Shown: positions 1 through 64,000, numbered from the stretch's first letter. The stretch is DNA of 64,000 nt from a virus (IMGVR_UViG_3300024261_000026:1909-65908), one strand, 5' to 3'. Numbers and translations: made by a program. Notes: generated from the letters alone by a model not told the origin.

Positions 1-276
1 GTGACGGAAAGCAAAGTAGCGCCTCCACCCCAAAAGCGATCCGCTCCCAAGAAAGATAAAGAGATTTCTAACAAACTCGTAGAAACGAGAGAGAAACTAA
101 TGAGTGCCATCGGCAAAGATTCTTATGGCGGCGTCAATGTATTCGAGGGTGTTAAACCAATGATGGCGGATGCTGGTTCCGGAGCGAGCGCAAATCCCCT
201 AAAAGATACAGACCCGAGTGATTCTGGGATTGACATTAGTTCCATTGCGAATGCGAACTGGTCAAAACTAATATAG
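1..276 (+). CDS. Hypothetical protein, probably 5'-truncated by the window edge
   Basis: Open frame from position 1 to TAG at 274-276, co-oriented with the following operon; no recognisable motif. Confidence 0.7.
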   Translation: MTESKVAPPPQKRSAPKKDKEISNKLVETREKLMSAIGKDSYGGVNVFEGVKPMMADAGSGASANPLKDTDPSDSGIDISSIANANWSKLI

Positions 277-285
277 GAGAATGAA

Positions 286-489
286 ATGACTGTTGTGATA
301 AATGATAGAGGTGGAGATCCGGAGAAGTTGGTGCAGAGATTTATCAAGAAGGTAAAGAAAGCGGGCATAATTGAGGAAGTTATCGGCAGGAGGTATTATG
401 TAAAGCCCTCCACCAAGAAGAGGTTAGCGAAGAAAAGACAGATCGCTGAACATAAAAAGCGAAAAGCAAAAGAAAAAGGCACCATTTAG
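286..489 (+). CDS. rpsU: Phage-encoded 30S ribosomal protein bS21
   Basis: 67 aa basic protein, EKLVQRFIKKVKKAGIIEEVIGRRYYVKPS..KR matches the bS21 pattern; GGAG SD upstream. Confidence 0.9.
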   Translation: MTVVINDRGGDPEKLVQRFIKKVKKAGIIEEVIGRRYYVKPSTKKRLAKKRQIAEHKKRKAKEKGTI

Positions 490-500
490 TAATGGAAAAG

Positions 501-509
501 ACTATTTAT
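501..509 (+). promoter_or_regulatory. Putative late promoter motif ACTATTTAT
   Basis: Recurrent intergenic CTA(T/C/G)TTA motif, 17 nt upstream of ATG 527. Confidence 0.65.
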
Positions 510-526
510 TTTTGGAGTAAAATATT

Positions 527-928
527 ATGAGCACACCAGTAACCTATAGAAACGGCATCGGCAACCAGGCAGCATATGCGGTATCGGGAATTCCCTTTGT
601 AACTGGCGCAACGCTCGCGGCCAGCGAAGAAGACGGAATATCTTTCCCCTTTGTCACAAAAGCGGTGACAGTCATCAATACCGGAGCAGCTGCTATGAGG
701 GTTCACTATAACGCTTCTGGTTCTGGCAATGTTGTTGATGGATTTCATTTCATCACCCTAGAACCCGCCGGCGCCACTCTGCCATTGAGTCGGTTTACTT
801 TTAATGCTAAGTGTAAAGAAATTTTTGTATCAAGCGTGGCGGGCACCACATATGAGATATTCGCGGAACTAACCACAGTATCGACAGATCAAATGTATGT
901 CTTAACTGGTTCAGGTCTGACTGAATAA
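527..928 (+). CDS. Hypothetical virion-associated protein
   Basis: 133 aa, GGAG SD, late motif upstream, beta-rich S/T/G composition like neighbouring structural genes. Confidence 0.75.
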   Translation: MSTPVTYRNGIGNQAAYAVSGIPFVTGATLAASEEDGISFPFVTKAVTVINTGAAAMRVHYNASGSGNVVDGFHFITLEPAGATLPLSRFTFNAKCKEIFVSSVAGTTYEIFAELTTVSTDQMYVLTGSGLTE

Positions 929-941
929 AGGGGGGGCGATT

Positions 942-1013
942 ATGACCCTCTTCAGTGCTAGCGGCAGAGCATCCTTGAAAATAGTAAATGCCAACATCAT
1001 CGTAGTGAAATAA
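942..1013 (+). CDS. Possible 23-aa peptide MTLFSASGRASLKIVNANIIVVK
   Basis: ATG..TAA frame after a G7 run that could act as SD; fills an intergenic gap; too short for certainty. Confidence 0.35.
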   Translation: MTLFSASGRASLKIVNANIIVVK

Positions 1014-1035
1014 TGTTTAGTTTCCCCTTTTGTAA

Positions 1036-1044
1036 ACTATTTAT
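1036..1044 (+). promoter_or_regulatory. Putative late promoter motif ACTATTTAT
   Basis: Recurrent motif upstream of ATG 1075. Confidence 0.65.
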
Positions 1045-1074
1045 GAAAGTATATAACTCAGGAAATATTTCATA

Positions 1075-4000
1075 ATGGTCAAAAAAGGTATAGCAGTATA
1101 TAAGAGCGGTAGTGCTACTGATGTAACCTTCCGATTTTTAGAGGACGGATCCTCCAGACAAGGGTTCGGATACACCTCCTCTCTCCACCAAATAACTGGT
1201 GCCTTAGACCTAACTGGCACCCTAAGACTTGATATTTCTGGCACCGCTGACGGGTATATGTTGGTGTCTGATGCTGATGGAAATGCATCCTGGAGATTCA
1301 GCGCTAGCTCGTCACAATTGCCAGGTGGCGACGACTACCAAGTACAATATAATCTCAATAATGACTTTACCGCTAGCGCAGATTTAGAGTTCAGCGCCAG
1401 TAGCACTTATAGCACTTTGCGCGTAACGGGAAGTACCGAACTCTTTGGTCCCGCCAACTACTCTTGGACACAGAAGCACCCAACTACTCGCCCAACGGCA
1501 GTAATTGATATTGCCAATGCATACGATCCAGACAGAGAAGTCATTGTTGCATTTGGTGGTGCCACATCCGCAGGCGTTGCTCAGTCTCAAACTTGGGAAT
1601 GGGATGGACAACAGTGGAATCAGAAATTCCCTGCCACATCTCCTTCTGCCCGTCGTGGACTTCTACAGTCTATGGTGTACGATCCAGATAGAAAAGTTTT
1701 TGTTCTTTTCGGCGGTAATACGGGCGGCACTTCTTTTGCCGAGACTTGGGAATATGATGGAACAACCTGGACACAGATAGTAACCGCCACTACTCCATCT
1801 TCTAGAACACTAGCTTCTTTGGTGTATGACAAGGTACAAAAGAAAGTTATTATGTTTGGTGGAGCAACCTTTGGTCCCACAACACCAAACAATGAAACTT
1901 GGGAATACGACGGCACGGATTGGACACTCCTATCTCCTGCCACTTCTCCTGCTGCCCGTTTCGGCGCCGGGATGGCATACGACGAGAGCAGAAACATAAC
2001 TGTCTTGGCAGGAGGCACTACCACTTCCGGAGCAACACAAGAGACTTGGGAATATAACGGGACAACTTGGACACAGATCCTTCCAAGCACTTTGCCTGTG
2101 CTGGGCATCGGAGACATAGCATTTACATACGACCCGCTACAAAAGACTGTAATTCTATATGGGGCAAATAGTTCTGTACAGCTTCTGAAATACGACGGAG
2201 CAGTCTGGACAGACATAACTGCCGAGGTAGGCACACCTACTCCTGCCGGTGCATCATCGCAAATAGTCCGAAATATAACAGAGTACGATGTAGGACGACA
2301 GGAACTGTTCGTTTACGGCGGTCTTGGGTATGAAATTCCCACACAGACCACACTTACGGGTTCTTGGGTTTTAAAGCAAGCAGATGTGCTAACGGCAGCA
2401 GAGAGAAAATCATACTTCTTAGAAGACAAAGATTCCAAAGGACAGTTCACATACGCCCTAGGCGTCGTCAACATCTCTGGGTCGTCAAATGCCCTGCGAG
2501 TGGACACCAACCTAAGCAAGAAAGCATTATATGTCTCAGGCGACTCTGTGGACATCTCAGGGTCAACACGGATGGGAACACTATCCGGGCACTCACATCA
2601 AGTTACGGGTGCCCTACAAGTAACCGGCACACTGAAACTAGATATCTCCGGATCTCTCATAAGTGGGTATGTACTAACAACTGATACTGCGGGTAATGCT
2701 TCTTGGCAACCAAATACTACATCATCCTTTGCCGCATATGCCGCAGAAGCAGGAAAAGTAACTAATGCTCTCAGCGACGGCACCGGAATCACGGCATTTA
2801 CTTACGATGGATCTTCTGTTGAGACTGTATCGATTGATGAGAGCATCGTTGTTACACTAACAGGATCACAAACATTAACCAACAAAATCATTTCCGGCAC
2901 ATTCAGTGGTTCCCACACCGGCTCATTCACTGGGTCATTCGCCGGCGATGGTGCTGGACTAACAGGCATAACTGCTGAGTGGGATGGAACACATGTTGGC
3001 GATGCACAGATAACAGGCACTTTATATGTGACGGAAGGTGTCGAGGCACAATCATTTACTGGTTCTTTGCTTGGCGACATTGTTGGAGACTTAACCGGAA
3101 ATGTTTTAGGAACATCTTCCTTCTCCGATGAAGCAGCGAAAGTATCAAGTGAACTTACTGATGGCACAGGAATAACAGACTTTACATATGACGGTAGCTC
3201 TCCGGCAACTGTATCAATTGACGAAAGTATTGTTGTAACCTTAACAGGATCACAAACTCTAACTAACAAGATTATATCTGGAACCTTCTCAGGATCACAT
3301 ACTGGCTCTTTTACGGGTTCTTTTATCGGAGATGGTTCGGGACTAACAGGACTAACAGGCAGCGTTTCAGCGGCGCTCACGGGTGCATTTGGGGTTGTTC
3401 CTTTTTCTTATGATGGATCTTCTACTGCCGAAGTTGCTATTGATGATACAATAATAGTAACCCTGACAGGATCACAAACTCTCACCAACAAAATAATAAC
3501 AGGTTCTTTTAGTGGATCTCACACTGGGTCTTTTACTGGTTCATTCGCCGGAGATGGAAGTGGGCTGACTGGTATTACCGCCGAATGGGATGGCACTCAT
3601 GTTGGTGATGCACAAATAACTGGCACCCTATATGTAACCGAAGGAGTGGAAGCACAATCTTTTACTGGATCCTTGCTCGGCGATGTCGTCGGAGATGTGA
3701 CTGGTAATCTTTTAGGCACTGCATCTTTTGCGGATGAAGCAGCGAAAGTATCAAGTGCACTTACTGACGGCACTGGAATAACAAATTTTACATACGATGG
3801 TAGCTCTCCTGCCACTGTATCAATTGATCAGAGCATCGTCGTTACACTGACTGGTTCGCAGACACTTGAAGATAAAATCATCTCAGGTTCTTTTAGTGGA
3901 TCTCATACTGGATCTTTTACTGGTTCGTTTATTGGAGACGGTTCAGGACTGACTGGCATAACCGCCTCTGTCATGCTGGAACCACTTACTGGTGCCTTTG

Positions 4001-7000
4001 GCATCGTTCCCTTTACTTATGACGGATCCTCCACAGCAGATGTTGCTGTTGACGACACGGTGATAGTAACTCTTACTGGATCCCAGACGCTCACAAACAA
4101 AATCATATCAGGTTCTTTTTCTGGTTCGCACACTGGTTCTTTTACGGGATCGTTCTTTGGAGACGGATCTGGACTGACTGGCATAACGGCATCTGTCATG
4201 TTGGAACCACTGACTGGGGCATTTGGTATCGTTCCCTTTACTTATGACGGATCATCTACTGCGGATATCGCTGTTGACGATACAGTGATTGTGACCTTGA
4301 CTGGATCGCAAACCATCACTAACAAGATTATTTCGGGCACCTTCAGTGGATCCCATACTGGTTCTTTTACTGGTTCTTTTGCCGGTGATGGAAGTGGACT
4401 AACTGGAGTCACATCTATAGACACTCTTGACGATGTAACATCAAGAGGAAGCACAACCGCAAACAGCATTACTATAGGATCTTTCCTTTCAAATGGCGAC
4501 AGTGTAATCTCAGGCAATTTAGATATAACTGACACCCTCACTGCGAGAGAGTTCCATACTCAAATAATTTCATCTTCCATCATCTACGATTCTGGATCAA
4601 CTAAGTTTGGAGATTCAGCAGACGATTTCCACCAATTTACTGGCTCAATTGGTCTGGTAAGTGGCAACGTTGTGGCACCATCTTTCACTGGATCCTTTCT
4701 GGGAGACTTGGTTGGAACTGCCAGCGAAGCAGGTAAAGTAACAAATGCTCTGGTTGATGGTACTGGTATTTCTAACTTTACTTATGATGGAAGTTCTCTG
4801 GCAACGGTAGAGATAGACCAAAGTATTGTTGTAACACTAACTGGTTCACAAATACTTACGAACAAAACTGGTTCGTTCTCTGGTTCCTTCACAGGTTCGT
4901 TTCTTGGCGATGGGTCCGGACTGACTGGTGTAACTGCTTCCTTATCGGAACCATTGACCGGTGCATTTGGTATTGTGCCGTTCACATATGACGGATCCTC
5001 TACCGCTGATGTTGCTGTTGATGACACAGTGATAGTAACCCTGACAGGTGTACAGACTCTTACAAACAAAATTGTCTCAGGCACTTTCAGTGGTTCGCAT
5101 ACTGGATCCTTCACGGGTTCTTTTGCCGGCGACGGATCTGGATTGACGGGTGTCACTGCTGAATGGGATGGTACCCATGTCGGAGATGCACAAATAACTG
5201 GCACCCTATATGTGACAGAAGGAGTCGAGGCACAATCATTTACCGGATCTTTGTTGGGCGATGTCGTCGGCGATTTGACGGGCAATGTTCTTGGAAACCT
5301 AGTTGGCGACGTAACAGGAAACCTTCTTGGTAATGTTCTCGGCGATCTAACTGGTGATGTAACTGGCAATGTTCTAGGAAACTTGACTGGCGATGTAACA
5401 GGAAATGTTTTAGGCAATATCACCGGAGATCTAGTAGGCACCGCTTCTTTCGCAACTGAAGCTTCTAAGGTAACAAGTGCTCTTACTGCTTCTTACGGTA
5501 TAGTTCCTTTTACTTATGATGGATCGTCACCAGAGCACGTTGAAGTTGACACCTCGCTGATAGTTACCCTGACTGGATCACAGACGCTAACTAACAAGGT
5601 TATCTCTGGCACATTCAGTGGATCACACACTGGATCATTTACTGGGTCTTTTATTGGAGACGGTTCAGGTCTAACAGGACTAACAGGAACTGTCTCTGCG
5701 CCTCTTACTGGCGCTTTTGGCATCGTTCCCTTCACTTATGATGGATCATCTACTGCTGACGTGGCTGTTGACGACACAGTGATAGTAACTCTTACCGGAT
5801 CTCAGACTCTGACCAACAAGATTATTTCAGGAACTTTCAGTGGTTCGCATACTGGTTCTTTTACTGGTTCTTTTGCTGGCGACGGATCCGGACTAACTGG
5901 TATCACGGCAGAATGGGATGGTTCGCATACTGGCGACGCTAGCATTACTGGCACTCTTTATGTCACTGATGCCATTGAGGCACCTTCTTTTACTGGATCA
6001 TTACTGGGCGACATAACAGGGGATGTAACTGGCAATGTGTTGGGCACCGCCTCCTTCGCAACTGAAGCAGCAAAAGTGTCAAATGCTCTTACTGCTTCTT
6101 ACGGTATAGTTCCTTTTACTTATGATGGGTCATCTACTGCTCATGTCGAAGTTGACACATCGCTGATAGTTACCTTGACTGGCTCTCAGACACTCACAAA
6201 CAAAATTATATCAGGTACCTTTAGTGGATCGCACACTGGTTCCTTTACAGGATCTTTCGCAGGAGATGGATCCGGACTGACTGGTATCACGGCAGAGTGG
6301 GATGGAACACACGTTGGCGACGCACAGATAACTGGCACTCTGTATGTAACTGAAGGCGTGGAAGCACAGTCATTTACTGGATCTTTGCTGGGCGATGTCG
6401 TCGGTGATTTGACAGGAAACGTATTAGGCGATCTGGTAGGTGATGTAACTGGTAATCTTCTTGGAACTGCATCTTTTGCAGATGAGGCCGCAAAAGTATC
6501 TAATGCCCTTACCGCTTCTTATGGCATCGTCCCCTTTACATATGACGGATCATCAACTGCTCATGTCGGAGTTGACACATCGCTGATAGTGACATTAACT
6601 GGATCACAGACATTAACCAATAAAATAATTTCAGGAACATTCAGCGGGTCTCATACCGGATCCTTTACAGGTTCATTTGCTGGGGATGGCTCTGGACTTA
6701 CGGGGGTTACTGCCGCTGAAACAGACACTCTTGATGATGTAACAACTAGGGGTAATACTACAACTAACAATATTGTTGTGGGCGGCATAACATCAAGTGC
6801 CGGCGGAGTAATTACTGGATCTTTTATAATAACTGGATCCGCCGAAATAACAGGCACACTGGATGTGCTAGGAAACGTATCTGCTTCTGGGTTCTATGGC
6901 GATTTGTTTGGCACAGCGAGTGAGGCAAGCAGCGTAACAAATGCTTTATCTGATGGAACCGGTATAACAACTTTTACTTATGATGGATCCTCCACTGCAA

Positions 7001-10000
7001 CAGTAGCGATAGACAGCACCGTTGTCACTCTAACTGGTGCTCAGACACTTACGAATAAGATAATCACCGGATCTTTCAGCGGCGATTTAGTTGGTGACGT
7101 AACAGGAAATGTGCTTGGCAATGTTGTCGGAGATATTACGGGAGACGTTACTGGAAATGTGCTTGGCAACTTAACTGGCGATGTAACTGGTAATGTATTG
7201 GGTAATATCACCGGAGATCTGGTAGGAACCGCTTCCTTCGCAACTGAGGCCGCAAAAGTATCTAATGCCCTTACTGCCTCTTATGGTATCGTGCCTTTCA
7301 CATATGATGGATCGTCTACTGCACATGTCGGTGTTGACACATCGCTGATAGTGACTCTCACTGGATCTCAAACGCTTACGAATAAGATTATCTCAGGAAC
7401 ATTCAGTGGATCCCATACCGGATCTTTTACTGGTTCGTTTGCCGGCGACGGATCTGGATTGACTGGTGTGACAGCTGTTGCCACTCCGGGAGGTGTAGAT
7501 CAAAACATCCAATTCAATTCTGGAAGTACCTTCTCTGGCTCTGACAATCTAAACTTTGATTATGGTACTAACACTTTAACACTTACCGGAACGCTGGAAG
7601 TATCAGGATCAGGAGCAGGAGCAGTGGAAATAACTGGCACACTAGATGTGCTAGGAAATGTATCTGCTTCTGGATTCTATGGTGACCTAATAGGAACTGC
7701 CTCTTTTGCTACCGAAGCAGGCAAAGTAACAAACGCCCTATCTGAAGGCACTGGCATCACATCTTTTACTTATGATGGATCATCAGTAGCAACTGTTTCA
7801 ATAGATCAAGCTATTGTTGTTACTTTGACGGGATCTCAAACTCTTACCAACAAGATAATCACTGGATCGTTTAACGGCGATTTGGTTGGCGATGTAACAG
7901 GAAATCTTCTTGGTAATGTTGTTGGGGATATCACAGGAGACGTTACTGGTAATGTGCTTGGCAACTTAACTGGTGATGTCACTGGCAATGTTCTCGGCGA
8001 TCTAACCGGTGATGTAACTGGTAATATGTTGGGCAATATCACCGGAGATCTGGTAGGAACCGCATCTTTTGCTACTGAGGCAGGAAAAGTATCCAACGCA
8101 CTTACCGGTGGGACAGGAATTACTTCCTTTACTTATGATGGATCTTCCACCGCAACGGTGGAGATAGATAGCACGGTTGTTACTCTCACTGGAGTTCAGA
8201 CACTTACCAACAAAACAATAACTGGTTCGTTTAGCGGTGATTTGGTTGGCGATGTCACAGGCAATGTGCTTGGTAACCTAACTGGCGATGTAACTGGCAA
8301 CGTGCTTGGTGATGTGGTTGGAAACCTTACAGGTAACGTTCTAGGTAACTTGACTGGCGATGTAACTGGTAATGTTCTTGGTAACTTAACTGGCGATGTA
8401 ACTGGTAATGTATTAGGTGACGTGGTAGGAAATCTTACAGGCAATGTTCTGGGGAATTTGATTGGCGATGTAACTGGCAACCTTCTTGGAACTGCTTCTT
8501 ATGCTGACGAAGCAGGCAAAGTAACCAACGCTCTTACAGGTGGCCACGGCATTGAAGCATTTACTTACGACGGTTCAGCAACAGCAGAAGTAACACTTGC
8601 TTCTGGCACTGTCGCCCTAATAGACGACACTGGCAAATCGACCTTTTACACCACTTTGTCATCAGCTCTTGGGGTTTCTGTTGACGGCGAGACTATACAT
8701 GTCTTCCCAGGAGAGTATCCCGAAAATAACCTTACTGTTCCTGTTGGTGTAACTGTTAGAGGCATTGGCGGATGGGCAGTAACACGAATTGGAACAACAT
8801 CTTCTCTATCAAACATCATGACACTCAGTGATGACTCGTATATAGATAATCTGTCATTCAATGTTCCAACCGGGTCTAACTTGGCATCTGTCGTATATAC
8901 TGGATCAGCAGGAAAGACATCCGGCATCAGTAACTTGACATTCTTTGGTGATGGTGCCTCTGGTCTTGGAGACGGAATTGTTATTGAACACTCTGGGTCT
9001 GGCAACAGCAGCAAGATGATAGGGTCGGAGATTAGGTTAGATCTCGGCGGTGTCAATAGTTTAGCAACAGTTCGAAGTGGGATAATGGCTTTTGAGTCTA
9101 TCCATGTGCCAGCAAGTGCTGGGACAGTAAACAATGTTATACAGGCGATAGGAACAGGCAGAACCCAGATTATTTCACTCAATGTCGGTAACTCGAATGT
9201 TACGAATGCCATGTATATGAGCGGCACTTCAACAAACAATGTTTTTAATGTTAACTTGTTTAATTGCTTAAACGCATTTTATTTTGCCGAAGACGGCGTA
9301 GATTTTGACCTCGCGGGAGGCAAGGTGGAAGTGGCACAATTTACGGGTTTTGTGGACCCTGCGGTGACATTCACTACTGCCAGTTCCATCTCTTTGAACG
9401 GTGTTTTTGAACCAGCATTCTCATTCCCCCCTGCCGCCCTAGATGCTGATTTTGCGATGCAGTTCTACCAAAAGAATTCAACAACAAGGACAGCGGCATT
9501 GCGTGTTCTTGGTTCGGACCTAAGAGTCGGGTTTCCAGAGAAAGGCAACAGCACACTTATGGGTCAAGGTGGTCAGTATGGCGACAAGGTGACTTTTCTG
9601 TCAACTGATGATACCGCCACCACTGTCTCTGATGGTGGTAATTTCATCGACATCAGTACCGAAGCATCTTCACTAACAGGTTCTACATTTACATTTCAAA
9701 CCGCCTCCGCTGGATCTACCATATTGATGTGTAGCAATCGATTTTCATCCACAAATCTAAGTTTGAAACATTACGGGTTTCAACACAAAACATCTGTCGG
9801 AGATATAAGCGGGTCTTATGCTTTCGATGTATGGAACGGAACGGCATGGGAAGAAACACCCGCCCAAGCAACCTCAGTCGTACACAGTCACCGATACGCG
9901 AACAATGTGTTTATGAGAAGCAATATAAAAGAAGACATTCAATACGGGGAAGCATCGACAGTTAGTGGAAGTTGGGTAGAAAAAACAATCAGAGGTATTG

Positions 10001-10758
10001 AGGGGTACTGGTCTAGAATAAGAATAGTTGCAACTGGTTCTACTGCCCCTGTGTCTCTTGAATACATCAATCTATCGCCACACATTGCCACCTTCAATGG
10101 CATCGGTCAAAGAAATGCAAACGGGTTGGCGATGTGGAGAGAAACTATCGCTGGAACAGGCAACATCTTTGGCGAGACGGGCGGAGTAATCAGTGCCAAT
10201 CCCGCTATCGGTTCTGGCGGCGGAGTTACTGGGTGGAACCACAACATGAAGAACAGTCTACTGAACCAAACAGGAGATGCTATCTATACACAGTTCGCAT
10301 TGCCAGGCGGTATATGTACCTCATACCCTTTGCGAGTAAATCTGATTTATAGTTTGTCAAATAATTCTACACAAACATCTCCCCCAACTGGAACGATGTC
10401 ACTGTTAGCTCTTGAAGCCGCCGGGGTAGAAGTGGCAGACCCAGCTGGCGGCGAAGAACCAGTTTTACGATCTTTTAGTGCTACGGAAACATTCACCGCA
10501 AAGGCAGCATCAGCAATTGTGGCGAATCTCATCCCAGATGGAATAACACTCCCGGCAGCAAATCTAGACAGTAAGGTGATTAAAACTCACTTTGATTCAT
10601 ACGACATCAGTTCTTATTATGAGGATGATATAATAGCGATTAGGTTTGAACTTACTAATGATGGCACACCTAACCAAGATATTACTGTATGGGCAGTTGT
10701 AATCGAAGGTGTTAAATTTTCAGATGGTAAGGTAGTAGACCATGCTCATCATATTTAG
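1075..10758 (+). CDS. Giant (3227 aa) tail-fibre/adhesin-like virion protein: Kelch-like propeller, long repeat shaft, pectin-lyase-like beta-helix towards the C-terminus
   Basis: ETWEYDG Kelch-like repeats; 17 F(T/S)YDGS modules; G-x-x-x periodic GDVTGNVL tracts; YTTLSSAL..GETIHVFPGEYPE..VPVGVTVRG beta-helix cap motif; lies in structural cluster. Confidence 0.8.
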   Translation: MVKKGIAVYKSGSATDVTFRFLEDGSSRQGFGYTSSLHQITGALDLTGTLRLDISGTADGYMLVSDADGNASWRFSASSSQLPGGDDYQVQYNLNNDFTASADLEFSASSTYSTLRVTGSTELFGPANYSWTQKHPTTRPTAVIDIANAYDPDREVIVAFGGATSAGVAQSQTWEWDGQQWNQKFPATSPSARRGLLQSMVYDPDRKVFVLFGGNTGGTSFAETWEYDGTTWTQIVTATTPSSRTLASLVYDKVQKKVIMFGGATFGPTTPNNETWEYDGTDWTLLSPATSPAARFGAGMAYDESRNITVLAGGTTTSGATQETWEYNGTTWTQILPSTLPVLGIGDIAFTYDPLQKTVILYGANSSVQLLKYDGAVWTDITAEVGTPTPAGASSQIVRNITEYDVGRQELFVYGGLGYEIPTQTTLTGSWVLKQADVLTAAERKSYFLEDKDSKGQFTYALGVVNISGSSNALRVDTNLSKKALYVSGDSVDISGSTRMGTLSGHSHQVTGALQVTGTLKLDISGSLISGYVLTTDTAGNASWQPNTTSSFAAYAAEAGKVTNALSDGTGITAFTYDGSSVETVSIDESIVVTLTGSQTLTNKIISGTFSGSHTGSFTGSFAGDGAGLTGITAEWDGTHVGDAQITGTLYVTEGVEAQSFTGSLLGDIVGDLTGNVLGTSSFSDEAAKVSSELTDGTGITDFTYDGSSPATVSIDESIVVTLTGSQTLTNKIISGTFSGSHTGSFTGSFIGDGSGLTGLTGSVSAALTGAFGVVPFSYDGSSTAEVAIDDTIIVTLTGSQTLTNKIITGSFSGSHTGSFTGSFAGDGSGLTGITAEWDGTHVGDAQITGTLYVTEGVEAQSFTGSLLGDVVGDVTGNLLGTASFADEAAKVSSALTDGTGITNFTYDGSSPATVSIDQSIVVTLTGSQTLEDKIISGSFSGSHTGSFTGSFIGDGSGLTGITASVMLEPLTGAFGIVPFTYDGSSTADVAVDDTVIVTLTGSQTLTNKIISGSFSGSHTGSFTGSFFGDGSGLTGITASVMLEPLTGAFGIVPFTYDGSSTADIAVDDTVIVTLTGSQTITNKIISGTFSGSHTGSFTGSFAGDGSGLTGVTSIDTLDDVTSRGSTTANSITIGSFLSNGDSVISGNLDITDTLTAREFHTQIISSSIIYDSGSTKFGDSADDFHQFTGSIGLVSGNVVAPSFTGSFLGDLVGTASEAGKVTNALVDGTGISNFTYDGSSLATVEIDQSIVVTLTGSQILTNKTGSFSGSFTGSFLGDGSGLTGVTASLSEPLTGAFGIVPFTYDGSSTADVAVDDTVIVTLTGVQTLTNKIVSGTFSGSHTGSFTGSFAGDGSGLTGVTAEWDGTHVGDAQITGTLYVTEGVEAQSFTGSLLGDVVGDLTGNVLGNLVGDVTGNLLGNVLGDLTGDVTGNVLGNLTGDVTGNVLGNITGDLVGTASFATEASKVTSALTASYGIVPFTYDGSSPEHVEVDTSLIVTLTGSQTLTNKVISGTFSGSHTGSFTGSFIGDGSGLTGLTGTVSAPLTGAFGIVPFTYDGSSTADVAVDDTVIVTLTGSQTLTNKIISGTFSGSHTGSFTGSFAGDGSGLTGITAEWDGSHTGDASITGTLYVTDAIEAPSFTGSLLGDITGDVTGNVLGTASFATEAAKVSNALTASYGIVPFTYDGSSTAHVEVDTSLIVTLTGSQTLTNKIISGTFSGSHTGSFTGSFAGDGSGLTGITAEWDGTHVGDAQITGTLYVTEGVEAQSFTGSLLGDVVGDLTGNVLGDLVGDVTGNLLGTASFADEAAKVSNALTASYGIVPFTYDGSSTAHVGVDTSLIVTLTGSQTLTNKIISGTFSGSHTGSFTGSFAGDGSGLTGVTAAETDTLDDVTTRGNTTTNNIVVGGITSSAGGVITGSFIITGSAEITGTLDVLGNVSASGFYGDLFGTASEASSVTNALSDGTGITTFTYDGSSTATVAIDSTVVTLTGAQTLTNKIITGSFSGDLVGDVTGNVLGNVVGDITGDVTGNVLGNLTGDVTGNVLGNITGDLVGTASFATEAAKVSNALTASYGIVPFTYDGSSTAHVGVDTSLIVTLTGSQTLTNKIISGTFSGSHTGSFTGSFAGDGSGLTGVTAVATPGGVDQNIQFNSGSTFSGSDNLNFDYGTNTLTLTGTLEVSGSGAGAVEITGTLDVLGNVSASGFYGDLIGTASFATEAGKVTNALSEGTGITSFTYDGSSVATVSIDQAIVVTLTGSQTLTNKIITGSFNGDLVGDVTGNLLGNVVGDITGDVTGNVLGNLTGDVTGNVLGDLTGDVTGNMLGNITGDLVGTASFATEAGKVSNALTGGTGITSFTYDGSSTATVEIDSTVVTLTGVQTLTNKTITGSFSGDLVGDVTGNVLGNLTGDVTGNVLGDVVGNLTGNVLGNLTGDVTGNVLGNLTGDVTGNVLGDVVGNLTGNVLGNLIGDVTGNLLGTASYADEAGKVTNALTGGHGIEAFTYDGSATAEVTLASGTVALIDDTGKSTFYTTLSSALGVSVDGETIHVFPGEYPENNLTVPVGVTVRGIGGWAVTRIGTTSSLSNIMTLSDDSYIDNLSFNVPTGSNLASVVYTGSAGKTSGISNLTFFGDGASGLGDGIVIEHSGSGNSSKMIGSEIRLDLGGVNSLATVRSGIMAFESIHVPASAGTVNNVIQAIGTGRTQIISLNVGNSNVTNAMYMSGTSTNNVFNVNLFNCLNAFYFAEDGVDFDLAGGKVEVAQFTGFVDPAVTFTTASSISLNGVFEPAFSFPPAALDADFAMQFYQKNSTTRTAALRVLGSDLRVGFPEKGNSTLMGQGGQYGDKVTFLSTDDTATTVSDGGNFIDISTEASSLTGSTFTFQTASAGSTILMCSNRFSSTNLSLKHYGFQHKTSVGDISGSYAFDVWNGTAWEETPAQATSVVHSHRYANNVFMRSNIKEDIQYGEASTVSGSWVEKTIRGIEGYWSRIRIVATGSTAPVSLEYINLSPHIATFNGIGQRNANGLAMWRETIAGTGNIFGETGGVISANPAIGSGGGVTGWNHNMKNSLLNQTGDAIYTQFALPGGICTSYPLRVNLIYSLSNNSTQTSPPTGTMSLLALEAAGVEVADPAGGEEPVLRSFSATETFTAKAASAIVANLIPDGITLPAANLDSKVIKTHFDSYDISSYYEDDIIAIRFELTNDGTPNQDITVWAVVIEGVKFSDGKVVDHAHHI
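1459..2373 (+). repeat. Kelch-like beta-propeller repeats (about 6 blades) inside the giant fibre
   Basis: Repeated M/L-V/A-YD...V.LFGG...ETWE(W/Y)(D/N)G..W units of about 50 aa. Confidence 0.8.
2750..8600 (+). repeat. Intragenic modular protein repeats (17 copies of the F(T/S)YDGS module with variable accessory sub-modules)
   Basis: Counted in the translation: G(I/V)xxF(T/S)YDGS, mostly followed by VTLTG.QTLTNK; most copies continue with GSHTGSFTGSF.GDGSGLTG; interspersed EWDGTHVGDAQITGTL and (GDVTGNVL)n blocks. Confidence 0.9.
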
Positions 10759-10783
10759 AGCATAGAAGGAAGGAAGAAAGAAA

Positions 10784-11764
10784 ATGGCAGGTGGATTTGT
10801 AGCATTATATACGCAAGACTTTACTACGACCAGTTCTATAACTGTAACACATAACCTCGACAGGGTGGTTTGTGCAGTAAGAGTGCTAATAGGGTTTGAA
10901 GTAAGGAACGACCTTGTTGAGAGTGTCATCCCATCAGCGGCAGATCCGCGAAATGTGATTATTGTCACCCTGAAAGCATCTAATAGTGGTGTAATGCAGA
11001 TAATAGACTCTGATTATATTTGGGGTTCATTGCCGACACCAGAAGGTGCAGCAGCATTGGAGAACAATATAAGCGGATCTACTTTCAGCGGATCTTTCAC
11101 TGGATCGTTCATCGGTGACGGAACAGCATTATCGATTACAGAAACCGATACATTAGATGATGTAACAGGCAGAGGTAACACCACAACAAACAGCATTACT
11201 GTTAATGGAATAACTTCTAATTCAAATATCATTTTAACTGGTGCTCTAGATGCAACAGGCGATATTGATAATGCAGGAACTTACAATGGAATACAACACT
11301 ATACTAGTTCGGCAACAGATCCAACTGCACCAGCTCCGTCAGATGGGGACAGGTATTATAATACAGCACTAGATATGGAGATGAGATACGATAACACAAG
11401 AACAAAATGGTTATCAGTAGAATCTTCTGTGATGGAATTTGGTAGAAACGGAAATACTGGCGGCGGTTCATACTATAGAGGCCCTGGAAATCGAGCATAT
11501 TCCTCCGCCTCTGGGCGTACTGCTGAATTTAATGGCACCATAGTTTCAGTTTCATATACGAGAACCGATACTGATTCTGCGACATTTGAAGTCACCGCGA
11601 ATGGGACAGGAATAGCAACCCTTGCTTCGTCAGCAGCTACGGGTAAAGATATAACACTTAACGGAAACTTTACAGCAGATCAGATATTGGCAGTAAAAAA
11701 CCAAACTGGATCGAATACAACTAGGAACGTTTTAGGGTGGATAAGGATTAAGTGGAGGGTATAA
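10784..11764 (+). CDS. Tail-fibre-associated structural protein
   Basis: Shares FTGSFIGDG and ETDTLDDVT.RGNTTTN modules with the giant fibre; P..P.DGD.YYN linker typical of phage fibres. Confidence 0.75.
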   Translation: MAGGFVALYTQDFTTTSSITVTHNLDRVVCAVRVLIGFEVRNDLVESVIPSAADPRNVIIVTLKASNSGVMQIIDSDYIWGSLPTPEGAAALENNISGSTFSGSFTGSFIGDGTALSITETDTLDDVTGRGNTTTNSITVNGITSNSNIILTGALDATGDIDNAGTYNGIQHYTSSATDPTAPAPSDGDRYYNTALDMEMRYDNTRTKWLSVESSVMEFGRNGNTGGGSYYRGPGNRAYSSASGRTAEFNGTIVSVSYTRTDTDSATFEVTANGTGIATLASSAATGKDITLNGNFTADQILAVKNQTGSNTTRNVLGWIRIKWRV

Positions 11765-11765
11765 T

Positions 11766-13082
11766 ATGTCAACAGTCATTGTAGCAAAAAATCAAACAGG
11801 ATCCCCGCTGACACTTGAGCAGCTGCCTGTTCCTTCCGGCAGTCTCCCCGCTTCCCCTGGTGAAGTCACTCTCACAGATTATGCATCAGAGATGGAAATC
11901 CAATCTGATAGTGAGTTACTGGCATACATCACTGCCGGCAACGTGATACTATCAGTTAATGGTGTAACTTTCACACAGTCAGGTTCAATAGCGGTTGGAG
12001 AAACATTTGTTTCGACGTTTCCTCTTTATGGCGACTTTTATGACTCTGGTACCACAGATGTTGGTACATCTCCTACGACACTAGCACTTGATACTGTGCG
12101 GCAGAATAGCGATGGATCATTTGGGGCGGCATTTGCCCTATCTGGCGACCAAGTTACTGTCCAGGCTAATGCTGGCGGTACTTATGTGGTTCGATATGAT
12201 GTGACATTTGGAGAAACTGGCGGAGATAACAGGATCTGCGATCTATGGCTTGAATTAAACGGATCTGAGGTTCGCGCAACCCGCGCAGAGGTCGTATATT
12301 GGACTGAACATGGAGCGGAAAACAATGGCACTGCTGGTCGAAGTGCCATTATCACATTGGCACCCACGGATGTCCTTCGTGTTCGTGGCCAAGTAACGAG
12401 TGGAGCTGCCAATTATACTACTGTTGCAGGTGGGGTGGGATTGACCATATATGCTATCGGGTCTAACGGCATTATTGGTCCTGCGGGGAGCGACGGTGCT
12501 CAAGGTCCAGCGGGTTCTGGCACCACGATTACTGTTGAGGATGAAGGAGCCAACATTCCAAACACCCCACACAGCAATTTGAATTTTGTAGGTGCTGGAG
12601 TCACAGCAGCGGACGGAGGATCAGGAGTAGCAACTATAACTATCCCTGGTGGAGGAACGGCAAACATCGCTCAGTATAGACAAACGGGAAACCTAACCAT
12701 CGCCACAAGTGCGACAACGGTGGTTCTCAATGCGAACGACTTTGAAGACTCTAATTATACTCGTTCGGGCGAGAACATTACCATTGACACCGCAGGTATT
12801 TATCGGATAAGTTATAGTATTTTCTTCGACACCACTGCGAACGCCCGTAGAACTTGTGATGGCTGGGTCGAGCAGAATACTACCGAAATAGTTCCATCCC
12901 GTGCCAGTGGTTATACTCGTAATAATACTGATGACACTGCTAGTTTATCTGCCACATTCTTAGTTCAACTTGCCGCCACTGATGTTATTCGCCTTCGCTG
13001 CCAATCTACAGGCACGAGCGGTACAGCACAAGGTGTAGGCAATAGAATGTGGATTACACTTGAATTTGTGAGGGCTCCATAA
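11766..13082 (+). CDS. Fibre/decoration protein with two C1q/BclA-CTD-like domains flanking a short collagen-like G-x-x stretch
   Basis: Two similar domains (V/ITV/I..AG.Y.V/I.Y.V/I.F ... L(A)xTDV(L/I)R(V/L)R); GPAGSDGAQGPAG between them. Confidence 0.65.
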   Translation: MSTVIVAKNQTGSPLTLEQLPVPSGSLPASPGEVTLTDYASEMEIQSDSELLAYITAGNVILSVNGVTFTQSGSIAVGETFVSTFPLYGDFYDSGTTDVGTSPTTLALDTVRQNSDGSFGAAFALSGDQVTVQANAGGTYVVRYDVTFGETGGDNRICDLWLELNGSEVRATRAEVVYWTEHGAENNGTAGRSAIITLAPTDVLRVRGQVTSGAANYTTVAGGVGLTIYAIGSNGIIGPAGSDGAQGPAGSGTTITVEDEGANIPNTPHSNLNFVGAGVTAADGGSGVATITIPGGGTANIAQYRQTGNLTIATSATTVVLNANDFEDSNYTRSGENITIDTAGIYRISYSIFFDTTANARRTCDGWVEQNTTEIVPSRASGYTRNNTDDTASLSATFLVQLAATDVIRLRCQSTGTSGTAQGVGNRMWITLEFVRAP

Positions 13083-13240
13083 TGGCTACTAAAATGTTAT
13101 TTCTTTGTTCGTGTGGAGAATCGTTTGAAATTGACGATTCTACTGGAATGACGGATCATATCGATGCTAATACCACCCATACTGTCTCAGAGGAGTATGT
13201 TCATGCTTCTGTTATCGCCTCTGCTTCTGGTAGCCAGTAG
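13082..13240 (+). CDS. 52-aa protein with a C2H2-like motif (CSCGESF..H..H), not in the ORF track
   Basis: TAATG coupling to upstream stop; translation MATKMLFLCSCGESFEIDDSTGMTDHIDANTTHTVSEEYVHASVIASASGSQ. Confidence 0.6.
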   Translation: MATKMLFLCSCGESFEIDDSTGMTDHIDANTTHTVSEEYVHASVIASASGSQ

Positions 13241-13309
13241 TAAGAGTGATTAGTTTTGGGCACGATTACAGATAATAGGTAATAAACATAGATTTTAGTG
13301 AAGTTTGTT

Positions 13310-13318
13310 ACTATTTAC
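13310..13318 (+). promoter_or_regulatory. Putative late promoter motif ACTATTTAC
   Basis: Recurrent motif upstream of the scaffold gene. Confidence 0.65.
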
Positions 13319-13355
13319 TGGGAGAAAGATCTTTTTATTTTCTAGGGAGAAGAAT

Positions 13356-14381
13356 ATGTCTAATAAAATGCTAGAACAAGCAATCATTGACGCTAATGCG
13401 CTAAAAGAAGTTGCGCTTAAGAATGCCGAAGCAACAGTCGTCGAGAAATACTCTCGGCAAATTAAAGAGGCAGTTGATAATATGCTGGAGCAAGATGAAG
13501 AAGAACTCGATCTGGGCGCCCCAATTGGTGGCGAAGAAGAAGTAGCGATTGGACCAGATGTCGGGGATCAAATACCGCTGGCAGCTACTGATGGCGAAAA
13601 ACTATGCCCGTGCCCAGAGGAAGAAGAAGCAATTGAGATTGATTTTGATGATTTGCAAAACTTGATGGGTGCCCCCGCAGAAGAACCAACACCAGAAGAG
13701 GTTCTCCCACCAGCACTGGAAGAAGAAATCACCCTAGAAGAAGACGAAGATGAAGTGATGTTCGAGTTGGATGATATTGTGGGAGAAGCAGATAACATGG
13801 GAATGCCCGAAGATGCAGAGTCTGAAGAGGCGAAACAGACCGCTGCCGCATCACTCGAAGAAGATTCCGGCGAGAAGGAAGCAGAGCATATCGCCCTTCG
13901 GGAATCCAAGAAGAAGGCGTTACGAGATAATGCTACATTATCAAAGAAAAACTCCAAAGTTCTTGCAGAAAACAAGAACCTCATCTCAGAAAATACGACT
14001 TTAAAAGAAAACCAGAATAAACTCCTTGGAGAAAACAAGGGATTTAGAACACTTCTGGAAAAACTTTCACACACATTAGAGAGTGTAAATCTTTCTAATG
14101 CGAAATTAATTTATACGAATCAAATTCTAGGTAGCAACTCCTTGAATGAGCGACAAAAGATGAAAATTGTCGAGTCTATTAATGATGCTGATTCTGTTGA
14201 AACGGCGAAAGCGGTATTTGAAACCCTTCAAAGCGCAGTGGGATCATCATCTGATGACGGTCCAAAATCACTAAGCGAAGTAGTATCAAATAATCGCGCT
14301 ACAATGTTTAAACGAACAGAAAAAAAACAAAGCAAGACAGATTCCTATTCTAATAGGATGAAGAAACTTGCAGGCATTTAG
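13356..14381 (+). CDS. Prohead scaffold/core protein (T4 gp22-like role)
   Basis: Acidic coiled-coil protein immediately upstream of MCP, many L/I-x-E sites, C-terminal RMKKLAGI; start moved to ATG 13356 with GGAG SD. Confidence 0.8.
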   Translation: MSNKMLEQAIIDANALKEVALKNAEATVVEKYSRQIKEAVDNMLEQDEEELDLGAPIGGEEEVAIGPDVGDQIPLAATDGEKLCPCPEEEEAIEIDFDDLQNLMGAPAEEPTPEEVLPPALEEEITLEEDEDEVMFELDDIVGEADNMGMPEDAESEEAKQTAAASLEEDSGEKEAEHIALRESKKKALRDNATLSKKNSKVLAENKNLISENTTLKENQNKLLGENKGFRTLLEKLSHTLESVNLSNAKLIYTNQILGSNSLNERQKMKIVESINDADSVETAKAVFETLQSAVGSSSDDGPKSLSEVVSNNRATMFKRTEKKQSKTDSYSNRMKKLAGI

Positions 14382-14407
14382 CTTATCATTTAAGGAGGAA
14401 AAACAAT

Positions 14408-16084
14408 ATGTCTATTTTAGAAAAACTAACAGAAGGCATCGTTGAAAGGGATCTTCAAAGGGAAAGTCATTCTCTCGTTGAGAAATGGGAAAAGACTGGA
14501 CTTTTAGAGGGACTTGGAAACGAGGCCAAAAAGAACACCATGGCGTGTTTACTAGAAAACCAAGCGAAGGAACTTCTTCGCGAATCATCCAGCATGTCAG
14601 CTGGTGATGTTGAAGGATTTGCAGCGGTTGCATTTCCAATTGTGCGACGTGTGTTCGCAGGATTGATTGCCAATGATTTGGTATCAGTCCAACCGATGAG
14701 TCTACCTAGTGGTCTTATCTTCTTCTTGGACTTTACCAAGGATCGAGCACGATTAGGCGACGAGCTCGGCGACTCAGTATATGGTGGTGGCGCAGTCGCT
14801 AACCAGATTACTGGTGGCGTATCTCTTGTTGACGGTGATATTTCGAAATCATTCTACAACTTGAATAACGGTTACTCATCTCCAACGGGAAGTGGCAATG
14901 TCAATGTTACTGACCTCTTATCGGGTACTGTCGGCGGACCAGATGCCGTAGACAAGGCACTTGAGGAGATTCTACGTTATGATCCCGATATCGCTTCTGG
15001 GACGGCAGCATATGTCGGAACAGTGCCTATCACCGATATGGATCAGCTTAACTTGGATGATCTTATTACTGTCACTGTCACCCCCGGATTAGGCCGCCAA
15101 GCTCGACGATTGACTCAATTGAGTGGTACCGCAGGTACTGACTTGCTTATTGTTATCGCTGCTTCGGGTAGTGAAACTCCGGATGAATTGAATCCGGCAG
15201 GTGGAGTTGCGGCTCATGCAGCGTCTTGGGCAATTGTTGATGATTTCACCACGGGCGGAGCAATCGGCTCAGTTGTGGGTCGGCAAGATTGGGGATTGGA
15301 AGACAATGTTAATATTCCAGAAATCGACATCAAGGTTGATAGTGTTGCAGTGACAGCACAAACTAAGAAGTTGAAAGCGAAGTGGACTCCAGAATTGGGT
15401 CAAGATTTGAATGCATATCACAATCTTGATGCTGAAGTGGAACTAACGAGCATTCTTTCTGAGCAAATCGCTCTTGAGATTGACCAAGAAATCTTGGAAG
15501 ATCTTCTCAAGGGAGCGACTGCTGGTACGCAATACTGGTCACGACGACCTGGAAAGTTTCTCAACAAGTCAACTGGACAACCAATTAGCACATCTGCCAA
15601 TGAGGCGCTTTTAGGAGCGGATTTCACGGGTACTGTGTCTGAATGGTATGAGACACTGTTGGAGACTATCAATGATGTTTCCGCTCAAATCCATCGCAAA
15701 ACGTTGCGAGGTGGAGCGAACTTCTTGGTTTGCGGACCTGAAGTTTCTAACCTTCTTGAGTTTACTGCTGGTTTTAAAGCAACCGTAACCCACGATGATG
15801 ATCGAGGAACAACGGGTGCTGTGAATGTCGGTAGTCTTTCCAAGAAATGGGATGTCTATGTAGACCCCTATTTCCCACGAAATGTTGTTCTGGTTGGACG
15901 TAAAGGAAACTCATTCCTCGAAAGTGGATATGTGTATGCTCCTTATGTGCCCCTCCAAACGACACCAACTATCTTCGGTACTGAAGACTTCGTGCCTCGC
16001 AAAGGCGTGATGACTCGGTATGCCAAGAAGATGGTGCGACCGGACATGTACGGACTTGTTGTTGTGACTGATCTTCTTGGCTAA
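14408..16084 (+). CDS. Major capsid protein (T4 gp23 family)
   Basis: LLENQ, VSVQPMSLPSGLIFFL, KLKAKWTPELGQDLNAYHNLDAEVELTSILS.EIDQEI, YAPYVPL, GVMTRY motifs; AAGGAGG SD. Confidence 0.96.
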   Translation: MSILEKLTEGIVERDLQRESHSLVEKWEKTGLLEGLGNEAKKNTMACLLENQAKELLRESSSMSAGDVEGFAAVAFPIVRRVFAGLIANDLVSVQPMSLPSGLIFFLDFTKDRARLGDELGDSVYGGGAVANQITGGVSLVDGDISKSFYNLNNGYSSPTGSGNVNVTDLLSGTVGGPDAVDKALEEILRYDPDIASGTAAYVGTVPITDMDQLNLDDLITVTVTPGLGRQARRLTQLSGTAGTDLLIVIAASGSETPDELNPAGGVAAHAASWAIVDDFTTGGAIGSVVGRQDWGLEDNVNIPEIDIKVDSVAVTAQTKKLKAKWTPELGQDLNAYHNLDAEVELTSILSEQIALEIDQEILEDLLKGATAGTQYWSRRPGKFLNKSTGQPISTSANEALLGADFTGTVSEWYETLLETINDVSAQIHRKTLRGGANFLVCGPEVSNLLEFTAGFKATVTHDDDRGTTGAVNVGSLSKKWDVYVDPYFPRNVVLVGRKGNSFLESGYVYAPYVPLQTTPTIFGTEDFVPRKGVMTRYAKKMVRPDMYGLVVVTDLLG

Positions 16085-16110
16085 GATTAGCGAGACAACA
16101 TAAAAAAGAT

Positions 16111-16139
16111 AAGAGCCTCTTCGGAGGCTCTTTTCTTTT
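16111..16139 (+). terminator. Rho-independent terminator after MCP
   Basis: AAGAGCCTC-TTCG-GAGGCTCTT hairpin (cUUCGg loop) plus T-tract. Confidence 0.9.
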
Positions 16140-16147
16140 GTCCCCTG

Positions 16148-16156
16148 ACTATTTAT
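16148..16156 (+). promoter_or_regulatory. Putative late promoter motif ACTATTTAT
   Basis: Directly after the MCP terminator and before the neck gene. Confidence 0.7.
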
Positions 16157-16182
16157 AGGTGTAATCCTTGGGAGGAAATAAT

Positions 16183-17448
16183 GTGGCAGTCCCTACTCTA
16201 TCACCATCTTCAACTGTAAGTGCTATTGTACTACCATCAACCGGCGTAAAGGCGGATGTTACCGGATCGCTTCCATTCGGCGTATATACCAATGCTGATT
16301 TCATTTCAGGCGCAGTAGACCAAGTGGCATTCACTTATCGGAGACTCGGTGGCGACGTACTCGATATTGAACTTACTGCGAACAACGTATACGCTGCCTA
16401 TGAAGAGGCGGTTTTAGAATATTCCTATATAGTCAATATCCACCAATCAAAGAATACTCTATCCAACCTGATGGGTCAAACAACCGGCACCTTCGACAGC
16501 GACGGAGAACTACAGGCAGGAGATCTCCTCAATCAATTGAGCGGTACGGGAGCAGAGTTAAGATATCCGCGTTTTGATTTGGGATATGCTAACGCACTCG
16601 CTTCGGCCGCCTCCGAGAAGGCGCAGGTAGGCGGCAACGCGACTTTCTATTCTGCCTCCATAGATATAGTGGATGGTGTCCAAGATTACGACCTACAGTC
16701 TATCATCTCGTCTAGTGCTGCCGCCGGCGGAGTACCTTATGAGAACTTAGATGTGGGTAAGAAGGCGAATATCCAAAAGGTGTTTTATAAATCTCCACGT
16801 TCTTTCTGGAGGTTCTTCGGATACTATGGCGGCATAAACACAATAGGGAATCTCGGCACTTATGGGCAATATTCCGACGACAGCACTTGGCAAGTAGTTC
16901 CTGTATGGCAAAACAAACTCCAAGCGATGGCATACGAGGATATGCTCAGTACACGAACCTCTCACTACTCTTATGAGATAAGAAACAACAAAATTAGATT
17001 ATACCCTGTGCCTGGTACAGATTGGGTAACAAAGGTTTGGTTTGAATTTACAATAGATACAGATCCTCTCTTTGATGATGCAGGTCTTGATACGGGTGCT
17101 TCAGGCATCAACAACATGAACACCCTCCCGTTCGCCAACATTCCATACAACAACATCAACTCAATAGGGAAGCAGTGGATCCGAAGATTTGCTCTCTCTC
17201 TTTGTAAGGAAATGCTAGGACTCATAAGGAACAAGTTTACGACAATACCAATCCCAGGCGAGTCTGTTACGCTAAACGGCGACGCACTCTTGTCGCAAGC
17301 GAAGGAAGAGCAGGCCGCGTTGAGAGATGAACTGAAGACAGTCCTAGATGATATGACTTACGATAAGTTGATTGCCACTGACGCAGAGATGATGGAAAAC
17401 ACTGAGAATCTACAGGCAAAAATTCCAATGATAATTTTTACAGGATAG
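16183..17448 (+). CDS. Neck/head-tail adaptor protein (T4 gp13-like)
   Basis: RRLGG.VLDIELT..N...AYEEA, WIRRFAL.L.KEMLG.IR.KF..IP.PG..VTLNG..L..A.EE motifs; GTG start with GGAGG SD. Confidence 0.8.
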   Translation: MAVPTLSPSSTVSAIVLPSTGVKADVTGSLPFGVYTNADFISGAVDQVAFTYRRLGGDVLDIELTANNVYAAYEEAVLEYSYIVNIHQSKNTLSNLMGQTTGTFDSDGELQAGDLLNQLSGTGAELRYPRFDLGYANALASAASEKAQVGGNATFYSASIDIVDGVQDYDLQSIISSSAAAGGVPYENLDVGKKANIQKVFYKSPRSFWRFFGYYGGINTIGNLGTYGQYSDDSTWQVVPVWQNKLQAMAYEDMLSTRTSHYSYEIRNNKIRLYPVPGTDWVTKVWFEFTIDTDPLFDDAGLDTGASGINNMNTLPFANIPYNNINSIGKQWIRRFALSLCKEMLGLIRNKFTTIPIPGESVTLNGDALLSQAKEEQAALRDELKTVLDDMTYDKLIATDAEMMENTENLQAKIPMIIFTG

Positions 17449-17460
17449 AGGGCATAGGCA

Positions 17461-18249
17461 GTGGCAGAAGATATTACTTGGAAACAACCAACCAACCCAC
17501 CTCCCCCCATGTTCCTCGGCGCAGCAGAAAGGAACTTGGTCAAGCAGGTTAATGACGAACTCATTGAGCGCGTCATTGGGCAGGGGATTATTTATTACCC
17601 TGTGAGCATGAAGCACACAAACTATCACCCACTATATGGCGAGGCGATTCATAAGAATTTCCTATCCCCCATAAAAGTAAATGCCTTGATCTCGTGGGAG
17701 GGAAGCACGACAAACACTACAAATCTCGGCATTGATAGGAGATCGAGTATCACCATTAATTTTCATAAAAGAAGACTGACGGAAGATCAGGATTTACAGG
17801 TTCAGGAAGGCGATTTTGTCCTATATGGCAATCTGTTTTATGAGATAGTAACACTATCCCAACCCCGAGAACTATTTGGTCAGGTGGAGCATAAGATGGA
17901 GATAGCGGCAAAGTGTATTCGCGCTAGGGATGGGGTGTTTGAGGAATCAACACTCCCACAGGTTTCAATAGATAAATTTAAATTGGCACAAGAAAAGATT
18001 GTCAACATTGAGGTTCTTACGATACCAGATGATTGCAAGATATGTGTGCCAACCCTTTCTGCGGCAGAAGTCGATTCTCTGAACTACAGGACTTTGGAAG
18101 AGTTTGTGGCAGAACCATGCAAATACAACGGATATCAGTTCTACCTTTCGGATGCAGGGCCATCTCCAGTCGGTCCATTTATTATTTCTAATAAGTGGTA
18201 CTTTAACGAAGATTGCACATGGTATCCAAGTCCATTTTATAAGATCTAG
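17461..18249 (+). CDS. Neck/head-closure protein (T4 gp14-like) with C-terminal extension
   Basis: IIYYP...HPLYGEA..K.F..P, EGDFV.YG..FYEI motifs; synteny after gp13-like gene. Confidence 0.7.
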   Translation: MAEDITWKQPTNPPPPMFLGAAERNLVKQVNDELIERVIGQGIIYYPVSMKHTNYHPLYGEAIHKNFLSPIKVNALISWEGSTTNTTNLGIDRRSSITINFHKRRLTEDQDLQVQEGDFVLYGNLFYEIVTLSQPRELFGQVEHKMEIAAKCIRARDGVFEESTLPQVSIDKFKLAQEKIVNIEVLTIPDDCKICVPTLSAAEVDSLNYRTLEEFVAEPCKYNGYQFYLSDAGPSPVGPFIISNKWYFNEDCTWYPSPFYKI

Positions 18250-18260
18250 GGAGATGATAT

Positions 18261-19109
18261 ATGCCTGACAACAACGAGAATGAAAAAGTTACAATTTTAG
18301 AACCGTCAAACCTGGAGACGATAGATACGGCAGTTTTTAACTGGGTGAATGAGGGGGTGAATGTCTTCTCCAACACTAATCGCGGGTGGATGAAAATACC
18401 AGTGATTTGGGTGACAGGAGAAAGAGCCCATCAGTCGAAGTCGGATAAGAATTTGCGAGATAAAGAAGGCGCACTTATCTTTCCCATAATAACAGTAGAG
18501 AGGACGAGCGTTGAGAAAGATTTGTCATTCAAAGGATCGCTTCAGGCGAATGTGTTTCCAGTCAACGATTACCGTGGAGGTTCAATCCCTCTCACCAACG
18601 TGATCAACCAAAATAAGACAAAGAATTTTCAGAATGCAGATGCCAAAAAGACATATGGTCAGTTAAATTTCAAAGTGAGTCCGAAGAATGACAAGATTGT
18701 ATACACTCACAAATCCATCCCTATTCCGGTATATGTGACTGCCATGTATAAGATTGTTTTGAGAGGCGAATACCAGCAACAGATTAACGAAATGAGCCAG
18801 CCATTTATGGTAGCGACAGGTGGAATTAATAGTTTTATTTTGCGCCAAAATGGCCATCGATATGAAGCATTCCTTCAGTCCTCCTATTCCCAAGAGAATA
18901 ATATTGCTGACCTCGCCGAGGAAGAGAGGATATATCAAACATCGATTGAAGTGAAGGTACTCGGAAACCTAATTGGATCCGGCAATAACCAGGAGAAACC
19001 TCACATCGTCGAGAGAGAAAACGCTGTAGAGTTTAAGTTCTCTAGGGAAAGGGTAATAATGGGAGATGACCCAACCCACCCAGATAACTGGGGTAAGTAT
19101 AGAGAATAA
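18261..19109 (+). CDS. Tail completion/terminator protein (T4 gp15-like)
   Basis: IPVIW...ER, LIFPII, PIPVYV...Y motifs; position between neck and sheath. Confidence 0.65.
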   Translation: MPDNNENEKVTILEPSNLETIDTAVFNWVNEGVNVFSNTNRGWMKIPVIWVTGERAHQSKSDKNLRDKEGALIFPIITVERTSVEKDLSFKGSLQANVFPVNDYRGGSIPLTNVINQNKTKNFQNADAKKTYGQLNFKVSPKNDKIVYTHKSIPIPVYVTAMYKIVLRGEYQQQINEMSQPFMVATGGINSFILRQNGHRYEAFLQSSYSQENNIADLAEEERIYQTSIEVKVLGNLIGSGNNQEKPHIVERENAVEFKFSRERVIMGDDPTHPDNWGKYRE

Positions 19110-19134
19110 AAAAGAGCATTTTGAAATTCTAAAA

Positions 19135-19143
19135 ACTATTTAC
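19135..19143 (+). promoter_or_regulatory. Putative late promoter motif ACTATTTAC
   Basis: Recurrent motif upstream of sheath gene. Confidence 0.65.
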
Positions 19144-19207
19144 ATCAGGAAAAGAAGCGCCTAAAAAACACAATGTATATTTTATAATAAGAGGAGAACA
19201 GAAAACC

Positions 19208-22036
19208 ATGACGGCACAGAAATTTAAATTTGTATCCCCTGGAGTTTTTGTTGACGAAATTGACAACTCACAACTGCCAGAACTACCAAACGCTGTAGGA
19301 CCAGTAATTATCACTAGAGCGGAAAAGGGACCATCAATGGTGCCGGTTCAAGTTAGTTCGATGGCGGATTTTGTTGAGACTTTTGGTAATCCTATTTATG
19401 GCGCAGGAAGCAGCGATGTCTGGAGAAGCGGACCCAATGTCTCCGCACCAGCATACGGAACGTATGCCGCACAAGCTTATTTGAGAAATAGAAGTCCTGC
19501 TACGATTGTTAAGTTGGCAGGTATCGAAGATGCAAACCCGACGCTAAACGGCGGAGCAGGATGGGCAACGAACACATCCGAAATGAACGCTGGTTTCGCC
19601 AACGGAGGCGCATATGGATTGTTCCTTGTAGAATCCGGGTCAAACCTGGAAGAGTCTCCCACGGGATCCCTGGCAGCAATCTTTTATTGCTCCCAAGGTT
19701 CTGTAGAACTGACAGGAACATTGATGGACGGTACCACTACCGCCAGCGGAACCGCAGGGGTATTCTTATCGGATGCCACACCACATCAATATACCGCACT
19801 TGTGAAAAACTCGTCAGGAACAGATACCAATAAGGTTGTGTTCAACTTCGACGAAAATAGCAAACTTTATATTAGAAACGTTTTCAACACTAATCCGACT
19901 TTGGTTAACACTTTTGCCGGCGACAATCAGAAGACTTACTTCCTCGGCGAAACTTTCGATAGAAACATCGCCGACAAACTAAATACCGCTTCCTCTTCTT
20001 TGGGTGTTATCTTGGGACTGAAGGATGATGTTGGTAGCATATCGGCACAGCAAAACATCCAAGACATGCAACTTAGCAATGCATCTACTGGGTGGTTTTT
20101 CTCGCAAGATTTAGGAGCGGCGTCTCTCTATAATGCTTTGAATATGCAGAACCTCTTCAAGTTTGAAGCGATTTCAGGCGGAGACTGGGCACAAGCAAAT
20201 CTTAAGATTTCTATTACGAGTATTAAGGCATCCCCGAACTCAGATCAACCATACGGAACATTCTCAGTTCAGATTAGGAGAATAAATGATGCCGACGCAA
20301 GGGTTTCACCAGTTGAAACTTATAGCGATGTAAATTTGAACCCCAACTCGCCTGACTATATCGCTCGGAGGATCGGCGATTCCTATCGAGAGTGGGATGA
20401 CACAAATAAACGATATCAAAAATATGGAGATTATGTAAATCAATCGCGATACATAAGGGTTATTGTGGATTCTTCTGTCGGCGCAGGCGCCGCAGATCCG
20501 AAGTTCCTTCCTTATGGGGTTTACGGACCAACGCGGTTTGATTCGTTCCAAATAATCAGCGGATCGACCGTTGACCCAGATACATACGTTACTGACGACA
20601 TTGTAGATTCAATGGGAGGTTCCGAGTTTGTAAGAACCGAACTTCCCATCACCGCTTCGTTTGAATTCCCAGAGTTACCTCTGCGAGCGAACAGCAACGA
20701 TGCTACCTTGATTAATCAAAAAGATGCATACTTCGGTGTTGTAACAAACATTGCTAACAGCAGCAGACTACAAAGGGATATCCCCGATTATGTCAAAAGA
20801 AAGCCAGACAATCTAGACAATCTAGGTGTCACTGGATCGCTTAACTATTCATGGGTTTTCAGTCTAGACGACATTTCTGGGTCGAGTACGACGGCAGAGG
20901 CGACCTACACTTCCGGATCGCGTGCCGAGGGCACATCTCTCACTGCGGTAGGGTATACATCTCCATCGGGTCTTGTTACCTCCGCTTCGTATGAGGCCGT
21001 ACTGGCAGCGGGATTCAATAAATTTACTACAATGCTTAACGGCGGATTCGAAGGTCTGAATATCCTAGAAAGGGAGCCTTTCGCCAACCGAATACTGTCC
21101 GGTAAGACGGCGCAGTCGAGTTATGCCTTCGCATCAATCGAGCGAGCAATCAATGCGGTTGCTGACCCGGATGTTGTTGATTGCAACATTCTGACGGTTC
21201 CTGGCATTACCAACTCGACCATCACTGGAAAGATTTTGGAAACTGCCGCAAACCGAGGCGATGTCTTGGCGGTTATTGACCTCGCGGGTGGATACCAGCC
21301 AGAAACAGAATCAACAGAAAGCGCAGCGAACAGGGTTGGTAGCGTATCAGATACCATAAATCAACTGAACCAGCGAAATATTAACAACAGCTACGGGTGT
21401 GCTTATTATCCATGGGTTCAAATTAACGACACCATTACAACAGGAGGTTCCTTATGGGTGCCGCCTAGTGTGGTAGTGCTCGGAACTCTCGCCTCTAGCG
21501 AAGCGAAGAGTGAGTTGTGGTTCGCCCCCGCTGGGTTTACCAGAGGCGGACTGACTGAGGGCAGCGCTGGCGTGCCGGTGACTAACGTGCGACAGAGACT
21601 AACTTCTGACAACAGAGATGATCTCTACACGGCCAACATCAACCCCATCGCTCAATTCCCATCGGAAGGAATCGTGATTTTCGGACAGAAGACGCTTCAG
21701 GTGACGCAATCGGCACTCGATAGAATCAATGTTAGGCGAATGCTAATCTTTGTTAAGCGCGAAGTTTCTAGAATCGCTTCCAGATTGGTTTTCGACCAGA
21801 ATGTACAATCAACCTGGAACAGATTCTTGGGGCAAGTTGATCCATTCCTCGCGAGCGTTAAGACTCGGTTGGGTCTGACTGATTATAAGGTTATTTTGGA
21901 CGACACTACTACCACACCAGAATTGGTTGATCGGAATATCATGTATGCTAAGATTTATCTGAAGCCTGCTAAGGCTCTAGAGTTTATCGCTCTCGACTTC
22001 ATTGTGACGAGATCTGGCGCATCTTTTGACGACTAA
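19208..22036 (+). CDS. Contractile tail sheath protein (gp18 family)
   Basis: FVSPGVFVDEID N-terminus; YYPWV, VPPS, WFAPAGFTRG, INPIA.FP..G.VIFGQKTLQ...SALDRINVRR. Confidence 0.95.
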   Translation: MTAQKFKFVSPGVFVDEIDNSQLPELPNAVGPVIITRAEKGPSMVPVQVSSMADFVETFGNPIYGAGSSDVWRSGPNVSAPAYGTYAAQAYLRNRSPATIVKLAGIEDANPTLNGGAGWATNTSEMNAGFANGGAYGLFLVESGSNLEESPTGSLAAIFYCSQGSVELTGTLMDGTTTASGTAGVFLSDATPHQYTALVKNSSGTDTNKVVFNFDENSKLYIRNVFNTNPTLVNTFAGDNQKTYFLGETFDRNIADKLNTASSSLGVILGLKDDVGSISAQQNIQDMQLSNASTGWFFSQDLGAASLYNALNMQNLFKFEAISGGDWAQANLKISITSIKASPNSDQPYGTFSVQIRRINDADARVSPVETYSDVNLNPNSPDYIARRIGDSYREWDDTNKRYQKYGDYVNQSRYIRVIVDSSVGAGAADPKFLPYGVYGPTRFDSFQIISGSTVDPDTYVTDDIVDSMGGSEFVRTELPITASFEFPELPLRANSNDATLINQKDAYFGVVTNIANSSRLQRDIPDYVKRKPDNLDNLGVTGSLNYSWVFSLDDISGSSTTAEATYTSGSRAEGTSLTAVGYTSPSGLVTSASYEAVLAAGFNKFTTMLNGGFEGLNILEREPFANRILSGKTAQSSYAFASIERAINAVADPDVVDCNILTVPGITNSTITGKILETAANRGDVLAVIDLAGGYQPETESTESAANRVGSVSDTINQLNQRNINNSYGCAYYPWVQINDTITTGGSLWVPPSVVVLGTLASSEAKSELWFAPAGFTRGGLTEGSAGVPVTNVRQRLTSDNRDDLYTANINPIAQFPSEGIVIFGQKTLQVTQSALDRINVRRMLIFVKREVSRIASRLVFDQNVQSTWNRFLGQVDPFLASVKTRLGLTDYKVILDDTTTTPELVDRNIMYAKIYLKPAKALEFIALDFIVTRSGASFDD

Positions 22037-22050
22037 AAAAGAAATAGAAA

Positions 22051-22059
22051 ACTACTTAT
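22051..22059 (+). promoter_or_regulatory. Putative late promoter motif ACTACTTAT
   Basis: Recurrent motif upstream of tube gene. Confidence 0.65.
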
Positions 22060-22094
22060 AGTTACAAAACTGAGAACTGAGGAGAAAATAAAAA

Positions 22095-22688
22095 ATGGCA
22101 TTTTGGAGTGACGCAACAGTATCTGACCCGAAGAGACAACACCGCTGGCTTGTGAGTATTGGCGCACCGGAGTTATCGTCATACATTAGTTATGTGTGTA
22201 AGGGAGTTGCTAAACCAAAGATGACGATTGGCGAAGCAGAGCATAAGTTTATCAATCATACATTTTATTATCCTGGTGGGGTGACATACGACCCCATCAC
22301 CCTCACTCTTGTAGACCCTGCGAACCCATCCTCAACGCAAGCACTATATGATCTGATTCAAGTTTCGGGGTATAGACTCCCAGACAACATCATTAACGCA
22401 AATCCAGGGGCATCCCCCAGCGGTCAGAATGCAGATGTTTCGACAATTAGCAAATCGAAGGGAGTCAAAGCGTTAACATCTGTTGTTATTACTCAGATGG
22501 ACGGCGATGGCAACACAGTAGAGGAGATTACTCTGAAGAACGCCTGGATCAAGAGTGTTGACTTTGGTGGTGACTTGAACTATGAAAACGAAGGTCTTGT
22601 AGAGATCTCTCTCGAACTTAGATTCGACTGGTTTAATATGGTTACCCCATCAAACCTCCTTGGATATGATCCGCGTGGTGATAGTTGA
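22095..22688 (+). CDS. Tail tube protein (gp19 family)
   Basis: DPKR..RW, YPG.VTYDPITLTLVD, L.NAWIKSVDFG.LNY...LVEISLELRFDW; follows sheath. Confidence 0.9.
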   Translation: MAFWSDATVSDPKRQHRWLVSIGAPELSSYISYVCKGVAKPKMTIGEAEHKFINHTFYYPGGVTYDPITLTLVDPANPSSTQALYDLIQVSGYRLPDNIINANPGASPSGQNADVSTISKSKGVKALTSVVITQMDGDGNTVEEITLKNAWIKSVDFGGDLNYENEGLVEISLELRFDWFNMVTPSNLLGYDPRGDS

Positions 22689-22707
22689 TTTATAGAGAGA
22701 AATAATG

Positions 22708-22737
22708 TTTAAATTTTCATCTAAGATGCCTTATAAT
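22708..22737 (+). promoter_or_regulatory. Possible sigma70-type promoter TTTAAA-N18-TATAAT
   Basis: Perfect -10, weak -35, upstream of ATG 22775. Confidence 0.35.
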
Positions 22738-22774
22738 GTAGAAGGAAATCTTAGGAAGATTTAGCGAGGTAAAA

Positions 22775-23665
22775 ATGACAAAAAGAAATAACGAGCAGCG
22801 TCTCGGATTACCTTCGACTGGTGCGAAGGAATCTGCCGATGTTTCCGCTGCGATAGACCCACCTTCAGAAGGCGGAGGGTTATCCTTCGTATCCCCCACG
22901 CAAATGGTTGATTTGCCATCAGAGGGGAAATACTACCCACCAGCTCATCCGCTTCACAACGAAACATCAATTGAGATCAGGGAGATGACTGCGAGAGAAG
23001 AAGATATTTTGACATCACAGTCTTTAATACAGAAAGGTGTTGTCTTCGATAAGCTGTTACAGAATATTATTGTGGATGGCAGAATCAGTCACCAGCACCT
23101 TCTTGTTGGCGACAAGAGCGCCATCCTTGTTGCGGCGAGAATAAGTGCATATGGCGAATTGTACGAAACCAAGGCGACATGTCCTAACTGCTATGCAGAG
23201 CAAGATACATCGTTTGATCTCCGAGATGCCGACATCAAAGGACCGCCCAACTTAGCAGAGGTTACTGAGGAAGTGGGATCTCCCGTGCGAGATACCGGCA
23301 ACGGCACCTTTGTTGTGACATTGCCAAAATCTCAATTGGATGCGGAGATAAAATTGATTAATGGCGATGATGAAAGAAGGATGTCCGCTTCTCGTAAGAT
23401 GAGAAAAAAGAGAAAGCAGATAGACAATATGCTAACTAGCACCCTTAAGGCGTGTATTGTCTCGGTGTCTGGCACTGACGACAAGCAGGAAATTGAGAGA
23501 TTCATTGAAAACATGCCAGCACAAGATTCCAGATTTATCAGGAAGGTAATGTTGCAAGTCACTCCAAATATTGATTTAACGCAAGAGTTCGTTTGCGAAG
23601 AGTGCGACCACGAGCAGGACATGGAGGTTCCTGTTACTACGGACTTTTTTTGGCCTGACGCATAA
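22775..23665 (+). CDS. Tail/baseplate assembly chaperone (T4 gp26-like, two CxxC motifs)
   Basis: VDLPS.G.YY, MTAREEDIL, ARI.AYG..Y, CPNC and CEEC, C-terminal FFWPD; between tube and tape measure. Confidence 0.8.
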   Translation: MTKRNNEQRLGLPSTGAKESADVSAAIDPPSEGGGLSFVSPTQMVDLPSEGKYYPPAHPLHNETSIEIREMTAREEDILTSQSLIQKGVVFDKLLQNIIVDGRISHQHLLVGDKSAILVAARISAYGELYETKATCPNCYAEQDTSFDLRDADIKGPPNLAEVTEEVGSPVRDTGNGTFVVTLPKSQLDAEIKLINGDDERRMSASRKMRKKRKQIDNMLTSTLKACIVSVSGTDDKQEIERFIENMPAQDSRFIRKVMLQVTPNIDLTQEFVCEECDHEQDMEVPVTTDFFWPDA

Positions 23666-23675
23666 ATACTCAGAG

Positions 23676-23822
23676 ATGGTGTACGAGCAGATCTTTATCT
23701 TAAAGTATTATGGCGGGTGGAGCTTCATTGAAGCGTACAATTTGCCTGTAAAACTGCGAGAGTGGTTCGTCGAGAGATTGGCGAAGCAAATAAAAGACGA
23801 AGCAGAGGCATCAAAGAAATAA
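23676..23822 (+). CDS. Small tail assembly chaperone (gp51/GT-like), not in the ORF track; may be made as a frameshift fusion to the upstream gene
   Basis: MVYEQIFILKYYGGWSFIEAYNLPVKLREWFVERLAKQIKDEAEASKK; W/Y-S..E...LP..R..F pattern; weak SD. Confidence 0.75.
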   Translation: MVYEQIFILKYYGGWSFIEAYNLPVKLREWFVERLAKQIKDEAEASKK

Positions 23823-23825
23823 TAG

Positions 23826-23850
23826 AAGGCACCCACGGGTGCCTTTTGTT
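23826..23850 (+). terminator. Rho-independent terminator
   Basis: AAGGCACC-CACG-GGTGCCTT hairpin followed by T-rich tail. Confidence 0.8.
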
Positions 23851-23858
23851 GTTATAAA

Positions 23859-23867
23859 ACTATTTAC
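23859..23867 (+). promoter_or_regulatory. Putative late promoter motif ACTATTTAC
   Basis: Directly after a terminator and before ATG 23888. Confidence 0.7.
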
Positions 23868-23887
23868 CTAGTGGAGGACTTTATTCT

Positions 23888-24250
23888 ATGAATGACAACA
23901 AAGTGAACGAGACAGAAGACGGAGATCTGGTCCCAACAGTTATTGATTTTACCAAAATGAGAGATGAGAGTGGAGAGGTAAGCGAATCTTACCTTCTTTC
24001 TTTCGGGTTAGCGCTTCGTTGGATGATGCCTGCTTTGTTTAGGGGCGGATCAATGCCAATAAGCATCAGGGGAACCAAACCTCAAATAAAATCTTTTGCA
24101 AATGTGATGTCGAAAGAAAAGAGATATCTTGAATCCTGGAAGAGTAATGGATTGGACAGTCCTCATACATACAAAAACAAAGCAAAATTAAATTCAGCAA
24201 TCGCAAAGTTTGAAAGAACCACTGGCGTAAAGTGGCCATTCAAGCAATAA
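23888..24250 (+). CDS. Hypothetical protein upstream of tape measure
   Basis: 120 aa, GGAGG SD, late motif. Confidence 0.75.
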   Translation: MNDNKVNETEDGDLVPTVIDFTKMRDESGEVSESYLLSFGLALRWMMPALFRGGSMPISIRGTKPQIKSFANVMSKEKRYLESWKSNGLDSPHTYKNKAKLNSAIAKFERTTGVKWPFKQ

Positions 24251-24265
24251 GGGTAAGAAAGAAAA

Positions 24266-26782
24266 GTGGCAACAGAAGAGCAAAAACTACGCGCACTCGA
24301 AACGCGAATTAAAGAACTCCAGGAGAAGCAAGACGAGCTTAATGAGAGCAGTAGTGAATATTATGAGAAAATGCTGGATTTTGGAGAGAAGGCGCTATCT
24401 ACAACCACAGACAAATACGAAATAGAGAAAGAGGCGGCAGAGAAAAAGCGAGAATCGCTGGATATAGATCGATCAATTATTGCGGAAACAAAGGAGAAGA
24501 TAAGACTTGAGCAAGAAAGAAGCGGTATAAAGACGGAAGCGCAAGAATCGGAACTGGAAGCGCTAGAAAAACAAGATAAGGTTCTAAAGAAAAAATCTGA
24601 AATATTAAAAGAGCAAGAAAAGAGTCTTCACCACCAGAAAGAAATAGCAGAAAGTTCCACCAAAGCATTCGCCAATATTGCTAGCAAGATGATGATAACT
24701 CAGAACGAATCTGCCGCCGCCGCCAAGAACATGTTTGTGATGTGGAAGAATACTGTAAAGGCGGAAGGCAGAATAAAGGGGACTGCGAAAGCTCTTATGG
24801 CGGTTGGTGGTTCATTCCTTGACGTATTCAACCCATTAAACCTTATAACATCCGCGATGAAAATGATATTCACAGCGTCATTTGAATATATGATGCGTTC
24901 ATCACAAGCGATGGCGGATTTTAGCAAGACAACTGGTGACGCTGGGATGATGGCGAAAGATCTTGGCGGCGCCATGAACTACGCCGCCGGCATTGATATC
25001 GAAGCAGTAGCTAGCGCAGGCGGCGCGCTGGCAGGTGCCTGGACTGGTATGGCGGATGCATCGGGATCTACCAGAAGTTCGGTGATTGGCATGACCGCAG
25101 AACTCGAAAGAATGGGGCAAAGCGGAAGCGATACTGGAAAATCTTTGAACTTCATGACAAGAGGAATGGGTATGTCGATGCCAGCAGCAGAGGATGCGAT
25201 GAAGGGTCTAGCATCTAGTGCTATGGATCTCGGACAAACTCCAGGGCAGATAGGAGCAAATTTCCGTGCCATGGCAGGAACCCTCGCATTGTATGGTGGC
25301 AGAATTCTTGATAAGTTTACCGATATCGCAGCGATGGCCAAGGCTACCGGACTAGAGATGTCAGACATTGCGACCATTGGAGAAGGTTTTGATACTTTCG
25401 AGGGCGCCGCCACCAAAGTGGGGCAACTCAACGCTTTAGTGGGCGGACCAATGCTCGACAGCATGGAGATGCTCAGACTTCAATCCGAGGAAGGACCAGA
25501 GGCGGTCACCAAGGCGGTTATAGAGTCGTTGAAAGCGCAAGGCAAATCCTATGAGACAATGGGATACCAAGAGCGCAAAGCGATTTCAGAGACGCTCGGA
25601 ATCTCTGGCGATAAGTTCGCCATGATGATGGGGTATCAAGACGAAGAAATGAAGAAGGCGGCGAAGAAAGCGAAGAAAGAGCAGGAACTACAGAAAAGAT
25701 ATCAAAAAATGCTAACCGCGACAGTGAGTTTGGCAGAACAAATCAAACTTGCATTGACGGCCGTCTTCGCGAATCCCCGTGTTCAAAAAGCAATGCTGGG
25801 ATTCGTGAAATTGATCGTCGGCGGCGCCAAGGACGGGAAGGAAGGTTTTAAGAAAATGGGCGATATGCTCGCAGACTTCCTTGAGATGGCGCTTAAATTC
25901 GCTACGGAGTTTAAAGAACCAATTGTCTGGATGATCGAGAATTGGGATAAAGTTCTGATTGGGTGGTTTACTTTAAAAGGTATTTCCTTCGCAATCAGAA
26001 CAAATATGATGGCAGCTGCCATGGGCGGTCCTGGATTATTTGGCAAAAGAGGTGGAAAAAGCGGCAGAGGCGCCGGACCAAGAAACACTCCCCAAAGAAA
26101 GGCATTGGCAAGAGAGAAGTTGGAGGAGCGGCGACAGGGCAAGATTAAAGAACCAATGCCAGGAAAGAAGGGGTTTTTTTCCAAGATAGGAGGACTATTC
26201 AAAGGCGGAGGCGGAAAACTCCTGAAAGGCGCCGGCAAGCTCTTGCTCAAAGGACTTACTGGTCCGCTTTTCGGCGGCCTCATCGCGCTGGTGATGAGAA
26301 TCCCGCAGATATTTAGAGATATTACGGGTAAAGGCACATTTATGGAAAAGCTGAAAAAAGTGGGCATCCAGCTTGGTGCTGTCATAGTTGATGCATTTAC
26401 CCTAGGGTTCGGGGGAGACTGGTTCGTGGGTCTGTTTAAGGAACAAGTCTCTAATAGTCCGATTGAACAAGGACCAATGCGACCTGTCGGGAAAAAGATT
26501 GGTACCGCTGTGAGACTTGGCATCGAAGAGGTTTCGCCACTGGGCACCGCAGTTGATGACATCAAGAACGACAGCACCTCTATGATATCAGCAGCATCCA
26601 CCAACAAATCTAATATTGGAGCACAGATAGCGAGAGAGTTCGCAAAAGAAATGAAAAAGAATAACGAGCCAACGCAAATGGAAATTAAACTTACTTTCGA
26701 TGATATTCTAGGTGTGTCATCACCAGTCCACAAAATGCTATATGACTCCATAAACAACACCCTAAAGAAAGCGACAGCGTAG
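24266..26782 (+). CDS. Tape measure protein
   Basis: 838 aa helical A/G/M-rich protein with N-terminal coiled coil, FDTFEGAA..VGQLNAL.GG motif and hydrophobic amphipathic segments; canonical position. Confidence 0.8.
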   Translation: MATEEQKLRALETRIKELQEKQDELNESSSEYYEKMLDFGEKALSTTTDKYEIEKEAAEKKRESLDIDRSIIAETKEKIRLEQERSGIKTEAQESELEALEKQDKVLKKKSEILKEQEKSLHHQKEIAESSTKAFANIASKMMITQNESAAAAKNMFVMWKNTVKAEGRIKGTAKALMAVGGSFLDVFNPLNLITSAMKMIFTASFEYMMRSSQAMADFSKTTGDAGMMAKDLGGAMNYAAGIDIEAVASAGGALAGAWTGMADASGSTRSSVIGMTAELERMGQSGSDTGKSLNFMTRGMGMSMPAAEDAMKGLASSAMDLGQTPGQIGANFRAMAGTLALYGGRILDKFTDIAAMAKATGLEMSDIATIGEGFDTFEGAATKVGQLNALVGGPMLDSMEMLRLQSEEGPEAVTKAVIESLKAQGKSYETMGYQERKAISETLGISGDKFAMMMGYQDEEMKKAAKKAKKEQELQKRYQKMLTATVSLAEQIKLALTAVFANPRVQKAMLGFVKLIVGGAKDGKEGFKKMGDMLADFLEMALKFATEFKEPIVWMIENWDKVLIGWFTLKGISFAIRTNMMAAAMGGPGLFGKRGGKSGRGAGPRNTPQRKALAREKLEERRQGKIKEPMPGKKGFFSKIGGLFKGGGGKLLKGAGKLLLKGLTGPLFGGLIALVMRIPQIFRDITGKGTFMEKLKKVGIQLGAVIVDAFTLGFGGDWFVGLFKEQVSNSPIEQGPMRPVGKKIGTAVRLGIEEVSPLGTAVDDIKNDSTSMISAASTNKSNIGAQIAREFAKEMKKNNEPTQMEIKLTFDDILGVSSPVHKMLYDSINNTLKKATA

Positions 26783-26823
26783 GTTGTCTGCTATATTGAT
26801 ACAAGCAAAAAAAACCATTCCTT

Positions 26824-26832
26824 TCTAGTTAT
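26824..26832 (+). promoter_or_regulatory. Putative late promoter variant TCTAGTTAT
   Basis: CTAnTTA motif upstream of ATG 26860. Confidence 0.5.
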
Positions 26833-26859
26833 AGAATATAGAGAAGAGGAGATATTATT

Positions 26860-28065
26860 ATGGCAAGTGTGATCGATGACGGTAATGGCACTGGTGGAGA
26901 CACCACAACGACCACAACAAATAGAGGAACAGGGAAGGATTTCTATAAAGACCTCAATAGAGGAACAGATCTCTACAGGGAGTTATCTTACGGAGAAGAT
27001 CCTGGATTTGAGGGCGGCGATGGTTTAGTCTTTAATGATCCAAGCACTGGTCTGGCAATAACAAAAGGTTATTTCATTGAGATACACCATATCATCTCTG
27101 GGAAAGATATATTTTTCAAAGCATTCCTGACAGATTTCAGCGACAACTTTACTACCAACTACAATAAAGAGCAGGTATTTGGTCGCCCCGATCCAATTCA
27201 AACTTACCAGAATACCGAGAGGGTTATGAATGTTGCATTTGATCTTGTTTCCACCAACATAAACGAAGCGAGACAGAACCTAATCAAAGCGAATAATCTT
27301 ATCTCTATGATGTACCCGTCATATGATAGTGCCGGCACAGCGAACACCATCAAGTCCGGTCCTCTCTTCAAGGTCAAGATGGGAAACCTAATATGCAAAC
27401 CAGGACTAACCGAGGCAGACGGCACCGCGCCAGCGTCCACCGCAGGTCTCTCGTGCACCATTGGCGGATTCAAATATGATCCGATTATAGATGATGGATT
27501 TTTTGATCCAGAGCCAGGAATATTCTATCCTCAGACAATAAAGATCGATCTTGAACTATCCATCCTTCACGAGGAAGCGTTGGGATTCCAAGATAATGTT
27601 CCCTTGACCAACAAAGAGGTCAACGCAACCACAAACGAAGTCACGAACAAACCATCATTCCCTTATGCGGGTGATCCAGCATTGTCGCTAAACGGTGGCA
27701 CGGGCGATGTTCGCCAAGATCTCCCCAATACCATTACACAGGGGAATTCTGTTAGGGGCGGACCATTGGTCACTGACGCCAACAGGGATGGTATTAGGGC
27801 GGAATTGGTGGAGAATGGCAAGGTGACGGGGAATGTATATGTATATCAGGACGATGACGGAAATTCTCTCCGCGAACCTAGAGAAGGAGAGCGTCGGGGA
27901 ATAAGAAGTATGGCGAGGTTAGAGCAGCGAGTTATGAGCGAAAGAGCGAGAGTTCAAGCGAACAAGATTTTATCCCCCAGAACTAGGAGTCAGATTGGGA
28001 GTGCCCTTGGGTCTCCCTATAAGACATATACTGACTTTATCACTGATGGATATTTTCCTGAATAG
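26860..28065 (+). CDS. Baseplate/tail-tube initiator-like protein
   Basis: FKAFLTDFSDNF...Y....VFGRPDPI.TYQNT.R.M.V.F, P.F.VKMGNL; follows tape measure. Confidence 0.6.
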   Translation: MASVIDDGNGTGGDTTTTTTNRGTGKDFYKDLNRGTDLYRELSYGEDPGFEGGDGLVFNDPSTGLAITKGYFIEIHHIISGKDIFFKAFLTDFSDNFTTNYNKEQVFGRPDPIQTYQNTERVMNVAFDLVSTNINEARQNLIKANNLISMMYPSYDSAGTANTIKSGPLFKVKMGNLICKPGLTEADGTAPASTAGLSCTIGGFKYDPIIDDGFFDPEPGIFYPQTIKIDLELSILHEEALGFQDNVPLTNKEVNATTNEVTNKPSFPYAGDPALSLNGGTGDVRQDLPNTITQGNSVRGGPLVTDANRDGIRAELVENGKVTGNVYVYQDDDGNSLREPREGERRGIRSMARLEQRVMSERARVQANKILSPRTRSQIGSALGSPYKTYTDFITDGYFPE

Positions 28066-28091
28066 AGACAACACATGGAGCGTAACAACAG

Positions 28092-28439
28092 ATGCCATCT
28101 AGATACGACAACAGAAAAACAGCAATAAACAATTCCGAAATGTACAAGAAGCAGTTCGAGAATAGGGGCGTTAAGTTTGTAAGGCAATATAAGACGGCCA
28201 ACATATCTTATCCTACCCTGCAAGAGAGATCCTTCCTGGACAGCCCAACAAGAGTTTGGACGGTCGGAGACAGGTTCTATAAATTAGCAGATCAGTATTA
28301 TGGAGACTCCACTTACTGGTGGATTATCGCTTGGTATAACCAGGCACCAACCGAATCACACATCAGGGTTGGAGACGTGATAGAGATCCCATTGCCATTC
28401 GACAGAGCAATGAGCATCTATGCCAGGAGGTCTGGATAA
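28092..28439 (+). CDS. LysM-fold baseplate wedge protein (gp53/gpX-like)
   Basis: GDRFYKLADQYYGDSTYWWIIAWYN...I.VGDVIEIP. Confidence 0.8.
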   Translation: MPSRYDNRKTAINNSEMYKKQFENRGVKFVRQYKTANISYPTLQERSFLDSPTRVWTVGDRFYKLADQYYGDSTYWWIIAWYNQAPTESHIRVGDVIEIPLPFDRAMSIYARRSG

Positions 28440-28440
28440 A

Positions 28441-31362
28441 ATGACAGACCCAATCAGTCTCACCGTGGCCGCAGGTGAGCCCGAAGCGAAGCGAAGACAA
28501 GAAGCACTCGCCGAAAAAGAGCGTGTTCAAGAGATATACGAAGAGGCAGACAGAGTAGATCGGGAGAATACACTGGAGAAGGCGGCCGCCGCCTTCCAGG
28601 GACCGACCATCGCGGCCGGCGAGATACTCGACGCAGATTCTGAAAAAAAACTCAATAAACTCATCGCCAAGAAAACTGATGAGATACGTGGATTAGACAG
28701 CACCCAGCAGGTTTCGGCGGCACAGATAATAGCAAAAGATATCGTAGAAACTAACCAGTCTTATTTCAATACTGAACATACCACTCTTGAGAAAGATAAA
28801 CTAATCCAGAGAATCTGGTTTGACATTTTGGCTGGACTCACTGATCGAGACGATACGCCCACGCTTCCCGAAAGGGGCAACTCTGGAAATAGCAGAAATA
28901 AGCAAAAACACGCCGCCGCCGGAGAACTAGAGCAAACAGAGCAGGCATATTTGCTTCAGAACATAGACAACATCAAGGTCGATCAACAGGCACCAGGACC
29001 AGACCAACTGCCAAGACTGATCGTGGTAAATACAGAAGGAAATCTGCTAAATAAACTGACATCAAGCAAGACACTAGGTTCTTTGATGGGCGCCTCTTCA
29101 AAAGATGTTTCTAGTTTGACTCCATTTATTAGGATCGCCAAAAGAGACAAGAACCCGGATGGAACTGAGCGAGTGAGAGAATTCAAATTCTCATCGCATA
29201 GTCCAGATTTGAGAACATATTTTGCCAAAGGCAGCGCCGCCGGCAGAGAGGTAGGTCTAAAGAGTTTTGATTTTGAGACAACTGGTCAGAACTTCTTCAC
29301 CGCGACCAGGAGTCTAAAGGGGAGCATGGTTTTGTTTTTCAAGTCGTTCGCAGATTTGGACACTGGAGGCGACACTGCAAGCAACGAGGAAGAGATGCCT
29401 TGGACAGAATTGCTCTTTAACTATAACTTTGCTGCGCTGGATCCTCTTGATGACGCAGTTCCCCATGACTCAATCGATTCAGTGCTTGATGAACTTGAAG
29501 CTCAGGCACTCGCAAAGGACTCGCCAGATAGAAAAGCAGAGATATTCGTAGAGATAGGATATAACTATTCAACCAATGCACTTGCTAGCAACGCCGCCCT
29601 CCGCCAAGCAGTAGATAGCAGCAGAATTCTTCTTTCTATATACCCTATAACTACTGATTTTAATTTCCGTGAAGATGGTGCAGTGGAACTAACTATTACA
29701 TTTACCGCTTCCGCAGAGACAAGTGGTGATACGGCCGCCGCGAATGTGCTCACCGTTGGATCCGGAGCGGAAGAACTTGCTAAGATCGATAATCTGAAAA
29801 AGAAAGTTACCATAGCGCAAGCAAACCTTAGCGATGAGGAAGGCGATGGCAGCGCAAAGACAAAACTTGAAAATAAACTGGAAGCAACAAAAGAAGCATA
29901 CAACAAGAAACTAAAAGGTCAGAAATTATCAAATTATGCTAAGTTCATAAAATACGTGTATGATATTGGAAGGTTGTATAGTTTTACGATATCAAACGAC
30001 CAATACCACAAGGGAATATTGCCGGATAAAAAATCCAATAAAGTAAAAGTCACTCAGGCAGCGATTAGCGCGCTGATTACTGAGGGCAAAACAAAAGCAT
30101 TACAAGGAAAGGGGCTAGAGAAAAAAGAGCGAAAGCGTGGCCAACGCACCATAGCTTACTTCTATCTTGGGGATCTCATCAACTATTATGCGACGGCTCT
30201 GATCGATCCCGCAGACCTCGCAACCCATGGTGTGGATATATATAGTCCCAATCCACTCATTCCACAATCAAGAGAGGTTGTTGTTGGAGATTATGTATTT
30301 CATATATTTCCCAAAAAAGAACCGCCGATCAAAGGCGCCACACCGGAAGACATCGCGGAATTCAAAAGAGACGTTAAAGCAAGAAGAATCAACTTATCAA
30401 AACTCCCCATATCAGTAAGCATGTTTAACTCTTTTATGTATAAGCGCGTCATGAAGCACAGCAGTGATATTTTGACTTTTGATTCGTTTCTGAAATGGGC
30501 AGTTATGGAACTGATCGACAACGCCTTAGACTCATTTGTTGAGGGGCGCAAATGGAAAGCACTCAGGCAGGCGTTTTCAGAGAGGAGAGTGTCGGTATCG
30601 ATGTCAACTGTTACAGGGAAAGCAGCAGGATTGCTCAACGAGCGCACGAACCCCCCTAAACGATTTCAATTCACTGGTGATGCCTTGACAGCGCTCGGCC
30701 CTGCCGTCCAAGGCGCCCTCGATCTTGATGGTGTCCCTGCTGAAGAAGCACACAAATTTGAAATCAGACCATCATCGATGGACGAGATTATACTGCATCA
30801 GGAGAATGATTACTTAGCTATTAAAGTCGAAGACGCCAGATCTTTTACCATTATACACGGTTCGAGAATTCCTGCTATCGGGAACGATGCAAATCCAGTT
30901 GGCGCCAACGAAGATGAAGATCAGGCAAAGGGGATATATCATCTAAGCCCTGGCCTAGACAGGGGCATCGTAAAGAATGTATCTTTTACGCAGCAGTCGA
31001 GCAGAATCAGAGAGATCAATTTACTAAAATCTCTAGATTCAGGGGCAAACCCAGGCGTGGGTATCTTGAAGATGCCGTATGACGCAGAGGTAAAGATCTT
31101 TGGTAATCCGACATTTTATCCGGGACAATTTGTGGTGATAAACCCTGCTGTTGTGGGGGTGGGCACCCTCGCTTCTCGCAACTCCATTGCTAACAAATTG
31201 GGTCTTGGTGGTCTGTATGCCATCATAAGCGTACAAACCAGACTTTCGTCGGGACTACTAGAGAGCACGCTGACATGCAAATGGAACAATTACAAACCCA
31301 AGGTTGACGAGGCGCCATTTGGCACAGGCACCAGTAGCGAAAATTATGTGGAAGAGCAATGA
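28441..31362 (+). CDS. Baseplate hub-like protein
   Basis: C-terminal YDA.V.IFGNPTFYPG..V.I...LG.GG.Y.I..V...L..G..E(S)TL motif of hub/GPD-type proteins. Confidence 0.55.
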   Translation: MTDPISLTVAAGEPEAKRRQEALAEKERVQEIYEEADRVDRENTLEKAAAAFQGPTIAAGEILDADSEKKLNKLIAKKTDEIRGLDSTQQVSAAQIIAKDIVETNQSYFNTEHTTLEKDKLIQRIWFDILAGLTDRDDTPTLPERGNSGNSRNKQKHAAAGELEQTEQAYLLQNIDNIKVDQQAPGPDQLPRLIVVNTEGNLLNKLTSSKTLGSLMGASSKDVSSLTPFIRIAKRDKNPDGTERVREFKFSSHSPDLRTYFAKGSAAGREVGLKSFDFETTGQNFFTATRSLKGSMVLFFKSFADLDTGGDTASNEEEMPWTELLFNYNFAALDPLDDAVPHDSIDSVLDELEAQALAKDSPDRKAEIFVEIGYNYSTNALASNAALRQAVDSSRILLSIYPITTDFNFREDGAVELTITFTASAETSGDTAAANVLTVGSGAEELAKIDNLKKKVTIAQANLSDEEGDGSAKTKLENKLEATKEAYNKKLKGQKLSNYAKFIKYVYDIGRLYSFTISNDQYHKGILPDKKSNKVKVTQAAISALITEGKTKALQGKGLEKKERKRGQRTIAYFYLGDLINYYATALIDPADLATHGVDIYSPNPLIPQSREVVVGDYVFHIFPKKEPPIKGATPEDIAEFKRDVKARRINLSKLPISVSMFNSFMYKRVMKHSSDILTFDSFLKWAVMELIDNALDSFVEGRKWKALRQAFSERRVSVSMSTVTGKAAGLLNERTNPPKRFQFTGDALTALGPAVQGALDLDGVPAEEAHKFEIRPSSMDEIILHQENDYLAIKVEDARSFTIIHGSRIPAIGNDANPVGANEDEDQAKGIYHLSPGLDRGIVKNVSFTQQSSRIREINLLKSLDSGANPGVGILKMPYDAEVKIFGNPTFYPGQFVVINPAVVGVGTLASRNSIANKLGLGGLYAIISVQTRLSSGLLESTLTCKWNNYKPKVDEAPFGTGTSSENYVEEQ

Positions 31363-32609
31363 AATATAGTTTTGGATCAAACGAGCTACCTGCTAGTTCT
31401 TCTTACAACGAGAGGGATAGATATGCAAAGAATTATCCAAGAGGGTATTCTCAGCATGTCTCTGTGGACTACTGGTACGACAATATGCTTTTTGGCAGAA
31501 TCGATCAGAACCAAGATGTCATCTATCCCGCCACGGATGCAATAAAAGTATTAGATGGTGATGGTCAGGTTAGCGCGATCAACTTTGTTGCAGATGCTTT
31601 TAATGCAATGCGAAATGATGTAAAAGAGAACATCAGGGTTGGCGCGATACCATCATCGGGGTTTGGCATTTTAGCGGGCGGACTGGAAGCGAAGAAGGGA
31701 TGGCAAGATCCAAGACAAGATTACTTTTCTTTTATGAGAAATTTATATTCTCAGAGCCTTTTCCCGTTCCTCAAGAGACCAGAGATAAACAATGATATTC
31801 TAAATTTCTCAGACTTTGTGGATCAGTTTACATTGTTCATTGATCGTATTACTCTCTTGCAACCATATACGATGACGGATTATATTACGAGCAACCTAGG
31901 AACACCACTCTACAGCGGATGGGCAATTGAAATCAATGACTCGCTGGATCACGGGGAAGATATATCAAAGATTGCGCTCTATGTAAATGATCCGCAGTTC
32001 GAGACATATCGACAGATCGCAGCAAGTAACGGATTCAACCTAGACAAGAATGCGCCGTGGAGATTGGTGGCGATACCATATGCCCCGCAGATAAGCACCA
32101 TGGTGGAGAGATACCTCCCTATTGAAACAGATACAGCGGAGAACATCCAAGTTCAAAATATCTACGATAGAGTAATCAAGGAACTCTATAACAAGTCTCA
32201 CTTTTCCGACATCCCAGATCTTAAATTTTACTTGAAAGATTTTTATAATATCTTTGTGAAGCGCAAGCCCACCGTGCACGTTCCGCTGATAAAGGGAGAA
32301 AATCGAAAAAGAAGCTTGACAAGGGTTGTGAGGCGTGATATTATGACGGACGAGCAATATAAAGAAGAGTGGGAACCAGACAACGCCTTTTGGATACGCC
32401 TGTATGTGTATGTCAGAGCGAAAGAAACAAACCGAGATTGGAATCAGTACAAATTTGAGCAGGTGTCAACAAAAGCACTTCAGTTCTTTAAGTATTCCGG
32501 AGAAGAAGCGGCGCATAAGTTTATCAACAAGGAAGTTAGAAGACTGTGGGGCGAAGATAGAGCAATCGGAAAGTACCGCAGAGGGAATTTTAGATTTCAA
32601 AGAAAGTGA
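31359..32609 (+). CDS. Hypothetical protein
   Basis: 416 aa ORF overlapping the upstream stop (ATGA coupling). Confidence 0.75.
   Translation: MKYSFGSNELPASSSYNERDRYAKNYPRGYSQHVSVDYWYDNMLFGRIDQNQDVIYPATDAIKVLDGDGQVSAINFVADAFNAMRNDVKENIRVGAIPSSGFGILAGGLEAKKGWQDPRQDYFSFMRNLYSQSLFPFLKRPEINNDILNFSDFVDQFTLFIDRITLLQPYTMTDYITSNLGTPLYSGWAIEINDSLDHGEDISKIALYVNDPQFETYRQIAASNGFNLDKNAPWRLVAIPYAPQISTMVERYLPIETDTAENIQVQNIYDRVIKELYNKSHFSDIPDLKFYLKDFYNIFVKRKPTVHVPLIKGENRKRSLTRVVRRDIMTDEQYKEEWEPDNAFWIRLYVYVRAKETNRDWNQYKFEQVSTKALQFFKYSGEEAAHKFINKEVRRLWGEDRAIGKYRRGNFRFQRK
32316..32344 (+). promoter_or_regulatory. sigma70 promoter TTGACA-N17-TGnTATTAT inside the upstream gene, serving the replication operon
   Basis: Perfect -35, 17-nt spacer, extended -10. 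Confidence 0.6.
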
Positions 32610-32616
32610 GGGTAGA

Positions 32617-33792
32617 TTGTTTTATACAATCCTCGACTCAAAAGAAGAGTGCTTAGGATATTATTATGACGGTGGTATCCACGAGCAAAAACCAGACACC
32701 AGCAAACACTATATAACTTGGGACTACAAGCACCACCACCACCAGGACGGTGCTCAGTATCTGAATTTGTATTGTGGGGGGAAACCTATCTCTGCCTTTT
32801 GCCCGCCCCACTTGCAGAGAGAGTGGGAGATCTCCCAGGAGAAAAAGAAGGCATTCGGTAATGCTATTTCCAACAGCAAGGTAAAGATAGATGATGTCTG
32901 TATTTATGATCTCATTCCTTTGTGGTTTCTGAGGGAGAACTCTCAGCTGAGATGTGAGATACTCCAAGAGATACACAGTACAAGAGATAGACCAAAGTCG
33001 TATGATTTTATGCTCGAACTGGAAAAACTCTTTGGGGAGATATCGCAAAATCAACTTAGTGTTGATATTAGTGCGCTCCGTGATAAGAGGGGCCAGACTG
33101 CGGTTAGAAACTTTATCAAGAGGATAAAGGGAAAGACAACGATTAAATATAACCAGTTCGGCACCGTGACTGGAAGACTAACTGTGTCTAGCGATAGTTT
33201 TCCCATTATGAATGTGAATCATTCTTTTCGGAATATCCTAAAACCAAACAACGATCTTTTTGTGGAGTTTGATTATAACGCAGCAGAGTTGAGAACCCTT
33301 CTCGCCCTTTCGGAAAGAGAGCAACCACAAGAAGACATACACGAGTGGAATATTAAAAATGTTTTTAAACGACACATGACAAGGGAAGAGGCGAAGAAAA
33401 AGATATTCGCGGCGATATATAACCCGAACACAAAACAGGATTATTATCAAATAGACAAGGTGCTGGAAAAGCACTACGCCCAAGGTCAAGTCACTACTCC
33501 CTTTGGCAGAGAGATAGACTGTGACGACGGACACGCTCTAAACTATACACTTCAGAGCACCACCAGCGATTTGGTGCTGGAACAGACCATAAAGATAAAC
33601 AAACTCCTGGAGGGCAAGAAATCAAAGATTGTGTTTTTGATTCACGACAGTTTTGTTGTCGATTTGGCACAGGAAGAGCGATCTCTGATTTTCGAAATCA
33701 AGGAAATTTTTTCTCAGAACAGATTTGGAGATTTTTTGGTCAATGTAAGTGCCGGTAGGGACTTTGGCAGCATGAAGGAGATTGCTATATGA
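32617..33792 (+). CDS. polA: Compact family-A DNA polymerase
   Basis: T.TGRL, motif A FDYNAAELR, motif B REEAKKKIFAAIY, NY.LQST..D, motif C IHDS; probable TTG start at 32617 with GAGG SD. Confidence 0.8.
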   Translation: MFYTILDSKEECLGYYYDGGIHEQKPDTSKHYITWDYKHHHHQDGAQYLNLYCGGKPISAFCPPHLQREWEISQEKKKAFGNAISNSKVKIDDVCIYDLIPLWFLRENSQLRCEILQEIHSTRDRPKSYDFMLELEKLFGEISQNQLSVDISALRDKRGQTAVRNFIKRIKGKTTIKYNQFGTVTGRLTVSSDSFPIMNVNHSFRNILKPNNDLFVEFDYNAAELRTLLALSEREQPQEDIHEWNIKNVFKRHMTREEAKKKIFAAIYNPNTKQDYYQIDKVLEKHYAQGQVTTPFGREIDCDDGHALNYTLQSTTSDLVLEQTIKINKLLEGKKSKIVFLIHDSFVVDLAQEERSLIFEIKEIFSQNRFGDFLVNVSAGRDFGSMKEIAI

Positions 33793-34631
33793 TTAACGTA
33801 ATTGGACTCGGAAATGCGGGATGCGAGATAGCAGAGAGGTTTTCGCAATACCCTCAATACGAGGTATATAAGATAGACGTATCACTCAAGAAGCAGAAGA
33901 ATTGTTTTTCTATGCCAAGCAGGAAAGCCGTAGAGGAATATGAAAGCAAGTTCCCGGCGAGGATACTAACATCTCTCAGAAAGATTCAGGGTGACATCTT
34001 GTTCATCGTTGGAGGAGGGGGAGAAGTATCATCAGCATCTCTTAGGATCTTAGAGGCGGTAAGCAAAAATAAGATAGAGGTGCTCTATGTAAAGCCGGAT
34101 GAATCTATTGTCTCTGATGACGAAAGACTTCTCGATAAGATATCCTTTGGAGTGTTACAGCAATATGCTCGCTCGGGCCTTTTTGAGAGATTGTATCTTG
34201 TTTCTAATTCTGAGATCCAGAGAACAGTGGGAAATATCCCTATTAGCAAATATTACGATACCCTCAACGAGATCATTTCCTCTACGATCCATATGGTGAA
34301 TGTATACAGAAACAGCAAGCCGACCATTTCAAGTTTTCCGAAGGAATCTGAGGTTTGCCGTATTTGTACCATAGGAATCGGGGAGATAGAAAAAATGACA
34401 GATCAGATGTATTTTTCTCTTGACAACACGAACGAAAAGAGGTATTATTTCGCTATCAACAAAAAGGAATTAGAAGAAAGCACCACTTTGCTAGCAAAGA
34501 TCAAAACGAGGGCGAGGCAGAAGGATAATGACATAAAAGGAGGATTTGGAATATATCCGACAGAGTATAAGAAGAACTACATTTATATCGTCGAGCAGAC
34601 GAAGATAATTCAAGGAGAAAATCATGGTTAA
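33789..34631 (+). CDS. Divergent tubulin/FtsZ-family (PhuZ-like) protein
   Basis: VIGLGNAGCEIAE T1 loop; glycine loop GGGGEVSS; LYLVSN..I; Y..LNE.I...I helix. Confidence 0.65.
   Translation: MINVIGLGNAGCEIAERFSQYPQYEVYKIDVSLKKQKNCFSMPSRKAVEEYESKFPARILTSLRKIQGDILFIVGGGGEVSSASLRILEAVSKNKIEVLYVKPDESIVSDDERLLDKISFGVLQQYARSGLFERLYLVSNSEIQRTVGNIPISKYYDTLNEIISSTIHMVNVYRNSKPTISSFPKESEVCRICTIGIGEIEKMTDQMYFSLDNTNEKRYYFAINKKELEESTTLLAKIKTRARQKDNDIKGGFGIYPTEYKKNYIYIVEQTKIIQGENHG
34420..34448 (+). promoter_or_regulatory. sigma70 promoter TTGACA-N17-TATTAT inside the tubulin-like gene
   Basis: Perfect -35 and 17-nt spacer; ACAGATCA half-site at 34398-34405. Confidence 0.5.
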
Positions 34632-34908
34632 AGTTTTTACAGGAACTTTTCAGAAAAAGAATAATGATACAAGAAGCATGACATTTGTTAAACTAGAAGA
34701 TCTGCCAAAGGATTTTTTAGGATCAAAAGTCAAGAACGAAAACTCAACACGCACCCTTCCAGAAGGACTGGAGTTGGTGTGGGATATTGACAGTGCCGGA
34801 TTTCGCACCTTCAATTGGCAATCTGCCGTAGGCGATGTCAAGGTGGAAATCCTCAAGGGAAAAGAAAAAGACGATTTCGAAACAAAACACTTGACAGAGC
34901 AAAAGTGA
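34624..34908 (+). CDS. Small SH3/WYL-like beta-barrel protein (DUF2693-like)
   Basis: F.KK....R.M....  VWDID..GFR.FN motif. Confidence 0.55.
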   Translation: MVKVFTGTFQKKNNDTRSMTFVKLEDLPKDFLGSKVKNENSTRTLPEGLELVWDIDSAGFRTFNWQSAVGDVKVEILKGKEKDDFETKHLTEQK

Positions 34909-34919
34909 TCTGTTATAAT
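34891..34919 (+). promoter_or_regulatory. sigma70 promoter TTGACA-N17-TATAAT with palindromic operator in spacer
   Basis: Consensus -35/-10; ACAGAGCA-AAAG-TGATCTGT. Confidence 0.85.
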
Positions 34920-34950
34920 AAGCAAATCAACAACGAAAAGGAGTCATAAT

Positions 34951-35697
34951 ATGGCTATTGATATGAAAAAGATGAAAGCGAAATATAGTAACCTCAAGAA
35001 CCGTGCTGGTTCTGGTTCGAGTGGGTTTTGGAAACCCTCGGAGGGATCACAAACATTGCGTATTGTTCCCACTGAGGATGGAGATCCATTCAAGAGTTAC
35101 TCTTTCCACTATGGAGTAGGAAAGGAAAACGGATTTTTATGCCCAAACAAGAATTTTGGGGATGATTGTCCTGTGTGCAGTTTCGTTCGCGGACTGTATC
35201 AGGAAGGTGATGAAGAAAGTAAGGCAATGGCACGCCAACTAGGTGCCAAGTCTCGGTTCTTTTCTCCGGTGCTGGTTCGCGGAGAAGAGGATGCGGGAGT
35301 CCGAGTTTGGGGATTTTCCAAGACGGTGTATGAAACCTTATTGAATCTGGTTTTGAATCCTGATTATGGCGACATAACGGATACTGAGACTGGTATTGAT
35401 TTGGACATTCACTATGCGAAGCCACCAGGAGGTCAATTTCCTGTGACCAAGGTGACACCCAAGCGACGCTCTAGTGCCCTTTGTACTGATAAACTTACCG
35501 AGGAACAGTGCAAAGAGGTATTAAACAATGTGCCAGATTTTGAATCGCTCTTTGAGCGAAAGACGACATCTAATGTCCAAGGATATTTGGATGAGCATCT
35601 GGCGTCCGACAACCCTGAAGGTTTCTCTAGTGAAACGGAGAAATATTCGGGCGCAGGCAGAGTTGATAACGCCTTAGATGAATTAATGGGCGGATAA
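34951..35697 (+). CDS. Single-stranded DNA-binding protein (T4 gp32-like)
   Basis: FWKP..G...LRIVP, H..CP...G..CPVC zinc site, YGDITD...G.D; acidic C-terminus; precedes recA. Confidence 0.85.
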   Translation: MAIDMKKMKAKYSNLKNRAGSGSSGFWKPSEGSQTLRIVPTEDGDPFKSYSFHYGVGKENGFLCPNKNFGDDCPVCSFVRGLYQEGDEESKAMARQLGAKSRFFSPVLVRGEEDAGVRVWGFSKTVYETLLNLVLNPDYGDITDTETGIDLDIHYAKPPGGQFPVTKVTPKRRSSALCTDKLTEEQCKEVLNNVPDFESLFERKTTSNVQGYLDEHLASDNPEGFSSETEKYSGAGRVDNALDELMGG

Positions 35698-35705
35698 TCA
35701 TCATC

Positions 35706-35750
35706 AACCCACGGGGAGGCACAGGGTTATCGGGTGCCTCATTTTTCTTT
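35706..35750 (+). other. Structured intergenic RNA element: H-type pseudoknot or terminator hairpin
   Basis: GAGGCAC/GTGCCTC stem plus AACCC/GGGTT pairing, followed by ATTTTTCTTTT. Confidence 0.5.
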
Positions 35751-35762
35751 TGGGAGTCTATT

Positions 35763-36881
35763 ATGAAAAACAAGAAGAGTGGTAAACTCAGTATCGCCGA
35801 CATGCGTTCGCTGATTAACAAAAAAGCAGGAATGGTTGTCGCGCACGATTTGTCCTCCGAAAACCCAACAGAGGTTACGGATTGGATCCCCACTGGATCA
35901 ACTTGGTTGAACGCTATTATTTGCCGAGGGAAGATGGCAGGAATCCCTGTTGGCAAACTCACAGAGATTGCGGGGATGGAAGCGAGTGGCAAAAGTTATA
36001 TGGCCGCCCAGACTTGCGCGGAAGCACAGAAGATGGGAATTTCTGTGGTTTATTTTGATTCTGAATCTGCAATTGATCCGACATTTCTGACGAAGAGTGG
36101 TGTTGATATTGACAACATTCTATATGTTCAAGCTACGTCTGTTGAGTTTGTGTTGGAAACAGTTGAGACCCTTTTGACTTCGAGTGACGATAAATATCTT
36201 TTTGTGTGGGATTCTCTGGCGCTTACGCCAGCGATCAGTGACGTGGAGGGAACATTCAACCCGAATGAGTCCGTCGCCGTCAAGGCGCGGGTGCTGGCGA
36301 AAGGGATGTCTAAGTTGATAGTCTCCTTGGCAAACTCTCAGTCTACTCTTTTAGTCCTTAACCAACTTAAAACAAACCTCCAGGTTGTAAATCCAAAGTA
36401 TGCTACTGATAGCGAGAAGTATGTCTGCCCCGGCGGAAAGTCTATGGCATACGCCTATAGTCTTCGCATATGGTTGACCGGCAGGAAGGGCAAGAGTAGC
36501 ATGATACTCGACGACAAAGGATATAGGGTGGGGAACGAACTGAAGGCGAGACTAGAGAAATCTAGGTTCGGCACAGCAGGTAGGACTTGCAATTTTAAGA
36601 TTATGTGGGGAGAGGATATCGGAGTCAAAGACGAAGATAGTCTATTTGAGGCAATTCAGAGTTCTGACCACTTGGGCAGCGCAGGACCGTGGTGGACGCT
36701 CAAATATGAAGACGGCACAGCGCAGAAATTCCAAGCATCTAAATGGGGCGACTTTATGAAGGAGAAGAAATTTAACGACAGGGTTATGCAACTCCTAGAC
36801 GAGGAAGTGGTTCTCAAGTTTGACAAGAGACTGGTGGAGGCGAGTAACTTCTACGAGGAAGAGGAGGTCGAAGAAGCGTGA
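35763..36881 (+). CDS. recA: RecA/UvsX recombinase
   Basis: Walker A GMEASGKS, YFDSE.A, Walker B FVWDS, NQLK, PGGK...Y. Confidence 0.93.
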   Translation: MKNKKSGKLSIADMRSLINKKAGMVVAHDLSSENPTEVTDWIPTGSTWLNAIICRGKMAGIPVGKLTEIAGMEASGKSYMAAQTCAEAQKMGISVVYFDSESAIDPTFLTKSGVDIDNILYVQATSVEFVLETVETLLTSSDDKYLFVWDSLALTPAISDVEGTFNPNESVAVKARVLAKGMSKLIVSLANSQSTLLVLNQLKTNLQVVNPKYATDSEKYVCPGGKSMAYAYSLRIWLTGRKGKSSMILDDKGYRVGNELKARLEKSRFGTAGRTCNFKIMWGEDIGVKDEDSLFEAIQSSDHLGSAGPWWTLKYEDGTAQKFQASKWGDFMKEKKFNDRVMQLLDEEVVLKFDKRLVEASNFYEEEEVEEA

Positions 36882-37063
36882 GCACCGATAAGTCTCTTAG
36901 AGAGACAGTAAATATAGCACTAGATGCGGTGGAGAGACTTCTTGATGAAGTCTGGACGCTGCGAGATGCTCGTGTCAAGATGAAGAAGCAGATAAGAACT
37001 CTGCGAGATAAAATAAAGAGATTGGAAGAGAAGAATGACAAAAAAGAGGATGATGATAGTTGA
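36878..37063 (+). CDS. Small coiled-coil hypothetical protein
   Basis: GTGA coupling to recA, heptad pattern. Confidence 0.6.
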   Translation: MSTDKSLRETVNIALDAVERLLDEVWTLRDARVKMKKQIRTLRDKIKRLEEKNDKKEDDDS

Positions 37064-38009
37064 TGGCCATAATGCCTTCATCAGACACTACATCGTAAAC
37101 CCGACAATTTCCGCTAATGGGCAACCCATCGGCGGAATTGTTGGTTTTCTACAAGGACTCCAGAAACTTTCCAGGATGATCAAACCAGATATGATAACCG
37201 TGGTTTGGGATGGCGCCGGCGGCAGCAGGAAGCGAAGAAGCATCATCAAAGGATATAAAGAAGGAAGGAAACCCGTCAGACTTAATCGCTTCATACGGAA
37301 CCTGCCTGAGAACGAGGAGGCAGAAAACCTTATGTGGCAGCAAGTGAGAATTCTAGAGTATCTCAATGAAACTCCAGTTGTCCAGTTTATGTTTCCCGAA
37401 ACCGAAGCAGACGATGTTATTGCTTATGTCAGCACTTACCATCAGTTTGATGATTGGCAGAAGGTTGTCGTATCCAGTGATAAAGACTTCTTTCAGATCT
37501 GCGACGATTCGACAGTGCTGTACCGTCCTATTCAAGATGAGATAGTAAACAAGAACGCGATTGTGAAGAAATTCCTCATCCACCCCAATAATTTCGCTCT
37601 TGCTAGGGCACTAGCAGGAGACAAATCAGACAACTTGCCGGGTGTGCCGAGAGTTGGCCTTGCAACAGTAGCAAAGAGATTGCCTTTTCTTGCCGAGGAG
37701 AAAAGTTATATGACTTCGGAGTTGAAGGATTATTGCGAAGAAAGAAAGGACGAAAAGGTAAGATTTTATAGGGATGTCCTCGACAACATTGAACTGATCA
37801 GGATAAACTATAAGGTGATGCAATTATATTCTCCATCGCTATCCATACCGACATCATCAAAGATAAAGGAGACGTTCAGCAGTCACTTGCCTTTATTCAA
37901 CAACACCGGTGTCGTGAAACTGCTGTTCGAGGACGGATTTCCGCAGGTTAATTTAGACGAACTATATGCTTTGTTTCGAAAAATGATTTTTGAATCTAAA
38001 ACAAAATGA
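37035..38009 (+). CDS. 5'-3' exonuclease/flap endonuclease (Pol I N-terminal / T4 RNase H family)
   Basis: IVDGHN, VWDG, YK.GR, EADDVIA, SSDKDF.Q, GDKSDNLPGVPRVG. Confidence 0.92.
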   Translation: MTKKRMMIVDGHNAFIRHYIVNPTISANGQPIGGIVGFLQGLQKLSRMIKPDMITVVWDGAGGSRKRRSIIKGYKEGRKPVRLNRFIRNLPENEEAENLMWQQVRILEYLNETPVVQFMFPETEADDVIAYVSTYHQFDDWQKVVVSSDKDFFQICDDSTVLYRPIQDEIVNKNAIVKKFLIHPNNFALARALAGDKSDNLPGVPRVGLATVAKRLPFLAEEKSYMTSELKDYCEERKDEKVRFYRDVLDNIELIRINYKVMQLYSPSLSIPTSSKIKETFSSHLPLFNNTGVVKLLFEDGFPQVNLDELYALFRKMIFESKTK

Positions 38010-38038
38010 TTGACACGGGCACAAAAAAGATTTATTAT
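38010..38038 (+). promoter_or_regulatory. sigma70 promoter TTGACA-N17-TATTAT
   Basis: Intergenic, upstream of helicase. Confidence 0.75.
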
Positions 38039-38055
38039 GTGTCTGGGAGAAGCAT

Positions 38056-39432
38056 ATGGAACAAATGAGAGATGCGACATTCGGATCCTTCGGTAAAGGA
38101 TTTCAAGAGTCATTAGCAAAGATGATACTGGAAGACTCCAAGTTTTCGACGCAGATCGGGGAAGTCCTCGATATAAACTTTTTCGAATTAAAGTATTTGC
38201 AAGAATTCGTGAGAAAGATCTATTCTTACAAGAAGAAATACAAGAAGCACCCGTCAGCGAGCACTTATGAGAGCATCCTCAAGAGCGAAGACTCCTCCTC
38301 TCAAAGTGAGATTATAAGAAAGCAAGTCAGAGAATTCTATGTTCGCATCAAGACAGGCAACTATGATGATGTTGACGAGGAGTTTGTAAGGGATAAGTCT
38401 CTTGATTTCTGCCGTAAGCAAACTCTGCAAGGCGCCATGCTCAAGAGCGTCAAATTGATGCAAGATTCATCTTTCGACGAAGTGAGCAAGATCATCAATG
38501 AGGCGCTCAAACTCGGGGTGAATAATGACGTTGGATATGATTTCCTTGAGGACTTCGAGAGAAGGTATCAGTTGAGGTCTAGGAATCCGGTCACCACAGG
38601 GTGGGGCGAGATAGATAGAATCGTTGCAGGCGGTCTAGGGAAGGGAGAACTGGGTGTTGTGATAGCACCAACTGGCGTTGGCAAAAGTATGGTACTCACC
38701 CACTTAGGAACAGAGGCGCTCAAGCTTGGAAAGAATGTTGTGCATTACACTTTGGAACTCCAAGATGTCATCATAGGGAACAGATATGATAGTTGTCTCA
38801 CGGGCATCCCTATCAACGATCTGTACTTTAATAAGGAAGAGATATTCGAAGAAGTAAAGAAAGTTCCAGGGAAACTTTTGATAAAAGAATACCCTACCAA
38901 AAGTGCGACTACGCAGACTCTGAAAACTCACTTGGAGAAACTTAAGAATCGGGATTTTAGCCCCGATATGATTATTGTTGATTATGGAGATATTTTGAAA
39001 CCTATTTTCCACTCAAAAGAGAAAAGAGAAAATCTCGAAACTATTTATGAAGAGTTAAGGGCAATTGCACAAGAATTCGAGTGCCCGGTCTGGACCGCCT
39101 CTCAAACTAACAGGAGTGGGATAAACGCCGAAGTTATAACAATGGAATCAATTAGCGAGGCATTCTCGAAATGCTTTGTGGCTGACTTCATCTTCTCGGT
39201 GTCAAGAACAGGTTCGGATAAATCTAACAATACAGGTAGAATATATATTGCCAAGAATAGGAACGGCATCGATGGAGTGGTGTTTCCAATTTTTATGGAT
39301 CCTGGCAATGTTGAAATAAAAGTGTTCGCCCAAACAGAGATGACGGAAGAGTCCGGCGACAATGGTCCGAGGAAAGTCTATAGATTAATGAAAGAAGAGC
39401 AGAGAACCAAACAAACAACAAAAGGAGAGTAA
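38056..39432 (+). CDS. Replicative DNA helicase (DnaB/T4 gp41 family)
   Basis: Walker A APTGVGKS, YTLEL, IKEYPT, IIVDY, WTASQ.NR, K.R.G. Confidence 0.92.
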   Translation: MEQMRDATFGSFGKGFQESLAKMILEDSKFSTQIGEVLDINFFELKYLQEFVRKIYSYKKKYKKHPSASTYESILKSEDSSSQSEIIRKQVREFYVRIKTGNYDDVDEEFVRDKSLDFCRKQTLQGAMLKSVKLMQDSSFDEVSKIINEALKLGVNNDVGYDFLEDFERRYQLRSRNPVTTGWGEIDRIVAGGLGKGELGVVIAPTGVGKSMVLTHLGTEALKLGKNVVHYTLELQDVIIGNRYDSCLTGIPINDLYFNKEEIFEEVKKVPGKLLIKEYPTKSATTQTLKTHLEKLKNRDFSPDMIIVDYGDILKPIFHSKEKRENLETIYEELRAIAQEFECPVWTASQTNRSGINAEVITMESISEAFSKCFVADFIFSVSRTGSDKSNNTGRIYIAKNRNGIDGVVFPIFMDPGNVEIKVFAQTEMTEESGDNGPRKVYRLMKEEQRTKQTTKGE

Positions 39433-39438
39433 GAAAAC

Positions 39439-41307
39439 ATGCAAGAAACAATGGAACTATCAAGTAAAATTTTGAGTGATATTACAGTTTATATGAAATA
39501 TGCCAGGTATTTAGAGAAAGAAGAGAGAAGAGAAACCTGGGAAGAGTTAGTTACCAGAAACAAGCAGATGCACCAAAAGAAGTATCCTGATTTACACGAT
39601 AAGATTGAGGAAGCATATAAACTTGTTTATGAAAAAAAGATTTTGCCATCCATGAGATCCTTGCAGTTTAGTGGGAAACCCATTGAAATTTCTCCCAACC
39701 GAGTTTACAATTGCGCATACGCCCCTGTTGATGATTGGCGCGTGTTTAGTGAGATTCTTTTTTTGCTTCTGGGAGGCACGGGCGTGGGATATAGCGTGCA
39801 AACGCACCACGTAGAAAAGTTGCCAGAGATAAGAAAACCAAACCCCAACAAATCTAGGCGATACTTGGTCGGCGATAGCATAGAGGGGTGGGCAGACTCA
39901 GTTAAGGTGCTGATGAAATCTTATTTTCGGGGCACATCTACTATTGATTTTGATTTTAGCGACATTCGCGCCAAGGGCGCTATGTTGGTAACAAGCGGTG
40001 GCAAGGCGCCAGGACCAGAGCCGCTTAAGACGTGCCTTCGACAAATTAAGAGTATCTTGAACCACAAGGAAGACGGCGAACAATTGTCGTCAATCGAGGT
40101 TCACGATATTGTTTGTCATATTGCTGACGCTGTGCTTGCTGGTGGCATTCGCCGAGCGGCATTGATATCTTTGTTTTCCGCAGACGACGAAGAGATGATC
40201 TCTTGCAAGTATGGCAACTGGTTCGAACTAAACCCTCAACGCGGCCGCTCTAACAACAGTGCGGTTTTGCTGAGGCATAAAGTTGATGAAGAATTCTTTT
40301 TTAATCTATGGGAAAAGATCCAGTTGAGCAATTCGGGGGAACCCGGCATCTACTTTTCTAATGATAAAGATTACGGCACAAACCCGTGCTGCGAGATAGC
40401 ATTGCGACCCTTTCAGTTTTGCAACTTGTGCGAAGTTAACGCCTCCACTATTGAGACACAAGAAGATCTGGAAAACCGCATTGGTGCAGCAACTCTCATT
40501 GGCACATTGCAGGCCGGATATACTAATTTCCATTATCTCCGCTCAGTGTGGCAAAAGACAACAGAGAAGGAGTCGTTGCTCGGAGTATCTTTGACGGGCA
40601 TCGCGTCTAACAAGATTCAGCACCTAGACATGAAAAAGGCAGCAAGATTTGCCAAAGAAAAGAACAAGGAGATCGCCAAACAGATCGGCGTAAATCTCGC
40701 ATCTCGCATTACAACTATTAAACCAGCGGGTACTACTTCTTTGGCTTTGGGGTGCTCTTCGGGCATCCATGCGTGGCATAGCAAGTATTATATTCGCAGA
40801 ATAAGAGTGGGAAAGAACGAAACCATCTATGGATATCTCGCAAAGAATCATCCAGAATTGATAGAGGATGAGTTTTTTCGCCCCCACGACACCGCCGTTA
40901 TATCAGTGCCACAGCGCGCCCCAGAGGGATCAACATTCCGAACCGAAAGTCCGCTGGATCTATTAGAGAGGATCAAGTGGTTTTCGAAGAATTGGATTAA
41001 ACCAGGCCACCGACGCGGGCAGAATACTCACAACATCTCTGCAACAATATCCATAAAGGAAGACGAGTGGGATGTTGTTGGGAAATGGATGTGGGATAAT
41101 CGAGGATGCTACAACGGCATATCCGCCCTCCCCTATGGCGGGGGTTCTTATGTCCAGGAACCATTCGAGGAGTGCTCAGAGGAGACCTATAACAAGATGA
41201 TGGAATCTCTGGTTGGCGTTGATCTTACTCAAGTGGTGGAGACAGAGGATAACACAGATTTACAGGGAGAACTCGCTTGTGCCGGCGGCGTGTGCGAGAT
41301 AAAATAA
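39439..41307 (+). CDS. nrdJ: Class II (adenosylcobalamin-dependent) ribonucleotide reductase
   Basis: RRETWEE, LPSMRSL, YNC, G.GVG.SV, RR.A.I, TNPCCEI, CNL.E, T.KP.GT.S, C-terminal ACAGGVCE; no small subunit gene nearby. Confidence 0.9.
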   Translation: MQETMELSSKILSDITVYMKYARYLEKEERRETWEELVTRNKQMHQKKYPDLHDKIEEAYKLVYEKKILPSMRSLQFSGKPIEISPNRVYNCAYAPVDDWRVFSEILFLLLGGTGVGYSVQTHHVEKLPEIRKPNPNKSRRYLVGDSIEGWADSVKVLMKSYFRGTSTIDFDFSDIRAKGAMLVTSGGKAPGPEPLKTCLRQIKSILNHKEDGEQLSSIEVHDIVCHIADAVLAGGIRRAALISLFSADDEEMISCKYGNWFELNPQRGRSNNSAVLLRHKVDEEFFFNLWEKIQLSNSGEPGIYFSNDKDYGTNPCCEIALRPFQFCNLCEVNASTIETQEDLENRIGAATLIGTLQAGYTNFHYLRSVWQKTTEKESLLGVSLTGIASNKIQHLDMKKAARFAKEKNKEIAKQIGVNLASRITTIKPAGTTSLALGCSSGIHAWHSKYYIRRIRVGKNETIYGYLAKNHPELIEDEFFRPHDTAVISVPQRAPEGSTFRTESPLDLLERIKWFSKNWIKPGHRRGQNTHNISATISIKEDEWDVVGKWMWDNRGCYNGISALPYGGGSYVQEPFEECSEETYNKMMESLVGVDLTQVVETEDNTDLQGELACAGGVCEIK

Positions 41308-41311
41308 AAGC

Positions 41312-41340
41312 TTGACAGAACAAAAATGATCTGTTAGGAT
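41312..41340 (+). promoter_or_regulatory. sigma70 promoter TTGACA-N17-TAGGAT with palindromic operator in spacer
   Basis: ACAGAACA-AAAA-TGATCTGT; extended -10. Confidence 0.75.
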
Positions 41341-41373
41341 AGATACGCATCTTAAATAAGAAGGAGAAAAGAG

Positions 41374-41649
41374 ATGACAAAGAGTAGTTTAAAGGTTGTT
41401 GAGTCGGCAGAAGTTAAAGAAGAAAAGATTGTTGATTACATCAAATCGTTGTCGGCCCTCGAAGAAGAGATGGAGCCCTACAAAGAGCAAAAGCGGGCAT
41501 TGAAGCAAAATTACATCGAGAACGGATGGCTCAGCAAAGAAGAGATCTCGGCGGCAGTTAAGGCATTTCGCCTGATGAAGAGCGAGGTTGACCTAGAGCA
41601 GATGAAGGATTTCTTTGATCTATATTCGAAGACGAAGGTGTGCGGGTGA
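41374..41649 (+). CDS. Small helical protein, possibly GapR/T4 DsbA-like DNA-binding protein
   Basis: 91 aa, YI..L..LEEE....KE....L.......G.LS.....AVK..RL pattern; AAGGAG SD. Confidence 0.5.
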   Translation: MTKSSLKVVESAEVKEEKIVDYIKSLSALEEEMEPYKEQKRALKQNYIENGWLSKEEISAAVKAFRLMKSEVDLEQMKDFFDLYSKTKVCG

Positions 41650-41921
41650 AGTATATACCATTTAACCGGCACTTGGTGCTAGAGGAGCATGACACTAATG
41701 AGGAGACTTCTGTTTCGAAGGTATTGGTACCTGACGACTATAAAAGCATTAAAGATCATGGTATTTATAGGATTGTGGGCAAGTCTCTGGACTGCTCTCC
41801 AGTATTTGCCACTGGTGCTAGAGTGGTTGTAGAAGAGTCGATGGTGAGAGCTATCGAGATGGGCGCCGAGAAAATATTTTTAATCCCAGAGAATTTCGTA
41901 CTTCTTTATGAGGACGGATGA
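41640..41921 (+). CDS. groES: GroES-like co-chaperonin
   Basis: PFNRHLVLE...SKVLVPD...G.YRIV...G.RVVV...FLIPE.FVL mirrors the Cpn10 pattern; about 93 aa. Confidence 0.6.
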   Translation: MRVKYIPFNRHLVLEEHDTNEETSVSKVLVPDDYKSIKDHGIYRIVGKSLDCSPVFATGARVVVEESMVRAIEMGAEKIFLIPENFVLLYEDG

Positions 41922-42724
41922 ATAAACAAATATATGAATATGAAAGAATAATAATTGGCGGATCCTTGGCATCATTACTGTATGGATATTATAATGGCAT
42001 ACCTGTAATATATTCGGTGCCAAGGATTCCACTTTTTTACGAGACAGATGGCGAAGGAAACAGCAAGCAGCATCTGTGGCAAAAGTTGTCATTCGAGATG
42101 TCGCTAGCTGGGTTGCTTCCCATGGGAAACAAAACAGAAAGTATGCGATCTGAGGGAGACACCCTCAAGGCGTTCACCGCCGGACCGGTTTATGGGGCAT
42201 TCAGGTTCGAAGATTTGATTGTGTTTGACGATACTGGTTTGGTGGGATGGGACGGAAACCTCAAGAAGAAAAAAGAGAGAATGGTCCTTGATTGGATTAA
42301 CGACAGAAAGAGTTCCCCTCACGATGTCAAGCACCTTGCGGGTTCGGACAATTTTGTGAGGGATATACATTTTTATCCCTCCGAAAGGATGGATGGCAAC
42401 CCGAAGAAAAAGAAAGATATTTTAGCGATATCTTACTTGACAGAGAAGCAACTATCGTCAACAGAATATACAGATGCCTATGTAAAATTTAAGGTTCTTG
42501 ATATGATGAAAGAGGCAGGAATACAAGGCATCAAAAATGGCACCGATGCTCGCACCGGGAAGATAAAGCGACTATCGATTAGGATTGAAACCGCAGAGAG
42601 AGAAGTATTCACTATTCCGATGGAACCATATGGCGAAGACGACCTCCTGAGAAAATACCGCGAGTCAAGACCAAGAAACAAGTATTCGGAGAAATTAAGA
42701 GAGTATCTCTGTGGAAAACACTAA
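41918..42724 (+). CDS. Hypothetical protein with degenerate N-terminal dinucleotide-binding (Rossmann-like) motif
   Basis: YERIIIGGSLASLLYGY...IPVI resembles YDVIIIGGG.AGL.AA. Confidence 0.5.
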   Translation: MNKQIYEYERIIIGGSLASLLYGYYNGIPVIYSVPRIPLFYETDGEGNSKQHLWQKLSFEMSLAGLLPMGNKTESMRSEGDTLKAFTAGPVYGAFRFEDLIVFDDTGLVGWDGNLKKKKERMVLDWINDRKSSPHDVKHLAGSDNFVRDIHFYPSERMDGNPKKKKDILAISYLTEKQLSSTEYTDAYVKFKVLDMMKEAGIQGIKNGTDARTGKIKRLSIRIETAEREVFTIPMEPYGEDDLLRKYRESRPRNKYSEKLREYLCGKH

Positions 42725-43652
42725 ACCCATACAAGACACGTCATATTTCACGCTGGCAGGTATCATACCAGTGGCAGGTCCACCATTGGATTTTAACTTC
42801 CCTTGGCACGATAGTTTGATGCCGATTGGGAATGACTACTTGGCAGTCGAGAGGAGCGTGTATGAGTGTGCAATGGCCGGATGCGAGAGTATCTGGATTG
42901 TGTGTCACAAGGAGATGCAGTCGCTAATCAGGCATCGAATCGGAGACTGGATCGTGGACCCGGTTTGGACTGCTGGCGGCCGCCACAAATATGGGTTTGC
43001 GTTCGGGTCAGAGCAAGAGAAAACCATTCCGATTTTCTATGTTCCTATTCACCCCAAAGATAGAGACAAGAGAGACTGCCTATCGTGGAGCGTTATCTAT
43101 GGTTCCATGCGAGCGTGGTCCCTTTCGAAGATCATAAGTAAGTGGGTTGTTCCTGATAGATATTATGTCTCGTTTCCATATGGAGTCCACAGCGTGAGTA
43201 GTTTGCGGAAGCACAGAAAAGCGATATCAGACAATAAGAAGAAATTTTATATCTCTCACCAAGGGAAGACAATAAAAGATGGCGAGTATCTTTCTTTTAC
43301 CTTTGATGCGGAGGATTGGAAAAAGTTCCGCAGAACCATCAGAGAAGACGGAACCGGAGTATATGAACCAGGGTCATATTTTGACGAAGAAGAGAACACA
43401 GTCAAGGGAAACAAACTTCCTATCGACGAGAGATACAGTGCTAAATACTTCTCGCTAGAGAAGGTCTTTGGCCAGATCGATATTAGTGATCAAACCTTGC
43501 TTGAGACTGAGAGATATTTTAATATAGATAACTGGGAAGGATATGCGACATACATGGGGAGCGAATACGCAAAGTATGTCGCAAAACCAAAGATGATCCT
43601 GAGATACCACGAGCATAATCCATTTGGAAAAGATGCAATAGAAGATATCTAG
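42711..43652 (+). CDS. Nucleotidyltransferase-like (sugar-phosphate NTP transferase fold) protein
   Basis: AGIIPVAG...LMPIG...AVERSV.EC..AGCESIWIV N-terminal pattern, lacking the usual G.GTR. Confidence 0.55.
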   Translation: MENTKPIQDTSYFTLAGIIPVAGPPLDFNFPWHDSLMPIGNDYLAVERSVYECAMAGCESIWIVCHKEMQSLIRHRIGDWIVDPVWTAGGRHKYGFAFGSEQEKTIPIFYVPIHPKDRDKRDCLSWSVIYGSMRAWSLSKIISKWVVPDRYYVSFPYGVHSVSSLRKHRKAISDNKKKFYISHQGKTIKDGEYLSFTFDAEDWKKFRRTIREDGTGVYEPGSYFDEEENTVKGNKLPIDERYSAKYFSLEKVFGQIDISDQTLLETERYFNIDNWEGYATYMGSEYAKYVAKPKMILRYHEHNPFGKDAIEDI

Positions 43653-43653
43653 A

Positions 43654-43662
43654 TCTATTTAT
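43654..43662 (+). promoter_or_regulatory. Putative late promoter motif TCTATTTAT
   Basis: Late-type motif within the replication region, upstream of ATG 43685. Confidence 0.6.
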
Positions 43663-43684
43663 AATAGCAATTGAGGAGAAAACT

Positions 43685-44392
43685 ATGAAAAAGATTATCA
43701 ACGAATGGCGGAACTTTACTACCTTGACTGAAGGTCGCTCATTGCCGCAAATCTTGCACACTCTTATGGGTGGCAGAGAAAGCATCCAAACTGTTGGCAT
43801 CTTAACGGCAGAGAACCCTAGGGGCGAACAGGCCTCAGCAGAGTTCAATAAAGAAGCGAACGATAAGTTGATGGGCGACTTGCGAGATATGAATCTCGGC
43901 TTCCGCCGCATTCGCGGTAGTTTTGGCAGCAAAGAAGATTCTCTTCTGGTTCCCAACATAACTCGCGAAGAAGTGGTTAAGTTTGGGAGAAAATATGATC
44001 AAGTTTCTGTTATTTGGGGGAGCAAGCAAGATGACGGCATGGTCTTTGAGTATATTGAATCTGCTGATGGCGAAACAAAGCAAAAGAGAAACGTAGTTCT
44101 CACGGGCGACGACGTTCAGTCGCGTGAAGATTTCTATTCTCAAGAGCCCAAAGGTCCAGAAGCGGAAGCGGGAAAATTCCTTGTGCCGTTCTTTGACGAT
44201 AAATATGAGATGCTAGATGAGGCAGAAGATCTCGATGAAAGATCAGAGACTGAAAAGGTTTATGCGGAAATCAACAAAAGAGTTGGAGAACTCCTAAGAG
44301 AAAACAAAACAGGAAAGTTCCGCTGGGAGCAGCGTGGAATGATCAAGCAACTAAAGAAGAAATTGGTATTGCCGAAGAAGATCTCTTCGTAA
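43685..44392 (+). CDS. DUF3293-like protein, possible internal head protein
   Basis: GILTAENP.G......N..AN..L..DL...G......G..G..E.S.LV...GRKYDQ.SVIW; N-terminal MKKIINEWR..LTEG. Confidence 0.6.
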   Translation: MKKIINEWRNFTTLTEGRSLPQILHTLMGGRESIQTVGILTAENPRGEQASAEFNKEANDKLMGDLRDMNLGFRRIRGSFGSKEDSLLVPNITREEVVKFGRKYDQVSVIWGSKQDDGMVFEYIESADGETKQKRNVVLTGDDVQSREDFYSQEPKGPEAEAGKFLVPFFDDKYEMLDEAEDLDERSETEKVYAEINKRVGELLRENKTGKFRWEQRGMIKQLKKKLVLPKKISS

Positions 44393-44424
44393 ATCAAGCA
44401 CTTATAAAAAACACAACAAATACC

Positions 44425-44453
44425 TTGACAAGATATGGGTGATCTGCTATAAT
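44425..44453 (+). promoter_or_regulatory. sigma70 promoter TTGACA-N17-TATAAT with GTGATCTG half-site
   Basis: Consensus -35/-10 upstream of dnaE. Confidence 0.85.
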
Positions 44454-44487
44454 GCACATCGAACCTTAAATGACAGGAAAATCTACC

Positions 44488-47400
44488 ATGGAAAGAAAAG
44501 AATCATCGATTCCGTTCGTTGGATTACATGCACACAGCGTTGCAAGCGTTTTCGACGGGTTAGGATACCCAGCGGAACATATGGATTTCGCTTACAGCAA
44601 CGGTATGGACGCACTCGCTCTGACTGATCACGGCAGCATGAATGGGTTGGCATATCAAGTAATGCACGCCAAGAAGATGGAGAAAGAGGGGAAGGATTTT
44701 AAGCCAATTTTCGGGGTGGAGGCATACTTCATTCCGTCCGTGGAGGAATGGAAGGGCGACTTCGAGCGGATCAAGAAAGAAAGATCTGCCTCCAAGAAGA
44801 GACAATCAAATATAGATGGTGACGCCGCCGGTGCCACAGTAGAAGATGAGCAGGAAACAAAGAAAGCTATCAAGAGTGTCCTCAACAAGCGGAGGCATAT
44901 GGTGCTCTTGGCGCAAAATCAGGTGGGACTAAATAACATCTTTCAGATGATAAGCAAGAGTTATAAAGAGGGCAACTTCTATCGCTTCCCTCGCGTAGAT
45001 TATGCCATGCTCCAAGAACACTCTGATGGTGTCATAGCGGCATCTGCCTGCCTAGGCGGCGTGTATGCGGGAGACTTCTGGGAAAACCGTGAGACAGGCG
45101 ATGATGCGGTCTTGGAGGCAATGAGGGAGACAACACGACGAATGGTTGACATCGTCGGAGACAGATGGTACGCCGAACTCCAATGGAACAGGATCGAGGA
45201 ACAGCATCAACTAAATAATTATATTATTCAGGTTGCCAAAGAGTTTAACTTGCGTATGATAAGCACAGCGGATAGTCACTATCCGAATCCAGGACTGTGG
45301 AAGCAGAGAGAGATTTATAAAAAACTAGGTTGGTTGAAGAAGGGAGACACAGGAGAAGATCTTCCCGACACCCTTAAGGAGATGCCTTATGAGTTGTACC
45401 CAAAAAACGGAGACGAGATGTGGGAGTCATACAAAAGATACTCAGCAGACTGCGGATTCGAATACGATGATAATCTGGTCCGCGACTCTATCACCGAGAC
45501 GCATAATATTGCCCATGAGAGAATATCCCGGTTTCTACCAGATAACAGGGTACAGTTACCAAGTTTTGTGGTCCCCGAAGGTAAAACAGCCTCCGGCGCC
45601 TTGGTTGATATATCAACTGAAGGATTACACAAATCCGGTCTGGGTAAAAAACCAATTTATGTAGAGAGACTCAACGAAGAACTTGATGTAATCAATATGA
45701 ATAACTTTGCCCAATACTTTCTGACGATGAAGGCAATATCTGATATTGCTTGCTCTAAGCAGTTGGTGGGACCAGCACGCGGCAGTGCGGCAGGTTCTCT
45801 TGTCGCATATGTGCTGGGCATTACTCAAGTCGATCCTATCAAATATGATCTTCTCTTTGAAAGATTTATGACAAGGAACCAGAAAGAAATGGGTTTTCCA
45901 GATATTGATTATGATGTCTCGGATCCTATGGGACTAAAAGAGGCGTTGATTGAGGAATGGGGCGATGACAAGGTGGTTCCTATCAGCAACTGGAACACCC
46001 TCCAACTAAAGTCTCTCCTGAAAGACATCAGCAAGATGCAGGGCATCCCCTTTAGGGATGTCAACGTGGTCACGAACGTGATGATGCGAGAAGCGACTCC
46101 CGCGGCCAAGGCAGCGAAAGGCATTACATCGGGAATGTATATTCCGGGATTTGAAGAGGTGAAGGAGCACAGCCCATCTCTTCGCGATTTCTTCAGAAAG
46201 TATCCAGATGTGGCAACAAATGTTTCTGCTTTGTATGGGCAAGTGAGGAGTTGTTCTCGCCATGCCGGAGGCGTTGTGGTGGGCGATAACCTAGACAAGC
46301 ATATGCCCCTGATCAATAGTGGCGGAGTCAAACAGACCCCGTGGAGCGAAGGTCAGAATGTTAGGCACTTAGAACCGATGGGGTTTATCAAGTTTGACAT
46401 CTTGGGATTGACTACCCTGCGGATGATGGAAGGAGCAATCACTCATATACTTAAACGTCACTACGACAAAAAGGATCCATCCTTCGATGAAATAAAAGAA
46501 TTTTATGATAAGAACCTTCATCCCGATATCTTAGATATGAACGATCAGAAGGTATATAAGAATGTCTTTCAGAAAGGCAACTGGGCAGGTGTCTTTCAGT
46601 TTACGGAGGGCGGCGCACAGAGGTTCTGCGAGTTGGTGAAACCAGCAAACATCGTTGACCTCTCCGCTATCACTAGTATCTACCGACCTGGACCTTTGTC
46701 AGCAAAAGTCGATAAGCACTATATCGCAGCAAAGAAGAATCCAGGCGACATCAAATATGCTCACAAGATTGTGAAGGAAGTTACCAAGGAAACTTATGGG
46801 TTCCTTATCTTCCAGGAGCAGATTGCATTGTTGGCGCATCGCCTAGGGAAGGATCTTAGTCTGGATGAGGGAAACCTATTGAGAAAGATCCTAACGAAGC
46901 GAGGAGCTGGCAAGGATAAGATCAAAGAAGGTATCCACAACAAGTTCATAACAGGATGTTTGGAGAAGGATATGCGAGCAGATGAAGCACAGAAACTGTG
47001 GGACACCTTCGAGTTCTTCTCGGGGTATGGATTCAACAAGTCTCACGCCCTGAGTTATAGTATTCTATCGTTCCAGTGCGCGTGGTTGCTGAATTATTAT
47101 CCATCAGAGTGGGTAGCGGCATTCCTCGATAAGGAACCAGAGGCTCGCAAAGAGAAGGCAATCAACATTGCATGCAGCATGGGATTCAGCATACAAAAGT
47201 TAGATGTCAATACTAGCGGTTTTACTTGGGAGATCAGCGAGGATGGAAAAACATTAACTCAGCCGCTCTCTAGCATAAAGGGTCTCGGGAATGCGGCAAT
47301 TAAAGAGATTGTCGATCACCGCCCATTCAACACGATTGAGGAGTTCTTGTTTGACGATAGGATGCTTTACTCAAAGGTAAACAAGAAGAGCGTTGATGCC

Positions 47401-47922
47401 TTGGTTCGCTCGCAGGCGCTGAATGGTCTGATAGATGATCGGTTCAGCGGAATGAAGCACTTCTGGATGTCGGTTGCGAGTGAGCGGCCACGCAAAGAAA
47501 AGAATTTAGTAGAGAACATAGAGAAGTACGTCAAAGAGGGTGATTTCACTTCGGAAGAAAAGATGGAGAACCTCATTGATCTGACAGGGTTGTTTCCCTT
47601 CGACTTGGTAATGACAAGGGAAGTAGAGAGAAGACTAGAAGAAAAGTTTGTTCCACCGATTAGTGAATACGATCCAGACTTGGGTGTTGTATGGTTCATA
47701 CCTCGCAAGATAATCCCGAAGAAGACGAAGCATGGTAAAGACTGGTGGCTCGTCGAGGCGATTGACAAGAACAGCACGGTGACAGCTATCAAGTGCTGGG
47801 GCGTTCAGAAGGGGAAAGATTTGATCCACGTCAATCGCCCCTATGTAGCAAAATTAGAGCACGATCCCGTGTGGGGATTTAGCACTAGAAGTGTACGACA
47901 TACTTTTAGATTATTAGGATAA
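44488..47922 (+). CDS. dnaE: DNA polymerase III alpha subunit (family C)
   Basis: PHP domain (LH.HS..S..DG, ALTDHG), GP.RGSAAGSLVAY.LGIT.VDP, PDIDYD, HAGG, KFDILGL, YGFNKSHA; start 44470 or 44488. Confidence 0.96.
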   Translation: MERKESSIPFVGLHAHSVASVFDGLGYPAEHMDFAYSNGMDALALTDHGSMNGLAYQVMHAKKMEKEGKDFKPIFGVEAYFIPSVEEWKGDFERIKKERSASKKRQSNIDGDAAGATVEDEQETKKAIKSVLNKRRHMVLLAQNQVGLNNIFQMISKSYKEGNFYRFPRVDYAMLQEHSDGVIAASACLGGVYAGDFWENRETGDDAVLEAMRETTRRMVDIVGDRWYAELQWNRIEEQHQLNNYIIQVAKEFNLRMISTADSHYPNPGLWKQREIYKKLGWLKKGDTGEDLPDTLKEMPYELYPKNGDEMWESYKRYSADCGFEYDDNLVRDSITETHNIAHERISRFLPDNRVQLPSFVVPEGKTASGALVDISTEGLHKSGLGKKPIYVERLNEELDVINMNNFAQYFLTMKAISDIACSKQLVGPARGSAAGSLVAYVLGITQVDPIKYDLLFERFMTRNQKEMGFPDIDYDVSDPMGLKEALIEEWGDDKVVPISNWNTLQLKSLLKDISKMQGIPFRDVNVVTNVMMREATPAAKAAKGITSGMYIPGFEEVKEHSPSLRDFFRKYPDVATNVSALYGQVRSCSRHAGGVVVGDNLDKHMPLINSGGVKQTPWSEGQNVRHLEPMGFIKFDILGLTTLRMMEGAITHILKRHYDKKDPSFDEIKEFYDKNLHPDILDMNDQKVYKNVFQKGNWAGVFQFTEGGAQRFCELVKPANIVDLSAITSIYRPGPLSAKVDKHYIAAKKNPGDIKYAHKIVKEVTKETYGFLIFQEQIALLAHRLGKDLSLDEGNLLRKILTKRGAGKDKIKEGIHNKFITGCLEKDMRADEAQKLWDTFEFFSGYGFNKSHALSYSILSFQCAWLLNYYPSEWVAAFLDKEPEARKEKAINIACSMGFSIQKLDVNTSGFTWEISEDGKTLTQPLSSIKGLGNAAIKEIVDHRPFNTIEEFLFDDRMLYSKVNKKSVDALVRSQALNGLIDDRFSGMKHFWMSVASERPRKEKNLVENIEKYVKEGDFTSEEKMENLIDLTGLFPFDLVMTREVERRLEEKFVPPISEYDPDLGVVWFIPRKIIPKKTKHGKDWWLVEAIDKNSTVTAIKCWGVQKGKDLIHVNRPYVAKLEHDPVWGFSTRSVRHTFRLLG

Positions 47923-47932
47923 AGGAGTAAAT

Positions 47933-48118
47933 ATGAAAAAAATTATAGTAGCGGGCATTTTGTCCTTGACAGGGTGCATAGAAGATGATAGAGTATTATG
48001 CAATGAGTCTGACGCAGGTTTGTCGGACGCTGGCGAAGTTGTGGATGCGGGCGATGTTGCTTGTGTTAGCGAGCAGTTTATTGCTTTTCCCGACCTGCTA
48101 GTAAATGTTGAACGATAG
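47933..48118 (+). CDS. Small lipoprotein with DAG repeats
   Basis: MKKIIVAGILSLTG-C lipobox; SDAGLSDAGEVVDAGD; AAGGAG SD. Confidence 0.7.
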   Translation: MKKIIVAGILSLTGCIEDDRVLCNESDAGLSDAGEVVDAGDVACVSEQFIAFPDLLVNVER

Positions 48119-48127
48119 GATAAAAGA

Positions 48128-48586
48128 GTGAACATTTTTGTTTTAGACGACAACCCCATCGATGCCGCAAGGCACCAGATAGATAAGCATGTTGTAAAGA
48201 TGCCTCTAGAGTCCGCACAGATGCTTTGTGCGGCACTCGTAAGGTACGGGTGTGAAAATGCCCCATACAAAGCAACGCACAAGAACCATCCCTGTACTTT
48301 GTGGGCAGGCGAAACAAGACAAAATTTTCAATGGCTTGTCGAGCATGGAATTGCTTTATGTGAGGAATACACATCTCGGTACAGCAAAAGGCACAAATGT
48401 CAAGATGTAATTGAGTGGTGCTCAGAAAACGATCACAGAATACCGCACGGTAAGATGACTAATTTTGCTCAAGCAATGCCAGAGCAGTATAGGAACTCAG
48501 ATCTAATTGTGGCATATCGACAATATTACAAGGGCGAAAAGGATAGTATTTCATCCTGGAAGCAAAACAAGCCATTGTGGTATTGA
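48128..48586 (+). CDS. Pyrimidine-dimer DNA glycosylase / endonuclease V-like protein
   Basis: MNIF.LD..P..AA....DKHVVKM.LESAQML, YK.TH.NHPC..W, EY..RY.K.H, F.QAMP..Y, AYR.YY...K. Confidence 0.8.
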   Translation: MNIFVLDDNPIDAARHQIDKHVVKMPLESAQMLCAALVRYGCENAPYKATHKNHPCTLWAGETRQNFQWLVEHGIALCEEYTSRYSKRHKCQDVIEWCSENDHRIPHGKMTNFAQAMPEQYRNSDLIVAYRQYYKGEKDSISSWKQNKPLWY

Positions 48587-48619
48587 GATCACAACGGAAC
48601 TAAGAAAAGGAGAAAGAAG

Positions 48620-48793
48620 ATGATTAAAATGGAACTAGTAAGAGATCCTAATGGAAGAGAAGACGATTTCACTGTTGTTGACATCGACGGAAAGGTTGAT
48701 GCTTATCGGGAGACTGAGTTTGAACTCGATATCAATGGAAGTAAGAAACTTGTTAAACCGCTGACTAAATCAATGACAAAGAAATTGAACTAG
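48620..48793 (+). CDS. 57-aa hypothetical protein (not in ORF track)
   Basis: AAGGAG SD; MIKMELVRDPNGREDDFTVVDIDGKVDAYRETEFELDINGSKKLVKPLTKSMTKKLN; fills the gap. Confidence 0.7.
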   Translation: MIKMELVRDPNGREDDFTVVDIDGKVDAYRETEFELDINGSKKLVKPLTKSMTKKLN

Positions 48794-48802
48794 GAGAAAG
48801 TA

Positions 48803-49324
48803 ATGATTTTAGAGTATGTCAGGGTAAGAGACAATGCTATCCCGCCAGATAGAGCGAATCCTAGTGATGCGGGGTTGGATTTGTATTTCAACCCAGAAGA
48901 CGGGCAAGAGATAACGCTGGATCCGGGAGAGACCGCCCTATTCCAAACGGGATATAAGTTTGGCATTCCTCACGGTTATTGCTTGGAGGTGAAGAACCGA
49001 TCAGGCAACGCTTCAAAGAAAAGTTTGATTGTTGGAGCGTGTGTTATTGATCCTGGATACGATGGAGAGGTTTTCGTTAACCTACACAATATTGGAAAAG
49101 GATCCCAAACGATCTACTTGGGCGACAAGATTGCTCAGGTGGTAATGTACCCAGTTGTACACTTTAAGGCTTTTGAGAAACATGATAAAGACCTGTACGA
49201 CTACTATCCTATCGCGATGAGCGACAGGAAAGATGGTGCTCTGGGTAGCACCGATAACAAAGTCCCTCGCCAATTACAACTTCAATATGCTGATATGTAT
49301 TTTGATAGTGAAGGCGAGAGATAA
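48803..49324 (+). CDS. dut: Trimeric dUTPase
   Basis: DAGLDL, RSG, GACVIDPGYDGEV, GDKIAQ, R.DGALGST motifs. Confidence 0.93.
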   Translation: MILEYVRVRDNAIPPDRANPSDAGLDLYFNPEDGQEITLDPGETALFQTGYKFGIPHGYCLEVKNRSGNASKKSLIVGACVIDPGYDGEVFVNLHNIGKGSQTIYLGDKIAQVVMYPVVHFKAFEKHDKDLYDYYPIAMSDRKDGALGSTDNKVPRQLQLQYADMYFDSEGER

Positions 49325-49335
49325 AGGAGAAAAAT

Positions 49336-50004
49336 ATGAAAAACTTAATATATGCCCTGGGGGCGACATTTTTGATTGGGAGTAGCGCAGTTTCTGCGCA
49401 ATCTCATGTAAGGTTGTCTACCACGGGAGAAGTTGATGTCGCTGGAGTCACGCTCTCAGCAGAGGAGCAGGTGCGGGAGAACTTCCTCGACTTGCAACCT
49501 ACGCTGTTGCCATCTTACGTTCACACTGAAGTTGGGGTGAGCAAAGGATTGTTCGGGTATTTTACGCTCGGGGCAGGCGCCAGGAACGTCAGTGAATTTG
49601 GAGAAGTTTCTAATCGACTTCATTTGGATGCGGCCGCAAAGGGGGACTACGAAGGTTTGTTCGCCTCTACGCGATTGAGACTCCAAGAGGTGATTGGCAC
49701 TGACTTGTCTGAGCATAGTTTAGATTCATTTGCTATCCGAAATATGGCGACCGTGGGATACACTCTTCCTGAGTTGTATAATGTGAAATTGGGCATTCAT
49801 TTGTCGGAGGAGCATTTCTTGACGACTTCAGGATTTAGTGAGAACAGGGTTATTCTGGGGTCCACCGTGACCCTATATGAGAACTATTCTCTTGTTGGTG
49901 AGTATTTTCTACAAACCACAGGCGAAATTGTCAATACCAGTTTTGGTCTTGGCGAAATCCAAAATAGTCATGTTGCTGCTTTGAATTTGAAAGCATCTTT
50001 TTAG
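49336..50004 (+). CDS. Outer-membrane beta-barrel protein (DUF2490-like)
   Basis: Sec signal peptide (..SAVSA-Q), alternating amphipathic strands, C-terminal LNLKASF with terminal Phe. Confidence 0.65.
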   Translation: MKNLIYALGATFLIGSSAVSAQSHVRLSTTGEVDVAGVTLSAEEQVRENFLDLQPTLLPSYVHTEVGVSKGLFGYFTLGAGARNVSEFGEVSNRLHLDAAAKGDYEGLFASTRLRLQEVIGTDLSEHSLDSFAIRNMATVGYTLPELYNVKLGIHLSEEHFLTTSGFSENRVILGSTVTLYENYSLVGEYFLQTTGEIVNTSFGLGEIQNSHVAALNLKASF

Positions 50005-50005
50005 G

Positions 50006-50064
50006 GCGACACTCATAGTCCTGACCGGGAGGGCAGGATGAATCGCGGAACCCTCCCATTTTTC
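50006..50064 (+). other. Structured intergenic RNA element: H-type pseudoknot or terminator
   Basis: GTCCTG/CAGGAT and GGGAGGG/CCCTCCC interleaved stems, followed by ATTTTTC. Confidence 0.5.
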
Positions 50065-50086
50065 ACATTATAGAAAGGACCACAGA

Positions 50087-50566
50087 ATGGACAAACACAC
50101 AAAAAAGGTGATGTTTAGCAGCAAAGATATGAGTTGGGAAACTCCGCAGGATTTCTTCGACAAGCTAGATCGAGATTTTAACTTTGACTTAGATCCGTGC
50201 GCGACAAAAGAAACTGCGAAGTGTAAGGATTATTACACAGAAGAAGACGATGGGTTATCTAAGGATTGGGGTCCGTGCAAGACAGTCTTCGTAAACCCCC
50301 CTTATGGTAGGGATATCAAAAAGTGGATTAAGAAAGGATACGAAGAGGCGCAGAAGGACAAGACTACTGTCGTGATGCTTATACCAGCAAGAACTGACAC
50401 TTCTTATTGGCACGAATACTGCATGAAGGCATCTCAGATTTTCTTCGTGAAGGGCAGATTAAAGTTTGGTACCGCCACGACTGGCGCTCCATTTCCTTCT
50501 GCTGTGGTGGTTTTCAAGTGGTATTCGGGAGGTGAAACTCCACAGATGGGTACCATTGACAGATAA
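50087..50566 (+). CDS. Phage DNA N6-adenine methyltransferase (T1/HP1 Dam-like family)
   Basis: W.TP..FF..L...F.FDLDPCA, DDGL..DW, NPPYG, V.LIPARTDT..WH, F..GRLKF, APFPS. Confidence 0.88.
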   Translation: MDKHTKKVMFSSKDMSWETPQDFFDKLDRDFNFDLDPCATKETAKCKDYYTEEDDGLSKDWGPCKTVFVNPPYGRDIKKWIKKGYEEAQKDKTTVVMLIPARTDTSYWHEYCMKASQIFFVKGRLKFGTATTGAPFPSAVVVFKWYSGGETPQMGTIDR

Positions 50567-50569
50567 TAT

Positions 50570-50578
50570 ACTAGTTAC
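50570..50578 (+). promoter_or_regulatory. Putative late promoter variant ACTAGTTAC
   Basis: 5 nt before ATG 50584, which lacks an SD (possibly leaderless). Confidence 0.5.
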
Positions 50579-50583
50579 TTATA

Positions 50584-51213
50584 ATGTACAAAGGAATCTT
50601 TTACCCTGTCTTCGCTTTGGTGGTTTTTGTATTTATCGCCATAGGGTGCCTATCACTCAACAGCGACATTCCGGATAAAAGAGAAAGCAATTGTACTTCT
50701 AAGAACGAGCTAACGAGAATACCAGGGTGGAAATATTCTTACCAGATAGAGTCAGACTGCAACATACCTAATCCAGGCGATGTCTCTCTTGCTTTGCAAG
50801 TGTTTTACATAAATTGGTACCAACGGTTCGGAGATCCTGCTGACGCTGTTTTGAATAACCTCAACAACATCGTGGTTGAGTGGAGAGCAAAAAAGATATA
50901 TTTCGAGCGTGGATACAGAGTGGACGGAACTTTCATCGAAAATGGGCAAGCAATCGGACTAACTATCGACAAATCTCACATCATTGTGATGATGAGTAGG
51001 TACCAGAAGATATATGACACTTCTCTGGCTCACGAATTGGTTCATGCTTCGATACGCGCCACAACCGGGCAAAGAGGAGATCCGGATCACGAGGGTGACA
51101 AATATAGCGGATGGACAAAACAACACACATCTCTTATTAAAGAGATAAACGAGATTCTTAGATTAATGGATTTAAATTATGCCGAAGAAAATAAAAAGGG
51201 TTACGAATTCTAA
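50584..51213 (+). CDS. Membrane-anchored putative zinc metallopeptidase
   Basis: N-terminal hydrophobic helix; LAHELVH (HExxH) with downstream His (DPDH). Confidence 0.6.
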   Translation: MYKGIFYPVFALVVFVFIAIGCLSLNSDIPDKRESNCTSKNELTRIPGWKYSYQIESDCNIPNPGDVSLALQVFYINWYQRFGDPADAVLNNLNNIVVEWRAKKIYFERGYRVDGTFIENGQAIGLTIDKSHIIVMMSRYQKIYDTSLAHELVHASIRATTGQRGDPDHEGDKYSGWTKQHTSLIKEINEILRLMDLNYAEENKKGYEF

Positions 51214-51436
51214 AAAGCAGGCAAAGAAAGACTTACAGCAAAAAATGAATATGTTCGATAGGCTTCCAGACGAGTGTAGTGCTTGCTTGGCTCCTTTCAA
51301 CAAGAAAGATAAAGACATGGTAATGTCGTGGCATGTTGTTGTGAGAGAAGAAGAAGGTATTGTAAGACTTTATTGCCCTGACTGTTGGAGAAAAGCAACT
51401 TCGCTTGTCGAGAGCGTTATAATGGAGGAGAAATGA
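51179..51436 (+). CDS. Small zinc-ribbon hypothetical protein
   Basis: CSAC...CPDC. Confidence 0.7.
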   Translation: MPKKIKRVTNSKKQAKKDLQQKMNMFDRLPDECSACLAPFNKKDKDMVMSWHVVVREEEGIVRLYCPDCWRKATSLVESVIMEEK

Positions 51437-52071
51437 GAAGAAGAGATATGAGAAATGTGAATGAATACTGGGGGACCGGCCCACACGCTGAGGATGATCC
51501 ATATAATGGACCAGAAAGCAGCGAAAACCAGGTATCGGTGGCCAACAATAGGATATACTTCTATTCAGAAGTGACACGACCAGAGTGCTTGACATTCAAT
51601 AAGAGCGTCCAGGTGTTATCCGATGCGATGGTGGCGACAGCACACAACTACGGAGTGCCAGTCCCGCCAATAAACATGCATATCAACTCTTATGGTGGCA
51701 GTGTGTTCGCTGGACTATCGTCGGTTGATAGCATCCTTGCCGCACCGTGTCCTACCCACTCTATTGTCGAGGGGTGCGCCGCATCTGCCGCTACCATTAT
51801 GAGTGTGGTGGCCAATAAGAGATCTATACGAGAGAACTCGTTTATGTTGATACACCAGTTGTCTTCTGGGATGTGGGGTAAGTATGAGGAACTAAAAGAT
51901 GATATGAGGAATAACGAAGTGCTTATGAGTACGATTAAATCAATCTACACAAAGCACACCCAAATTCCCAAGAAGCAACTTTCCGACATTCTCAAGCACG
52001 ATCTATGGTTTGATGCAAAGACATGTCTGGAGTATGGTCTAGTTGATGAGATACTGAGTTTAGGCAAGTGA
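51433..52071 (+). CDS. clpP: ClpP-family serine protease
   Basis: INSYGGSV.AG, G.AASAAT (Ser), MLIHQ (His), HD.W..A...LEYGLVDEI; GGAGGAG SD before ATG 51433. Confidence 0.9.
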   Translation: MRRRDMRNVNEYWGTGPHAEDDPYNGPESSENQVSVANNRIYFYSEVTRPECLTFNKSVQVLSDAMVATAHNYGVPVPPINMHINSYGGSVFAGLSSVDSILAAPCPTHSIVEGCAASAATIMSVVANKRSIRENSFMLIHQLSSGMWGKYEELKDDMRNNEVLMSTIKSIYTKHTQIPKKQLSDILKHDLWFDAKTCLEYGLVDEILSLGK

Positions 52072-52370
52072 TTATTGGGTTTGAAGACACGGACACCACT
52101 TATGCCAATCTGCTAATCAAGTTGAAACACGAGGGAATCACAAAGCGGCAGTTTTTTAGGGGCGTTGTCGCATCTTTTCTGGAAGACGATCCTAGTTTCA
52201 TAGAATACATAATAGATTTCAAGAAAAGAAAAAACCTTTATGTAAAAAACAAGCAGAAAACACTTGACAAAGAGAGAAAAGTGTCTCATAATATAGAGAA
52301 GAAGTTTAGACTATCAGAAGACGAGATTGAAGATATGTTTGATATGCTTGAAGAGGAGATGGATTTATGA
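52068..52370 (+). CDS. Hypothetical protein (possible small DNA-binding protein)
   Basis: GTGA coupling to clpP; 100 aa, acidic C-terminus. Confidence 0.65.
   Translation: MIIGFEDTDTTYANLLIKLKHEGITKRQFFRGVVASFLEDDPSFIEYIIDFKKRKNLYVKNKQKTLDKERKVSHNIEKKFRLSEDEIEDMFDMLEEEMDL
52264..52292 (+). promoter_or_regulatory. sigma70 promoter TTGACA-N17-CATAAT inside upstream gene
   Basis: Perfect -35 and spacing, about 75 nt before the sigma region-4 gene. Confidence 0.55.
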
Positions 52371-52606
52371 AGGAGTGTGCCAGTAAGTGCATGAGTGCTG
52401 ACACAGCGTGCGAAAAGATGGATTGCCGAATGTGGGTGGATCACGAGGAAGAGTATAATTGCGCACTGGTGTCCATCCAGAGGAATGGCGATATGACTTT
52501 GCATGAGGTTGCTGACAGGATGAAGATTAGTTATGTAAGAGTGAAACAGATTCAAGATAAGGCGCTGGAAAAGGTAGGCAAAAGATTGGTTGCTATGGAG
52601 AAATGA
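52367..52606 (+). CDS. Stand-alone sigma70 region-4 HTH protein with Cys-rich N-terminus
   Basis: MTLHEVADRMKISYVRVKQIQDKALEK matches TL.EVG....V(T/S)RERIRQIE..AL.KL; five Cys upstream. Confidence 0.8.
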   Translation: MKECASKCMSADTACEKMDCRMWVDHEEEYNCALVSIQRNGDMTLHEVADRMKISYVRVKQIQDKALEKVGKRLVAMEK

Positions 52607-52629
52607 AAAGGGTTTTTCTAAATCTGGAT

Positions 52630-52638
52630 ACTACTTAT
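52630..52638 (+). promoter_or_regulatory. Putative late promoter motif ACTACTTAT
   Basis: Upstream of ATG 52696. Confidence 0.65.
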
Positions 52639-52695
52639 TAGTGATTTGGAATTTCTATGCCACGATGATGGCGCTTTAGAGGGAGAAAGTGAAAT

Positions 52696-53286
52696 ATGTC
52701 TAAGAAAAGTTTACTAGAAGAAGGATCGGTTCGTCAATTTATGAAGTTGGCTAACCTCACTCCTTTGTCAGATAATTTCGTTAGCGAAACATATGTCAAA
52801 GAAGAGGAAGAAGTCAGCGAAGAAGTCAGCGAAGAAGTCAACGAAGAAGTTGTTGATGAAGACGTGACAGAAGAAGTTGTCAAAGAAGAGTTTGAAGAGG
52901 AAGAGGCAGAGATGTCTGCCGAAATGCCCTTCGAAGAGCCAGCTGCTGAACCAGAGATGGATATGGCAGAAGAACCACCCGCCGCAGGAGGTGATATTGC
53001 AGGGTTGGTCAAGGCGATTGCTGATGCTATCAGTGCTCACACTGGAGTAGAGGTTGCTGTCTCAGGAGAAGCAGAAGAAGCAGGCGAAGAAGCGGAACTT
53101 GAAGAGCCAGGCGAGGAAGCAGAAGCAGAAGCGGGCGAAATGGAATTTGCCGCCGAAGAAGACGAAGCGATTGAGGACGAAGCACCCGCAATGCGAGATG
53201 AATATGAAGAGAGTTTGAATCTGGATGCCATCGTCGCAGAAGTCACCAAGCGAGTCAAGAAGCGATTATCTAAGTCAAAGAAATAA
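52696..53286 (+). CDS. Highly acidic scaffold-like/internal head protein
   Basis: Glu-rich with EEVS repeats; N-terminal LLEE..VRQFMKLANL; C-terminal EVTKRVKKRL; late motif. Confidence 0.65.
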   Translation: MSKKSLLEEGSVRQFMKLANLTPLSDNFVSETYVKEEEEVSEEVSEEVNEEVVDEDVTEEVVKEEFEEEEAEMSAEMPFEEPAAEPEMDMAEEPPAAGGDIAGLVKAIADAISAHTGVEVAVSGEAEEAGEEAELEEPGEEAEAEAGEMEFAAEEDEAIEDEAPAMRDEYEESLNLDAIVAEVTKRVKKRLSKSKK

Positions 53287-53313
53287 GATACCCGTAATAA
53301 CTACATTACAATG

Positions 53314-53349
53314 AAAAACCACCTGTGCCCTTTAGCAGGTGGTTTTTTT
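53314..53349 (+). terminator. Rho-independent (possibly bidirectional) terminator
   Basis: AAAAACCACCTG-N10-CAGGTGGTTTTTTT. Confidence 0.8.
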
Positions 53350-53380
53350 ATGCCCTAGAGCAGAAACACATCTGCTTAGA

Positions 53381-53389
53381 ACTACTTAT
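53381..53389 (+). promoter_or_regulatory. Putative late promoter motif ACTACTTAT
   Basis: After the terminator, upstream of ATG 53438. Confidence 0.65.
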
Positions 53390-53437
53390 AAGCGAAGAGA
53401 TTCGCAAACAAATACAATCCGAAAGGGAGAAAATAAA

Positions 53438-55567
53438 ATGAAAGATGGCGCCAAAACATTATCAGAGTTCATTGATAGAGAGTTAGGCATAAATCCAAAG
53501 AAAAGTGTTAATGCAAAGAAGCACCCTCTATTAGAGTTTATTGATAAAGAGATAGAGGGTTTTTTGGGGATTCTGAAGGAGGGCGCCTCATCTTTGAGTG
53601 GTCCCGAAGCGGAGGCAAATCTTACTGCACTAGGACATAAACCTCCCGCTGGAACTGCTGGTGCTACTGTTTATGAGACTTGCGCCCTTATTGTGGCGAA
53701 ACTGGATGGCGACCGAACCCTTCCAACCACAGAAGAGATCAGCTCGCTGGCCAACGAACACGAAAGTGTGGATATGATCCCCAAAGGCGCCGCTTGGATG
53801 CAGAAAGTTTTGAAGGATCCGGAGGCGCATGATGCGTTGCCCCCCTTCATCCAGTGGGTAGGCGGCGACATCAAGAAACTTCCTCCTGTCAAAAAATGGG
53901 GCACTGGGTTGAGTCTGATCAACGCCAGCATTGGGGATTACTATTCGGCCATTGCTAACCACACGGATGCCGAAAAACTTAACTTTACGAAATCAGAAAG
54001 AAAAGATATAAAACCGAATACGGCAGACATGGTTATTGTTACCAAGGGCACTAGAGGCGATCTCTTGACGGCGCTAGCAGAAAACAAATCCGTGGAAGCT
54101 AACGAAAAGACGGGTGTTGTTACGGTGGGGGGAGACATAGAATTTATACAGGTTTCGCTTAAGAAATCTAAGAAAGGCGCCAGAATCGGCAAACTTTCTA
54201 GGACATTCAATGATTACCTGGGACAATTGTCGGTATCGCCAGAGCAACTTATGAAGACGGCAGGATTAGATATGTCGTTGGGGCGCATGAGGGATGAGGG
54301 CGCAGCGCTAGATATTTTTATTGCAGCAATCGCTTATGCAGCAGGCGACATTAAAAAACAGGACCAACTGTCGGCGAACACAGATCAGTTGGGCGCGTGG
54401 ATGCGAGAAACCCACGGTGATAACTGGTGGAAACTATCAGAGGAAAAGTTAATAGCGTCCGGAGTTATGTACTATGACCAAGAAATCGCCGGAGGACTCA
54501 ATGAAGGTGCGTTCGCTGATTTCGCCAAAAAGGGATTGGGGTTTATCAAATCAGCATATGAAAAAGTAAAAGAATTCATTTCTGGACTCGCCAAGAAGGT
54601 TTGGGGCGCGGGACAGTCCGCCGCCACAGAAGCGGCCGGCACCGAAATGAATGAGGCGGGTGATGAACTCTTTCACCTCTTGCAATCAATGGAGGGTGCG
54701 GAAAACCTAAGCGAAGGAGAAAGAACACAAATCACGGTAGAACTCTATAACCAAGTGAAAGCATTGAGCGAAGTGATGTTGTCACCAGCAAACTCGGGTC
54801 AATTTGAAAAAGAAAGAAAGATGATGATTGAAAAGATTGATGCCATCAATGGGTTGTCAGGCGGACCAGATTTGGTTAGATTTATAGATGGAAACTCTGA
54901 ATTTTCGAAGGATAACATCGCCGCCTTTCGGAAGTCTGCCGAAGCTTTGCTAGAATACATGGGTGACACCACCGATGTAGGAAAAGAGGATTATGATGAA
55001 CCTGCAAAAGGAAGACCCAGGATGGAAAGAGTTATAGAAAAAACTCTTTTGGCAAACTGCGTAAAACTATGCACCAATTTCGCCTCCTTCCAGACTCTCA
55101 ATCAGATGCTCCAACAAATCTTAAATAGCAGCAAGACTGCCGAAGAGGCGAGATCCGCCCTGGTTCAAACCTCTGTTGACACCATTGCTGATGCGAAATT
55201 TGGCAACACCAAACTCCCTCTATTCATCGCTTATGGAACTGGCGACGGGGTATGGGGACCAAAGACTGTAGAACAATACAAGGAATCTTCGAAAAAGGAT
55301 ATCGAAAAGGGGAAATTTGATAAATATCCTCTCATGGAAATTCAGGTTGGCAAGAGCAGCGCCAAGATGCTGGATGGATCAGAACCAAACTATAATGCTT
55401 TTTACGTCTCTATGATGACGGGAGCGAGGATGAGCGAGAAGACTCAATCCCTTGAGCCCGTTTATTTGAAATTGCAGTTTATCAACAGGTTGGCCAACTT
55501 TAGTTACAAGATAGAGGGAATGGCAGAAGAAACCGCTTCCAAATTTAAAATCAATCCATACTCATAA
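53438..55567 (+). CDS. 709-aa hypothetical protein, possible restriction-endonuclease-fold domain
   Basis: GGGAG SD before ATG 53438; E...K.NTADMVIV...FIQVSLKK motif; several L-x-E-(F/G) sites. Confidence 0.6.
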   Translation: MKDGAKTLSEFIDRELGINPKKSVNAKKHPLLEFIDKEIEGFLGILKEGASSLSGPEAEANLTALGHKPPAGTAGATVYETCALIVAKLDGDRTLPTTEEISSLANEHESVDMIPKGAAWMQKVLKDPEAHDALPPFIQWVGGDIKKLPPVKKWGTGLSLINASIGDYYSAIANHTDAEKLNFTKSERKDIKPNTADMVIVTKGTRGDLLTALAENKSVEANEKTGVVTVGGDIEFIQVSLKKSKKGARIGKLSRTFNDYLGQLSVSPEQLMKTAGLDMSLGRMRDEGAALDIFIAAIAYAAGDIKKQDQLSANTDQLGAWMRETHGDNWWKLSEEKLIASGVMYYDQEIAGGLNEGAFADFAKKGLGFIKSAYEKVKEFISGLAKKVWGAGQSAATEAAGTEMNEAGDELFHLLQSMEGAENLSEGERTQITVELYNQVKALSEVMLSPANSGQFEKERKMMIEKIDAINGLSGGPDLVRFIDGNSEFSKDNIAAFRKSAEALLEYMGDTTDVGKEDYDEPAKGRPRMERVIEKTLLANCVKLCTNFASFQTLNQMLQQILNSSKTAEEARSALVQTSVDTIADAKFGNTKLPLFIAYGTGDGVWGPKTVEQYKESSKKDIEKGKFDKYPLMEIQVGKSSAKMLDGSEPNYNAFYVSMMTGARMSEKTQSLEPVYLKLQFINRLANFSYKIEGMAEETASKFKINPYS

Positions 55568-55573
55568 TATCCC

Positions 55574-55602
55574 TTGACAACCACATAAGATGCGAGTATA
55601 AT
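55574..55602 (+). promoter_or_regulatory. sigma70 promoter TTGACA-N17-TATAAT, followed by inverted operator half-site
   Basis: Consensus promoter; AACAGATCACTTT at 55605-55617. Confidence 0.85.
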
Positions 55603-55633
55603 AGAACAGATCACTTTATTGATCGGAGGAACA

Positions 55634-56548
55634 ATGTCAGATCCACACAAAAGATGGAAAGACTACGATAAAGAACATTGCTGGCAGTATCAGATGAGAG
55701 AGGATAATCTCGGGGAAGATCTTCAAAATCTCCCTCCGTGGGTTGATTATAGAGAATTATCCACAAAAGATTTCGATTTTGAATATGTGGACAAATCGGA
55801 AAAAGAGAAGTGCGATGAGATTCGTGATTTTATAAAGAAGCATGAGTGGCTAGGTAAACTACCAAATAGACCTACTCATCGATTTACTGCTCGCCTCAAG
55901 GAAGGAAGCATCCTCGCTGGCGTTATTATTATGGCAGTGCCGAATACATTTTCCCATTTGCTCGGGAAAGAAAACAGCAACCTTGAAAAACTAATCTCTC
56001 GTGGTGCATGCATTAGTTGGTCACCTAAGAATCTTGGATCGTGGCTGATAATGAAGTCTGTCAAGTGGATGGTTCAAAATACCGAGTTTAGGTATTTCAC
56101 GGCATACTCCGATCCGGAAGCGAAAGAACTTGGAACGATCTATCAGGCGTGTAATTTCCTTTACCTAGGTAAGGGCGCAGGAGTGACAAAGCAATACTTT
56201 GATCCGAACAATCCCAAACAAGGGTGGTTTAGCGGGAGAGAGTTCAGAAAGAAATCAAAGTATTACAGATACGCCCAGGAGGTAGGCATCAGCAAGGAGC
56301 AATGGGCAAAGTGGATGAAGAAGTATAGCCCAGATTGGAATCTTGTGCCGACAATGGCGAAAAGTATGGTCAAGGAAAGAGAAAGAATATATCGAGATAG
56401 TTGCCATGTTCGAGAGGTAGTTTCGAAGCACAAATATGTCTATATTCTCGGGAAAAGCAAGAAAGAGACAAAAAAGTTGAAACAAATCTTTAAAGAAAAG
56501 AACCCAAAATTGTATGATATGTCATACCCCGCTCATCGCGGGGAATAA
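55634..56548 (+). CDS. Mom-family GNAT-fold DNA adenine-modifying enzyme
   Basis: FI.KHEWLG, L.GVI....P, ISR, KN.GSWLI, AYSDP...E.GTIYQACNFLYLG, K.KY.Y; GGAGG SD. Confidence 0.75.
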   Translation: MSDPHKRWKDYDKEHCWQYQMREDNLGEDLQNLPPWVDYRELSTKDFDFEYVDKSEKEKCDEIRDFIKKHEWLGKLPNRPTHRFTARLKEGSILAGVIIMAVPNTFSHLLGKENSNLEKLISRGACISWSPKNLGSWLIMKSVKWMVQNTEFRYFTAYSDPEAKELGTIYQACNFLYLGKGAGVTKQYFDPNNPKQGWFSGREFRKKSKYYRYAQEVGISKEQWAKWMKKYSPDWNLVPTMAKSMVKERERIYRDSCHVREVVSKHKYVYILGKSKKETKKLKQIFKEKNPKLYDMSYPAHRGE

Positions 56549-56559
56549 CTGGAGGAACA

Positions 56560-58131
56560 ATGTCGAAAGAGTATCTCGATACGCAAAAAGGTCTAAACCA
56601 AAAGATATTAGACGGAATAAACAAACTGGCAGATAATGTCGCCGCCACAATGGGACCAAGAGGAAGAAATGTCATCCTCCACCCCAAGAACGGCAACCCA
56701 ATAATCACGAAAGATGGAGTAACTGTTGCACGATTTATCGACTTCGATGATCCATTTGAAAACGTGGGTGCACAAGTAATCAAACAAGCGAGCGAGGAAA
56801 CCAATGCCAGAGCAGGTGACGGCACCACAACTGCTATTGTCTTGTCGCGAGCAATCTTTGTGGAAGCACAAAAGCACATTGCAGCAGGAGCGTCCCCGGT
56901 TGAACTCAAGAGGGGAATTGATAAGGCGACTGATGTGATAGTCAGTAACCTTAAGACCATCGCGAAGAAGGTGACGAAGCTCGAAGACATTGAAGACATC
57001 GCCACAATATCAGCGAATGGCGACAGAACCATTGGCAAACTTATTTCAACAGCAATAGACATGATAGGAAAGGATGGGTCCATTACTATAGAGGATGGGA
57101 AGTCGCTTGAGACGAGCCTAGACGTCGTAGAAGGGTTTAGATTTGACAGTGGGTATGCCGCAGGTGCATTCGTCACAGACGAGCGTAGAGGCGTCCTCAA
57201 GCACAATGATCCACTATTCCTTATCACTGATGAAAAGATAGAATTTGTTGAAGATATCCTCCCAGTTCTAGAACTAATCGCCAGAGATGGGCGCCCACTG
57301 ATTGTGGTAGCAGAAGACATCGAAGGGCAAGCACTCGCTGCAATGATTATGAATGCAGTGAGAGGAACTATGAAGGTCGCGGCAATCAAAGCACCTAGGT
57401 ATGGCGAGGAGCGCCGAGGCATCTTAGAAGACTTAGCTATCAGCGTGGGAGCGACATTTGTTTCTCGCGCATCAGGTCTGAAGATGAAGGATGTTAAGTT
57501 ATCTCACTTGGGTAGCGCGAAGACTGTTGAGGCGTCCAAAGTAATGACAACGATTGTTGGCGGAAAGGGCGATGATGCTTTGGTTGGGGAGCGCATCGAT
57601 CTGCTTAAAGCGCAATTTGAACAGACAGACAACATGCAGGTGTGCGAGAGAATTCAGGAGCGCATCACCAGGTTAGCGAGCGGTATCGCCATTATTAATG
57701 TGGGGGGTAACACCGAGGTTGAGATGGTGGAGAAGAAGCACCGAATCGAGGACGCCCTAGAGGCGGTGAAGTCAGCGCAGCAAGAGGGGATGGTCTCCGG
57801 CGGCGGCATGGCACTGCTTGCTGCATCCAAGAACATAGAGATAGACGCCACGAACGCAGATCAGGAACTAGGAGCGAAGATAATCCTTAAAGCGGTTGAA
57901 GATCCGCTGCGCCAAATGGCTCTGAACGCAGGGAATAAACCAGACGTTATCCTGGAAAAGGCATTCTCGGCAAAAGAAGGGGAAGGGTTTGATTTGGCGA
58001 CAGGCGAGATAGTAAATCTGATGGAGAAGGGTATTATAGATCCGGTAAAAGTAACTAGGTGTGCCCTTCAGAACGCCGCATCGGCAATCGGGACGCTAAT
58101 TACTACCAGTCATGCAATTATAGATAAATAG
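56560..58131 (+). CDS. groEL: Chaperonin GroEL
   Basis: TMGPRGRNV, ITKDGVTVA, AGDGTTTA, ATISANGD, EG.RFD.GY, KAP.YG, IEDAL, GIIDP.KV.R.AL.NAAS; lacks GGM tail. Confidence 0.96.
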   Translation: MSKEYLDTQKGLNQKILDGINKLADNVAATMGPRGRNVILHPKNGNPIITKDGVTVARFIDFDDPFENVGAQVIKQASEETNARAGDGTTTAIVLSRAIFVEAQKHIAAGASPVELKRGIDKATDVIVSNLKTIAKKVTKLEDIEDIATISANGDRTIGKLISTAIDMIGKDGSITIEDGKSLETSLDVVEGFRFDSGYAAGAFVTDERRGVLKHNDPLFLITDEKIEFVEDILPVLELIARDGRPLIVVAEDIEGQALAAMIMNAVRGTMKVAAIKAPRYGEERRGILEDLAISVGATFVSRASGLKMKDVKLSHLGSAKTVEASKVMTTIVGGKGDDALVGERIDLLKAQFEQTDNMQVCERIQERITRLASGIAIINVGGNTEVEMVEKKHRIEDALEAVKSAQQEGMVSGGGMALLAASKNIEIDATNADQELGAKIILKAVEDPLRQMALNAGNKPDVILEKAFSAKEGEGFDLATGEIVNLMEKGIIDPVKVTRCALQNAASAIGTLITTSHAIIDK

Positions 58132-58133
58132 CA

Positions 58134-58142
58134 ACTATTTAT
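58134..58142 (+). promoter_or_regulatory. Putative late promoter motif ACTATTTAT
   Basis: Directly after groEL stop. Confidence 0.65.
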
Positions 58143-58165
58143 ACACATTGCGCGAGGTACCTGTG

Positions 58166-58438
58166 ATGGAAGATTCCACTAAAGAGATATGTTTGACAGT
58201 GATGGACGGCAAGTTGGATAAACTGAGCATGAAGATCGATGAAGTGAAGGAAAAACAAGAAGACATGGCAGAGGATATCTCCAAAGTAAAAGAGGCGGTA
58301 TACCATCCAGATGAAGGTCTGTACGCGAGAATAAGAGAGTTAGAGGGTTGGAAGAATACATCATCTAAGGTGATGTGGATGCTCATTTCTTCCATGATAG
58401 GTGTTGTATCTTATATAGCAACGAAAATACTTGGATAA
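58166..58438 (+). CDS. Coiled-coil protein with C-terminal transmembrane helix (XhlA/holin-like)
   Basis: Heptad region, GL.ARIRELE, then WMLISSMIGVVSYIA; late motif; GAGG SD. Confidence 0.6.
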   Translation: MEDSTKEICLTVMDGKLDKLSMKIDEVKEKQEDMAEDISKVKEAVYHPDEGLYARIRELEGWKNTSSKVMWMLISSMIGVVSYIATKILG

Positions 58439-58444
58439 AAAAGG

Positions 58445-58473
58445 TTGACAGGCGAAAAGTAATGTGCTATACT
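58445..58473 (+). promoter_or_regulatory. sigma70 promoter TTGACA-N17-TGnTATACT
   Basis: Intergenic, extended -10. Confidence 0.75.
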
Positions 58474-58493
58474 TCCAATGGAGGTATAGATTT

Positions 58494-58829
58494 ATGAATT
58501 CAAGTTCAGGTGTGAAGATTTCGTTTACGACAATTCTGGAAGATATCCCAAGAGAAGTTCAGGCGATGATCGACAATGTGCGCAAGAGAATGCGAGAGAT
58601 CGAAGATATTTCGCTGTTGGGCATATCCGACTCACTGGAGAGTTCTGGGAAAGTGAGAGATTGCAACGAAGCAATCGTCGTATTAGACTCGGCCAGAAAG
58701 GAATTATCAAAGATTGACGCGAGGATGGAGGATTGCATGAGCATCCTTCACCAATATTGTAACGTCACCATTCCCGACGCAGAACCGGAAGAGACTGACT
58801 CTCAAGAGGAGAGGGATGAAGAAGGGTGA
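58494..58829 (+). CDS. Hypothetical helical protein
   Basis: GGAGG SD before ATG 58494. Confidence 0.7.
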   Translation: MNSSSGVKISFTTILEDIPREVQAMIDNVRKRMREIEDISLLGISDSLESSGKVRDCNEAIVVLDSARKELSKIDARMEDCMSILHQYCNVTIPDAEPEETDSQEERDEEG

Positions 58830-59073
58830 TCTAGTACATATTCCGTCAAATGTTTTGCTTGTTGATAAGTTCCTTGCGCCAGGTAAATACAGATTCACTA
58901 CCAAGCCGGAAGTGGGTATTTTTATTGAAAGCGGCGACGAATTGAAATATTGCCGAGCATTTGTTTTGGGAAAAGTCTGGAGAATAGAAAGGGAGTGTAT
59001 GTTTGAATTTGCAACGGGAGGAAAAGATGTTGGTGAGATTAGTAGAAGTAAGATGGGAAACAACAACAAATAA
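58816..59073 (+). CDS. Small SH3/KOW-like hypothetical protein
   Basis: MKKGDLVHI start; overlapping operon arrangement. Confidence 0.55.
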   Translation: MKKGDLVHIPSNVLLVDKFLAPGKYRFTTKPEVGIFIESGDELKYCRAFVLGKVWRIERECMFEFATGGKDVGEISRSKMGNNNK

Positions 59074-59311
59074 GCATGAGATGAAAGAGGTATATGTCAA
59101 CCCAGAGAATGTGGTAAGCGTGAGACTCGACGAAGAAACAAATCAGATGCTCAAAGAGGGCGCACTTCCTTGGGATCTCCATCGGGGACAAACTTTCTCG
59201 CTGGTGACAATACAGTCTGGGGCGAAACCGAAAGACATCACGGTGGTAGGATCTCCATCGCAGATTGTGGAGAAATGTTACGCCTCAAAGACAAGACTTT
59301 TGAAAGGGTAA
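59027..59311 (+). CDS. Hypothetical protein, weakly FlbD-like
   Basis: GGAGG SD; LVRL..V...VYVNP..VVSV...I.VVGS...I.EK. Confidence 0.55.
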   Translation: MLVRLVEVRWETTTNKHEMKEVYVNPENVVSVRLDEETNQMLKEGALPWDLHRGQTFSLVTIQSGAKPKDITVVGSPSQIVEKCYASKTRLLKG

Positions 59312-59312
59312 G

Positions 59313-59579
59313 ATGATGACGGTGTTTGATTTTTTCCACCTTTTTATAAAGGTGGATTGCCCTTATTGTAAAGACGCAGTAGATTTGCTAGAAAAGATGG
59401 AATCACAATATGTGATCACAGTTGTGGACAAGGCAGAAAACTATCTTCAGATGGTGAAGCACCAATTTGGGCACCAAACAGTCCCGGTGGTCTTAAACTG
59501 TGACAGCAGGGGCAAAATGGATCTTATTGGCGGATATACCGAACTTGAAGCGCATTTAAATAAAAGCAGGAAGAAGTGA
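59313..59579 (+). CDS. Glutaredoxin
   Basis: CPYC, TVP, IGGYTEL motifs. Confidence 0.88.
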   Translation: MMTVFDFFHLFIKVDCPYCKDAVDLLEKMESQYVITVVDKAENYLQMVKHQFGHQTVPVVLNCDSRGKMDLIGGYTELEAHLNKSRKK

Positions 59580-59582
59580 ACT

Positions 59583-59972
59583 ATGGAAATTTCGTGCAAG
59601 TGGAAACCGATTGATGAATATATTCTAGCAGATAGCGGAGAAAAAAAGGAAGGCAGGTATCACGGGTCGATGTTCTGGAATATTAAAGGATTCGGGAGTA
59701 AGCGATGGGTTGTTGCAGGTTACCTAGATGTGCCCGACTGTCAACAATATTTGGATGAGGGCATCTCAGAGAGGGAAATGGTGGAGTGTTGCTTGGCCCA
59801 CCTAAATCAACCTCCCCCCAGAAGGAAATTCCAAAGAAAGCAGCCAAACTCTCTATATGGGCATTTGGAATATTACAAGCACAAGATCACGCCAGATGGT
59901 ATTGAAGTTCTGGTGATCACAAATGAAAGAAAGAATAGTCGGTTTTGGTCAGAAGGCACCGCAATTTCATAG
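59583..59972 (+). CDS. Hypothetical protein
   Basis: 129 aa ORF tightly packed in operon. Confidence 0.7.
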   Translation: MEISCKWKPIDEYILADSGEKKEGRYHGSMFWNIKGFGSKRWVVAGYLDVPDCQQYLDEGISEREMVECCLAHLNQPPPRRKFQRKQPNSLYGHLEYYKHKITPDGIEVLVITNERKNSRFWSEGTAIS

Positions 59973-59997
59973 AAAACAAAAAACATTGAGAAATAGC

Positions 59998-60045
59998 TTG
60001 ACAGATTAAATGTGATCTGTTATAATGTGATCTGTTGGCAGATCA
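59998..60045 (+). promoter_or_regulatory. sigma70 promoter TTGACA-N17-TATAAT carrying four operator half-sites
   Basis: ttgACAGATTA-AATG-TGATCTGT-tataat-GTGATCTGT-tgg-CAGATCA. Confidence 0.88.
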
Positions 60046-60070
60046 ACAAGAGAGAAAGAAGGAGTAGCAT

Positions 60071-61987
60071 ATGAAAAGGGCGATGTCATACAAGTCTTGC
60101 CGAAGCCGCGTCGCTGGCGGGAGCACTAAAAGCGCTATAAAGGAGGCGTGGGCAAATGTTCATGCGGCGGCACATAAATTCGGTGTCCGTGCTCCTGTTA
60201 TGGAATTCGGTCTTTTTTTGGAGACCGATGACAACACCGAACAAATTTCGGTATACGCTTTAAAGATCTCGGATAACGTCGGAGGCGTTGCTGGTCAGAA
60301 AGGTCGTGATTGTTTGCACAAAATGGGAAAAACAGGAACACACCAAATCGAACTCACGTCTGAGCATGGGAAGGGTACTTCCTATATATTTCCTCAATAT
60401 ATCAAGGCGGAATTAGAGAAATATCAGGAAAAGATCCACTTTGCGACCACTTTTGTGCCAGATAGAGAATCCGGACGTGTTTTTGCGACCGATTATAGTA
60501 CCAATCCAGGCGCGGATGATGTATGGGACGACGAGGAAATGACTAAAGAGGAGGCAGAACGGCGTCTCTCTGAATTGTGTCGCCTCGAAGGTCAAGGTCC
60601 ACCAAACCCTATTCAGGGGATGGTTTATTTGTGGAAAGATCCATATTTACCGGAGATCACATCACCACTCACCAAGTGTAAACCTAAAAACATTAAGAAT
60701 GTAGTGAAAACTGCGATGAATAAACTCTTGCAGCAGATTTGCTCTATCACTCCTTTTTATGATGAATTCTTAGACGCCACCAATGCCGCCGCAGGACTCT
60801 ATGGGTGGTCTCCGATTGATTCTATTGAGACTCGGGTAACTGTTCGTTTAGATGGCGAGGAGATCTTTGCAGAAGGAACTATTGACGCCCACAGGCAAGG
60901 CGCGGGCGCCCATCCAGTGAGAGATATAACGAAATCAGGCGCCTTCGTCATAGGGGAACCCCCATCACCATCACGAAAACTGGGAGCATATAGTAGTGGA
61001 CCGTTTGTTCCAATCGGCGAAAAAGGCACAGGCACCACAGCGCGACTCATTTATGGAGAGTCTCTTCCTGCAACGTGCAACGATACAACCAACATCGCCG
61101 CCCAGCGGAAACTAGACTATGGGTCAATCGAACACCAGTGGAATGAAAATGCGAAAGTGAATGGTTTCACCAACGACCTCCTGTTGGGCGGAAAAACATC
61201 CCGAGCCTCGCACCTGCTTTCAGTAGTGGTCAATGGTGTTGAGATCGCCAAAGAAGACATCTTTTCTAGAGATGACATAGGTTTGCTCTATACCCTTCGC
61301 GCAAAGGATGCCACTCAATTGTATCGTTTCAATCGGGCAGTGACGATTCTTGACGTGAGGACCAAAAAGAAGGGTGTTAACCCCTTCCCCACTTGCGGTC
61401 ACAAGATCAGTCTTGAGAGCCCAATGTCGGCGGATATCATCACTGAGGTGCTGGAGACTTTCTCCAGAGAAGGAGAAGAAAATGCATTTGTCAAACACGT
61501 CAAAGCAGTCCGCTCCAACAAAGAAGAAGGTGCGCATGAAGTAGATGATGTGCATCCTGCGTTTCAAGAGGTTGCGGAGAACACGCAGGATGGGGATAAG
61601 TGGTCTTTTGAAGTTGCACCTCCCGCCGAGGGCAAGCACCTACTTTGGGGAAATGGCGTCCCGGCAGTGGATGCCTTCCACCCTAGTCGTGGATTCGTGG
61701 AATTAAAGACGGGACACCTGACTTGGATTAACACCATCGACCAAGCTCTGAGATACGGGATTCCCATCTTGGAAGAAGGTAAACACGATCTTACTTTTGT
61801 TTCGGAGACTGTGGAATCCGGTTTGCAGGAAAAGATAGACCACATTACAGCACCATGGAGTACGGAAACAAAAACACAAGTCCGTGTACTGACCTATGAA
61901 CAATTCGATAAGTTTATGTGTGATGTCATATCGATGAAGTTAAAAGAGAAAGGTATAGTCTTCCCCAGATCCCGAGAAATAACATAA
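60071..61987 (+). CDS. GHKL (MORC-like) ATPase fused to a C-terminal PD-(D/E)xK-like nuclease
   Basis: SAIKEAWAN, LKISDNVGG, SEHGKG motifs; C-terminal VDA.....FVELK......DQALRY; AAGGAG SD. Confidence 0.55.
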   Translation: MKRAMSYKSCRSRVAGGSTKSAIKEAWANVHAAAHKFGVRAPVMEFGLFLETDDNTEQISVYALKISDNVGGVAGQKGRDCLHKMGKTGTHQIELTSEHGKGTSYIFPQYIKAELEKYQEKIHFATTFVPDRESGRVFATDYSTNPGADDVWDDEEMTKEEAERRLSELCRLEGQGPPNPIQGMVYLWKDPYLPEITSPLTKCKPKNIKNVVKTAMNKLLQQICSITPFYDEFLDATNAAAGLYGWSPIDSIETRVTVRLDGEEIFAEGTIDAHRQGAGAHPVRDITKSGAFVIGEPPSPSRKLGAYSSGPFVPIGEKGTGTTARLIYGESLPATCNDTTNIAAQRKLDYGSIEHQWNENAKVNGFTNDLLLGGKTSRASHLLSVVVNGVEIAKEDIFSRDDIGLLYTLRAKDATQLYRFNRAVTILDVRTKKKGVNPFPTCGHKISLESPMSADIITEVLETFSREGEENAFVKHVKAVRSNKEEGAHEVDDVHPAFQEVAENTQDGDKWSFEVAPPAEGKHLLWGNGVPAVDAFHPSRGFVELKTGHLTWINTIDQALRYGIPILEEGKHDLTFVSETVESGLQEKIDHITAPWSTETKTQVRVLTYEQFDKFMCDVISMKLKEKGIVFPRSREIT

Positions 61988-62010
61988 GAGGGGGGCAGCC
62001 CCCTCTTATG
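61983..62010 (+). terminator. 12-bp hairpin (terminator or tRNA processing signal)
   Basis: CATAAGAGGGGG-GCAG-CCCCCTCTTATG; weak T-tract. Confidence 0.55.
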
Positions 62011-62037
62011 GGTTATCAATCTTGTTGAGCATTTTTT

Positions 62038-62112
62038 GGACTTGTAGCTCAGCGGTAGAGCGACCCGCTCATAACGGGTTGGCCGTAGGTTCAAATCCTA
62101 CCGGGTCCACCA
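62038..62112 (+). tRNA. tRNA with CAT anticodon, most likely tRNA-Ile2 (lysidine-modified)
   Basis: Cloverleaf: GGACTTG/CGGGTCC acceptor, ACCCG-CTCATAA-CGGGT anticodon arm, GGTTCAAATCC T-arm, encoded CCA; G1-C72 pair excludes initiator. Confidence 0.9.
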
Positions 62113-62113
62113 C

Positions 62114-62141
62114 TTGACACCCGCTCTGTGGTGTTTATATT
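62114..62141 (+). promoter_or_regulatory. sigma70-like promoter TTGACA-N16-TATATT for hsp20
   Basis: Directly after the tRNA. Confidence 0.55.
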
Positions 62142-62184
62142 GTATTTGTGCTGCCATTTTGGAGCGCATTAACCAAGTCATAAG

Positions 62185-62200
62185 CTTGCTTATAAAGGAG
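62185..62200 (+). promoter_or_regulatory. ROSE-like RNA thermometer hairpin over the hsp20 SD
   Basis: CTTGCTT-ATA-AAGGAG: U(U/C)GCU motif pairing with SD with bulged G. Confidence 0.5.
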
Positions 62201-62208
62201 AAATAATT

Positions 62209-62631
62209 ATGACACAATTAGTAAGACGAGTTCCTTCCATTGTGGGAAGAACTACTTTCGATCAGCTTTTCAACCAGATCTTTGAAGATCCATTTACGAT
62301 GGTAAAACGATCAACAGAGGGTTATCCTCTAACGGATCTCTACAAGGATGATGACGACAATCAAGTCATCGAGGTTGCTTTAGCGGGGTTCACCAAGAAA
62401 GATTTGGACATCGAGGTCAAAGATAACTCGATTACGATTTCTTGCGAATCTATATCCGAGGGAGATACCACTTCCCGCAGGATTGCGCGTAGATCCTTCA
62501 CTCGTTCGTTTGTGGATTATGATCACCAACTGAACATGAAGGAGTCATCCGCTTCGTTTGAAAATGGGTTACTCAGGATACTTATACCTCCAACAGAGGA
62601 CTCAAAGACAACGCCCATTGTCATCAAATAG
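62209..62631 (+). CDS. Small heat-shock protein (Hsp20/IbpA family)
   Basis: YP.......IEVALAGF.K.DL.IEV....I.I, IA.RSF.R.F, ASFENGLL.I. Confidence 0.92.
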   Translation: MTQLVRRVPSIVGRTTFDQLFNQIFEDPFTMVKRSTEGYPLTDLYKDDDDNQVIEVALAGFTKKDLDIEVKDNSITISCESISEGDTTSRRIARRSFTRSFVDYDHQLNMKESSASFENGLLRILIPPTEDSKTTPIVIK

Positions 62632-62647
62632 CATTTATGCTTACGAG

Positions 62648-62680
62648 AAACGCACCTTTTGGTGCGTTTTTCTTTTTTTT
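62648..62680 (+). terminator. Rho-independent terminator
   Basis: AAACGCACC-TTTT-GGTGCGTTT plus long T-tract. Confidence 0.88.
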
Positions 62681-62692
62681 GGCGTATTATAT

Positions 62693-62701
62693 ACTAGTTA
62701 C
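62693..62701 (+). promoter_or_regulatory. Putative late promoter variant ACTAGTTAC
   Basis: Directly after terminator. Confidence 0.5.
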
Positions 62702-62780
62702 TTTATAGGCAGATGCTTGAGAGAAAAGAGATGCAAGATAATTTGGAACTGGATCTGATCCGGGAAAAAAGTTTAAAATC

Positions 62781-62981
62781 ATGGATGAAGATGATAGACT
62801 GTATGTTAAGGGTGTCTGCATGACTTGCAGAAACAAGACGTATTCGTGCCCGTATTGTAATGGCGAAGGGAAAGTATATTTGGAAGCTTCTGATAAAAGT
62901 GTCTCACGATGGATCGCGGGGTTGACAAAAGAACGCAGAGACGATATATTGAAGATGATATCGGATGAGGGCGGCAGTTGA
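62781..62981 (+). CDS. Small zinc-finger-like protein
   Basis: CMTC...CPYC.GEG (DnaJ-type CxxCxGxG); start uncertain. Confidence 0.55.
   Translation: MDEDDRLYVKGVCMTCRNKTYSCPYCNGEGKVYLEASDKSVSRWIAGLTKERRDDILKMISDEGGS
62922..62950 (+). promoter_or_regulatory. sigma70 promoter TTGACA-N17-TATATT inside upstream gene
   Basis: Perfect -35 and spacing, about 45 nt before ATG 62994. Confidence 0.55.
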
Positions 62982-62993
62982 GTAGGTAAATTT

Positions 62994-64000
62994 ATGGGGA
63001 TTTATAGGTATTGGATGGTTTCTTTTGCCGTTATGGCATTTTTCAGCGCATGCAATTGCGATGATGAGAAACTCTTCTTTAGTTGCCCAATCCCCAGTCC
63101 CTGTATTAACACAGCAGACGGCGGCATGTATGTGTTTGACCAAGATTACCAGTCTCGCGCACAAGGCGAATGCCAACTCGGTATGACCGCATGCGATAGC
63201 GACAACAGGCAAATCTGCCCAGGCCAAGTTAAACCAGTCGCCGAAACTTGTGATGGTTTAGACAACAACTGCGATGGGATCGTAGATAACCAAATTTCTA
63301 GAGATATTGACGGAGATCTCTTCAATGATCTTGCGTCCTGTTTGAATGCTACGGACTGCGACGACAGGAACCCGAATGTCTTTCCTGGTGCAGATGAAGT
63401 ATGTAACGGCATTGATGATGATTGTGATGGCGAGATAGATGAGGTGGGTCCATATGAGTGTTGGACTGGCGCACCGGATACTGTATTTAGCGATGATACC
63501 CCGTGCAAGACTGGTATAGTTACTTGCGTTGATGGCGCCTGGTCTGGGTGCGAAGGACAACTATTGGGGCGACCGGAGTTGTGCGACACTATAGATAATG
63601 ATTGTAACGGAATAGTAGATGATGATCCATACTATGTAGGTTTGCCATGTGGACCAGATTCTACTGTTGGTCAATGTAGTTATGGAAGTAATGCGTGTAT
63701 CGACGGAGAACTTCTCTGTGTCGGCGCACAGTTTCCCCAAAATGAAATATGTGATAATATAGACAACGACTGCGATGGGATAACGGACAATGACCTAGAA
63801 AGACTCTGTGAGTCCGACTGTGGTCAGGGCATAGAGTTTTGCTCGGCCGGCGCCTGGGGCGGATGTACCGCACCGTCACCTGGGATTGAACTTTGTGATG
63901 GTGTCGATAATGATTGTGATGGTGAAGTAGACGAAAACTGCCCCTGCATAGAGGGAGATGCTCAAGCATGCCAAGAAGATCCTATGATGGATCAATACAC
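62994..64000 (+). CDS. Cys/Asp-rich lipoprotein with E.C(D/N)..D(N/D).C.G..D repeats (MopE-related putative metal-binding motif); runs off the window
   Basis: Own translation MGIYRYWMVSFAVMAFFSA-CNCDD...ETCDGLDNNCDGIVD...EVCNGIDDDCDGEID...ELCDTIDNDCNGIVD...EICDNIDNDCDGITD...ELCDGVDNDCDGEVD; no stop before the window end. Confidence 0.85.
   Translation, partial: MGIYRYWMVSFAVMAFFSACNCDDEKLFFSCPIPSPCINTADGGMYVFDQDYQSRAQGECQLGMTACDSDNRQICPGQVKPVAETCDGLDNNCDGIVDNQISRDIDGDLFNDLASCLNATDCDDRNPNVFPGADEVCNGIDDDCDGEIDEVGPYECWTGAPDTVFSDDTPCKTGIVTCVDGAWSGCEGQLLGRPELCDTIDNDCNGIVDDDPYYVGLPCGPDSTVGQCSYGSNACIDGELLCVGAQFPQNEICDNIDNDCDGITDNDLERLCESDCGQGIEFCSAGAWGGCTAPSPGIELCDGVDNDCDGEVDENCPCIEGDAQACQEDPMMDQY

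Follow-up and report, generated by a model that had tools for sequence, protein, structure and literature searches.

Does the GATC-containing sequence that lies between the -35 and -10 hexamers of several promoters of an uncultured marine phage form a regulatory site of its own, and if so, what reads it? The window, a stretch of 64,000 nucleotides from a record that covers part of a genome of an estimated ~180 kb, belongs to a T4-like phage (Gp23 capsid, sheath, gp19 tube, baseplate). A sequence-only reading had described the element as a 20-bp palindrome that fills the promoter spacer, and had proposed that it is bound by a dimeric regulator and possibly switched by methylation.

Box-bearing promoters of the window

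In four sigma70-type promoters of the window, those at 34891, 41312, 44425 and 59998, a box (A/G)TGATCTG(T/C) adjoins the -10 hexamer, and the motifs described earlier were found where they had been placed, with only the right half at 44425. The plus-strand promoter of the ssb/RecA operon, which encodes a gp32-like SSB (34891..34919), reads TTGACA (34891-34896), ACAGAGCA-AAAG-TGATCTGT and TATAAT (34914-34919), the box being AAAGTGATCTGT (34902-34913, plus strand). The promoter of the 41374 operon (41312..41340, plus strand) has the order TTGACA (41312-41317), ACAGAACA-AAAA-TGATCTGT and a weak -10, TAGGAT (41335-41340), with the box AAAATGATCTGT at 41323-41334 (plus strand). That a groES-like gene is a target holds in so far as this operon contains a Cpn10-like gene, but it is the second gene (41640-41921) and its match is weak (E 0.006). 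At the dnaE promoter (44425..44453, plus strand; -35 at 44425-44430), TTGACA is followed by GGGTGATCTGC (44437-44447, plus strand) and then by TATAAT (44448-44453), and here both the A-tract and the left half are missing. The fourth promoter (59998..60026, plus strand), composed of TTGACA (59998-60003), ACAGATTA-AATG-TGATCTGT and TATAAT (60021-60026), carries the box AATGTGATCTGT at 60009-60020 (plus strand) and precedes a 638-aa orphan gene (60071-61987), whose product has no Pfam, PHROG or NCBIfam family match, so that its earlier label as a MORC-nuclease is unsupported. A second, direct copy of AATGTGATCTGT lies 15 bp past the first (60024..60035, plus strand), begins within the last bases of the -10 and seems to have arisen by tandem duplication of the box, and it is followed by an inverted partial copy on the minus strand (60039..60045, CAGATCA on the plus strand), which together with 60028-60034 gives TGATCTG-N4-CAGATCA. 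The role of the inverted copy is doubtful because it is not conserved in the nearest relative, L198, where the orthologous promoter keeps the box and also has gtgatctgtt past the -10. As had been claimed, the consensus promoters at 32316, 38010, 52264 and 62922 lack the motif.

The promoter of the mom-like gene and groEL (55574..55602, plus strand; -35 at 55574-55579, -10 at 55597-55602) is a consensus promoter as well and has no box in its spacer, but a full box stands reversed (55605..55617, minus strand; AACAGATCACTTT on the plus strand) only 3 nt past the -10 and therefore around the transcription start. It is a reversed copy of the 13-mer AAAGTGATCTGTT and, as noted before, the exact reverse complement of 34902-34914. 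In the relative G001, groEL directly follows this promoter and leader, mom being inserted behind the groEL promoter in the window, and the reversed box is partly preserved there as GATCACTTAA. A further TGATCGG beside the ribosome-binding site of the leader (55620..55626, plus strand) corresponds to CTGATCGGAGG in G001 and to GATATCGGAGG, without GATC, in G006, and is probably conserved because it belongs to the leader and not because it is a box.

The conserved unit and its place in the promoter

The signal of the box is positional. GATC is common in the record (345 in 65,908 b), the 7-mer TGATCTG is not enriched in the window (16 seen, 12.8 expected), and the 8-mer TGATCTGT is mildly enriched (8 seen, 3.19 expected; one of 100 shuffles reached 8). 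Among 57 distinct strong promoters from six related genomes, however, 12 have a GATC whose first base is at exactly +16, counted from the initial T of the -35, where about 0.26 are expected per position, and TGATCT is the most enriched spacer hexamer (14 seen versus 0.37 expected). When TTGACA-N9-TGATC-N-G-N was used as an anchor in 16 related contigs, TAnnnT followed at the right distance in all 29 distinct instances, 15 of them with a perfect TATAAT, whereas the control anchor of TTGACA with the general TRTG element was followed by TAnnnT in 28 of 44. In box-bearing genomes, 36-62% of the promoters have (A/G)TGATC within 0 to +55, against ~5% expected; in G004 the box is found at one of nine promoters. 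The motif scan with positional statistics that had been called for thus reveals a distinct promoter class with a GATC element in the spacer, beyond chance.

What is conserved within this class is a one-sided box, AAA-R-TGATC-T-G-N, that abuts the -10 in the 16 related marine phage contigs. In 19 distinct class promoters, which were chosen by their GATC so that the GATC itself is not counted as evidence of conservation, spacer positions 6, 7 and 8 are A in 16, 18 and 15 cases, T10 is found in 18, T15 in 17 and G16 in all 19, while positions 1-5 are variable and T, C or G is allowed after GATC. T15 and G16 form a TG at -15/-14 in register with the -10, and as the box usually lies against the -10, its last TG doubles as an extended -10. 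The motif is unusually sharp, with 27 exact copies, five with one mismatch and ten with two, which counts against a repressor site.

The palindrome proposed earlier is not the conserved unit. Its right part is nearly invariant, but the left half matches GATCA at four or more of five positions in just 4 of 19 class promoters; this is above chance, as only 4 of 181 other distinct promoters do so, but confined to the window phage and its close kin. The full 20 bp, ACAGATCA-N4-TGATCTGT, could still be an operator for a symmetric dimer or a dimer of dimers whose left half is degenerate because it also has to serve as the -35. Three of the four class promoters of the window do match the left half at 4/5 of the positions not fixed by the -35, G occurs at spacer position 1 in 8 of 19 class promoters versus 14% otherwise, ACAGA...TCTGT recurs in three promoters of the distant relative G009, and the conserved A-tract would form the dyad centre. 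However, 12 of 19 class promoters match the left half at no more than two of five positions, dnaE has none, and at orthologous ssb promoters the left half is replaced by sequences such as TAAGC and AATGA, which speaks against a two-fold symmetric operator. Copies of the box that are shifted by 2 bp in G009 alter the spacing of the half-sites, and the second palindrome, of opposite sense (60028-60045), is missing from L198. A symmetric operator is therefore an unlikely explanation.

As to position, 22 of 27 forward copies stand at +12 in the same orientation. The box might accordingly be read as a strength element, an enlarged extended -10 ('-16 region') or spacer contact recognized by RNA polymerase, which could be that of the host or one modified by phage early proteins. 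The dominance of one position and orientation is what is expected for RNA polymerase contact and counts against a repressor site. The 3' TG of the box is an extended -10, where the box reads TCTG, promoters outside the class have T-R-T-G (T 51%, R 74%, T 69%, G 66%), and in the relative G018 the box goes with the weak -10 hexamers TAAGAT, TAAACT and TAGACT, which would also fit a positive element. But the box is not restricted to the register and orientation of an extended -10. In 157 distinct promoters there are six reverse copies, all of them past the -10, at +35 to +45 counted from the -35, where ~3.8 copies would be expected spread over 200 nt. Mid-spacer copies occur in L011, L012, L015 and G005, and TGATCTC directly follows the -35 in G001 and G002. 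TATGATC, with the GATC overlapping the -10, is found in 4 of the 57 promoters. Most class promoters have one GATC, clusters being limited to 59998 (three) and to a promoter cassette shared by G002 and G003, with four copies of AGATCA(C/T). In addition, the box-less relatives G006, G008 and G010 use the same kind of promoters, in the case of G008 with no box at any of 17.

The box is also not a general feature of sigma70 promoters. In the genomes of 185,579 bacterial and archaeal species, consensus promoters with the box (56) are not in excess over those with a permuted control (74; TAGTCTG for TGATCTG) and no taxon stands out, which again argues against a strength element. In IMG/VR overall the numbers are 61 and 55, but ~21 of the 61 real matches belong to this phage lineage, whereas 0 of the 55 control matches lie in contigs identified as such. 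A contact with RNA polymerase thus appears improbable, and the GATC box marks a real, lineage-specific promoter class in uncultured marine T4-like phages. Judged by their hexamers, these seem to be very strong promoters of the host sigma70 type, the box being present in many of the strongest ones of the lineage, and as the core promoters are at or near consensus, they should not need an activator.

Conservation and spread among relatives

Ten distinct orthologous ssb promoters keep the box despite divergence of their left spacers and leaders, and the invariant footprint in them is limited to the -35, AAAgTGATCTG and, in the -10, five bases out of six. The box is present even in relatives whose SSB is just 48-52% identical, namely in G009 (48%), with four canonical and three 2-bp-shifted copies among 10 promoters, and in G018 (52%), with nine copies, and the flanks and left spacers of both are wholly different from those of the window. 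The ssb operon and the operon of 41374 with its groES-like gene carry the box in the window phage as well as in the distant G009, where it is shifted by 2 bp in the latter operon. The other promoters vary. The box at 41312 is kept in G011 and missing in G001-G005; that of dnaE is kept in G011 as AAAGTGATCTGC, absent from G001 and rearranged in G002, G003 and G012; and the promoter corresponding to 59998 drives a tRNA in G002 and G003, there without GATC. Conservation in orthologous promoters is thus borne out for ssb but only in part for the dnaE, groES-operon and 59998 promoters, the orthologues of which are box-less in several closer relatives. The membership of the regulon is fluid. That orthologous promoters of close relatives often have no box is a point against reading it as a repressor site.

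Such promoters also move as units. The ssb promoter and leader are duplicated around an inserted gene in G011, G012 has a near-identical promoter pair (1221 and 2792), G002 and G003 share one promoter with different genes behind it, and the promoter and leader of mom-groEL precede different genes as well. Copying of promoter cassettes has been described for T4-type early promoters, and the box might have no function of its own and simply be spread by recombinational copying of whole cassettes within and between phages, which would suit a sharp, almost all-or-none motif; such copying could in part lie behind the sharpness. However, AAA-R-TGATCTG is kept in the window phage, G009 and G018 although flanks and left spacers are unrelated, a neutral sequence would not persist at an SSB identity of ~50%, and the reverse copies cluster at one place. 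It is thus very unlikely that the box is a mere passenger.

Possible readers of the box and comparison with known systems

The pattern fits a protein-binding site, probably that of a repressor, better than a contact of RNA polymerase. The box itself is observed, as are its place in the promoter, enrichment and conservation, whereas the binding of a protein, its repressive effect and any role of methylation are inferred. A protein bound to the box would stand in the way of RNA polymerase, either in the spacer or at the start site. A repressor is therefore proposed, through which the phage could silence, or set the timing of, some of its early and replication promoters. We tentatively favour the box as a candidate site of such a sequence-specific DNA-binding repressor, encoded by phage or host and perhaps dependent on methylation, at somewhat less than even confidence. 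Most promoters have a single, non-palindromic copy, which is unusual for a classical dimeric repressor.

Among the 58 window proteins scanned, neither the dimeric regulator proposed earlier nor a cognate repressor gene was recognized. Scans of the region with Pfam, PHROG and NCBIfam found no box binder and named a single HTH protein, which has 79 aa, resembles sigma70 region 4 and occurs in relatives without the box as well. A gene for a ribbon-helix-helix protein or another repressor could not be assigned to the box, an omega-like protein was not found, and neither a MotA nor an AsiA domain was named by Pfam among the proteins scanned. A 100-aa candidate (52068-52370), the putative strand of which is acidic, at first appeared to co-occur with the box and was rejected when a profile search turned up homologues at the corresponding position of G006, G008 and G010, which lack the box.

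The phage Dam-type methyltransferase to which the earlier reading referred is indeed encoded near the box promoters (50087..50566, plus strand), as an N6-adenine DNA methyltransferase (PF05869, E 1.5e-32; phrog_111; TIGR01712 at 100.5 bits with a cut-off of 97.05), and if its target is GATC, this enzyme would be the methylator of the box. The gene is found in all 11 box-bearing contigs that cover the region and in the box-less G008, and is absent from the box-less G006 and G010. As every covering box-bearing contig has it, methylation sensitivity of the box is plausible, and the invariant GATC core points in the same direction: binding of the protein may depend on the methylation state of the box.

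Promoter use by RNA polymerase could also respond directly, without a separate binder, to Dam methylation of the GATC, which lies at about -19 to -16; transcription of the methylated parental phage DNA would then differ from that of newly replicated, hemi- or unmethylated DNA. This would agree with the distribution of the Dam gene, with GATC as the invariant core that T, C or G may follow, with the TATGATC promoters and with an A-tract that could tune methylation from the flank. But conservation extends 5' past GATC to AAA-R-T, in reverse and shifted copies the methyl groups would occupy other positions with respect to the polymerase, the EcoDam data derive from another enzyme family, and G008 has Dam and the highest GATC density and yet no boxed promoter, so that a direct effect has little probability. 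An equally small chance is given to a lineage-wide epigenetic timer, in which the phage Dam methylates the box and a box-binding factor or RNA polymerase reads its state; transcription would then differ between injected, replicating and packaged genomes, and the early-to-late switch would be coupled to DNA replication without factors of the MotA/AsiA type.

Dam-sensitive operators at promoters are known from mom of phage Mu (OxyR) and agn43 of E. coli, and in these as in gtr of P22, three or more GATCs are part of an OxyR site that overlies the promoter or lies upstream of it, and the regulator is that of the host. A Dam-sensitive operator at a promoter is described for P22 gtr (PMC2909390). 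Like in these cases, GATC lies inside a conserved element at the promoter and a Dam methyltransferase is encoded, and as in Mu one target is a mom-like gene, but in the present class the spacer typically contains a one-sided box of 12 bp with a single GATC, Dam is phage-encoded, and many promoters of a lytic-type T4-like phage are served. In IS10 pIN and dnaA P2, GATC overlaps the -10 or -35 hexamers, activity follows methylation, by which transcription is coupled to replication or methylation, and the flanks are not known to be conserved. The GATC studied here likewise lies in the core promoter, in a minority as TATGATC, but otherwise in the spacer and as part of a larger conserved box.

The Arc operator of P22 Pant lies between -35 and -10, where the repressor blocks polymerase, and is a true dyad bound by two dimers; the 20-bp dyad layout in a strong sigma70 spacer, with half-site centres ~12 bp apart, is similar, but the dyad of the GATC box is not conserved. 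In T4 middle promoters, a MotA box replaces the -35 and acts positively via AsiA and MotA. There too an extra short box with a sigma70 -10 marks a promoter class of a T4-like phage, but in the present class the -35 is a perfect TTGACA and the box lies 3' of it, and like the T4-type early promoter cassettes these promoters move before variable genes. The Omega repressor of pSM19035 binds WATCACW heptads, direct or inverted over promoters, and needs at least two contiguous ones; the box copies are mostly single and non-contiguous, but they share with the heptads a short, non-palindromic unit with ATCAC, as the reverse box reads AGATCAC(T).

A one-sided GATC box at sigma70-type promoters

The conserved element in the promoters of this phage is a one-sided GATC box (AAA-R-TGATC-T-G-N) lying against the -10 element, with an inverted partner that is optional and weak, and the box defines a real promoter class in a lineage of marine T4-like phages that are uncultured. 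The finding is broader than what the sequence-only reading saw, which had described a 20-bp palindrome filling the sigma70 spacer, but the anatomy is different.

The linear virus record has 65,908 bases, 64,000 of which are covered by the window. Completeness ratings of 35-55% for related IMG/VR contigs of 64-100 kb put the full genome at probably close to 180 kb, of which the window is about a third. Apart from four short minus-strand ORFs that were picked, the long ORFs are all on the + strand. T4-type structural genes occupy the first half, with Gp23 (major capsid protein, 14408-16084, +), tail sheath, a gp19-like tube and a T4 baseplate protein, and the products of the second half include a family-A polymerase fragment, a gp32-like SSB, RecA, a 5'-3' exonuclease, DnaB, ribonucleotide reductase, DnaE, dUTPase, a Dam-type methyltransferase, ClpP, a 79-aa sigma70-region-4-like protein, a Mom-like protein, GroEL, glutaredoxin and Hsp20. 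The presence of two polymerases, the family-A fragment (PF00476, 32404-33792) and a full DnaE-type polymerase III alpha (44470-47922), in a phage whose structural genes are T4-like is out of the ordinary. A homologue of ribosomal protein S21 is encoded at 286-489 (+; PF01165, E 5.4e-08), and a single ORF of 3,227 aa (1075-10758, +), with a Kelch-type repeat as its sole recognised feature, lies upstream of the capsid and tail genes. The 10-kb stretch 34600-44590, used as a query, recurs in many seawater metagenomes, with 60-98% of its sampled words present in individual DNA runs. SSB and DnaE comparison found no close cultured relative, the top SSB match being Microcystis phage Mel-JY01 with 33% identity, and DnaE being less than 30% identical to that of Streptomyces phages.

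A scan of the window for TTGACA-N16-18-TATAAT-like sites gave about a dozen strong promoter candidates that all fall within the 32-63 kb part of the + strand, and every sequence quoted in the sequence-only reading is present where it had been placed. In four candidates, with -35 elements starting at 34891, 41312, 44425 and 59998, (A/G)TGATCTG(T/C) immediately abuts the -10, and the genes behind this forward box are SSB-RecA, the 41374/Cpn10-like operon, DnaE and an orphan 638-aa gene. The product at 60071, which had been labelled a MORC-type nuclease, matches no Pfam, PHROG or NCBIfam family. The 59998 promoter has a further direct copy of AATGTGATCTGT 15 bp downstream, followed by an inverted CAGATCA, and at the mom-groEL promoter (55574) the box is reversed, as the reverse complement of AAAGTGATCTGTT lies 3 nt past the -10. 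The case for the box is one of position and not of count, because across the whole window the 8-mer is in mild excess (8 seen, 3.2 expected), the 7-mer is not over-represented, and GATC is common.

An IMG/VR search with the SSB protein yielded 69 related loci (98% to 44% identity), and 15 related contigs that are nearly or wholly complete (G001-G006, G008-G015, G018) were taken for comparison. A motif scan with positional statistics, proposed along with the original observation, found enrichment at a fixed offset and in spacers: of 57 distinct strong promoters taken from the six genomes that are closest, 12 have GATC starting at +16 (counting from the initial T of the -35), against a background of 0.0046 per position, and the most enriched spacer hexamer is TGATCT (14 vs 0.37). 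When TTGACA-N9-TGATC-N-G-N was searched in 16 genomes with no -10 required, TAnnnT followed in register behind all 29 distinct instances, 15 of them with a perfect TATAAT, so that every anchored instance belongs to a promoter, often a fully consensus one. Counted more widely, as (A/G)TGATC on either strand within 0 to +55, the box accompanies 36-62% of promoters in G000-G003, G005, G009, G011, G012 and G018, where about 5% is expected; the counts elsewhere are 0/13 in G006, 0/17 in G008, 4/21 in G010 and 1/9 in G004.

The logo from 19 distinct class promoters, picked by GATC at spacer positions 11-14, has AAA at positions 6-8 (16, 18 and 15 of 19), A or G at 9, T at 10 (18/19), T at 15 (17/19), G at 16 (19/19) and mostly T or C at 17, while positions 1-5 are variable. 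Outside the -35, AAAgTGATCTG and all but one of the -10 positions, nothing is shared by all ten distinct sequences of the orthologous ssb promoter: the left spacer is variously GAGCA, TAAGC, TAAGA or AATGA, and the leaders vary as well. As the left part of the spacer is variable in the class and diverges among the ssb promoters, the palindrome is not the conserved unit, and a symmetric dimer bound to it appears unlikely. The left half is not pure chance either: it matches GATCA in at least 4/5 bases in 4/19 class promoters vs 4/181 others, and G stands at position 1 in 8/19 vs 14%. These comprise the three of the window, the counterpart in G012 of the 59998 promoter, and an ACAGA...TCTGT in G009. 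The palindrome originally described thus occurs above chance but is not what is conserved.

Depth of conservation and promoter turnover

A concatenated tree of six replication proteins separates G009, together with G006, G008 and G010, from the close group to which the window belongs, and over 16 contigs one loss of the box only is inferred. The box is kept in relatives at a protein identity of only about 50%. G009 (SSB 48% identical) has four promoters of the form (G/A)AAT(C/T)AAAATGATCTG(T/G)-TA(T/A)AAT and three further ones with AATGATCTGTG(C/T) placed two bases farther from the -10, two of which serve the ssb operon and the operon orthologous to the 41374/Cpn10-like one. G018 (SSB 52% identical) has the same gene order and nine box promoters. 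No box is found at that position in the promoters of G006, G008 and G010. On another branch of ssb promoters (L011, L012, L015/L052) the box lies mid-spacer, and this mid-spacer GATC is lost in L016 and L066-L068. Box-less G006 has a signature of its own, (T/A)TGA-GATAAT, which ends 7/21 strong promoters (84962-95038). More distant loci (L023-L048, SSB at most 60% identical) have an ssb promoter of a different kind and a leader with a conserved hairpin, CA(A/G)C(A/G)TGAGAGAGTTATCA(T/C)GTTGAC, located some 30-70 nt 5' of the SSB start, which may control translation as an operator, as in T4 gene 32.

Individual promoters turn over, and the expected conservation in orthologous promoters holds for many ssb promoters but not for all targets. 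The dnaE promoter has the box in the window and G011, lacks it in G001 and is rearranged in G002, G003 and G012; the Cpn10-operon promoter has it only in the window, G011 and G009; and at the 59998 promoter L198 and G012 have it, whereas G002 and G003, in which this promoter drives a tRNA, do not. The mom-like gene was inserted behind the groEL promoter, as it sits between promoter/leader and groEL in the window (55574-56548), whereas in G001 (51533-51467) the same promoter and leader drive groEL directly. Box promoters of G002 and G003 head cassettes whose first products resemble DNA methyltransferases (N-terminal motifs read by eye), and many of those in G009 and G018 precede runs of small unknown genes.

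Duplications of promoter cassettes are frequent (G011, G012). In G011 (L210/L211) the entire ssb promoter with its leader to ATGGC is duplicated (promoters 11331 and 10185), and the duplicates flank an inserted 358-aa gene, which suggests gene insertion via recombination between promoter cassettes. The box might accordingly just hitch-hike on mobile promoter cassettes, and the motif is indeed nearly all-or-none (27 exact copies, 5 with one mismatch), but the box is kept between the window, G009 and G018 although left spacer and both flanks are unrelated, and we consider this explanation very improbable. Copying and selection probably both contribute to the sharpness of the motif.

Placement, specificity and methylation

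Of 157 distinct promoters, 22 have the forward box AA-N-TGATC starting at +12, five other starting places are used once each, and the reverse box GATCA-N-TT occurs in six copies, all at +35 to +45, at or just past the start site, with none elsewhere between -80 and +120. TGATCTC follows immediately behind the -35 in G001 and G002, and a promoter common to G002 (2869) and G003 (76589), with different genes behind it, carries four AGATCA(C/T) copies from spacer to start codon. The prevailing register and orientation would suit a strength element read by the polymerase itself, but the variety of positions and strands argues for a separate DNA-binding protein and not for an RNA polymerase in fixed register, which makes such an element improbable. 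Were the box merely a strong-promoter signature, it would still help to annotate promoters and early genes in this group.

The box is not something that sigma70 promoters show in general. When one genome for each of 185,579 prokaryotic species was scanned, there were 56 matches to TTGACA-N9-TGATCTG-N-TATAAT, mostly in gut Clostridia and without the A-tract, and 74 matches to the permuted control TAGTCTG in the same kinds of organisms. IMG/VR gave 61 real and 55 control matches; about 21 of the 61 are from this lineage, often several per contig, whereas none of the 55 control matches lies in a contig identified as such. Neither scan offered a clue to the host. Ten IMG/VR contigs, not necessarily relatives (L194, L196, L201, L203, L209, L216, L225, L228, L230, L232), have in common a promoter TTGACAAGTGAT(C/A/T)G(A/G)TGATCTGTTATAAT in which GATC occurs once or twice and the -35 is spanned by an inverted repeat TCACTTGA...CAAGTGA. 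A literature search, mainly of abstracts and with PMC4417163 included, found no description of the box, which is possibly unpublished.

The Dam-type methyltransferase that had been claimed for the phage is borne out, as the 159-aa protein at 50087 exceeds the curated cut-off of a phage N6-adenine methyltransferase family. Homologues are present in all 11 box-bearing contigs that cover the region and also in box-less G008, and are missing from G006 and G010, where the flanking genes are present; a link between Dam and box would be compatible with this distribution. Methylation could then act directly on the polymerase, a reading that we regard as unlikely in view of the freedom of position and strand. 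Since its core is a Dam site, the box gives an opening to test whether phage-encoded methylation acts on the phage's own promoters. Assembled contigs of two seawater metatranscriptome runs include pieces identical to ssb (35211-35707) at depths of 27.5 and 21, the deepest of all, with other pieces at 2.7-13.8 and no start sites visible, which hints that the box-driven ssb is strongly expressed, DNA carry-over in the libraries being possible.

Candidate readers and comparison with known regulators

No binder of the box was identified among the proteins examined in the window. The only recognisable DNA-binding domain nearby is that of the 79-aa protein (52367-52606, +), whose N-terminus is rich in Cys and which carries a helix-turn-helix like that of sigma70 region 4.2; it had been put forward as a candidate regulator, yet every relative examined has it, the box-less ones as well. 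It may belong to the phage's own transcription apparatus, and a consensus-like promoter at 52264-52292 (+), inside the coding sequence 52068-52370 and kept in G002-G005 and G012, would drive its gene. The second candidate, the 100-aa product of 52068-52370 with a strand-helix-helix-like N-terminus, seemed at first to be absent by tblastn from box-less G006, G008 and G010, but a profile search recovered homologues from the corresponding locus of each (E 3.5e-16, 1.8e-13 and 7.4e-08), and it therefore carries no phyletic signal. Its putative strand is acidic, the AlphaFold2 monomer is poor (pLDDT 58.6), and neither a PDB profile search nor Pfam gave a ribbon-helix-helix match; the ESM Atlas has weak leads (RHH_1 in 33% of one cluster at 0.90, NikA-like at 0.88). 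The 209-aa protein of 50584-51213, with its membrane anchor and HExxH motif, is not a DNA binder.

Our tentative preference is that the box is a putative operator for a DNA-binding factor, probably a repressor and possibly methylation-sensitive, and it thus predicts a regulator to seek. The candidate co-regulated set would comprise SSB-RecA, DnaE, the chaperonin genes and the variable methyltransferase cassettes.

In a comparison by eye with CRP and FNR sites, the second half-site would coincide with the -10, where the sequence does not match, and the box is presumably also unlike LexA, CIRCE, NrdR and DnaA boxes. EcoDam belongs to a different enzyme family from the phage methyltransferase. 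In T4-like phages without MotA and AsiA the order of early and middle transcription is poorly understood, and the present phages are uncultured; a box in the core of up to half of their sigma70-type promoters is a concrete handle on that order.
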